DNA of 36,487 nucleotides from an uncultured Candidatus Saccharibacteria bacterium (GTDB taxonomy: Bacteria; Patescibacteriota; Saccharimonadia; Saccharimonadales; CAYTTW01), in contig CAYTTW010000001.1 of the NCBI GenBank assembly GCA_964441005.1, positions 1 to 36,487 of the forward strand. The letters are read 5' to 3'. Below are positions 1 through 36,487 of the stretch, piece after piece. The notes under the pieces are model-generated. The model saw only the letters and a program-made list of their open reading frames with translations, did no database searches and had not been told where the DNA came from. The stretch's first letter is position 1. Each line of letters starts with the position of its first letter. The position numbers and the translations under genes were made by a program.

Positions 1-1
1 G

Positions 2-751
2 CCCAGTCAAACGGTGCAATCAATCGTTACCGTTCTGACGCAGGGCAAAATTAAAACCTACTTAGAGACTATTCTCCCGGGACAGCGGATCGATCAAGTG
101 CGCCAGATGCTCATTAATACTGGCTTTACACCAGCCGACGTCGATACTGCCCTGCGTCCACAAAGCTATCCGAACCACCCGGCACTAGTTGACCTGCCAA
201 GTGGAGTAACAACCTTGGAGGGCTACCTTTATCCTGATTCTTGGCGGAAAGATGCCAGCACCAAGCCACAAGACATCGTTAAGCAGTCGCTCGATGCGAT
301 GCAAAAACACTTAACGCCCGAAATTCGCGCTGGCTTTGTGGCGCAGTCACTCAATGTATATCAAGGAATAACTCTGGCCTCAATAGTCGAACAAGAAGTT
401 TCGAAGCCCGAGGATCGCGCCCAGGTGGCCCAGGTATTTATTAAGCGTTTGAAGCAAAATATGCCGCTTGGTTCGGATATTACAGCTTACTATGGTGCTA
501 TTGAGGCCGGTCAAAAACCGACGGTAGATTTTGATTCAGCCTACAATACGCGCTTACATAATGGCCTGCCGCCGGGCCCGGTCAGTAATGTTACTTTTTC
601 ATCACTACAAGCTGTCGCGAGCCCAGCTCCCACCGACTATTTGTACTTTGTATCGGGCGACGATGGGATAACCTATTTTTCCCACACGCTCGAAGAGCAT
701 CAAGCACTCGTTAAGGAGCATTGCAAAAAACTCTGTGCCGCCACAGATTAA
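2..751 (+). CDS. mltG: Endolytic murein transglycosylase MltG/YceG-like, 5'-truncated by the window edge
   Basis: The reading frame is open from base 2, with no in-frame stop upstream of the track's GTG at 14. YceG-type motifs are present in the translation (EGYLYPDSW, LASIVEQE, PPGPVSN, YLYFVSGDDG). Stop TAA at 749-751. Confidence 0.8.
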   Translation, partial: PSQTVQSIVTVLTQGKIKTYLETILPGQRIDQVRQMLINTGFTPADVDTALRPQSYPNHPALVDLPSGVTTLEGYLYPDSWRKDASTKPQDIVKQSLDAMQKHLTPEIRAGFVAQSLNVYQGITLASIVEQEVSKPEDRAQVAQVFIKRLKQNMPLGSDITAYYGAIEAGQKPTVDFDSAYNTRLHNGLPPGPVSNVTFSSLQAVASPAPTDYLYFVSGDDGITYFSHTLEEHQALVKEHCKKLCAATD

Positions 752-776
752 CAGGGGTCGCCGGGCGTCATTTCGG

Positions 777-805
777 TTGATTTTTGAATCTTATTATGCT
801 AAAAT
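777..805 (+). promoter_or_regulatory. Sigma70-like promoter with extended -10, upstream of the LysM-CHAP gene
   Basis: TTGATT (777-782), 17-nt spacer, TAAAAT (800-805), preceded by TG at 797-798 (TGCTAAAAT). This implies a leader of about 140 nt before the start at 950. Confidence 0.5.
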
Positions 806-949
806 CGGCCTAGCAGCCACTGCTGCTGTGATTGACTATATTGTCATAAATTCAGTGGTTTTAGGCTGCGCCAAGCGGGCTTTTAGGAGCCCACGGAGCA
901 TAGTATTCGTACCATTTTACAAGAACTCAACCATGACCCTATAAGCCGG

Positions 950-2047
950 TTGAGTAATTTGGGACCTCGCAGCTTGTACCGCCGGTTATTTCGACGGGCC
1001 TCGCGAAAAGCCTCACGCCGACGTTTGATTCGCTATGGACTGTTAACCCTCAATCTCCTTGTTCTGATTGGGGTGTCGGGCTTTGTGGCCTACGGTTCAA
1101 AGGGCAGTACCCCAGTGGCCCAAAATGCCATACTGGCGCCCAACGACAACTCGGCCGCGAATCCTCTTGATCAGCTATCGTCTGCCGATATTGCCGTCCA
1201 CATTTCGAGAATTACGAAGCTGCCAGAAGCCTCGTCGGTAACCGAACACGCCGATACGGTCAATGCCGAGCTGGCAATTGCTCCCTCTGACGAAAAGGTA
1301 GTGGCAAAACCACAAATTGTGGCCACGGCTATAAGATCACGCAAGGACATTCAAATCTACACCACCCAGGCTGGCGATACCGTTACGACTCTGGCCACGA
1401 AGTTTAATGTCACCTCTGATACGATTCGGTGGTCGAATAATCTGACTGGCGATGCTCTGGGCGCCGGCAAGCAATTAATCATCTCACCCATCAATGGCAT
1501 TGTGGTCACCGCGCAAGCCAGCGATAGCCCCGATAGCCTGGCTCAAAAATATCACGCCAATAAGGATCAGATTATCGCGTTCAATGACGCCGAAGTGAGT
1601 GGTTTGCCGGTCGGTGAAAAAATTGTTATTCCTGATGGATCGCTGACAACACCTACCACCCGCTTTGCTACCCCACCAAGCAATAGTTTTGCCTGGGGCG
1701 GCTATGCGCCAGTTTATGAAGGCAATGGCTATGACTATGGCTACTGTACGTGGTGGGCGGCCTACCGCCGAGCCCAGATTGGTCGGCCGGTGCCGAGCAA
1801 TCTTGGGAATGCCAGTACCTGGAAGGTCTTAGCGCAACGCGCCGGCCTGAGCGTCGGCAATAGCCCCGCTACGGGTGCGGTTATCTGGACGCCACCGCGC
1901 GACTATTATGGGCATGTGGGCTTTGTCGAATCGGTCGACGCTGATGGTACCGTTCATGTATCTGAAATGAATGTAGTCGGTTGGGGCCGGGTGAGCACTA
2001 AAACTCTGACGGCTGACGAAGCCGCCGCCTACTCGTATATATACTAG
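950..2047 (+). CDS. Membrane-anchored LysM-LysM-CHAP peptidoglycan hydrolase
   Basis: Arg-rich N-terminal tail plus a TM segment (LLTLNLLVLIGVSGFVAY). Two LysM-like repeats (YTTQAGDTVTTLATKFNV.., VTAQASDSPDSLAQKYHA..). C-terminal CHAP-type Cys/His pair (GYCTWWAAY ... YGHVGFVESV). The TTG start at 950 is uncertain: there are alternative in-frame TTGs at 959 and 974 and no clear SD. Confidence 0.85.
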   Translation: MSNLGPRSLYRRLFRRASRKASRRRLIRYGLLTLNLLVLIGVSGFVAYGSKGSTPVAQNAILAPNDNSAANPLDQLSSADIAVHISRITKLPEASSVTEHADTVNAELAIAPSDEKVVAKPQIVATAIRSRKDIQIYTTQAGDTVTTLATKFNVTSDTIRWSNNLTGDALGAGKQLIISPINGIVVTAQASDSPDSLAQKYHANKDQIIAFNDAEVSGLPVGEKIVIPDGSLTTPTTRFATPPSNSFAWGGYAPVYEGNGYDYGYCTWWAAYRRAQIGRPVPSNLGNASTWKVLAQRAGLSVGNSPATGAVIWTPPRDYYGHVGFVESVDADGTVHVSEMNVVGWGRVSTKTLTADEAAAYSYIY

Positions 2048-2103
2048 TCCCTCGCTACGCTCGGTCTATGGACCCTATAACTTATAACCTGTAACCTATT
2101 GAT

Positions 2104-3369
2104 ATGTTTGTAGATAAAGTGAATGTTACTTTTCAGGCCGGGGACGGTGGTGATGGCATTATTAGCTTTCGGCACGAAAAGTTTATCGCGAAGGGCGGTC
2201 CGGATGGTGGCGACGGCGGCAATGGCGGTAACGTGGTGCTCGCTGCCAGCCGCAACCAAAACACGCTCGCCAAGTTTCGCTTTCAAAAACTTTTGGCCGC
2301 CGAATCTGGCAAAGCCGGTGGCAAAAGCCGTAAACACGGTAAAAGTGGGAGCGACTTAGTAGTGCCCGTGCCAGTTGGTACGGTCATTGTAAATGAAGCC
2401 GAAGAAGTTGTGGCTGATTTGGTTGAGGATGGACAGCAGGTGATCATTGCCAGCGGCGGTAAGGGAGGCTACGGCAATGCCCATTTCGTATCCTCGCGCC
2501 GCCAGGCGCCGCGCCTTGCTGAAAAAGGCGAAAAAGGGGAGACGCTGGCGGTCACTATGGAACTCAAAATGATTGCCGATGTTGGGCTGGTAGGGCTACC
2601 CAACGCCGGGAAATCAACTCTGTTGGCTAAAGTTAGCAACGCAACTCCAGAAATTGCCAATTATCCGTTCACGACGCTGCGACCTAACTTAGGTATGGTT
2701 GATATAGATAAGACCACCACGCTGCTGTTTGCCGATATCCCAGGGTTAATTGAAGGCGCCAGCCAAGGCAAGGGTCTTGGTGATGAGTTTCTGCGCCACG
2801 TCGAGCGCACCAGCGTACTCGTGCATATTATTGATGCCTACCAAGATGATCTGGTCCAGGCCTACCAAACGATTCAAGCCGAGCTGAAGGCCTACCAGCT
2901 AGACCTCAGTAAAAAACCCCAGATTGTGGTGCTCAACAAAATCGATGGTCTCGACAGCGAAATAGTTACCGACCGCCTCAAAACGCTACAAAAAGTCGTG
3001 CCAAAAAAGACCACCCTGCTCGCCATTTCAGCGCAGAGTGGCAGCGGGGTACCAGAACTACTGTTTGCCGTAAAGGCTCTGGTGCACAAACAATCACGGC
3101 CGGCAGAATTAGCCCAAGCCAAAGAGCTGCCAATTCTGCGCTTGTCGTCAACGGATGCCAGCTGGCGAGTATCTAAAGCGGCTGAGGGATATATGGTCAC
3201 CGGACGCAAAATTGAACGCTTTGCGGCGCGCACTGACTTTAAGAGCTCAGCTGGCGTACAGCGTTTGCGCGACATTATGCACAAAATGGGCATTATGCAC
3301 GAGCTGCAACGACAGGGTATTCAGCCCGGTCAACGGATACAAGTTGGCCCCTACCGACTGACTTACTAG
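2104..3369 (+). CDS. obg: GTPase Obg/CgtA
   Basis: Gly-rich Obg fold (GDGGDGIISFRHEKF..GGPDGGDGGNGGNV). GTPase motifs G1 GLPNAGKST, G3 DIPGLIEGA and G4 NKID. C-terminal OCT-like domain. Confidence 0.95.
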   Translation: MFVDKVNVTFQAGDGGDGIISFRHEKFIAKGGPDGGDGGNGGNVVLAASRNQNTLAKFRFQKLLAAESGKAGGKSRKHGKSGSDLVVPVPVGTVIVNEAEEVVADLVEDGQQVIIASGGKGGYGNAHFVSSRRQAPRLAEKGEKGETLAVTMELKMIADVGLVGLPNAGKSTLLAKVSNATPEIANYPFTTLRPNLGMVDIDKTTTLLFADIPGLIEGASQGKGLGDEFLRHVERTSVLVHIIDAYQDDLVQAYQTIQAELKAYQLDLSKKPQIVVLNKIDGLDSEIVTDRLKTLQKVVPKKTTLLAISAQSGSGVPELLFAVKALVHKQSRPAELAQAKELPILRLSSTDASWRVSKAAEGYMVTGRKIERFAARTDFKSSAGVQRLRDIMHKMGIMHELQRQGIQPGQRIQVGPYRLTY

Positions 3370-3395
3370 CCCGATTCCCTAGGAAGAACTAATGG

Positions 3396-3424
3396 TTGTA
3401 ATTTACAAGGTATAGTTATATAAT
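3396..3424 (+). promoter_or_regulatory. Sigma70-like promoter immediately upstream of ORF 3433
   Basis: TTGTAA (3396-3401), 17-nt spacer, consensus TATAAT (3419-3424). Only 8 nt separate the -10 from the ATG at 3433, and there is no SD. Confidence 0.5.
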
Positions 3425-3432
3425 AAGTTATT

Positions 3433-3936
3433 ATGCATCTCCTTCGCGGCGCCGAAGTAGCGGCACCCAGTCGAATCCCCGAAGCCGGCCCCATAGACGA
3501 AACGTTGCTCGATCTGCGTAATGAGCTGGTTGGCCTCGCCAATGTGGTTGGTTGTTATGCGCTCGAAGGCTGGGAACCGGGCACGAACGAACATGGTACT
3601 TTCTATCGACATCCGCCACTGAACGGTGAAGGCGTATATCCAGCTTTTATCCAAATTACGACTGACTCAAGTGAGGAACTATGGGTGCAAGTTGTGCAGC
3701 GCCGCGTGCGAGAAGGTGGCTATACAGAGCTAGTACGCTGCCACAGCTTACGGCCGTTAATTTTTCCGACGTTTCGTGATTCGTATACCCGCGTGCACGA
3801 AGGGGCTGAATTAGACAAGCGTGGGGAGTACATAACTGAACATAGGAGCCACCAGCGTGGTTTTACGTACCAAGATGCCGAGTATTTGTGGTCATTACGA
3901 CAAATCCTTGTCGGTGCTCGCCGCCGGTCTGATTAG
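3433..3936 (+). CDS. Hypothetical protein (167 aa, soluble, no recognisable motif)
   Basis: This is the longest ORF in the obg-sbcB gap. A consensus -10 lies directly upstream. The overlapping antisense ORFs (3403..3654, 3431..3619) are shorter. I recognise no family. Confidence 0.55.
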   Translation: MHLLRGAEVAAPSRIPEAGPIDETLLDLRNELVGLANVVGCYALEGWEPGTNEHGTFYRHPPLNGEGVYPAFIQITTDSSEELWVQVVQRRVREGGYTELVRCHSLRPLIFPTFRDSYTRVHEGAELDKRGEYITEHRSHQRGFTYQDAEYLWSLRQILVGARRRSD

Positions 3937-3966
3937 TCGATTGCCTCTCGTCTCTCGCTTATCAGT

Positions 3967-3975
3967 TGCTATACT
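3967..3975 (+). promoter_or_regulatory. Extended -10 element (TGCTATACT) upstream of sbcB
   Basis: TGCTATACT at 3967-3975, ending 7 nt before the GTG at 3983. The same 9-mer occurs upstream of the aminopeptidase gene (30346-30354). No good -35 was seen. Confidence 0.4.
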
Positions 3976-3982
3976 TTAGGGC

Positions 3983-5416
3983 GTGGCGCAAACATTTTAT
4001 TTTTACGATTTAGAGACCTCTGGCTTTAATCCGCGCGAGGCTCGGATCATGCAATTTGCTGGCCAACGCACCGACCTGCAACTCAATCCCATTGGCCAAC
4101 CCCACGATGTCTTTATTCAGCTGCCAGATGATGTCTTGCCTGAGCCCGATGCTATCCTCGTAACTGGCCTGACGCCGCAGCACGTGAACGCCGAAGGACT
4201 CAGCGAAGTCGATTTCCTGAAGTTGTTTTATGCAGAGATTGCAACGGCCGATACCATTTTTGTAGGCTTTAACTCGGTGCGTTTTGATGATGAATTTATG
4301 CGTTTTCTGCACTGGCGCAACTTTTATGATGCCTATGAGTGGCAATGGTCAGAAGGACGCAGCCGCTGGGACATGCTCGATCTCGTGCGCATGACCCGGG
4401 CCCTGCGCCCCGATCATATCCAGTGGCCCTTTGATAGTAGTGGGGCACCGAGCAATCGCCTCGAGCTGCTCACAGCCGTGAATAAATTAGAACATACCGA
4501 CGCCCACAACGCCCTGGCCGATGTGCAGGCCACCCTCGCCGTGGCGCGCTTGATCTACAATAAGCAAACCAAATTGTTTGATTACTTACTTGGCATGCGC
4601 CAAAAGGCCAAGGTGGCAGCCCTGGTTAATGCCAAGCAGCCCTTTGTCTACAGCTCGGGCAAGTACCCCAGCGAATTTGAAAAAACCACCGTCGTCGTGA
4701 AGGTGGCTGATCATCCGAAGCGGCAAGCTGCCCTGGTCTACGATTTACGACACGACCCCACACCCTATGCGACGTTATCGCCGGCCAAACTGGCTGAGTT
4801 ATGGCGCTGGAAAAAAGACAAAACTGAACCGCGCCTGCCTATCAAAGTATTGTCATTCAATCGGTGCCCGGCCGTAGCGCCCCTGAATGTTCTCGATGAG
4901 ACTAGCCAGCAGCGCCTGCAGCTTGATCTCACGACCATTCAGACCAATCTGGCGCATGTTCAGAAAATTACCGGTTTTGCTAAACGGTTGCAGCAGGCGC
5001 TGGAACTACTGGATCAACAGCAACAAACTGAATTACTGAGTAACGAGAGTGACGTTGATGGCCAGCTCTATGATAATTTTATTGGGCCTGAAGATAAAAC
5101 CATCATGAGCGCCCTACGGGCGGGCGATCCAGCTGAAATCAGCAGTTTTGCCGAGCAATTTAAAGATCCACGACTGTCAGCTCTGGTCTTGCCGTACAAA
5201 GCGCGCAATTTTCGACACGCTTTAACGGCCGACGAGCGGGAAGCTTGGGAGCGTCACCGCGAGCGTAAACTGTTGCAGGGCACACCGAGTCGTTTAGAAC
5301 GCTATCTGCAGCGTTTGCAAGAGCTAGCGGCTGCCCCTCCCACCGCCCGTTCGGAGTATTTACTACAAGAGTTACAACTCTATGCCGAAAGCATTGTCCC
5401 GGACAGCGGTGAATAA
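3983..5416 (+). CDS. sbcB: Exodeoxyribonuclease I
   Basis: DEDDh exonuclease motifs (FYFYDLETSGFNP, GFNSVRFDDEF, HNALADV) plus the long ExoI-specific C-terminal region. GTG at 3983 is the first possible start after an in-frame TAG (3977-3979) and is needed to include the DxE motif. Confidence 0.9.
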   Translation: MAQTFYFYDLETSGFNPREARIMQFAGQRTDLQLNPIGQPHDVFIQLPDDVLPEPDAILVTGLTPQHVNAEGLSEVDFLKLFYAEIATADTIFVGFNSVRFDDEFMRFLHWRNFYDAYEWQWSEGRSRWDMLDLVRMTRALRPDHIQWPFDSSGAPSNRLELLTAVNKLEHTDAHNALADVQATLAVARLIYNKQTKLFDYLLGMRQKAKVAALVNAKQPFVYSSGKYPSEFEKTTVVVKVADHPKRQAALVYDLRHDPTPYATLSPAKLAELWRWKKDKTEPRLPIKVLSFNRCPAVAPLNVLDETSQQRLQLDLTTIQTNLAHVQKITGFAKRLQQALELLDQQQQTELLSNESDVDGQLYDNFIGPEDKTIMSALRAGDPAEISSFAEQFKDPRLSALVLPYKARNFRHALTADEREAWERHRERKLLQGTPSRLERYLQRLQELAAAPPTARSEYLLQELQLYAESIVPDSGE

Positions 5417-5420
5417 AGCT

Positions 5421-5591
5421 TTATAAAGAGATTTGATTGAGGTGATTCAGTTGATGTTGGTGACGGATAAACCGCCAACGCAAGGCAATTTCGGCTACGC
5501 CTAAAACACCTGCCACTACCAGCATAAGGCTGGCAAAGTTCAGCTGAATATTGGTGCCCGGAATAATACCTAAAACAAAAAACTCCAACAT
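5421..5591 (-). CDS. Small hydrophobic membrane protein (56 aa from the SD-supported ATG)
   Basis: Two hydrophobic segments (LEFFVLGIIPG.., ASLMLVVAGVLGV). The internal ATG at 5591 has GAGG 6 nt upstream (GAGGTGGTCTATG), whereas the track start at 5615 has no SD. The family is not recognised. Confidence 0.5.
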   Translation of the reverse strand: MLEFFVLGIIPGTNIQLNFASLMLVVAGVLGVAEIALRWRFIRHQHQLNHLNQISL

Positions 5592-5684
5592 AGACCACCT
5601 CGTAAGTGGGTCCATTATATATCTAATTGCCAGTTTGTCAAGAATATTGCTTAATGCTTATGGCTATGTTCGGCTGGCGGGGTC

Positions 5685-5713
5685 TAGAAATAAACGTCTT
5701 TTTTCGGTATAAT
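5685..5713 (+). promoter_or_regulatory. Possible uvrA promoter
   Basis: Consensus TATAAT at 5708-5713 with a weak -35 (TAGAAA, 5685-5690) at 17-nt spacing, 26 nt upstream of the uvrA ATG. Confidence 0.3.
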
Positions 5714-5739
5714 AATTCGACTCATTTGAGACGGAAATT

Positions 5740-8547
5740 ATGGACTCTATAGAAGTTAAAGGTGCTCGCGAGCACAATTTAAAAGATATTGATGTGACGC
5801 TACCGCGAAATAAGCTGGTAGTCATTACTGGTTTGAGTGGGTCAGGTAAATCCTCATTGGCCTTTGACACGATTTACGCCGAAGGCCAGCGCCGCTACGT
5901 CGAGAGCCTCAGTGCCTATGCTCGTCAGTTTTTGGGACTGATGGAAAAACCCGATGTTGATCAAATTAACGGGCTGAGCCCAGCGATTAGCATTGATCAA
6001 AAGTCGACCAGCCGAAACCCACGTTCAACGGTGGCCACGGTGACCGAAATTTATGATTACCTACGACTGCTCTTTGCGCGTATTGGCATTCCACACTGTC
6101 CGGTCTGTGGTAAGCCGGTTGCCCGGCAAACTACCACGGCCATTGTCGACCAAATTGCCGGCTTAACGCCTGATGCCCGGCTGATGATACTGGCACCGGT
6201 GGTGATTGATAAAAAAGGCGCGTTCGAGCATATTCCTGAGCAATACACTCGGGCGGGATTTGCCCGCGTCCGCGTTGACGGAGTAGTGTATGCGCTCGAC
6301 GAGTTCCCGGAGCTCGACAAAAACTACAAGCACTCCATCGAAGTCGTCGTTGACCGACTCGTCAATAATGAAGAGAGCCGGGGCCGCTTGGCGCAGTCGG
6401 TCGAGCAAGGTCTGGACATCGCCGACGGCAAAGTAGTGGTACTCAACGCCGATAGTAATGACGAGTTGGCGTATTCGCTCAAGTACGCGTGCGTTGATCA
6501 CCCGGATGTGGCCATTCCGGAACTCGAGCCACGGACCTTTAGCTTTAACTCGCCGCACGGGGCTTGTCCGGTATGTACTGGTATTGGCTCTCGGCTGGAA
6601 GTGGACCCCGAACTGGTAATCCCCAATGGTCGCCTGACCATTGCCGAGGGGGCTATCCGCCCCTTTAACCGGATTAACGTTGACGCCTGGTACACCAAAA
6701 AAATGCAGGCAGTAGCCGATAGTCACGGCTTTAGCTTACACGTGCCGACGGCCGAACTCACCCAAGATCAGCTCGACAAACTACTTTATGGCACGGGCAA
6801 TGAACGCTACCGCGTGTCGCTGGGGCTGGGACGTTCGTTTGAAACGACCTACGAGGGCGTCATACCTAACTTGGAACGGCGGCACCGCGAAACCGAGAGT
6901 GATTTTATTCGTCGTGATATTGAACGATTTATGCAAGAACGTCCGTGCAACGCTTGTCACGGGTTGCGGCTCAAGCCGGAAGTTTTGGCCGTGACCGTGA
7001 CCGACAATTCCATTATGGATATTTGTCAGTTCAGCATTGATGACGCTGTCAAGTTTTTTACTGATCTGAAGCTGAATGCCAAAGAAACACATATTGCTCA
7101 CCAAATTATTAAGGAGATTCGAGCCCGGCTGCAGTTTATGCAAGATGTCGGGCTAAATTATCTCAACCTGCTGCGGAGCGCCGTAACGCTCAGTGGTGGC
7201 GAGGCCCAACGGATTCGCTTGGCGACGCAAATTGGCTCGGGCCTCATGGGCGTGCTCTATGTGCTCGATGAGCCGTCGATTGGCTTGCATCAACGTGACA
7301 ATGCTCGGCTGATTGCTACCCTCAAGCGCTTGCGCGATCTAGGCAATAGCGTGATTGTAGTCGAACACGACGAAGAAACGATTCGCACCGCCGACTACCT
7401 TTTGGATATTGGGCCAGGTGCCGGTATTCATGGTGGGCACGTGGTAGCCGAGGGATCACCCGAGCAGGTAGCTAAGGTGAAACAAAGTATTACTGGCCAG
7501 TACCTCAAAAGGGCCAAGACCATTAGCACACCCAAGAAGCGCCGAGCTGGCAATGGCAAGACCGTAATCGTCAAGGGTGCGCGTGAAAACAATCTGCAAA
7601 ACATCGACGTGGAAATTCCACTTGGCAAGTTAGTGGTTGTCAGTGGGGTCTCGGGCTCGGGCAAGTCTAGCCTGATTAACGATATTTTAGCTAAGGAGTT
7701 GCAGGCCCGGTTGCACCGCGCCAATTTAGTTCCCGGCCGCCACGACGATATTGAAGGCATTGAACACTTGGACAAGGCCATCGTGATCGATCAATCACCA
7801 ATTGGTCGTACGCCGCGGTCTAACCCGGCCACCTATACGGGTTTGTTTACGCCAATACGCGAATTGTTTGCGGCCACACCTGAGGCCAAACTGCGCGGCT
7901 ACTCGCCGGGACGTTTCAGCTTTAACGTCAAGGGCGGACGCTGCGAAAACTGTGCTGGTGACGGCATTATCAAGATCGAAATGCACTTTTTGCCGGATGT
8001 CTACGTGCCGTGCGAGGAGTGCAAGGGCAAACGCTATAACCGTGAGGCGCTGGAGATTCACTACAAAGGTAAAACCATTAGCGACGTGTTGGAGATGACC
8101 TGTGAACAAGCCTTAGGATTCTTTGCCAATATTCCCAGCATTGCGCGCAAACTTCAAACTTTGGTGGATGTGGGACTGGGCTATATTGCTCTAGGGCAGC
8201 CCGCCACCACCCTCAGTGGCGGCGAAGCGCAGCGCGTCAAGCTGGCCACGGAGTTGTCGCGCCGACCAACTGGTCGCACCCTGTACATTTTGGATGAACC
8301 GACGACTGGCCTGCACATGGCCGATGTTGATAAATTGTTGCACGTGTTGCACGCGCTGGTCGATGCCGGCAATAGCATGATCGTTATTGAGCACAACCTG
8401 GACATTATCAAGTCGGCCGACCATTTGATAGATATGGGCCCGGAAGGCGGAGCGGCCGGCGGTCTGGTCATTGCGACCGGTACACCAGAGCAGGTCGCCA
8501 AAGTAGCCAAATCCTATACCGGTCAGTTTTTAAAGAAAATGCTATGA
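5740..8547 (+). CDS. uvrA: Excinuclease ABC subunit A
   Basis: Duplicated ABC ATPase with Walker A motifs GLSGSGKSS and GVSGSGKSS and signatures LSGGEAQR (twice). Zinc-finger cysteines are present ([29 protein letters not shown]). Length is 935 aa. Confidence 0.97.
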
Positions 8548-9032
8548 GTGATCCGGAGGTTCTCGCTAGTCCGCGGCGAGTGCCACTATCCGCATGGCTG
8601 TATAGTGGGCATGTCTGGACGGTCTTTACCCTCTCACACCCGGAATATTATCAACTGGCAGAGTACCGTGCGGCCGAGTATCGCCGACCGCCGGCCGCTC
8701 GGCTTCACCAATTGCCGTGGTATGCCCAAGATGAGATGGTCTTACAACAACACCTGAGTCAGCAACTCAGGCTGGTAACCAACTGTGCTCTCAAGGAGTT
8801 GAAATTACCTGACTTTTCGGCCACTCGAGCGGATGAACGCAAACAGTTAGTACATTATCTTGATCATGTGATGTCGTTGGGCCTTGAAAAGTGCACGGAC
8901 TTGATTGCCCTCGACCGCACTCTTCCATCAAAACTTAGTCCGGTTGATCGTGAGCTGCTCGAAGCTTTGTACCAAGAACCATCAGCTGTACCGCTTGATC
9001 GATTACTTGGACACCTTGCGCTGCAGGAGTAA
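8544..9032 (+). CDS. Hypothetical protein (162 aa), translationally coupled to uvrA
   Basis: The ATG at 8544 overlaps the uvrA TGA (ATGA). No TM segment and no recognisable motif. Confidence 0.6.
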
Positions 9033-9034
9033 GT

Positions 9035-9664
9035 TTATTTTTTACCAAACCGACCCAGCAGCTTTTGACGGATTTTGTCGTCTTTGGCCAGATGGTAGAT
9101 AGTCGGGCTAAAGGAAAACAACATGGCGGCCACAATAATCGGCAGTAAGTACTTGTCGATATTGGGTACACGGCTACCAAGCACGGCGCCGAGTAGCGTC
9201 ACGCCGACTCCCCAGATTGAAGCCCCAACTAGGTCATAGCCAATAAAGCGTTTACGAGGCATTTTACCAATGCCGGCCACCAAGGGTGCAAATGTCCGCA
9301 GTATCGGCACAAAGCGGGCAAACAACATCGTCTTGCCCCCATGGCGGTCATAGAACTTTTCGGCTTGCTCGATGTACTCTTGTCGAAATAGTAGACCGTC
9401 TTTTTTCTTAAAAATACGCGGACCGGCCGTGCTGCCAATGGTGTAGCCAACGTTATCGCCAATAATAGCCGATGCGACGACTACCACTAATAGCCAGCCA
9501 AGTGGCAATTTGTGCTGAGCGGCAAAAAAGCCGGCCGTAAACAGCAGGGTATCGCCTGGCAAAAAGAAGCCGAGCAGCAAGCCAGTCTCGGCAAAGATGA
9601 TCAAACCAACCAGTATCAGGCCGCCGCTTTGAATTATTTGCTCAATATTAATGCCAAACACCAC
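9035..9664 (-). CDS. DedA/SNARE-associated family membrane protein
   Basis: DedA signature region (GFFLPGDTLLFTAGFFA), a multi-pass hydrophobic profile, and a typical length of about 200 aa. Confidence 0.9.
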   Translation of the reverse strand: MVFGINIEQIIQSGGLILVGLIIFAETGLLLGFFLPGDTLLFTAGFFAAQHKLPLGWLLVVVVASAIIGDNVGYTIGSTAGPRIFKKKDGLLFRQEYIEQAEKFYDRHGGKTMLFARFVPILRTFAPLVAGIGKMPRKRFIGYDLVGASIWGVGVTLLGAVLGSRVPNIDKYLLPIIVAAMLFSFSPTIYHLAKDDKIRQKLLGRFGKK

Positions 9665-9760
9665 ACCAGTTTGGCATTCCGAGCGGTACGTGTCCAGCTT
9701 ATTGCTTTTTAAAGAGATGAAATTTGAAACGTAATCTGTTATACTAGTCGGTCGAAGGAG

Positions 9761-10471
9761 ATGTCCGTGAGCGACCAGGATATTGCTATAGTGCTAGAAA
9801 AACGTGAGGTTCTCGGCAAAGCTGTTAAAGGCTTGCGCCGCACTGGTATGGTTCCAGCGGTGATTCATGATCACGGCAAGGATTCAGTGGTGGTTATGGC
9901 ACCATACTTACCGCTCTACAAAGCCTATCAGCAAGCTGGCAAACACCACGCCGTTAATCTCACCGTTGGTGCTCAAAAATACCTCGCCATGATCAAAGAT
10001 GTGGATTTTGAGCCAAAGAAAAATCAACTCCGCCACGTGGTCTTTAATGCCATTGACCGCAATGAAAAGGTTGAGACCGAAGTACCGATCAATTTGGGAG
10101 AAGACTTGCCGGCCGAGCGAGCTGGACTCATGGTGCTGCGGACGCTTGACCATGTGCTCGTCGAAGCCTTACCCGACAAGTTGCCAGACGAAGTAACGGC
10201 CGATGGTAGCGCGCTGGTTGAGATAGGTGATCGTCTAACCGTGGCCGATGTATTGATCCCCGCTGACGTTACCTTGCTCACTGAAGCTGATCAAGTTATC
10301 GCCGTCGTCGAAGAATCCGCTGCCCAGCAAGCGGCCGCGGAAGCGGAAGCCGAAGCGGCTGAGGCCGAAGCTGCCGCTGCAGCCGAGCCCGAGTCAGCAG
10401 CTGATGTGCCATCTGAACACGGTGGTGACAAAGACGAAGAAGCCCCTGAATCTGAAGACCAATCCTCTTAA
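9761..10471 (+). CDS. rplY: 50S ribosomal protein L25/Ctc with an acidic Ala/Glu-rich C-terminal tail
   Basis: L25/Ctc N-terminal domain (RRTGMVPAVIHDHGKDS...) plus the Ctc-type second domain. The tail is AAEAEAEAAEAEAAAAAEPE.., encoded by GAAGCN-like repeats. AAGGAG abuts the ATG at 9761 with zero spacing, so the GTG at 9767 (6-nt spacing) is a plausible true start. Confidence 0.85.
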   Translation: MSVSDQDIAIVLEKREVLGKAVKGLRRTGMVPAVIHDHGKDSVVVMAPYLPLYKAYQQAGKHHAVNLTVGAQKYLAMIKDVDFEPKKNQLRHVVFNAIDRNEKVETEVPINLGEDLPAERAGLMVLRTLDHVLVEALPDKLPDEVTADGSALVEIGDRLTVADVLIPADVTLLTEADQVIAVVEESAAQQAAAEAEAEAAEAEAAAAAEPESAADVPSEHGGDKDEEAPESEDQSS

Positions 10472-10481
10472 AGCAACCGCC

Positions 10482-12260
10482 CTACTCCTCCATAAAGCCA
10501 CCGGATTGGTGAGCCCAGAGTTGAGCATAGACACCATTTTGGCGTAGCAATTCCTTATGCGTCCCAGACTCCACGATCTGGCCATTTTCTAACACCAAAA
10601 TACGATCCATTTTTTGAATGGTACTGAGGCGATGGGCAATAACGATAGCAGTGCGGCCTTCCATTAGCTTCCAGAGAGCGTCTTGAATCAAACCCTCGGA
10701 CTCAGAGTCCAGGGCACTGGTAGCCTCGTCAAGGAGCAGAATTGGTGCATTCTTCAGCATGGCCCGGGCAATGGCGACCCGTTGTCGCTGACCACCAGAC
10801 AATTTTGTCCCGCGTTCACCGACCAGTGTGTCGTAGCCATTTGGCAGATCTTTGACAAACTCGTGGGCGTTAGCCAGTCTGGCTACAGCAGTGACCGCCT
10901 TGTCGCTGGCTTCGAGCTGGCCATAGCGAATATTTTCGGCAATCGAACGGTGAAACATCAAGGGCTCTTGCGACACATAGGCAACATTACGACGCAAACT
11001 CTGCTGCGTCGCCAGCGCAATGTCTTGGCGGTCGATACTAATGCTCCCGGACTGAATATCCATGAGGCGCAAGATTAATTTCGTAAGAGTTGTCTTACCA
11101 CTACCGGAATGTCCAACCAGACCTACCTTTTCGCCTGGCTTAATGTGGAGGCTAAAATCTTGGAACAGCGGCTTGTTCGGTTGCTCGGGATAGAAAAAGG
11201 TCACGTGGTCAAAACGTATATCGCCGCGTACCGCATTCAGCTCACGGGCGTCAGGGACATCCTTAATTTCTGGTGCCAACTGGAGCATCTCGGTCATATC
11301 GTGGGCATCACCAAAACCACGGGTTAGGCTACGCATCAGGTGACCCAACTGCCACAAGCGCCCCAGCAAGTTAAAGGTATAGCTAGCAATCAGGTAAAAC
11401 AGACCAATTTGGGCATGGTGCACTGCCACCATGTACAAGCCAAACATAAAGGCCAACCAGTTTTGGCTGTGATTCAAAATGCTATAGACAGCCTCGTTAG
11501 AAATGGTGATTCGCCGGTTAGCGTAGGTGCGCTTCATGACTTCTGCCGTGCGCCGCTCAAACAACTTGGCCTCGAGCTCTTCATGTGCAAACGTTTTCAC
11601 CGTTTGGACATTAGCAATCATGTCCGCCAATTGGGCGGTTTGCTCAGACTCGGCCGCCGCTTCCTTGACGTTAAAGGGTTGCTGACGGCGGGTCCGCTTG
11701 AGTAGTAACGCCACGTAGACAGCGCTGATCGCCAGAAAAAGCCCCACGTAAAGCGGTGCTTTGGGCAGCAGAATGACAATGGTGGCGATAAAGGCCACAA
11801 TGTTGGTCCAGACACTAAAGGCAAACTCGTCAAAGAGACGCTCAAAGGCGTTTATAAATTTAGTCGTTTGGGACACGATTGCCCCACCAAAGCGGTTGGC
11901 ATGGAAGGCGTAGGATTGCGCGGTCAAAAAGTTAAAGCAGCGTTCGGCTAGCTCGCGCTTCACCACCGTTTCAAAACCCCACAGGAGCCACACGCTCAGC
12001 CGCCAACAGATGTTGGTAATTAACAGTAGTCCAGCATAAAGAGCCAGTGTTGGCCCAAAAGTTCCCCAGAAATTGTGAATATGGCCGTCATGGGCGCTCA
12101 GGGCATTAAAAGCATTAGCAACCAAGAGTGGCGCGATGAATTGATCAGACAACATGCCAATAGTACTGGTGCCAAAAATGGCCACCAGCATACCTTTGCG
12201 TTGACGCATATGTTGCCAATAGAGCGACAGTGTTTGTCGCGGTATAGAAGCTTGTTTCAT
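10482..12260 (-). CDS. ABC transporter, fused permease/ATPase (MsbA/exporter type)
   Basis: N-terminal six-helix-type TMD, Walker A GHSGSGKTT, signature LSGGQRQR, Walker B ILLLDEATSALD. The SD GAGGAGG lies about 9 nt upstream of the ATG. Confidence 0.93.
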   Translation of the reverse strand: MKQASIPRQTLSLYWQHMRQRKGMLVAIFGTSTIGMLSDQFIAPLLVANAFNALSAHDGHIHNFWGTFGPTLALYAGLLLITNICWRLSVWLLWGFETVVKRELAERCFNFLTAQSYAFHANRFGGAIVSQTTKFINAFERLFDEFAFSVWTNIVAFIATIVILLPKAPLYVGLFLAISAVYVALLLKRTRRQQPFNVKEAAAESEQTAQLADMIANVQTVKTFAHEELEAKLFERRTAEVMKRTYANRRITISNEAVYSILNHSQNWLAFMFGLYMVAVHHAQIGLFYLIASYTFNLLGRLWQLGHLMRSLTRGFGDAHDMTEMLQLAPEIKDVPDARELNAVRGDIRFDHVTFFYPEQPNKPLFQDFSLHIKPGEKVGLVGHSGSGKTTLTKLILRLMDIQSGSISIDRQDIALATQQSLRRNVAYVSQEPLMFHRSIAENIRYGQLEASDKAVTAVARLANAHEFVKDLPNGYDTLVGERGTKLSGGQRQRVAIARAMLKNAPILLLDEATSALDSESEGLIQDALWKLMEGRTAIVIAHRLSTIQKMDRILVLENGQIVESGTHKELLRQNGVYAQLWAHQSGGFMEE

Positions 12261-12458
12261 AGCCGGTCCGCCTCCTCGCGGGGGCCATTACGTGGTGAAA
12301 ATTTAAGGGTGTTTTGGTTTGAACAAGGAGTGACTTAGGCCGTCACGCGGACGGCTTGGCCACACCGAATTACAGTAGGTACTAACATTTTTTAGCCGCC
12401 CTTTCCTTTACATTAATAGGCTTGTGAAAGTATAACATGCTTGTCAACAGATACAAAA

Positions 12459-12488
12459 TTGATGTCATTTTTACCCGTCTGGTACAAT
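12459..12488 (+). promoter_or_regulatory. Promoter of trhO
   Basis: TTGATG (12459-12464), 18-nt spacer, TACAAT (12483-12488). The ATG lies 13 nt after the -10 with no SD, so the leader would be very short. Confidence 0.5.
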
Positions 12489-12501
12489 ACCTGACGGCTC
12501 T

Positions 12502-13374
12502 ATGGAAAAGATTATTTTGTACTACAAATTTGTACCCATTGCTGACCCGGAGACGGTGCGTTTATGGCAACGCGCCTTGTGCGAACAACTTGGCCTCAAA
12601 GGCCGTATATTAATTAGCAACAAAGGCCTGAACGGGACACTGGGCGGCACTATTGCTGCACTAAAGCACTACAAGCGGGCCATGAGTGAACATTCACTTT
12701 TTGGCGGTATTCACTATAAGTGGAGTGATGGCTCGGCCAGTGATTTTCCCAAGCTCAGTATTAAAGCGCGTCCGGAAACGGTCACGCTGGGCTGGGAGCC
12801 ACCGGTCGATGAGCAGGGTATAGTCGATGGTGGCCATCGGCTCAAACCGAAGCAACTGCACGAGTTTATTCGTCAGCATCCCGACGCCGTGTTATTTGAT
12901 GGCCGTAATGAATATGAAAGCGCCATCGGCAAATTCAAAAACGCTGTCACGCCGGCGGTCAAACACTTTCGTGATTTTCCGGCGGAGCTCGACAAGCCGC
13001 AGTATCAGGAACTCAAAACCAAACCAGTTGTTACCTATTGTACGGGCGGTATTCGCTGCGAAAGTCTCAGCGCGCTCATGAAGCAAAAGAGGTTCCAGGA
13101 GGTCTATCAGCTCGACGGCGGCATTGTCAGCTATGGTGAAGAGTTTGCTGATGATGGACTGTGGGAGGGTCAGTGCTTTGTGTTTGATAAGCGCATGAGC
13201 GTCAGCTTTTCAGCTTCGTCAAAAGATATCGGTGCTTGTATCCATTGCCAGGGTAAAACCAGTCGATATATTAACTGTGCTAATAAGGCTTGTAATCGGC
13301 TGATGCTCGTCTGTCCTGACTGTCAGCAAGAGGCGGTATGCAGTCCGAGCTGTCAGGCAGCGGTGACTGTCTAA
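12502..13374 (+). CDS. trhO: Rhodanese-domain protein of the UPF0176/YceA family (tRNA U34 hydroxylase TrhO-like)
   Basis: UPF0176 N-terminal region (ILYYKFVPIADPE), a rhodanese active-site loop (YCTGGIRCE), and a Cys-rich C-terminal tail (CIHCQG..CANKACN..CPDCQ). Confidence 0.85.
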   Translation: MEKIILYYKFVPIADPETVRLWQRALCEQLGLKGRILISNKGLNGTLGGTIAALKHYKRAMSEHSLFGGIHYKWSDGSASDFPKLSIKARPETVTLGWEPPVDEQGIVDGGHRLKPKQLHEFIRQHPDAVLFDGRNEYESAIGKFKNAVTPAVKHFRDFPAELDKPQYQELKTKPVVTYCTGGIRCESLSALMKQKRFQEVYQLDGGIVSYGEEFADDGLWEGQCFVFDKRMSVSFSASSKDIGACIHCQGKTSRYINCANKACNRLMLVCPDCQQEAVCSPSCQAAVTV

Positions 13375-13425
13375 TTTCATCTCTATTTGACTGACCGGTA
13401 TAGAATATTGTAGAAGGAGTTTACG

Positions 13426-14061
13426 ATGGCACCGGCTAGGAGACATTATGAAGTGGGAGGTGGATGGAAGGGGCTGGACCTAAGTGGTCAGAATAGGCCA
13501 CACGGTAGTGAAAGTAATACACGTGGCCTGGCGAAAGCTTTGGGTCTGGGAACGGCTGGCGTTATGGGACTCGTGGGGGCTGGCGAGTTTATTGTGGGGT
13601 ACCATACGGTGGCCCTTGGCTCGGAGTTATTTGCCATGGGGGCATTGAGCTTGCCGTTTGAACGTGTCAGTCGCAATAAATGGGCAGTTGCCTTAGCGAC
13701 TGGCAGTTTTGCCGTGGGGTCTTGGCTCGGCATCGTCAAGCCGGTCATGAATCTGCATCACGAGAGCCCAAAAACAGAGCAGGTGACTACCCCAACCACT
13801 ACGACAACGCCCAAAACAACCGAGGCGACGGTGTTATTTTTGCCAGACGTGGTGAACCAGCCGCCGTTATTTCCAACTCCCTGTCACGACGTACCGCCTC
13901 ATACGGTTCAGCCTGGCGAAAGCATTTCCTCAATTCTCGCTGATAAAGTTCACGGCGAGGGCTACACGCCGGCCCAGCTAGCAGCTATTTTTAAAGCCGA
14001 TTCATCACTCAAAATTGACGCTATCAAACAAGACCAAGTCATCGATTTTAATTGCCCGTAA
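13426..14061 (+). CDS. Membrane protein with Thr-rich linker and C-terminal LysM-like module
   Basis: AAGGAG lies 6 nt upstream of the ATG. Gly/Ala-rich hydrophobic segments (aa ~38-105) are followed by a TTPTTTTTPKTTE linker. The C-terminus (HTVQPGESISSILADKV...IKQDQVIDF) resembles a LysM repeat. Confidence 0.7.
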   Translation: MAPARRHYEVGGGWKGLDLSGQNRPHGSESNTRGLAKALGLGTAGVMGLVGAGEFIVGYHTVALGSELFAMGALSLPFERVSRNKWAVALATGSFAVGSWLGIVKPVMNLHHESPKTEQVTTPTTTTTPKTTEATVLFLPDVVNQPPLFPTPCHDVPPHTVQPGESISSILADKVHGEGYTPAQLAAIFKADSSLKIDAIKQDQVIDFNCP

Positions 14062-14062
14062 G

Positions 14063-16081
14063 CTAGTCTTTGTTGCCAATCACGCAATTAGGATCGAGAG
14101 GCATAGCGCGGAGAAAATTAGTCGCCACCTCGGTTGGGGTGCCGGCCCCGAAATGACCAGGCATGGGGGTGTTTCGATCGGGAAAACCTTCCCAAACCGA
14201 CACCACGCCAAGACAGTTGACGACGGTAAAGCGGGCATCAGCGTTATTTTCGGTCGTTCCGGTTTTAGCGGCAAAGCCGTTGGGGTCAACTTCCTCGTCC
14301 AAATGAAAGGTGCGGCCAGTGCCATCATCATGAACTACCGCCTTCATAGCTTCAGCCACCTGCACTGTAATGTTGTGGGGCACAACTTGGTCGCCGGTGG
14401 TAAAAACGTGGGGGATATTGCTGGCGTCGAGTGTAACGTGGTCAACCGTGTAGCTGGGTGTCGTTTGGCCGTGGTTGAGGATAAAGCTGTTATAAGCCGT
14501 CGCCAGACCGCGGGTTGAACTCGGCAAGGTCCCGAGTACGCTGGAGAATGGTACATAGGATGTGTCAACATCGAGCCCCAGTTGCTTGGCAATTTCAAAC
14601 GGGGCGCTGACACCGTAGCGCTGGGCGACCTGAACGGCTACGATGTTGGACGATTTGGCTACAAATTCTTTGAGACTGCAGCTGTCGCCGGCACATTCCT
14701 TGCCCTTCACAGGATAATCTTCACCGTTATTAACTTTGGGAATCACAATGGTCTCCGGTTCGGGGTAGCGCGTATCGAGCGTCTCGCCATGCATTAAGGC
14801 TACGGCCAGGAAGAACGGCTTATCACTGGAACCGACCTGACGCAGTGCGTCGGCAAGGTTGTATTCCGAATTGCCACGACCACCAATTACGGCTTGAACA
14901 GCCCCGCTGGGGTCGACAAAGGTTAGAGCTAGTTCCGGATCACCGCTGTGATAGCCAATAGCGTCAACGGCTGCCACGGCTCGCTGCTGAATGTCACCGA
15001 CTAAGGTTGATACTACCCGGGCGCCAATAAAATCTTTGGCCAGGTCAATTTTCTGAAGCTTCTTGGGGTTTTGCTCGGCTAGTTTTTGATTAATAAGAGC
15101 CTCGGCCTCTTTTTTGGCATCGGCCACAAAGTACTGGGCCCTGAGCCCGGCGGCGGTTACGACGTACATGCCGGCGACTTTACGCGTAGCAATCGGGTTG
15201 GGACGTACATACTCGGTGAGGGGGTGCAGACGATGATCAAGCCATGGAGTATAGAGGTTGGCATGTTTGGGATCGCACTTGATAAGATCACGGAGAACTT
15301 CGCTTTGAGCGCCAGCCAAGGTTTTCATCTCTTTTGAGCTGGCGTAATCATCCATCCGGGAGGGGGCCCGAATTAAGCCGGCTAAGACCGCCGCCTGAGG
15401 AATAGTGAGTTTATTAGGCGTAGTACCAAAGTATTTACGGCTGGCCATGACGATGCCGCGAGCGTTACGGCCATAGTCAATGCGATCCATAAAGTCACGC
15501 TCAATTTTGACCTTTTTCTCGGCCAACGTGCCGGGCATATCTTGCTCCATTCGCCGGGCCACCTGAATTTCGTGAGCTTTTTCTTTTAATGACAAGTTTT
15601 CTCGTGGCATACCTTCAAAACGCCAGCTGGCATCGTCCATTTCGATGGTGGAGGCCCCTTGCCATGTTGGTTTTGGCTTTAAGCCCAATTTCATGGCTAC
15701 CCACCCAACAAAATCGTGCTTGGCGGCACGGAACAAAGCCTTAGTATCGGCCGCGTCATCACGCTCGACGTAACGAACATCCTCACGGCAAATCAGGGCC
15801 ATGGACATAGTATCGGCTATGGGTTGATCGCCAAGTGGTTCGTACTCGGCTTCCCCAGCATATGCCAAGGCATTAGCTGGAGTGCAGTTGGGAATGTTGG
15901 CTGGGCATATGAGGTTAATAAGCCCACCGGCTGGTGTGGTTTTAGGCATCTCGGCAGCTGGTAAAGGGTCGAGGGCCCCATTTGGTGAAGGCACCCGGTT
16001 TTCCACCACATAATTGTGGTAACCCAGTCCCAGCCCAGCGCCGGCCGCCAATGTCAAAGCTGCAAATGCTTTTAGCGCCAT
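14063..16081 (-). CDS. Divergent class-A penicillin-binding protein (GT51 glycosyltransferase + transpeptidase)
   Basis: N-terminal signal/anchor. GT51-like motifs: REDVRYVERDD, GASTIEMD, KEKAHEIQVARRME, KYFGTTPNKLTIPQAAVLAGLIRAPS. Transpeptidase motifs: SSDK (SxxK), SSN (SxN), KTGTT. The SD overlaps the stop of the upstream gene. Confidence 0.85.
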   Translation of the reverse strand: MALKAFAALTLAAGAGLGLGYHNYVVENRVPSPNGALDPLPAAEMPKTTPAGGLINLICPANIPNCTPANALAYAGEAEYEPLGDQPIADTMSMALICREDVRYVERDDAADTKALFRAAKHDFVGWVAMKLGLKPKPTWQGASTIEMDDASWRFEGMPRENLSLKEKAHEIQVARRMEQDMPGTLAEKKVKIERDFMDRIDYGRNARGIVMASRKYFGTTPNKLTIPQAAVLAGLIRAPSRMDDYASSKEMKTLAGAQSEVLRDLIKCDPKHANLYTPWLDHRLHPLTEYVRPNPIATRKVAGMYVVTAAGLRAQYFVADAKKEAEALINQKLAEQNPKKLQKIDLAKDFIGARVVSTLVGDIQQRAVAAVDAIGYHSGDPELALTFVDPSGAVQAVIGGRGNSEYNLADALRQVGSSDKPFFLAVALMHGETLDTRYPEPETIVIPKVNNGEDYPVKGKECAGDSCSLKEFVAKSSNIVAVQVAQRYGVSAPFEIAKQLGLDVDTSYVPFSSVLGTLPSSTRGLATAYNSFILNHGQTTPSYTVDHVTLDASNIPHVFTTGDQVVPHNITVQVAEAMKAVVHDDGTGRTFHLDEEVDPNGFAAKTGTTENNADARFTVVNCLGVVSVWEGFPDRNTPMPGHFGAGTPTEVATNFLRAMPLDPNCVIGNKD

Positions 16082-16093
16082 ATAGTCGTGTCC

Positions 16094-17218
16094 TTAGGCC
16101 GCAACGCGTCTGAGTAAGGGATTATTGGATTCCATCTGGCCAGTTGCCGGATTGAAGCCGTTGGGAACACGCTCAGCACCCATTGTCTTGATCCAGCCAA
16201 AGTCAATCGCTGTGGTGTTATTGGCTGCAAACGTCGTGGAATCCAGGCAGTACTTTTCGTCAAAGGTCAGGTGCGGCATATAGCTGTATAGTTGGGCTTG
16301 ATCGCTATAGGCTTGGTTAATGTCCACACCGGGGACAAACGGGTGGCTATCGTCAATCAGAACATCGACATTTTGCGGGGTAATGCCATGAGCCGAGGAG
16401 GCGACCGCACGAGCGTGGGCCCGAACCAATATTGACATGGCTTCATGGGCGGAGACAGGTGGTTTCCCAGGTTCACTGAAGGCGGGGATCAAGACCTGTT
16501 CAACCGGGCAGGCCGTGTCATTGGCAATAATGCTGACGGTCCTCAAAATGCTGCGCGCTAAGTTATTATTGTTGTCGGCACCAAGCAGGGGCAAGCCATT
16601 AAACCACCCTGTTTTCAGTGATGTATCAATACAGCCGCCAAATTGCGGATCGTCCTCTTTGACAGCACACTGTAAGTCAGTCGGACTCGTACCCGACGAC
16701 ACATCTGGCAATGGAGTGTAAAACTTCAGGCTAGAGATATCGATACCTTGGCCATTATCACCGCTGACAGTCCATACTCCTTTGCCGTTATTCTGACCTT
16801 CTGCATGGGTGAGGTTTGGCAAGACAATCCGCGTGACTAAATCCGCATCAATCCGCGCCTTTGAAGTGTCAACGACGCGGTGTCGACTTTGCTTGACGTC
16901 GTGGAAGCGGACCCACTTACCAACTTCTTCATCGGTCTCGAGCGAAAATGTATTACTAATTTGACTCTTACGTGCCGCGAAGACCAGCTTGCAGTCCACT
17001 GAGCCTAAAATGGCATGCCCCAAACCAGCAGCGTGATTGGCTTCACCGCGGAAGTCGCAGACACGTTCTCGCACTGGGTCCATGACTTTGCCTTCGATTT
17101 TTGGCAGAGAATTAACTAAGGTAGCACCTGCCGCCAAGAACGCGACGAGACCACTGCCCAGCAAGATCTTGCCTTTGCTGCGTATGCGGGTTTTGACTTC
17201 AGGGTAACGGTCAACCAT
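16094..17218 (-). CDS. Bitopic membrane protein with Cys-containing ectodomain (374 aa), distant paralogue of the 404-aa neighbour
   Basis: Short N-terminal tail, one TM segment (ILLGSGLVAFLAAGATLV), and six Cys in the ectodomain. GAGG overlaps the upstream stop, with an 8-nt gap to the previous gene. The family is not recognised. Confidence 0.75.
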   Translation of the reverse strand: MVDRYPEVKTRIRSKGKILLGSGLVAFLAAGATLVNSLPKIEGKVMDPVRERVCDFRGEANHAAGLGHAILGSVDCKLVFAARKSQISNTFSLETDEEVGKWVRFHDVKQSRHRVVDTSKARIDADLVTRIVLPNLTHAEGQNNGKGVWTVSGDNGQGIDISSLKFYTPLPDVSSGTSPTDLQCAVKEDDPQFGGCIDTSLKTGWFNGLPLLGADNNNNLARSILRTVSIIANDTACPVEQVLIPAFSEPGKPPVSAHEAMSILVRAHARAVASSAHGITPQNVDVLIDDSHPFVPGVDINQAYSDQAQLYSYMPHLTFDEKYCLDSTTFAANNTTAIDFGWIKTMGAERVPNGFNPATGQMESNNPLLRRVAA

Positions 17219-17226
17219 AGAGACCT

Positions 17227-18441
17227 CTAGAAAAGTGCAATCTGTTTATTTTTAAATTCATTGGGCAAAGCCCCTCGCCGTTGCTGATCGCGGGCCTCAT
17301 CGATGAGGGTGCCCCCTTCACCATCTGGAAAGACGCCGAGTTTAACCGATTCTCCCCCGAGCATTTTGACCTGATCTATATAGCTCATAAGCGAATGGGT
17401 ATCGATAAACGGATGATTATTATTGTAGCCATCAATACCAGCCAGCGAGCACCATTGGTCAAGCTTGGTACCGGTGGTTTTGCTGTCAAAAGGCGACACT
17501 ACTTGTTTGTCGTGGGCATGAGCTTCAGCCAGTCGTTGGCTAACAGGCGTCGTATTGGACGGATTGAGACGGAGCTCACCCATGTTGAAATTGACGACTG
17601 ATGGGGGGATACCATAGTTGGCCCAGAGATATTGACGAACGGCACTCCGCAAGCTCCAGCTAAAATCGATACCTTGGGGCTTAAAGATGTATTCCTCCAA
17701 ACAGTATTTGTCGGTCAGGAAGAGACGCAGCGACTTCATCGACTCATCAATAACGTCACTATCACTACTTAATAAACCACGCGAATTCGCATCAATATCA
17801 TAGCGGCCCACATAATTCTTGCCAGTGGGATCAACGCCTTGGCATACAAAAATGCGTGCGCCAGCACTATCTTTACTATCACAGACCTGGCCCAGTAGGG
17901 GCTCCATAACAAGATCGCCAATAGTAATGCCATTATCACTACCATCTTCACCGCGCTGGGTCACTCTTAAGGATTCCTCTTGCCAGTCGTAGCTCAATTT
18001 AGCCATATCCGGGAAGTAGAGTCCGACTTTTGTGTCGGCCACAGTTACAGCGTAGGGGTTGTTACCAATTGTGTCTTTCTCGCCCCGCCCCAGTGCATAC
18101 ATGGGAACCATACCTATATAGCCACTGGGTGAACGAACATCGAGTCCTTTAAAAGCTGAGCCTGCCTTGGCCTTATTGACTGGATCATTCAAATGAATAT
18201 CGGCATTCATAATACTGACCCCAACCGCACAAGCCACTGCGGCCAACCAAGCCACCGCACCTTTAGCACGGTGGTTACCATTATTAATAATAATGTTATG
18301 GCGGTACGGTGGTGGCTGGTCATAGTACTGATCAGCGTATTGATTAGCATAGTACGGTGCTGGCGCCTCCCATTGCTCAGGAGGTAGCTGCCCACGATCA
18401 ATATCCTGGTAGTCGGTGTTCTCGTACGCTGGTCCGCGCAT
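17227..18441 (-). CDS. Bitopic membrane protein with Tyr/Gln/Pro-rich cytoplasmic tail and Cys-containing ectodomain (404 aa)
   Basis: The SD AAGAGG lies 5 nt upstream of the ATG. The tail is YENTDYQDIDRGQLPPEQWEAPAPYYANQYADQYYDQPPPY, followed by a TM segment (AVAWLAAVACAVGVSIM). The four ectodomain Cys are colinear with four of the six in the 374-aa protein. Confidence 0.75.
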   Translation of the reverse strand: MRGPAYENTDYQDIDRGQLPPEQWEAPAPYYANQYADQYYDQPPPYRHNIIINNGNHRAKGAVAWLAAVACAVGVSIMNADIHLNDPVNKAKAGSAFKGLDVRSPSGYIGMVPMYALGRGEKDTIGNNPYAVTVADTKVGLYFPDMAKLSYDWQEESLRVTQRGEDGSDNGITIGDLVMEPLLGQVCDSKDSAGARIFVCQGVDPTGKNYVGRYDIDANSRGLLSSDSDVIDESMKSLRLFLTDKYCLEEYIFKPQGIDFSWSLRSAVRQYLWANYGIPPSVVNFNMGELRLNPSNTTPVSQRLAEAHAHDKQVVSPFDSKTTGTKLDQWCSLAGIDGYNNNHPFIDTHSLMSYIDQVKMLGGESVKLGVFPDGEGGTLIDEARDQQRRGALPNEFKNKQIALF

Positions 18442-18612
18442 TGATGCCTCTTTCTAACTCATGCACCTATCATTATACGACTGGCTTCGTCTAGTTCGTA
18501 GTGTCAGTCCGTACTCAGACTGGCTACTCTTACGATAGTATATTGTTTGTGAATTTACAACTTTAGGGTCTCAAATTGCTTTTTTAGTGCGTATCGTTTT
18601 TTGTAACAGGGG

Positions 18613-18672
18613 CAGTACTTTGACAAATGAGGCGGACTGTACTTTAATAAGACTGATTTGGTCAGTACTTTG
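18613..18672 (+). repeat. Three direct copies of a (C)(A/T)GTACTTT(G/A) element overlying the promoter of the 261-aa/884-aa operon
   Basis: CAGTACTTTG at 18613-18622, CTGTACTTTA at 18637-18646, CAGTACTTTG at 18663-18672. Spacing is 24 and 26 bp. Confidence 0.6.
18620..18648 (+). promoter_or_regulatory. Near-consensus sigma70 promoter for the 261-aa/884-aa operon
   Basis: TTGACA (18620-18625), 17-nt spacer, TTTAAT (18643-18648). The ATG at 18698 is preceded by AAGGG. Confidence 0.55.
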
Positions 18673-18697
18673 GAGTGTCTAACGAATAAGGGTAATA

Positions 18698-19483
18698 ATG
18701 GTAAAAGTCAGCCAGCCAATTCCAGCGCCACAAGGCCGTCGGGCTCCCGTGCCGTACCGCGGCGGGCCACCGCGTGGTTTGCCGCCACCCCAAGAACTTG
18801 GGCGGTCATGGCGCGTACTCACAAAAGAGAGTCTTATCCAGCGACATCCACGATTGGCCGTTTTGCTTGGAGGGCTTGGTCTCTACGGAGTCTTGCTCAT
18901 TGGCCACACTGCCGATAAAGTGCCACTACTCAACAAAGCTCTCGATGTGCCCGCAGCGGTTGGTCACACTCTGCGTCACGATGGACGAGTCTGTGTTGAT
19001 TCAGTTAAACCGGCGCCCGCTTTTCCAGACACTACCCTCGCCAAAACCACGGCGACCACCGAAGACGATTCCAAGCTACTCTTTCACTTTTTCAGCTACT
19101 GTTTGAGCAAAAAGGGCCTGCAGCACGACGATGCTGGTAAAATTAGGGCTGAGGTAACGATGAAATTTGACGATAAACGAGCCGTTGATCTCTGGAAGGC
19201 CAATCTAACCATTGGGCAGAGCCTGTACTTGCCGGCCAGTCCGTATGCCTTTGTCGCCAACCTCTCGAAGGAAGAATGTGCCGAAGATTATGATCATATT
19301 CAGGCCAAAATTCATAGTAGCGCGCATGCTCTCGCCAATTCTCAAGTGACGGCTGCCGATATATTGGCCACTAAAGACGTTCCCTTAACGAGTATGGAGC
19401 ACACCAGCGATACTTCGGCCGCTGTCGTGCGTACCGCCATTTCCTGTGCGCTGGCTGGCACCGCTAATCAAACCACGCCGTAG
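18698..19483 (+). CDS. Bitopic membrane protein with Pro/Arg/Gly-rich cytoplasmic tail and Cys-containing ectodomain (261 aa)
   Basis: The tail is PIPAPQGRRAPVPYRGGPPRGLPPPQ, followed by a TM segment (LAVLLGGLGLYGVLLIG). The ectodomain has four Cys. An 11-nt gap precedes the next gene. The family is not recognised. Confidence 0.7.
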   Translation: MVKVSQPIPAPQGRRAPVPYRGGPPRGLPPPQELGRSWRVLTKESLIQRHPRLAVLLGGLGLYGVLLIGHTADKVPLLNKALDVPAAVGHTLRHDGRVCVDSVKPAPAFPDTTLAKTTATTEDDSKLLFHFFSYCLSKKGLQHDDAGKIRAEVTMKFDDKRAVDLWKANLTIGQSLYLPASPYAFVANLSKEECAEDYDHIQAKIHSSAHALANSQVTAADILATKDVPLTSMEHTSDTSAAVVRTAISCALAGTANQTTP

Positions 19484-19494
19484 AGGTAATAAAT

Positions 19495-22149
19495 ATGGGC
19501 TTATCTTCACCACACCTACCTGAAGCCAACACTTTTTTACGCTTTAATAGTACGAACTTATTGCCAATACTCGATCGCTTAGAGGCGGGTGTCGTTGAAG
19601 ATGATAGTCGGCTTCGGCTGGTAGTAAAGGGTTTGCTGGCAGCCGGCATTGTGGCACCACCACTTATTCTAGAGGCTATGCCAGCCAGTGCTATGACACC
19701 AGCCGTCTACCAAGCCAGCCATGAAGTTCAGCCGAGTTTTTCGCCAGTACCGAATGAAACACCAGAGGTGGTAGCTCCTCAGCCGGCATTTCGTCCGCCA
19801 GCCGCGCCTCCAGCGCTGTTATCGGTGTCTGCTGCACATACTGAAGCCAAGACGTTTCAGCCAGTTGAGCCTATCGCTGGACCAATTCGGGTTCCGGCAC
19901 CGATAACCGTCGCGCCAACGGTTACGGAGGCTATATCCATCCCAAAAGTTGCTGATTTGCCCACCAGTATTGACTTGAGTCCACCACTTGTGCCACTTGA
20001 AACAACACTTCCCGCGGTTCTTGAGTCACCTGAAGCGATCGCCGCGTCCGATATGCGGTATACAACGCCTCTCAGAGCGCAATTAGTGAGCCCACCGCCA
20101 GTAGCTGATACGGTGTCTCTGGAGCGCGCTAAGCCTATTGTAAAGGTTCAATCCACCTTTGTGCCCGTACACCCGCCTACCAGCCCAACTGCAAGCCAAG
20201 AGGGAACCAATACTCCGGCTCAACCAAGGCTCGCTGTGCCGCCTGCGGCAATCACTGAGCTGCCGCCAAAGCCAAAGGCTGATCAGCCGGTCTTAGCGGG
20301 GGCCGACCATCTTCCCGCACCACCAAAATCGACTGCCAAAACCTTCAAGCCTGTTTTGCCGCGTTTGACTGCGCCACCAGCTGCTTCGGCTTCGGTTGTA
20401 CCACCGTCCGCCGAAGCTCCAGCGGCTTCGCCTCCGCAAAAAGAGGCGACAACTGCCGAAAAGAAGGCAGCTGCTGTTAAAACCGCGCTTGATCTTGCCT
20501 GGTCTAGTGGTAATCATGGCAAGACGCCGAAAGACGAATACAAAGCAGCGGTTCAGCAGTTTAACGGCAGTGATGATGAAGATGTTTATACAGACTGTGG
20601 AGTCTATGATGCCACGGTTTACCGCATGTCAGGTGCTGATCCCCAGTTTTTCCTTCGTGGTACGGCCAATCAGACCACGTATTTAAATACGACCGGTGCG
20701 GTCTGGACTCATATTGGACCAGCTGAGCACACCGCCGATCTGCAGCCAGGCGACGACATTATTTACGATAAAACTACGAGTCCGAAAAACCCTATTGGAC
20801 ACACCTTTATTTTTACCGGATCTTTGCCAAATGGTGATAATGCTGCCGCAGCGTCGTGGCATGGGCATGCGCCAGAAACATTTCAAGTGACTGACAAATA
20901 TTTGCAATCCGAGCCTTTCCAGATCTATCGTTTAACAGACGCGCCAATACCGGCTCCAACTCCTCCCGAAGCCTCCACACCACCAGTAACCCCTGCACCG
21001 TCCAACAAAACACCAAGCTTTAAGGCGGTCGTGGTACCACCCCCAACACCGAGCTCACCTGAGCAGCCCGCTCCCGAGGTGCCGACTACCAATACTGCTC
21101 CAGTGCCTCCTTCCAATCAGTTTAAAGCGGTAACGCCTCCGCCGAATCCGCAGCCACCAGCCCCAGAGACGGCACCGACCACACCAGCGCCAACTGCTCC
21201 TTCACCAGCGCCAGCCCCCAAGCCGCCGGAAGCAGCCCCAGCTCCACCATCAACTGAAACCCAGCATACCGATCTGGAACACCAATTTGCCCCGAACGAT
21301 GAAATCAAAAACAAACTCCAGGACCAAAAAGAGGTGATTATGCCTAATGTGAGTGTCTATCAGCAAGCGGCCGATGCCGTGGGCGTTCGTTGGGAAGCGC
21401 TGGCGGCTCTCGATTACCGGGAGGCAGGAAATGACATGAATCGCTCGGCCATTGCCGGTGAGGACTTTGGAACCGTTAACCCCGATACCCACGAAGTAAT
21501 GCCCACCAATAAGCTCGATAGCTTAAAAGCCCAGGCCAACATATTGGTCGAAAAGGCTCGTCAGCTGAGTATCACGCTCACCAAAGATAGCACCGTCGAA
21601 GACTACGCTCGCGCCTTCCTGCGCTATAACCGGGGCAATATGTACGATGCCGCCAATACTAACTACACTGATTCACCGTATGTCATGAATGGCATTGATG
21701 CCGACCACACCTGGATGCACTGGCCCAACAGTAGTGCTGAGCCGAAGTCGACTCGCGGTAAGGTCAACAAACAATTGGGCGCCGTGCCGCTGTATATGTA
21801 TCTGCGTCAGACCGTCACCCCGCCGGCTCCGGAGGCTCACTCAACTCCTGTAGCCAGTGCGGGCGCAGACCAGCCAGATACTGCTAAACAGTCAAAAGAT
21901 AAAGGCGACGATAAAACGAAAGAGGCGTCCAAGCCCAAAGCCGGCACTCAAAAAGATTTTTCACCAGTCAACGTTGGCTCAACGGGTGTCGATTCGCCAA
22001 CCGACCCAGCCGTGAAGACGCCAACAGTAAACCCACCCAAAAAGGGCGACTTTACACCTGTGAAACCCAAAGATATCAAAGCGGATAGTTCAACTCAATC
22101 GGACACCGGAGCTAGTTCGGTCGATTTGTTGGCAACAAGCCAGAATTAG
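19495..22149 (+). CDS. Membrane-anchored, proline-rich, two-module cell-wall hydrolase candidate (NlpC/P60-like + lysozyme/transglycosylase-like), 884 aa
   Basis: The SD AGAGGT lies 7 nt upstream. TM/anchor at aa ~42-62. A Pro/Ala/Val-rich linker spans ~65-325. Module 1 (aa ~325-480) has a Cys in TDCGVYDATVY (TGT 20596-20598), LQPGDDIIY, and a His in IGHTFIFTG (CAC 20800-20802), which fits the NlpC/P60 pattern. A second Pro-rich linker follows. Module 2 (aa ~612-770) has ALDYREAGND and AFLRYNRGNMY, reminiscent of SLT/lysozyme-like folds. The C-terminus is a Lys/Pro/Thr-rich tail. Confidence 0.85.
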   Translation: MGLSSPHLPEANTFLRFNSTNLLPILDRLEAGVVEDDSRLRLVVKGLLAAGIVAPPLILEAMPASAMTPAVYQASHEVQPSFSPVPNETPEVVAPQPAFRPPAAPPALLSVSAAHTEAKTFQPVEPIAGPIRVPAPITVAPTVTEAISIPKVADLPTSIDLSPPLVPLETTLPAVLESPEAIAASDMRYTTPLRAQLVSPPPVADTVSLERAKPIVKVQSTFVPVHPPTSPTASQEGTNTPAQPRLAVPPAAITELPPKPKADQPVLAGADHLPAPPKSTAKTFKPVLPRLTAPPAASASVVPPSAEAPAASPPQKEATTAEKKAAAVKTALDLAWSSGNHGKTPKDEYKAAVQQFNGSDDEDVYTDCGVYDATVYRMSGADPQFFLRGTANQTTYLNTTGAVWTHIGPAEHTADLQPGDDIIYDKTTSPKNPIGHTFIFTGSLPNGDNAAAASWHGHAPETFQVTDKYLQSEPFQIYRLTDAPIPAPTPPEASTPPVTPAPSNKTPSFKAVVVPPPTPSSPEQPAPEVPTTNTAPVPPSNQFKAVTPPPNPQPPAPETAPTTPAPTAPSPAPAPKPPEAAPAPPSTETQHTDLEHQFAPNDEIKNKLQDQKEVIMPNVSVYQQAADAVGVRWEALAALDYREAGNDMNRSAIAGEDFGTVNPDTHEVMPTNKLDSLKAQANILVEKARQLSITLTKDSTVEDYARAFLRYNRGNMYDAANTNYTDSPYVMNGIDADHTWMHWPNSSAEPKSTRGKVNKQLGAVPLYMYLRQTVTPPAPEAHSTPVASAGADQPDTAKQSKDKGDDKTKEASKPKAGTQKDFSPVNVGSTGVDSPTDPAVKTPTVNPPKKGDFTPVKPKDIKADSSTQSDTGASSVDLLATSQN

Positions 22150-23018
22150 GGCTTGGTGGCAGGAGCGGCTGGTGCCTGTTGAGTACAATCAACAACCACC
22201 GTAAGATGGGCATCGCCAGCAGTGTAAGGGTGGTCTTTGTATGGTCCTTCATGGTTTGCCGCTAATTTGTCGACCGTTTTTAAGAAGGTTGAGTTAGTAG
22301 CCAGATCGTCGGGGGTACTAATGCCCGGGGCTAGGTTAGCCATACTGGTAGCTCCTTGGGTGGTGCCACCAGGACGCATGGCAACTGAACCAAAGCGCTT
22401 GCAGGTGTAGGTAAAACCATCAGCCGAATTGAAGACTAACGACGGTTTGATATCAGTAAGATTACCTTCAAACACGCTGGTGCCACTTTGGGCTGGTGCG
22501 GCAGCCGCTGGGCCCGGTACGGTGCGAACCACGGTCTTCGTTTTTGACTGGGGGAAGAAACTAGCGCCCACAAATGCCCCGGCGGCTAGCAGCGCGCCAA
22601 TTTTCAGCCATGTTTTACCATAAATTCGTAATTCAGTTTCATAGCCCTTGCGTGCTGTGCGCTGGCCCTCGTGATGCGAAAAGTCCGACTCATACGTACC
22701 TTTTGGAACTTCGTTGTAGTGAAGGTACTTAATATAGTCGGCGGCGTTGCGAAATGGGTGTCCGGTCGCCAACCCGGTCTCATGGCTACGGGTTAATAGA
22801 ATATCTTTTGTCGTTCGGCCCCAAAAACCATACGGTACGTCCGCTCGATTCTCGTGTCGGTGCGTTACGTGCCGTTCATCGAATCGGTTTAACCGTTGCT
22901 TCGGTTGTTTGGGCGCTTTTGATTTCGATGCTTTGCCCCAGCGGCGACCGCTTTCCTGGCCCCGAGCTTCAATTGCGGAACTAGGAAAAGCTGTTCCCTG
23001 ACTTTCACCAAAACTCAT
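22146..23018 (-). CDS. Bitopic membrane protein with ~145-aa basic/His-rich cytoplasmic domain and small two-Cys ectodomain (290 aa)
   Basis: AAGGAG lies 6 nt upstream of the ATG, and the gene has its own promoter (next feature). TM segment WLKIGALLAAGAFVGASFF. Its stop overlaps the stop of the convergent 884-aa gene. The family is not recognised. Confidence 0.75.
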   Translation of the reverse strand: MSFGESQGTAFPSSAIEARGQESGRRWGKASKSKAPKQPKQRLNRFDERHVTHRHENRADVPYGFWGRTTKDILLTRSHETGLATGHPFRNAADYIKYLHYNEVPKGTYESDFSHHEGQRTARKGYETELRIYGKTWLKIGALLAAGAFVGASFFPQSKTKTVVRTVPGPAAAAPAQSGTSVFEGNLTDIKPSLVFNSADGFTYTCKRFGSVAMRPGGTTQGATSMANLAPGISTPDDLATNSTFLKTVDKLAANHEGPYKDHPYTAGDAHLTVVVDCTQQAPAAPATKP

Positions 23019-23057
23019 GATTCGCTCCTTCTGTATCCAGACGTCATTCGACGTCGC

Positions 23058-23086
23058 ATTATTTACCTTAGTCGCTTTTTTGTCAA
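23058..23086 (-). promoter_or_regulatory. Internal promoter for the 290-aa gene (minus strand)
   Basis: On the minus strand: TTGACA (23086-23081), 17-nt spacer, AATAAT (23063-23058). The dyad GACGTC-ATTC-GACGTC (23040-23055) lies at about +1. Confidence 0.55.
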
Positions 23087-23099
23087 TCCGATTGCATTT

Positions 23100-24032
23100 T
23101 TATCCAGCCTGACGTCGCCACGGGAATGGCCAACGACTGCCGGGTGGTGCTTCAATGGAGTTGCTCTCAGGGTGTTTGTTGACAATGACCGGTACCTCAC
23201 CTGCAAAGTGATTGGTCGGTTCACTCGTTCTTTCAGGGAGGGGTTCGATAGCTGGGGGATCGGCCATTAAAATGCGCGGTAAAACCGTAGGGGTTGAAGC
23301 CTCGATGTCTGGTGATGCATTAGCTGTGTCTTGATTGTCGTCGATAACTGGTTCGATGGCTGCGCGGCGACCAATTGTCACCTGCACATCGCTGATGGTA
23401 ACTCCATCAATTGGTGCCAAGTCAGCCGGCAGCTCGAGGGTAAGTTCTTGATTATGATTAAAGGTGACTCGGCCAATGACGTAATCGCTGGCTTGCGGAC
23501 CCGAAGGACGAGTAAATAGCCTAATTTCGCGCTGGGCACTAACCCTCATGAGTAAAAAAGTACCGACTGACGCGGCCGCGTCAGTCGTCATTAAATCCAG
23601 CAATGAATCGTCGGTGTCCCAACTAGTCAATCCGCGGACGTCAAAGATACCGATGGTGGGCTGGGTAGCGAGCACAGTTTCAATCTCGGCCACAGACGTG
23701 GATTCGTCCACGTTGGCTGGGATAACTTGCACCTCCAGCTTTTGCGGCGGTAGATCACTGGGACGCACAATAAAAAAAGCATCACTAATTGGTTGACTCT
23801 CGCCATTAACCAAAAAACTTGGTGAAATGACGGTAACGACGCCACTGATACCTTCGGTTTCAAGTGGGGGGAAAGTAAAACTTTCTAGCTCAGCGAGGTT
23901 GACACTTAAGGTCTGCCCGGGACTTAATACTGCCGGTTTGGAATCGAGCCCAGCACCAGCTACATCGGCAGTTGCTTCAATAAGTGGTGTATCAAAATCG
24001 TGCTCGGCGGGATTGTGGTTTCGGTCGGTCAT
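23100..24032 (-). CDS. Acidic soluble hypothetical protein (310 aa), translationally coupled to the upstream 665-aa gene
   Basis: Its ATG overlaps the upstream TGA (ATGA at 24029-24032), with GGAG 6 nt upstream. No TM segment. The sequence style looks beta-rich. No recognisable motif. Confidence 0.7.
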   Translation of the reverse strand: MTDRNHNPAEHDFDTPLIEATADVAGAGLDSKPAVLSPGQTLSVNLAELESFTFPPLETEGISGVVTVISPSFLVNGESQPISDAFFIVRPSDLPPQKLEVQVIPANVDESTSVAEIETVLATQPTIGIFDVRGLTSWDTDDSLLDLMTTDAAASVGTFLLMRVSAQREIRLFTRPSGPQASDYVIGRVTFNHNQELTLELPADLAPIDGVTISDVQVTIGRRAAIEPVIDDNQDTANASPDIEASTPTVLPRILMADPPAIEPLPERTSEPTNHFAGEVPVIVNKHPESNSIEAPPGSRWPFPWRRQAG

Positions 24033-26026
24033 GAGCTTCTCCGGCGGCGCCCCACTGGCGAGACTATTAAAGCGTCGGCTCCTTGAGAAGGATCGGCCAT
24101 AACAATGGCTTCACCGGTGTGCGGATGAACACTGACCATAGCGGCCAGGCGAGCCTTCCGTCCGCCACTGGCGCGGTCGGTCGCAGTACGCTCAAGCGTC
24201 GGCAAGTAAGGCACCAGTTCCTGACTAGCCTGAGGGCGTAGAACGCGTGCTTGGCGACGCCCGCGACGTCCGGGAGCCGGCATTGCCATCTCCATGGGTG
24301 AGGGATAATTGCCTGTATGTAGGGTCGGGTCTGGTAATTCCTCGTCTTGGCTTTTCTCAAAGGCGGTGACGACCCCGTGACCAAGGACAGCAGCTACCTC
24401 ATACCCTCGTGGGTGAGTGGCGCTTCGTTCTACCAAGGCGTAGGTATTGGCTCGCTTGGGGCGCACAATGGTGTTAACAATATTTTCGATGGTGTGGACC
24501 TCGTTGGGATGGTCGGCACTGTAGTGAATAAAGTCACCAAAAATACCTAGACTGTCGTCCACTCGTATGACCACAAACTGCTGCCAACGATTTGAACCTA
24601 GCTCGACAGTAAATTTGCCCACGACGCCCGGCAGTTTAGGGTAGGCATCGGCATCATAGCCAGTCTGTTGTTCGTCGAGCAGTTCGGAGAGTGATGAGAA
24701 CGGTGTGTTAAGGGTGTCAATGGTGGGGGGGATTGGCGGCATGAATTCGTGTTGCTCAAAAACTTTTTGACTGCCAAAGGGGTAAAGCACCGCCTTCATG
24801 TCCGGATCGGTGACATGAGCATGGAACGGTCGATCAACGTAAAATGAACCCGTGACCCCCATTTGGAGGGCGTCACGGTCGAGGTTAATGCCGTATTGAT
24901 CGTAGGCATCGTGCAAAATCTTGGCAGCATTATCGTGGCGTTGCCCCCAAGCAGGATCGTGAACAGCGTCCATGGAACCCATGACCATAACCAGCTGATA
25001 CGGGTTTTGATCGGTGGCTACACGGTTTTCTAGTAACGTTAACTTAGCGCGCGACCGGCAGTAGTAATCTACTATCTCTTCCTGTAATTCTTCCGATAGG
25101 CCAGGTCGCCGGCTCGTTAGTTCATATTGGAGACGTTCGCCAATGTGATGTAAATAGGCGCGCCAGAGATAGCTATCAGAAACGCCAGGAAGCTCTGGGA
25201 GGACTTCCAGAATTTGATACCGCTCGTATTCATCACCACTTAGCTGGCTATTGCGGCCACGTTCTAAAACGCCCCGTAGAATTTCTTCATAGTGCGGGCG
25301 CAACTCGGGATCAGTCATAATTTGATACTTTTGTTCCAGTGCGCGCACAATTTGGTAAGGGGTGACACCGTCACGCTGCATAATCCAGCGTTCTTCCTTA
25401 AGTAGGTCTGCCGGATAGCTCGAGGCAAGGCGCAAACCCTCAGCCGTTGGGTACGCAATAATTGGCACTTCATTGATAACATCGTTATACGAAAAAACAT
25501 TACAGACACGGTACTCTCCGGTAGTTGGTTCGGGCGATGCCAAGATATAGGTGCCGGGTAAGCCGGGGTCCTTAAACTCTTCTGGACGGCTATGCTGGAG
25601 TTGTTCGCGCCGGTGCCGACGGATAACATCTAGCGCGATGGCCCCCGGTGCCACATCGAGGTTCACGAGCTTATACTCCTGGGTCTCTAAAACATCTTGT
25701 CCCATCTTGGCTTTGGCGCCTTCAAAACGCAGCAAGGCGACAGCTCCCGTCAAACGACCAAAAGCATCATCACTGGTTGGCGGTAGGAAGTTGGCATCTT
25801 TATAGGTGGAACCTTCAGCAGTGGGGTGCCAGCCGGTACTACGAAGCGAGAGTCCGTTGGCGGTGAGCAGAGGTGATGGGTGGGGAAGAGCGGCCACGAC
25901 ATCACTAAGCCAATGTGGTCCGCCAATTGTCAGATGACGCGGCTGACCGTATTCCGGATCGGGACCAGGGGCTGCGGAACTTGCTGGGGCACCTGGTGTC
26001 CATGGGGCAAGAGCTCGTTCAGACAT
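24029..26026 (-). CDS. Large soluble hypothetical protein (665 aa from the SD-supported ATG) with an Arg-rich C-terminal tail
   Basis: The track ORF starts at GTG 26038. The ATG at 26026 has GAGG 6 nt upstream (GTGAGGTGGTCTATG), so I prefer it. By eye there is no TM segment, no Walker A motif and no HExxH. Confidence 0.8.
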   Translation of the reverse strand: MSERALAPWTPGAPASSAAPGPDPEYGQPRHLTIGGPHWLSDVVAALPHPSPLLTANGLSLRSTGWHPTAEGSTYKDANFLPPTSDDAFGRLTGAVALLRFEGAKAKMGQDVLETQEYKLVNLDVAPGAIALDVIRRHRREQLQHSRPEEFKDPGLPGTYILASPEPTTGEYRVCNVFSYNDVINEVPIIAYPTAEGLRLASSYPADLLKEERWIMQRDGVTPYQIVRALEQKYQIMTDPELRPHYEEILRGVLERGRNSQLSGDEYERYQILEVLPELPGVSDSYLWRAYLHHIGERLQYELTSRRPGLSEELQEEIVDYYCRSRAKLTLLENRVATDQNPYQLVMVMGSMDAVHDPAWGQRHDNAAKILHDAYDQYGINLDRDALQMGVTGSFYVDRPFHAHVTDPDMKAVLYPFGSQKVFEQHEFMPPIPPTIDTLNTPFSSLSELLDEQQTGYDADAYPKLPGVVGKFTVELGSNRWQQFVVIRVDDSLGIFGDFIHYSADHPNEVHTIENIVNTIVRPKRANTYALVERSATHPRGYEVAAVLGHGVVTAFEKSQDEELPDPTLHTGNYPSPMEMAMPAPGRRGRRQARVLRPQASQELVPYLPTLERTATDRASGGRKARLAAMVSVHPHTGEAIVMADPSQGADALIVSPVGRRRRSS

Positions 26027-26104
26027 AGACCACCTCACCTATCAATTACTATGTATCATCAAACCACATTATATGTGAGCGCGCAAGGTCAAGCGGCTTA
26101 GCAA

Positions 26105-26132
26105 TTGACACAGACTATTAGATATGTATTAA
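26105..26132 (+). promoter_or_regulatory. Promoter for the 427-aa/274-aa (and possibly uvrC) transcription unit
   Basis: TTGACA (26105-26110), 16-nt spacer, TATTAA (26127-26132). It sits in the 156-bp divergent region shared with the minus-strand operon, which has a consensus TATAAT at 26073-26068 on the minus strand. Confidence 0.45.
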
Positions 26133-26194
26133 TTAGTATAACCAATCGTCGTAGACTATTGCGGGAGATATAGGGTGATAAGAAAGGACTACAT

Positions 26195-27478
26195 ATGCTG
26201 ATTAAACCTGGGCAAGGTGCATCGGAAGGGCAATCGTCGGTTCAGCCAGAGGCCAGAGCTGACCAATCAGTGGAGCGTTTCGGAAGCTTTGGCACGAGTG
26301 ACACCAGTCATCTACCCACCGATTTGCGAGAACAAGCGGTTGCTGGCCCCGATGCCGAAATTGTGGATCTACGAACCAGGAGTGACGAACCAGAAGTGGC
26401 AATCAGTGCTGATGAACAGTCAGCAAGTACACTCCCTGAAACATTTACTCCGGCAGAAGATGTGGCGGCACTACCAGCTGTCGCCGATCAGCCAGAAATA
26501 ACGCCCAGGGCATTACCCCCTCGCCTCGCAGCCCGGCCACGACCAAGCTCTCGTCCAGAGCTGGTTATTCCACCGACCGACGTGGTGACGGCTGTACAAC
26601 GCATGATTGATACCATTTTGATTGAAACCGGTATCGATCCGCATATTCATGAAGTTGAAGTTTTGCGTGAACAAGCGGAATTGCTGGCGCGGGGACGCGA
26701 TACCGAATTAACTAACCGTGCCCCAAACCTTCGTGAGCGCATTCGACCCACCTCAGTTGGTCAAAATCAGCAACGCCTCGAAACGACTCAGGCCTATGCA
26801 GTAATTGACACGCTGTTTGAAAGTCGGGACAAAAGTCAGTTAGCCGCCATAGATAAAGTTATTCAACGCACAGACCTAATGCACAATAGCGATATTAAGA
26901 TGTTACCAACGGTCGACGGGGATGGAAAGTTATATTTGTTGAGTGACGAAGGCGTTGCCAAAGTACGGGCTAGTCGAACAGTTTTACGAGACGCCAGACG
27001 ATTGTCATTTGACGGCCAGGAAGTTCAGCCCGCGGCCACATCCGAAGACATAGAAACAGCTCCCGACAGTATGGTCGAGACGATCATAATTGCTGATCCA
27101 GATAGTAGCGGCACGCTTTTGCAGCTACGCCCATCGCTTGTTAGTGTGGAAGTCGACCAAGTAGTCGTTGGCAATCTCACACGTATTAACGCCGTGGCAC
27201 TAACAGCCATTGGTCTAGCGGCTGTCTTGGTGGCTGATGCCGAGCGCCGGAATGAGCTCATTAAATCATTTAGGAATGACAACCAGACCATTAATGTTGA
27301 TAGGGTAGCAGAGGCTATTGCCAGTTTACTCGATCAACAAGGTCCGGATAGCGTCTTGCAGAGCCATCAACGCACACTCGGCGTGATCTATCCTGATTCT
27401 GGACCTATTGCGCCAAATGCTTTGCCGACCAATGCTGCGGAACTTGAAAGTGGTGATACCGCACCGGAAGCTGAATAA
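26195..27478 (+). CDS. Acidic hypothetical protein (427 aa) with a disordered-looking N-terminal third and one hydrophobic segment near the C-terminus
   Basis: The SD AAAGGA lies 7 nt upstream. The first ~130 aa are rich in E/D/P/A/S. A hydrophobic stretch (INAVALTAIGLAAVLVA) may be a TM segment. No recognisable motif. Confidence 0.75.
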   Translation: MLIKPGQGASEGQSSVQPEARADQSVERFGSFGTSDTSHLPTDLREQAVAGPDAEIVDLRTRSDEPEVAISADEQSASTLPETFTPAEDVAALPAVADQPEITPRALPPRLAARPRPSSRPELVIPPTDVVTAVQRMIDTILIETGIDPHIHEVEVLREQAELLARGRDTELTNRAPNLRERIRPTSVGQNQQRLETTQAYAVIDTLFESRDKSQLAAIDKVIQRTDLMHNSDIKMLPTVDGDGKLYLLSDEGVAKVRASRTVLRDARRLSFDGQEVQPAATSEDIETAPDSMVETIIIADPDSSGTLLQLRPSLVSVEVDQVVVGNLTRINAVALTAIGLAAVLVADAERRNELIKSFRNDNQTINVDRVAEAIASLLDQQGPDSVLQSHQRTLGVIYPDSGPIAPNALPTNAAELESGDTAPEAE

Positions 27479-27537
27479 TTATTTGACAGTTTAATTGCTT
27501 GGTGGTAAAACACATCAAGCATCATAAGGAGGACATT

Positions 27538-28362
27538 ATGGCTCAAGGTGGAGATCGCCCAGGTGGGTTTATGCATGACCCAGTCGAATCAATGGCTCAG
27601 GCACGTTCCAACCCAAATAATCGAGGTGGACTCATTTCTAAAGGACGTGTATTGACCGCCGCCGCGGTAGTTGTGGCGGGTGGATTTATAGCGAAAGGGA
27701 CTATTTTTGATTCTCACCCTGCCCATCGCCCTCATAACATTGCCCTCAGTCCAACGACGACCGCGCCGGCAACAACTTTGGAACTTCCATCATCAACAAC
27801 CTCACAAGCTCCCGAAACCACCACTAGTGCTGCCCCAACCACCTCAACGGTAGAAGTTCCCCGGACAGTGGTTAGCGTCAAGACAGTTGTGGTAACCGAC
27901 CCTAATACCGCCAAGCAACTGAAAGAAGCGCAAGATCAGCTAGCTGCCCAGGATCAGGCGAAGAAGAAAGCTGATCAAGATCAACTGAACGCTGAGAATG
28001 CCCGAAAACAAGCCGAGGCCGACAAGCTAGCCAAGCGCAAGCAACAGTGTGCTGATCTGGCCAAAGTTGCCCTGCCAGAACCACCCAAGGATGATCACCA
28101 GGACTTCGTGTGGGATCTCAGTAATACCGGTGACGGCGTTGATCCCTCTACCAAAGAAGAAGGAGCCGATGGCTATCGCTACGATCCTAATCCACCAAAT
28201 ACCTCAGAGTATTACCAACATAAAAATCCCAAATACGATACTTACGACACTAATTGTTATGATGTCGGTGGGCATAAGTTCATCGTGGTTGACTGGCTAG
28301 CCGATAATCAGCGTAATCCATATATGCCGCCGGCAACTACCACCACAACTGTTGGTAAGTAA
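27538..28362 (+). CDS. Bitopic membrane protein with Thr/Ser-rich stalk, coiled-coil segment and Tyr/Asp/Asn-rich C-terminal module (274 aa)
   Basis: A strong SD, AAGGAGG (27524-27530), lies 7 nt before the ATG at 27538; the track start at 27499 lacks one. TM segment VLTAAAVVVAGGFIA, stalk TTTAPATTLELPSSTTSQAPETTTSAAPTTST, coiled-coil-like KQLKEAQDQLAAQDQAKKKADQDQLNAENARKQAEADKLAKRK. Confidence 0.75.
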   Translation: MAQGGDRPGGFMHDPVESMAQARSNPNNRGGLISKGRVLTAAAVVVAGGFIAKGTIFDSHPAHRPHNIALSPTTTAPATTLELPSSTTSQAPETTTSAAPTTSTVEVPRTVVSVKTVVVTDPNTAKQLKEAQDQLAAQDQAKKKADQDQLNAENARKQAEADKLAKRKQQCADLAKVALPEPPKDDHQDFVWDLSNTGDGVDPSTKEEGADGYRYDPNPPNTSEYYQHKNPKYDTYDTNCYDVGGHKFIVVDWLADNQRNPYMPPATTTTTVGK

Positions 28363-28394
28363 ATTTCTCGATATCAATCTGTCATACTTATAGC

Positions 28395-29900
28395 GTGACG
28401 GAGAAGTTGGAAAAAAAGTTAGCCGAGCTGCCCAAAAACCCTGGCGTCTATTTTCATAAAGATGCCCGAGGGCATGTCTTATATATTGGTAAAGCGGCGA
28501 GCCTGCGCAACCGCGTGCGACAGTATTTCCAAAAAAGCCGCAACCGCGATCCCAAAACTGAGGCGCTGGTAGCCGAAATTGCCGACGTTGACTGGATTAC
28601 GGTGGAGAGCGAAGTCGATGCCCTATTTTTGGAAGCCGAAATGGTGCGACGCTATCTGCCGCCGTATAACATCTTGCTGCGTGATGATAAAAGCAGCACC
28701 TTTGTGCGCATTAATATTCGGGACCCACACCCCACAGTAACCCTGACGCGCCGACCTCTGGACGACGGGGCTGAGTACTATGGACCCTTCTTTATGGCCT
28801 CGGCGGTCAAACGGGCCCTCAAGTATTTACGCCGAGCTTTTCCGTACTCCACACATATCACGTCGATTCCGAAGCGAGCTTGTCTGCTCTATCACCTAGG
28901 ACTCTGCCCCGGCATTGAAGAAAATAAAACCAGTCTGGCTGACTACCGCGCCAATTTACGTAAGCTGGTGGCTTACTTGAAGGGCGAACGCGTCAAGCTA
29001 GTAAAACAGCTGGAAAAAGAAATGAAACAACTAGCCAAAAACAAGCAATTTGAAACCGCTGCGCAAGTGCGCAACCAGCTGTTTGCCTTAAGGGGTTTGA
29101 GCAAGCAAATCTTATTTTCAGACAGCGAGTTTATGGACATTAGCAAGGACCAAGGTCTGAATGGACTGGCCGATATGCTGGGCCTCAAAGATGTGCCACG
29201 CGTTATCGAGGGCTATGACATTAGCCACATGCAGGGGACCGACAATGTGGCTAGTATGGTGGTATTCACCAACGGCATCCCCAATAAAGCCAAGTACCGT
29301 AAGTTTAAGCTACGGATTCCTGGCAATGACGACTTTGCGCACATGCACGAGGCCATTACGCGGCGGCTAGCTGAAAAGCATCGCCAGGATTGGGGCGTGC
29401 CTGATCTGTTATTAATCGATGGCGGGAAAGGACAGCTGGCGGCGGCGATTAACGCCCGGAATGAAGCTGGCCTGAACATTCCAATGATTGGCCTAGCCAA
29501 GCGCGAAGAAGAAATTGTCGTGCACCTAGAAAAATCAAATGTCGTCCTCAACCACCAAGCCCTCCATAAAGCCAACGCCCTGCTTACCGATAGTGATGTA
29601 TTCACGCGCATTCTGCTGCCCAAGCAATCACATGTTGTGAAGTTACTACAGCGGATTCGTGATGAATCACACCGCTTTGCGGTCAGTTACCACAGCGTGC
29701 TCAAGACCAAGCGCCAAACCAGTAGCCTGCTCGATGAAATTCCGACCATTGGCCCTGCTACCCGCAAGAAGTTACTCCGTACTTTTGGTTCGATGCGCGG
29801 TCTAGTACAAGCCAGGCAAGAGGAAGTGGAGCGACTCGTTGGGATCAAAAAAGCGACTATTCTACGACAATACTTACGCACTTACCGTCGCGACAGTTAA
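28395..29900 (+). CDS. uvrC: Excinuclease ABC subunit C (compact, 501 aa)
   Basis: GIY-YIG motif (PGVYFHKDARGHVLYIGKA..RNRVRQYF), UVR domain (LEKEMKQLAKNKQFETAAQVRNQLFAL), endonuclease V-like domain (IEGYDISHMQG), C-terminal HhH. It is about 100 aa shorter than typical ~600-aa UvrC proteins. The GTG start is only 32 nt after the preceding gene. Confidence 0.93.
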   Translation: MTEKLEKKLAELPKNPGVYFHKDARGHVLYIGKAASLRNRVRQYFQKSRNRDPKTEALVAEIADVDWITVESEVDALFLEAEMVRRYLPPYNILLRDDKSSTFVRINIRDPHPTVTLTRRPLDDGAEYYGPFFMASAVKRALKYLRRAFPYSTHITSIPKRACLLYHLGLCPGIEENKTSLADYRANLRKLVAYLKGERVKLVKQLEKEMKQLAKNKQFETAAQVRNQLFALRGLSKQILFSDSEFMDISKDQGLNGLADMLGLKDVPRVIEGYDISHMQGTDNVASMVVFTNGIPNKAKYRKFKLRIPGNDDFAHMHEAITRRLAEKHRQDWGVPDLLLIDGGKGQLAAAINARNEAGLNIPMIGLAKREEEIVVHLEKSNVVLNHQALHKANALLTDSDVFTRILLPKQSHVVKLLQRIRDESHRFAVSYHSVLKTKRQTSSLLDEIPTIGPATRKKLLRTFGSMRGLVQARQEEVERLVGIKKATILRQYLRTYRRDS

Positions 29901-30007
29901 CCACAGCTTTACTCCTGTAAGTCAAACTTAAGCTCAATTAATTGTTTTGACAAACGCAAAAATTGAGTATTGAATGGATTTTTGGTGATAATCGTTGAGG
30001 AGACAGT

Positions 30008-30316
30008 ATGGGCAGATTCAAGAACGCATTGAGAATAGTTGGTGTGCCAGTGGGAGTGGCGGGGATGTTTGTTGGCGGGATTAACGGTTATAAACAAGAG
30101 CAGCATTCGACGGTTGCCCGTGGTGAAGGGGGCGATGTGGGCACCGTGATCGAGTATGGCTTGCGAGATCAGCCACGTATTATTGGGCATTGGGTCTTAC
30201 AAGATACTCATATCAATAAACCTGGTGAATTAAATCGTCGTAATGCCGGCACAGAAGAGTTAGTTTTTGCATTGAGTTTAGTGGTGCTGGGTGCAGCCAT
30301 TCGCTCCGAAGACTAA
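30008..30316 (+). CDS. Small hypothetical membrane protein (102 aa)
   Basis: GAGGAG lies 6 nt upstream of the ATG. There are hydrophobic segments at the N-terminus (IVGVPVGVAGMFVGGI) and C-terminus (LVFALSLVVLGAAI). I prefer it over the overlapping antisense ORF 29909..30190, which has no SD. Confidence 0.6.
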   Translation: MGRFKNALRIVGVPVGVAGMFVGGINGYKQEQHSTVARGEGGDVGTVIEYGLRDQPRIIGHWVLQDTHINKPGELNRRNAGTEELVFALSLVVLGAAIRSED

Positions 30317-30345
30317 ATTACGAGTCGAGAGGTTGAGATGTTACT

Positions 30346-30354
30346 TGCTATACT
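30346..30354 (+). promoter_or_regulatory. Extended -10 element (TGCTATACT) 6 nt upstream of the aminopeptidase ATG
   Basis: TGCTATACT at 30346-30354, ATG at 30361, no SD in between. It is the same 9-mer as upstream of sbcB. Confidence 0.45.
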
Positions 30355-30360
30355 GAGCCG

Positions 30361-31584
30361 ATGGCTTCTTTCTTTTCGGCGGCTTTTTTTCAGCGTAACC
30401 GCGACAAACTGAAAGCTCAAACGGCCGTGCGGCCAATTATTATTACCGCCACCAGCCCGCTGCAGCGCAATGGCGATAACACTTATCCGTTTCGCCAAGA
30501 TAGTAATTTTTGGTATCTCACTGGTATTGATGATCCGGCCGTCATTTTAGTCATTGACGATAATAACGAGTATCTGATTGTGCCCGACCTCACCTTTGAG
30601 CGAGTGGCCTTTGACGGTGCCATTGAAAAGCAACATGTCAGCGAGCGCTCGGGCATTAAAGCAGTATACGAAGAATCGCCCGGGTGGGAACGATTAACCA
30701 AAGAGCTCGACCGCGCTAAAGACGCGGCCACTCTGTTGTCGCCAGATGTCTACGATCAGCGGCATGGTTTTTATACCAATCCCAGCAGACGCGTCTTTAT
30801 TGAAAAGTTAAAAGACATTAACCCCCAGGTGCAACTGGTTGATTTGCGGATCGATATGGCGCGACTGCGGATGGTAAAACAAACCGCAGAGTTAAAAGCT
30901 ATCCAAGAGGCAATTACCATTACAGAGGCTACGCTTCAAGAAATTTTTGCTCAGCGCCAAAGCTATAAGCATGAGTACGAAATTGAAGCCGATCTGATTG
31001 CCGGCTTTCGTCGTCGAGGTGCCATGGGCAATGCCTTTGCCTCCATTGTAGCCAGCGGTCGTAATGCCGCCACCATACACTGGCAGGCTAATAATAGTCC
31101 GCTTGATCCGCAGGGTCTGCTCTGTCTGGACGTTGGGGCGGAAGTTGAAAATTATGCCGCAGACATTACCCGGACCATTGCTCTTGGTAAACCGAGCCAG
31201 CGCCAACAGGCAGTATACGATGCTGTCAAACGAGTGCATCAACAGAGCCTGCAAAACCTACGACCAGGCGTGAGCTTGATTGATAACGAACGGGCGACTG
31301 AGCAGTGGATGGGGAAAGAGTTGCGGAAGCTTGGTCTGATAAAAAAGCTAGAACACGCCGAAATTCGGCATTACTATCCTCACGCTACCTCACACTTTCT
31401 GGGTCTTGATCCACACGATGCTGGCGATTACGAGCAACCACTTGAGGCCAATATGGTTGTTACCGTGGAGCCGGGTATCTATATTCCTGAGGAAGGTATC
31501 GGGGTACGCATTGAAGATGACATATTGATCACCAAAAATGGCACGAAGGTATTATCCACCGGCTTGCCGCACTCCTTACTCTAA
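30361..31584 (+). CDS. pepP: Xaa-Pro aminopeptidase (peptidase M24B)
   Basis: An M24B N-terminal domain is followed by a pita-bread fold. Metal ligands sit in the expected contexts (LCLDVGAEVENYAADITRT, HATSHFLGLDPHD, VEPGIYIPE, GVRIEDD). Confidence 0.9.
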   Translation: MASFFSAAFFQRNRDKLKAQTAVRPIIITATSPLQRNGDNTYPFRQDSNFWYLTGIDDPAVILVIDDNNEYLIVPDLTFERVAFDGAIEKQHVSERSGIKAVYEESPGWERLTKELDRAKDAATLLSPDVYDQRHGFYTNPSRRVFIEKLKDINPQVQLVDLRIDMARLRMVKQTAELKAIQEAITITEATLQEIFAQRQSYKHEYEIEADLIAGFRRRGAMGNAFASIVASGRNAATIHWQANNSPLDPQGLLCLDVGAEVENYAADITRTIALGKPSQRQQAVYDAVKRVHQQSLQNLRPGVSLIDNERATEQWMGKELRKLGLIKKLEHAEIRHYYPHATSHFLGLDPHDAGDYEQPLEANMVVTVEPGIYIPEEGIGVRIEDDILITKNGTKVLSTGLPHSLL

Positions 31585-31607
31585 CCTACAATACAAGTAT
31601 TCTGCTT

Positions 31608-31976
31608 ATGAAAATGAAAAGTCCCATTAGTCGATTCCTGGTGCGCTGGTTTGTGAGTAGCCTTGGCCTCTGGATTGCGGCTGGCATTTTGGGCAACGGC
31701 ATTAGCTATGATAGCCGCATTGGCGTCATCATTGTGGCCGGGTTTGTCCTGGCCATCCTCAATGCCTTACTGAAGCCACTAATTATTATTTTGTCCTTAC
31801 CAGCAATTTTATTTAGCCTGGGCCTATTCATGATCATAATTAATGGCTTGATGGTGTTGCTGGCCAGCAAACTCTATACTGAACTACACGTCACCAATTT
31901 TGGAGCGGCCATGCTTGCCGGCATGATCATCGGATTGGTAAACTATTTAGTAACGACCATTTTGGAGGAACGATGA
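31608..31976 (+). CDS. Phage-holin-4-family (YvlD-like) membrane protein
   Basis: Four hydrophobic helices with the family-typical LNALLKPLIIILSLPAILFSLGLFMIIINGLMVLLA core. Its stop overlaps the secG start (ATGA). Confidence 0.8.
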   Translation: MKMKSPISRFLVRWFVSSLGLWIAAGILGNGISYDSRIGVIIVAGFVLAILNALLKPLIIILSLPAILFSLGLFMIIINGLMVLLASKLYTELHVTNFGAAMLAGMIIGLVNYLVTTILEER

Positions 31977-32185
31977 GTATTTTTAACTACCTGGCAATGG
32001 GATCCATGCTACTGATGTCAATCTTAATCTTGATACAGACCCGCGGGGCCTCGCTCGGCGCGGGACTCGGGAGCGGCGGTGAAGTCAACACCGTACGCCG
32101 CGGAGCCGACAAAACAATTCACCAGCTGACCATCTTGCTCGCTTTCATTTTTGCCTTGTCATTATTGCTTGGTGTAATTGCCTAG
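31973..32185 (+). CDS. secG: Preprotein translocase subunit SecG
   Basis: 70 aa with two TM helices flanking a Gly-rich loop (QTRGASLGAGLGSGGE...RRGADK). GGAGG lies 4 nt upstream. Confidence 0.8.
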   Translation: MSIFNYLAMGSMLLMSILILIQTRGASLGAGLGSGGEVNTVRRGADKTIHQLTILLAFIFALSLLLGVIA

Positions 32186-32199
32186 CCGAATACTAGCCG

Positions 32200-33975
32200 A
32201 TGATTGACCGAACGACTCGCTTGCGTTGGCGACGACGGTACCGTAAGGGTAGGCGTCAGGTTGAGGATATTGGTCAGCAGGCCGAGCAGCAACTGGAGCG
32301 CCATCTCATCCGGCGTCTTAGCCGCCTCTGGGAAGTGCGGCGCTTTATTATCGCCTGGATTTTACTGCTAGCGCTGCTGAGCGGCGGGGTGGTTATGCAG
32401 ACGCGGGCGCTCAGCCAGTACTATCAAACGCTTCAGCCAATTCCCGGTGGCACGTACACCGAGGGTATTCTGGGTTCATTTACGGATGCCAACCCGCTCT
32501 ATGCCACTGGTACGGTGGATAGCTCGGTAGCGCGCTTAGTGTTTGCGGGCTTATTTAAGTACGACGCCAAGAACCAGCTGGTTGGTGATCTCGCGCAAAA
32601 GTGGTCAGTGGACGGCACTGGCAAGATCTACACCGTCAAATTGAAACCCAATTTACGCTGGCAAGATGGCAAGCCACTGACGGCGGCCGATGTGGTCTTT
32701 ACCTACAAGGTCATTCAGAACCCCGATGCCAAGTCGGCTCTGGCCAGCAGCTGGCAAGGCATTGACGTCAGTGCGCCCGATGCCGGGACGGTTAAATTTG
32801 TCCTGCCCAATGCCTTAGTGTCTTTTCCGTACTCCATGACCAACGGGCTCATTCCCGAGCATTTATTGAGTGGCTTGCCGCTCGCCCAGCTGCGCTCGGT
32901 CAGTTTTAATACTACGCATCCCGTGGGCGCTGGCCCGTTCAAATGGGAAACCATAGAAGTCAGTGGCGATACGCCAGAAACGCGAGAAGAACGCCTGGCC
33001 CTGCTGCCAAATGAACTATACGTTGGTGGCATGCCCAAACTTGGTCGGTTTGTCATCCGCGCTATTCATAACGACAAACAACTCATCACCAGCTTTCGCA
33101 ACCAAGAGCTCAACGCCGCGGTCGGCCTAGAGCAAGTGCCGGACAATCTGTCTAAGGATGTGCAAGATTACAACTTGCCACTCACCAGTGAGGTGATGGT
33201 CTTTTTGAAAAATTCTCAGGAAATTTTGAGCGACGTACGGGTGCGGCAAGCGCTGGTCAAGGCCACCGATGTTAACGAAGTCGTTCGTAGCCTCGGCTAT
33301 CCGGTCATTAGCGCCCGCGAGCCCTTTTTGCATAATCAGGCTGGCTTTACCACTGCTGTGCAGCAATTTAGCACAAACGTAAATGAGGCCAATAAACTAC
33401 TCGATGATGCTGGCTGGAGTATGGGCGCAGATGGGGTACGTCATAAGGATAAGCACACTCTTAGTTTCCGGCTCTATACCGAAAGCACCAGCGAGTACGC
33501 CCTGGTCAGCCAGATCCTGCAACGCCAGTGGCGCGCGGTCGGTGTAGATGCCCAGGTTTTATTGCAACCAGGCAGTGATCTGCAGAGTAGCATTGCCTTT
33601 CATACTTATGACGCTCTGTTGTACGGCATTTCAATTGGTCCGGATTCGGATATTTTTGCGTACTGGCATAGCTCACAGGCCGACCTACGATCACCCAATC
33701 GGCTCAATTTCTCCGAGTACAAATCCAAAACCGCCGATCAAGCCCTCGAAGCAGGCCGGACGCGTTCCGATACTGCCCTACGAACTGTTAAATACAAAGC
33801 CTTTTTGGACGCTTGGCGTAATGATGCGCCGGCCATTGTGCTCTATCAGCCGCGCTTCTTGTATCTTACCCACGGCAGCGTGTTTGGCTTATCGGCCAAC
33901 ACCATCAATACTGGCCCTGATCGCTTTTCTAATGTTGAAAACTGGATGATCCGCCAGGCCAAAACCACCAAGTAG
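32200..33975 (+). CDS. Family-5 (peptide/nickel type) ABC substrate-binding protein with Arg-rich N-terminal extension and TM anchor
   Basis: SBP_bac_5-like core (VKLKPNLRWQDGKPLTAADVVFTYK, etc.). It is preceded by RLRWRRRYRKGRRQ..., a ~55-aa charged segment, and a TM segment (FIIAWILLLALLSGGVVM). Confidence 0.85.
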   Translation: MIDRTTRLRWRRRYRKGRRQVEDIGQQAEQQLERHLIRRLSRLWEVRRFIIAWILLLALLSGGVVMQTRALSQYYQTLQPIPGGTYTEGILGSFTDANPLYATGTVDSSVARLVFAGLFKYDAKNQLVGDLAQKWSVDGTGKIYTVKLKPNLRWQDGKPLTAADVVFTYKVIQNPDAKSALASSWQGIDVSAPDAGTVKFVLPNALVSFPYSMTNGLIPEHLLSGLPLAQLRSVSFNTTHPVGAGPFKWETIEVSGDTPETREERLALLPNELYVGGMPKLGRFVIRAIHNDKQLITSFRNQELNAAVGLEQVPDNLSKDVQDYNLPLTSEVMVFLKNSQEILSDVRVRQALVKATDVNEVVRSLGYPVISAREPFLHNQAGFTTAVQQFSTNVNEANKLLDDAGWSMGADGVRHKDKHTLSFRLYTESTSEYALVSQILQRQWRAVGVDAQVLLQPGSDLQSSIAFHTYDALLYGISIGPDSDIFAYWHSSQADLRSPNRLNFSEYKSKTADQALEAGRTRSDTALRTVKYKAFLDAWRNDAPAIVLYQPRFLYLTHGSVFGLSANTINTGPDRFSNVENWMIRQAKTTK

Positions 33976-34016
33976 CACTTTGCCAAGAGGTGTAGTAGAA
34001 TTTGGAAGATTCATCC

Positions 34017-34103
34017 GGGCGAATGGCGGAATTGGTAGACGCGCTAGCTTCAGGAGCTAGTGAGCGCAAGCTCATGGAGGTTCAAGTCCTCTTTCGCCCA
34101 CCA
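34017..34103 (+). tRNA. tRNA-Leu (anticodon CAG), CCA encoded
   Basis: Acceptor GGGCGAA/TTCGCCC. Anticodon arm CTAGC-TTCAGGA-GCTAG. Long variable arm (TGAGCGCAAGCTCAT). T-arm GGAGG-TTCAAGT-CCTCT. Terminal ACCA. Confidence 0.93.
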
Positions 34104-34137
34104 GCATAAAGGAGCAACACCAGGTGCTCCTTTATGC
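34104..34137 (+). terminator. Perfect 13-bp hairpin immediately 3' of tRNA-Leu (terminator or processing structure)
   Basis: GCATAAAGGAGCA (34104-34116), loop ACACCAGG, TGCTCCTTTATGC (34125-34137). No U-tract follows, so intrinsic-terminator function is uncertain. Confidence 0.5.
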
Positions 34138-34189
34138 TATGATGACTGGTGAAATTGACCAACAAATGAGGGGTTAAAAAGCGGCAAGC

Positions 34190-35827
34190 ATGAGTAAAAT
34201 TGCACATTATTTACAAGAGCATCTCGCCGGCGAAGTAATGACCAATATGGAGGTGCGCCGCCATTTTGCCACCGACAGCAGTATCTTTAGCATCACGCCA
34301 TCAGTCATTGTCTACCCCAGAAGCGAAAGCGATATTCGTAAAACCGCGCGCTTTACGTGGCAATTAGCGGAACGGGGTCGCCGCGTACCGATTACCTCCC
34401 GCGGCCTCGGCACGGATCAAAGTGGCGGGGCAATTGGCACTGGCATTGTGATGGTTTTTCCGGCACACATGAATCGGATTATTGAGTTTGATGGCAAGGC
34501 CGGGGTCGTGACCGTGGAGCCTGGCATCAACTACGGCAAACTGCAACAGACCTTGCATACCTACGGTCGTTTTTTGCCACCGTACCCTGCGTCCATTGAG
34601 TACAGCACGCTTGGTGGTGCCATTGCCAATAACGCCAGTGGTGAAAAATCGGTCAAGTACGGCGATACCGCTAAGTTTGTACGCAGCATGCGGGTGGTGC
34701 TAGCTAATGGGGAAGTAATCGAGACCGGGCGCCTCAGTAAGCGCGAGGTCAACAAAAAGCTTGGCTTATCAACGTTTGAAGGTGAGGTGTACCGCGCCAT
34801 TGACACGCTTCTCGAAGAGCAGCACGAGATAATTGATAAAGTCCGTCCGCCAGTAAGCAAGAACACAGCTGGCTATAACCTATGGGATGTCCGGCACAAG
34901 GATGGCTCGCTCGATCTCACACCGTTGTTCATTGGGTCCCAAGGCACCCTCGGCATTATTACCGAGGCCACGCTCGAGACCGAAGCCTACAACCCGGAGA
35001 CTACTGTCATTGCCGCCTTTGTGGATACTACAGAGGTGGCCGAACAAATTTTGGCCGACATCCGCAGCTTCCCAAGCCAGCCCAGTGCCATTGAAATAGT
35101 CAATGATAAGCTCCTGAACTTTATTGATGAGCAAAATCCGAATTTACTTCAGGGAGTTGTCAGTAAGCCGTTTCCCAAACTTGTCATGTTGATCGAGTTC
35201 GATGATCTCAATGGCCGGCAACAAAAGAAACTAGTAAAAAAGACCGAGAAGCTGCTCTCGAAGGTTGAGGTGACGTTCCGCACTGAGACCGAAGACCAAC
35301 TCAAGGATCAGCTTTGGAAAATCCGTCACAGTGTCTCGTGGCTGCTCACCCACTCTGAAGGCCAGGCCAAGCCCGTACCAATTATTGAAGACGGCATCGT
35401 GCCCGTGGAGCAGTTTGGCGAATTCATCAAGCGCATGGAAGAACTATTTGAAAAGCATAAATTACCGGGTGTCATGTGGGGGCACGCCGGCGAGGCCCAT
35501 CTCCACACCCGGCCCTTGCTCGACCTCAGCCAGGTTGGTGACCGCCAGAAGGTTTTTAAGCTTATGGATGAATACTACACGCTGGTCATGGGCCTGGGCG
35601 GCAGTATGAGCGGCAGCCACAACGATGGGCGGTTGCGAGCGCCGTATCTCTCGCGGCTCTACGGCGAACCGGTCTATGAACTCTTCGTAAGGGTCAAGCA
35701 AATTTTTGATCCGCACAGCATCCTCAATCCCGGCGTTAAGGTTAATGTTGGACTCGATGACATCAAACCCTTGCTCCGCCAGGAGTACTCCTTGAAGCAT
35801 TTATTTGATTACTTACCAAGGACGTAA
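34190..35827 (+). CDS. FAD-binding oxidoreductase (FAD_binding_4 / GlcD-D-lactate dehydrogenase-like)
   Basis: PCMH-type FAD-binding domain (VIVYPRSESDI.., ITSRGLGTDQSGGAIG, GINYGKLQ, GGAIANNASGEKS) plus a C-terminal FAD-oxidase domain (HAGEAHLH, NPGVK). Confidence 0.85.
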   Translation: MSKIAHYLQEHLAGEVMTNMEVRRHFATDSSIFSITPSVIVYPRSESDIRKTARFTWQLAERGRRVPITSRGLGTDQSGGAIGTGIVMVFPAHMNRIIEFDGKAGVVTVEPGINYGKLQQTLHTYGRFLPPYPASIEYSTLGGAIANNASGEKSVKYGDTAKFVRSMRVVLANGEVIETGRLSKREVNKKLGLSTFEGEVYRAIDTLLEEQHEIIDKVRPPVSKNTAGYNLWDVRHKDGSLDLTPLFIGSQGTLGIITEATLETEAYNPETTVIAAFVDTTEVAEQILADIRSFPSQPSAIEIVNDKLLNFIDEQNPNLLQGVVSKPFPKLVMLIEFDDLNGRQQKKLVKKTEKLLSKVEVTFRTETEDQLKDQLWKIRHSVSWLLTHSEGQAKPVPIIEDGIVPVEQFGEFIKRMEELFEKHKLPGVMWGHAGEAHLHTRPLLDLSQVGDRQKVFKLMDEYYTLVMGLGGSMSGSHNDGRLRAPYLSRLYGEPVYELFVRVKQIFDPHSILNPGVKVNVGLDDIKPLLRQEYSLKHLFDYLPRT

Positions 35828-35829
35828 CC

Positions 35830-36111
35830 ATGATTCACATTTCCATTTACGACCTGATGGGCTTTATCGGCGCCTTTTTGATTCTCTTTGGGTTTTACCG
35901 CACCAGCATCGGGCGCTGGTCCAATAAGTCGGTGTTGTACGAGTTCGATAACTTGCTTGGGGCCATGTTCCTGGTGGTGTATCAGTTACACGTTGGCGCC
36001 TACATTAGTGTGATCCTCAATATTATCTGGGCGATTGTAGCGCTGCGGGGGATTACGTCACTTGCCGAACGCTATCAGTGGCGCGGCTTTGGTTTCAAAA
36101 AACGCCGCTAA
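35830..36111 (+). CDS. Small three-helix membrane protein (93 aa; resembles the CBU_0592-type family from memory)
   Basis: AAGGA lies 7 nt upstream, overlapping the end of the previous gene. There are three hydrophobic helices and a basic C-terminal tail. The family assignment is from recollection only. Confidence 0.7.
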   Translation: MIHISIYDLMGFIGAFLILFGFYRTSIGRWSNKSVLYEFDNLLGAMFLVVYQLHVGAYISVILNIIWAIVALRGITSLAERYQWRGFGFKKRR

Positions 36112-36113
36112 CC

Positions 36114-36142
36114 TTGAGTTTTTACTGCAAAAATCTTAAGAT
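36114..36142 (+). promoter_or_regulatory. Candidate promoter for the tRNA-Leu(GAG)/tRNA-Val unit
   Basis: TTGAGT (36114-36119), 17-nt spacer, TAAGAT (36137-36142), about 24 nt upstream of the tRNA 5' end. Confidence 0.45.
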
Positions 36143-36165
36143 GATGAAGCTATTTAAGCTTGTTC

Positions 36166-36249
36166 GCGCGAGTGGTGGAATGGTAGACACGTTGGTCTGA
36201 GGGACCAATGCCGCAAGGCGTGGAGGTTCAAGTCCTCTCTCGCGCACCA
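36166..36249 (+). tRNA. tRNA-Leu (anticodon GAG), CCA encoded
   Basis: Acceptor GCGCGAG/CTCGCGC. Anticodon arm TTGGT-CTGAGGG-ACCAA. Long variable arm (TGCCGCAAGGCGT). T-arm GGAGG-TTCAAGT-CCTCT. Terminal ACCA. Confidence 0.93.
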
Positions 36250-36268
36250 CGTCGGAACACCTTCCAGC

Positions 36269-36368
36269 CCTACCCGAAATTTTGGCAATCATGTGGCCAA
36301 AATTTGGTAGGACCTCGCAAGGTTCCTCCTTTCTGAAACTTAAACAGCACGCTTGGTTTAAGTTTCAG
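36269..36368 (+). other. Two strong hairpins in the tRNA-Leu/tRNA-Val spacer
   Basis: Hairpin A (36269-36311): CCTACC-(CG bulge)-AAATTTTGGC / GCCAAAATTT-GGTAGG, 16 bp, 9-nt loop. Hairpin B (36333-36368): CTGAAACTTAAAC / GTTTAAGTTTCAG, 13 bp perfect, 10-nt loop. Confidence 0.6.
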
Positions 36369-36378
36369 GGGAAAATGT

Positions 36379-36455
36379 GGGCGATTAGCTCAGTTGGCTA
36401 GAGCACCTCGTTTACATTAAGGGGGTCGTAGGTTCGAGTCCTTCATCGCCCACCA
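36379..36455 (+). tRNA. tRNA-Val (anticodon TAC), CCA encoded, with two stem mismatches
   Basis: Acceptor GGGCGAT/ATCGCCC. D-arm GCTC-AGTTGGCTA-GAGC. Anticodon loop TTTACAT. T-loop TTCGAGT. The anticodon stem CCTCG/TAAGG has a C-A mismatch and a G-T pair. The T-stem GTAGG/CCTTC has a T-T mismatch. Confidence 0.75.
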
Positions 36456-36487
36456 GTATAGAACACACATTCGGCTGGAACAGAGGT

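Follow-up and report, generated by a model that had tools for sequence, protein, structure and literature searches.

Introduction

Conjugation systems of monoderm bacteria include two-domain cell wall hydrolases of the VirB1 type, examples being TcpG of pCW3, CwlT of ICEBs1, TraG of pIP501 and PrgK of pCF10. Replaceable (or ‘flexible’) islands vary among the strains of a single species, and carry mostly genes for glycosylation or for the S-layer. The two-domain design of the monoderm VirB1 homologues has been described, as has the lack of close association between VirB1-like hydrolases and virB4 in most classes of Patescibacteria (PMC12102498); as summarized in the same paper, a type IV secretion system (T4SS) and neighbouring peptidase and lysozyme genes are required for epibiotic growth in Ca. 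Southlakia epibionticum. Here, we describe a 15-kb block of 11 ORFs that lies between trhO and uvrC in a Saccharimonadales genome, within an analysed stretch of 36,487 nucleotides (the window). We interpret the block, with moderate confidence, as an accessory island of cell-envelope genes, specific to its lineage and inserted at an otherwise conserved trhO–uvrC junction.

Organization of the block

All 11 ORFs are present at the positions given in a first-pass annotation of this DNA, and its assignment of the flanking genes to trhO and uvrC is verified by Pfam (Table 1). The annotation had spoken of four units, whereas its own list gives five, the number counted here; there are about five transcription units, one of which is an operon that begins with B04 and continues with B03 and B02. 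The tight packing that it described is borne out, in that B01 and B02 converge with a 1-nt spacer (14061/14063) and B06 and B07 with a 4-nt overlap (22146–22149). B09 and B08 likewise overlap by 4 nt, and the gaps in B02/B03, B03/B04 and B05/B06 are 8–12 nt. Of its two divergent regions, the first (18442–18697) stands as described and the second begins at 26027, not at 26039 (26027–26194).

Table 1. Features of the block and its flanking genes.
Feature	Coordinates	Strand	Basis
trhO, left flank, outside island	12502..13374	+	Pfam UPF0176_N 4e-22, Rhodanese, Rhodanese_C
B01, 211 aa	13426..14061	+	ORF, topology
B02, 672 aa, predicted class A PBP	14063..16081	-	Pfam, motifs
B03, 374 aa, bitopic	16094..17218	-	ORF, topology
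B04, 404 aa	17227..18441	-	ORF, topology
B04/B05 divergent control region	18442..18697	.	promoter-like site, repeats
B05, 261 aa	18698..19483	+	ORF, topology
B06, 884 aa, predicted two-domain hydrolase	19495..22149	+	topology, homology
B07, 290 aa	22146..23018	-	ORF, topology
B08, 310 aa, acidic	23100..24032	-	ORF, topology
B09, 665 aa, acidic	24029..26026	-	ORF, searches
B09/B10 divergent control region	26027..26194	.	promoter-like site
B10, 427 aa, acidic	26195..27478	+	ORF, topology
B11, 274 aa	27538..28362	+	ORF, topology, corrected start
uvrC, right flank, outside island	28395..29900	+	Pfam UvrC_RNaseH_dom 2.6e-50, UVR, GIY-YIG

The codon-position GC content follows the order GC1 > GC3 > GC2 in all of the block ORFs, as in the flanking genes, and an SD-like GGAG/AGG motif stands 5–10 nt ahead of each ATG start, again matching the flanking genes; by these two measures the block comprises 11 genuine genes. 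The start of B09 (ATG 26026) agrees with the first-pass annotation, and that of B11 is corrected from TTG 27499 to ATG 27538, which is preceded by a strong AAGGAGG and gives the 274-aa form also held in the protein collection. Tetranucleotide frequencies are native-like, with a correlation of 0.83–0.88 between block and flanks compared with 0.89 between the two flanks. An origin of the block in chimeric assembly, or in contaminating DNA fused to a Saccharibacteria contig, would accord with a lower correlation of RSCU values (0.83 between block and flanks, 0.94 between the flanks), a slightly lower GC3 and the lack of any block homologue at another Saccharibacteria locus. However, it would require two precise joins, each within a short intergenic spacer (51 bp at one end of the block, 32 bp at the other) exactly between genes that are neighbours in relatives, and the tetranucleotide signature, GC content and SD usage all agree with the flanks; we regard such an artefact as very improbable.

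Each divergent region contains a promoter-like site, TTGACA-17-TTTAAT for B05 and TTGACA-16-TATTAA for B10, and B07 has a strong one of its own at 23086–23058 (TTGACA-17-AATAAT, matching at 11 of 12 positions). The region 18442–18697 also carries three copies of a CAGTACTTTG-type repeat at a spacing of 25 bp, a motif found nine times in the window where 2.0 occurrences are expected. No tRNA lies in the block or adjoins it, no flanking direct repeats were found around it, and an Rfam search gave no match. The earlier statement that integrase, tRNA and flanking repeats are absent is upheld, and there are no marks of a classic mobile element. A motif scan found no P-loop, HExxH or LPxTG in any block protein, the first two absences having already been claimed for the three large acidic ORFs.

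A predicted penicillin-binding protein and a two-domain hydrolase

Only three of the 11 proteins (B02, B06 and, through a sub-threshold LysM call, B01) have any relatives. B02 matches the Pfam families Transgly (9e-22) and Transpeptidase (4.4e-9), both above the cut-offs, which confirms the earlier GT51 plus transpeptidase call. It has an N-terminal anchor, eight ectodomain cysteines and intact SxxK (SSDK418), SxN (SSN477) and KTG (KTG606) motifs; GT51 motif 1 (EDxxFxxHxG) is degenerate, with only ED left, and motif 2 reads GASTIEM. The nearest homologues in a collection of 5.8 billion proteins are 27% identical and lie in unrelated gene contexts. Judged from its sequence, B02 is a genuine class A PBP, albeit a very divergent one, with its transpeptidase active-site motifs preserved.

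From its N terminus, B06 has a transmembrane segment (approximately 42–64), a P-rich stalk of approximately 270 residues and a Cys-His domain (approximately 328–480) containing Cys368, the sole ectodomain cysteine, and His436. A P-rich linker of 100 residues then leads to a lysozyme-like domain (approximately 605–775) and a K/T/P-rich tail. Its only homologue among the 5.8 billion proteins (P0039) contains the same two domains, but in the opposite order. An SLT hydrolase (WP_337446775.1) encoded by plasmid pGnB68 of Glutamicibacter nicotianae has a C-terminal domain that shares 34% identity with the Cys-His domain of B06, and TDCG, PGD and H are invariant. The plasmid gene belongs to a monoderm T4SS cluster: the gene for a VirB4-like AAA_10 ATPase lies to one side of it and that for an FtsK-like coupling protein to the other, and TcpC is adjacent. 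The homology predicts that B06 is a membrane-anchored hydrolase whose Cys-His domain belongs to the peptidase family of VirB1/TcpG-type wall hydrolases. Neither the NlpC/P60-like nor the lysozyme-like domain has a Pfam match above threshold; the top PDB profile match is to NlpC/P60 (E = 0.15), and a low-confidence AF2 model gave g-type lysozymes as the top Foldseek matches (E = 0.38), so that the putative lysozyme-like domain is only weakly supported, below significance. Thus, among the peptidoglycan-directed domains proposed in the first-pass annotation, GT51 and transpeptidase stand, whereas the NlpC/P60-, lysozyme- and LysM-like calls fall below the Pfam threshold; the Cys-His peptidase domain is nevertheless homologous to that of the T4SS-cluster hydrolase.

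That homology raises the question of whether the block could derive from an integrated conjugative element with a monoderm-type T4SS, either as its decayed remnant or as its cargo; the ATPases, relaxase and integrase would have been lost, and a hydrolase of the VirB1/TcpG kind would have been retained together with some bitopic proteins associated with the channel. B03 and B04 do resemble TcpC/VirB8-like proteins in size and bitopic topology, and a hydrolase not closely linked to virB4 would be usual for most Patescibacteria classes (PMC12102498). Against this, the block contains no VirB4, T4CP, polytopic VirB6-like protein, relaxase, integrase or P-loop; the TcpC/VirB8 Pfam signal is absent even at E ≤ 10; the block proteins other than B06 match none of 72,556 plasmids; there are no att repeats; and the composition is near that of the host genome. 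Such an origin appears decidedly improbable.

Bitopic and acidic proteins

An N-terminal hydrophobic anchor is present in eight of the 11 proteins (B01, with two segments, B02–B07 and B11), as the first-pass annotation had proposed, and its paired ectodomain cysteines also hold (2, 8, 6, 4, 4, 2 and 2 in B01–B05, B07 and B11), B06 having the single Cys368. Bitopic membrane proteins, in which a T/P-rich stalk bears an ectodomain of the disulphide type, make up most of the products. In B01, a T/P-rich stalk leads to a C-terminal Cys153…Cys210 module, the N-terminal half of which is LysM-like (E = 0.079, profile positions 1–24 of 43, sub-threshold); the family libraries gave no other match. B03 has a six-cysteine ectodomain and matches nothing in Pfam, NCBIfam, PHROGs, PADLOC, PDB or plasmids. 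Both B04 and B05 have a four-cysteine ectodomain beyond the transmembrane segment, with a cytoplasmic tail that is Y/Q/P-rich in B04 and P/R/G-rich in B05; B04 has no notable family or PDB match, no close relative on metagenome contigs and no plasmid match, and family searches with B05 gave no match. The cytoplasmic tail of B07 (135 residues) is basic and His-rich, and its ectodomain contains two cysteines. B11 has a short tail, a transmembrane segment, a T/P-rich stalk, a coiled-coil-like K/Q/A-rich stretch and a two-cysteine C-terminal module, and has only weak low-complexity NCBIfam matches (e.g. TolA).

The remaining proteins, B08, B09 and B10, lack an N-terminal transmembrane segment and have net charges of -27, -21 and -29, respectively. 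B08 has neither a transmembrane segment nor cysteine; B10 has one strong hydrophobic stretch (331–349), missing from the first-pass annotation, whose transmembrane status is uncertain. Neither B08 nor B10 matches anything in any search made with it. B09 matched only itself among the 5.8 billion proteins, and full HMMER against 1.84 billion representatives added one marginal 39-aa match; it has no PDB, plasmid or viral match, and its AF2 model has a pLDDT of 32. By these searches B09 is a true ORFan at the sequence level, and it is predicted to be an acidic protein of the cytoplasm. It should be noted that the orphan status of eight of the 11 proteins is defined relative to family libraries, 142 related loci, and plasmid and phage sets.

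The trhO–uvrC junction in related genomes

The comparison covered 142 related loci, 63 of them with both trhO and uvrC; it reaches other genera and families, and the lineage itself is sampled once, its TrhO being a singleton at 90% identity. TrhO is 47–70% identical in relatives, UvrC is 55–74% identical in Saccharimonadales MAGs, and trhO mostly lies directly upstream of uvrC in the conserved order uvrA-VTT-L25-ABC-trhO-uvrC-pepP-holin-SBP5-FAD oxidase. The trhO–uvrC gap has a median of 330 bp and is at most 1.7 kb in 61 of the 63 loci, compared with 15.0 kb in the window. tblastn of the block proteins against the 142 loci gave no match except for a 22% PBP match in one locus, L012. Conservation of gene order across related genomes, which the first-pass annotation had proposed as a check, is thus not seen for the block: apart from the match in L012, none of the 142 loci carries a block homologue, and trhO–uvrC adjacency is the rule. 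Together, these observations indicate that the block is an insertion at a variable junction and, since almost no block gene has a detectable relative, a lineage-specific accessory island rather than a conserved machine. Two other small orphan insertions occur in the window (3433–3936 and 8544–9032).

Other lineages have different genes at this junction. L010 has bitopic stalked proteins and an 824-aa TM-anchored LysM/GH19/VanY hydrolase, and L012 has a divergent PBP-like protein and large acidic orphans adjoining uvrC; neither module recurs at another of the loci or is homologous to the block. Non-envelope cargo comprises glycogen genes (GT4/GH57/GH15; L126/L094), ATP-grasp/GNAT genes (L119), a HAD phosphatase and, in L017, a GDSL lipase. 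The junction may simply be a permissive site, and such unrelated cargo makes co-location alone weak evidence of common function. It is possible, albeit on the unlikely side, that the block has no common function and that a mixture of unrelated, lineage-specific genes has simply accumulated at a junction permissive for recombination, with peptidoglycan enzymes beside orphans by chance. The very different cargo elsewhere, the lack of any detected paralogy or shared domain within the block and the further small orphan insertions would fit this. However, eight of the 11 products share an architecture of tail, transmembrane segment, stalk and Cys-paired ectodomain, overlapping operons mix enzymes with orphans (B04–B03–PBP and B05–B06), and envelope-type modules are independently present at the same site in two other lineages.

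A further view, that of the first-pass annotation, is that the block encodes a dedicated, self-contained envelope-spanning machine, in which the PBP, the hydrolase, bitopic adaptors and cytoplasmic scaffolds would act at the pole, the septum or a site of host contact. Its operons do combine enzymes with bitopic proteins bearing low-complexity cytoplasmic tails, genes for acidic cytoplasmic proteins would share a transcript with one for a bitopic protein (B09–B08–(B07) and B10–B11), and analogous sets of parts occur in L010 and L012. Yet the block is missing from every relative examined, so it is neither core division or elongation machinery nor a conserved apparatus of the pole, septum or divisome; an energy source is also lacking, with no NTPase motif. 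We consider a dedicated machine improbable.

A possible role for the island

For an accessory island, the B02 PBP domains, the B06 peptidase domain, and the topology and cysteine pattern support the earlier proposal that the block is directed to the envelope. The P-rich stalks of B06 would carry its peptidase and lysozyme-like glycosidase domains through or beyond the cell’s own wall, and by this reach the island would act locally, remodelling peptidoglycan and decorating the cell surface, B02 perhaps rebuilding what B06 opens. The three acidic cytoplasmic ORFans might, as a guess, serve the cytoplasmic tails of B04, B05 and B07 as partners or scaffolds. The island would probably lie outside the core growth or division machinery and act as a replaceable surface island, its content varying by lineage.

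Comparison with known systems

Like the VirB1-type hydrolases, B06 pairs a glycosidase-type with a Cys-His peptidase domain; in contrast to them, it has its domains in reverse order, a glycosidase domain other than Pfam SLT, and a transmembrane anchor with approximately 370 residues of P-rich stalk and linker, and no T4SS ATPase or channel genes are nearby. The T4SSs of Patescibacteria share the phylum-level lifestyle and have T4SS-type hydrolases that are not always linked to virB4 (PMC12102498), whereas the block is without VirB4, VirB6, VirB3 or VirB2-like genes. B02 resembles the class A PBPs (PBP1a/PBP1b) in its GT51 and transpeptidase domains, SxxK/SxN/KTG motifs and N-terminal anchor, and departs from them in its distance from any homologue (27% to the nearest of 5.8 billion), its degenerate GT51 motif 1 and its place in an accessory island rather than at a conserved locus. 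The comparison with flexible islands differs in that it is made here between genera and families, that the block genes are orphans and that the trhO–uvrC junction also takes non-envelope cargo. As in those islands, however, the block has a fixed position between conserved genes, with no integrase or att site, and the envelope content is wholly different between the window, L010 and L012.

A gene gain between trhO and uvrC

The organism from which the window derives is, judged by its sequence, a member of the Saccharimonadales (Saccharibacteria/TM7), and its UvrC shares 55–74% identity with the UvrC of some 28 Saccharimonadales MAGs. All proteins of the window were compared with 142 related loci, those from genomes being retrieved with UvrC and those from metagenomes with TrhO. 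Throughout this group the order uvrA – VTT – L25 – ABC – trhO – uvrC – pepP – holin – SBP5 – FAD oxidase is conserved; the flanking genes identified in the window encode MltG/YceG, a LysM-CHAP protein, Obg, SbcB, UvrA, a VTT-domain protein, L25, an ABC exporter, TrhO and UvrC, followed by aminopeptidase P, a holin-family protein, an SBP_bac_5 protein and an FAD-linked oxidase. Both trhO and uvrC are present in 63 of these loci, with a median separation of 330 bp; 61 of the separations do not exceed 1.7 kb. In the window the two genes are 15.0 kb apart, and eleven ORFs (the block, B01–B11 from left to right) lie between them. A conserved order of these genes among relatives, which a first-pass annotation had named as a check on its proposal of a dedicated wall-synthesis and wall-lysis machine, was not found: the sole tblastn match to any of the eleven proteins in the 142 loci is a PBP-like gene adjoining uvrC in one relative (L012), at 22% identity. 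Because the relatives lack block homologues, this gene aside, and keep trhO and uvrC close together, the block is read as a gain in this lineage and not as an ancestral conserved module.

In composition the block differs little from its flanks: the tetranucleotide correlation between block and flanks is 0.83–0.88 (flank versus flank, 0.89), the RSCU correlation is 0.83 (flank versus flank, 0.94) and the GC3 of the block is slightly lower. If the block is of outside origin, either its amelioration is well advanced or the donor genome was a similar one. No protein, not even TrhO, clusters with another at 90% identity, the lineage having been sampled once. The conserved order is interrupted elsewhere by two more small ORFs, of 167 and 162 aa, with neither a Pfam match nor a tblastn match in the related loci, and the window genome thus has other lineage-specific insertions. 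The exonuclease I between them is kept in this Saccharimonadales group, and the Phage_holin_4_2 protein (mycobacterial 4-TMS holin superfamily IV), which stands beside pepP in almost all relatives, is here a housekeeping membrane protein and not a prophage gene.

Positions of the features discussed, in the window and in the loci retrieved for comparison
Sequence	Position	Feature	Remark
Window	950-2047	LysM-CHAP protein	conserved
Window	3433-3936	small ORF, 167 aa	between obg and sbcB
Window	3983-5416	exonuclease I, SbcB-type (RNase_T plus Exonuc_X-T_C)	51-57% identity in relatives
Window	8544-9032	small ORF, 162 aa	after uvrA
Window	12502-13374	trhO	left flank of block
Window	13426-28362	block, B01-B11
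Window	18613-18672	repeat cluster	exact copies at 18613 and 18663, near copy at 18638
Window	18620	TTGACA site	B05
Window	23086 (-)	TTGACA site	B07
Window	26105	TTGACA site	B10
Window	26195-27478	B10
Window	27483	TTGACA site	B11
Window	28395-29900	uvrC	right flank of block
Window	31608-31976	Phage_holin_4_2 protein, 122 aa	46-78% identity in relatives
L001	4372-4908	HAD/PGP-phosphatase-like gene
L004	7812-8339	HAD/PGP-phosphatase-like gene
L010	1102-1638	HAD/PGP-phosphatase-like gene
L011, L016, L019, L026, L103, L130		HAD/PGP-phosphatase-like gene
L012	7905-9989	PBP-like gene	beside uvrC
L062	4035-5983	hydrolase-PEGA pair
L143	8326-10607	hydrolase-PEGA pair
L094	11436-14499	glycogen or starch-type genes	metagenome
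L126	9601-13927	glycogen or starch-type genes	metagenome

Genes and products of the block

All eleven ORFs are present as first described and are genuine genes; the codon-position GC pattern of each is that of the flanking genes, and a GGAG/AGG-type ribosome-binding motif lies upstream of every ATG. The position of this motif sets the start of B09 at 26026 and moves that of B11 to the ATG at 27538, giving a product of 274 aa, the form held in the public protein collection. The packing is as tight as had been reported, with convergent ends spaced by 1 nt or −4 nt, a 4-nt overlap of B09 and B08, and intra-operon gaps of 8–12 nt. An N-terminal hydrophobic anchor is carried by eight of the eleven products, as noted earlier, and the ectodomains of the anchored proteins contain 2, 8, 6, 4, 4, 2 and 2 cysteines, with a single one in B06. 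The acidic proteins B08, B09 and B10 have no such anchor. B10 had been taken to be cytoplasmic; its residues 331–349 form one strongly hydrophobic 19-mer (INAVALTAIGLAAVLVADA, mean KD 1.97) which may be a membrane segment, in which case B10 would be a ninth membrane protein. A motif scan of the block proteins found no P-loop, HExxH or LPxTG.

Several features of the intergenic regions may concern regulation. The 10-mer CAGTACTTTG occurs in two exact copies and one near copy (CTGTACTTTA), the three being spaced 25 bp apart and the first overlapping the TTGACA –35 hexamer upstream of B05; with up to one mismatch there are nine occurrences in the window (2.0 expected), six of them within the block, and the repeats may be an operator for a regulator. 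A perfect TTGACA, with a 16–17-nt spacer and an A/T-rich –10 region in the correct orientation, is found at four sites, upstream of B05, B07, B10 and B11. These look like sigma-70-type promoters and point to a minimum of five or six transcription units. A generic consensus scan for promoters and terminators gave no overall excess over chance.

The penicillin-binding protein and the orphan proteins

B02 (672 aa) is the one block protein that matches the family libraries searched (Pfam, NCBIfam, PHROGs and PADLOC). The GT51 and transpeptidase domains previously recognized in it stand (Pfam Transgly, 77.8 bits against a cut-off of 27; Transpeptidase, 36.4 bits against 22.1), PDB sequences of PBP1a/1b match at 4e-18 to 1e-13, and on these matches B02 is assigned as a class A PBP. 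In the transpeptidase domain, SSDK418 aligns with SSFK and SSN477 with SRN, and KTG606 is present. In GT51 motif 1 the ED aligns and FxxHxG is missing, motif 2 is altered, and the KE..E of motif 3 aligns. The best relatives in a whole-collection search are 27% identical and lie in proteobacterial-type neighbourhoods.

The other ten proteins have no curated-family match in Pfam or NCBIfam; at E≤10, Pfam searches with whole proteins and excised domains returned one sub-threshold LysM hit and low-complexity noise alone. This hit is the LysM-like module proposed earlier; it lies at the C-terminus of B01, stays below the Pfam cut-off (13.4 bits, cut-off 20.9; E=0.079) and spans just the first half of the profile. 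B01, B03, B04, B05, B07, B08, B10 and B11 have no match in the four family libraries or the 142 loci, and B03, B04, B08 and B10 none among 72,556 plasmids. Comparison of B03, B04, B06, B09, B10 and two small profiles with PDB sequences gave nothing significant. Whole-collection protein searches covered B02, B09 and the B06 domains. For B09 (665 aa) the only match among 5.8 billion proteins is itself, and a full HMMER scan of 1.84 billion representatives added one marginal match of 39 residues; B09 is a genuine sequence ORFan. Its single-sequence AF2 model (pLDDT 32) is too poor for firm fold assignment. Two relationships were considered and set aside: B03 and B04 as paralogues, which share a 26-residue motif at E=0.009 that is not convincing, and B01 and B06 as kin of the genome's own conserved LysM-CHAP protein, to which no relation was seen.

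A stalked hydrolase related to conjugation enzymes

In B06 (884 aa) a TM anchor is followed by a proline-rich stalk of about 270 residues and a Cys domain; a proline-rich linker of 100 residues leads from this to a second globular domain, and the tail is rich in K, T and P. Neither globular domain has a Pfam match at E≤10 or a PDB sequence match, and residues 328–480 have no significant match to NlpC/P60 or CHAP profiles at that Pfam threshold. A search with the two domains found one homologue, P0039 from a 7-kb Logan contig, which has both domains in swapped order and whose neighbours are a VanY protein of 1032 aa and a PEGA protein. In addition, tblastn against plasmids matched the Cys domain (34% identity, E 1e-6) to an SLT-domain 'lytic transglycosylase' of the Glutamicibacter nicotianae plasmid pGnB68, of which it makes up the C-terminal half. 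This hydrolase lies among genes for TcpC (PF12642), a VirB4-like AAA_10 ATPase and an FtsK-like coupling protein, a textbook monoderm conjugation cluster, and a PEGA protein lies directly downstream of it, in the same arrangement as in the P0039 contig. A two-domain hydrolase with a PEGA-domain protein immediately after it forms a conserved pair, present in the uncultured contig SRR3944645 and in the pGnB68 T4SS cluster (E 3.5e-20 between the hydrolases, about 1e-10 between the PEGA proteins); Pfam has no model for the Cys-His domain common to both hydrolases.

Invariant in B06, P0039 and the pGnB68 hydrolase are TDCG (Cys368), LxPGD and GH (His436), in the order and spacing of a papain-like catalytic site, and the top PDB match of a three-sequence profile is the NlpC/P60 protein 8er5 (E=0.15), through its PGD...H...G motif. 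Given the homology to the pGnB68 hydrolase, the invariant motifs and this top match, the earlier NlpC/P60-like call is right in substance. More exactly, the Cys-His domain is of the peptidase type that two-domain hydrolases of the VirB1/TcpG kind carry. Such hydrolases combine an N-terminal transglycosylase with a C-terminal Cys/His peptidase and occur in most Patescibacteria classes without close association with virB4 (PMC12102498). AF2 models of the B06 domains from the three-row alignment (mean pLDDT 41, some helices 62–85) are too poor for firm fold assignment. Foldseek placed g-type lysozyme 3gxk first (E=0.38, prob 0.89), followed by SltB3, the T6SS effector–immunity complex 4kt3 and GH73 enzymes, none significant (all E>0.3), and the model hints no more than faintly at a lysozyme-like identity for residues 605–775.

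Element types considered for the block

The relationship of B06 bears on whether the block is a secretion system or what is left of one. Through its homology to the pGnB68 enzyme, the Cys-His domain represents the VirB1-type wall hydrolase of a monoderm T4SS, and B03 and B04 fit VirB8/TcpC-like bitopic proteins in size and topology, with no sequence signal for these. A secretion system was rejected on the remaining parts: no VirB4-family ATPase was found (neither an AAA_10 or other NTPase match nor a P-loop in any block protein), no coupling protein, relaxase or integrase matched in Pfam or NCBIfam, and no protein is polytopic in the manner of VirB6, each having at most two hydrophobic segments. 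A conjugative element that decayed but retained its hydrolase would account for the homology of B06 to an enzyme of a T4SS cluster; set against the loss of VirB4, coupling protein, relaxase, integrase and every NTPase motif that it would require, it is improbable.

Other categories were likewise discarded. For the ten proteins other than B02, PHROGs gave no match, against a prophage or phage remnant, and PADLOC none, against an anti-phage defence island; a tblastn search of 50,697 phages with the B06 domains and scans of viral contigs also found nothing. The block borders are free of tRNA and flanking repeat, in agreement with the first reading, and of att-like repeats and Rfam elements, and a classic integrase-mediated island was rejected for want of an integrase or transposase, flanking direct repeats and a tRNA target.

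Variable cargo at the junction

The locus is fixed and its content is non-homologous from lineage to lineage, as in a flexible surface island: the window and the relatives L010, L012 and L017 all differ. The 8.9-kb gap of L010 holds three stalked, membrane-associated orphans and a TM-anchored hydrolase of 824 aa that gives weak signals for LysM, GH19 and VanY; beside uvrC in L012 is the divergent PBP-like gene, accompanied by orphans of 964, 193, 265, 443 and 666 aa, several strongly acidic. The L012 PBP-like product has 10 Cys and a net charge of –40, and may be a monofunctional or degenerate PBP, since GT51 is strong (1.8e-33) and a transpeptidase domain was not detected. Each of these modules is unique among the 142 loci. 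In other lineages the junction carries glycogen-metabolism genes, ATP-grasp/GNAT genes, a GDSL lipase or a HAD phosphatase. In L126 and L094 trhO is followed by GT4 glycosyltransferase, GH57 and GH15 genes, of glycogen or starch type, and then by a B_lectin protein, in the place of uvrC. A conserved 178-aa HAD/PGP-phosphatase-like gene, absent from the window, often lies between trhO and uvrC in relatives and accounts for many gaps of 0.6–1.6 kb. The junction is thus a general hot spot, and envelope modules have entered it on at least three occasions.

The L010 and L012 modules resemble the block in the kinds of parts they contain. It might be supposed that all three are equivalent versions of one undescribed envelope-spanning apparatus of Saccharibacteria, built of a wall hydrolase with several domains on a stalk, a specialised PBP, bitopic adaptors whose cytoplasmic tails are disordered, and acidic scaffolds in the cytoplasm. 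It would open and reseal peptidoglycan where the cell touches its host bacterium, and would evolve so fast under host-specific selection that similarity between lineages has been erased. We consider this very doubtful. Local alignments with shuffling found similarity between the block and these modules in the PBP pair alone, other z-scores of 4–6 being due to T/P-rich stalks, and the L010 and L012 modules have no detectable sequence similarity to each other.

Interpretation and comparison with known systems

The best-supported reading, which we hold with some confidence, is that the block is an accessory, replaceable cell-envelope island. It would encode surface-exposed bitopic proteins, a specialised PBP and a long-stalked hydrolase, whose stalk could take the enzyme through or past the cell's own wall. 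Conceivably the hydrolase acts on the wall of the host bacterium at the contact site, and the acidic cytoplasmic proteins might bind to the low-complexity tails that B04, B05 and B07 carry. The main rival, that the block genes merely share a permissive site, fits the mixed cargo of the junction and is the less likely of the two. The dedicated machine first proposed seems improbable, and it cannot be core division or elongation machinery, since every relative lacks the block; what was observed in that annotation stands, and its interpretation holds in part.

Saccharibacteria live attached to other bacteria, and how the wall is breached or remodelled at the contact site is largely obscure. As a compact, lineage-specific surface set that combines a wall synthase with a stalked hydrolase related to the wall-opening enzymes of conjugation, the island is a plausible candidate for host-specific surface functions. 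Its practical value is limited, the lineage being known from a single uncultured genome and ten of the eleven proteins lacking a match to a curated family (Pfam, NCBIfam). Orphan-rich islands are common in candidate-phyla genomes; the main outcomes here are the insertion at trhO–uvrC, a hot spot of gene gain in a reduced genome whose synteny is strong elsewhere, the relation of B06 to wall hydrolases of the T4SS type, and B09 as an ORFan. In its logic as a flexible surface island the block is like the cell-wall island of Haloquadratum, although it differs in being built of orphan genes and in that the variation is seen between distant lineages (PMC4535781).
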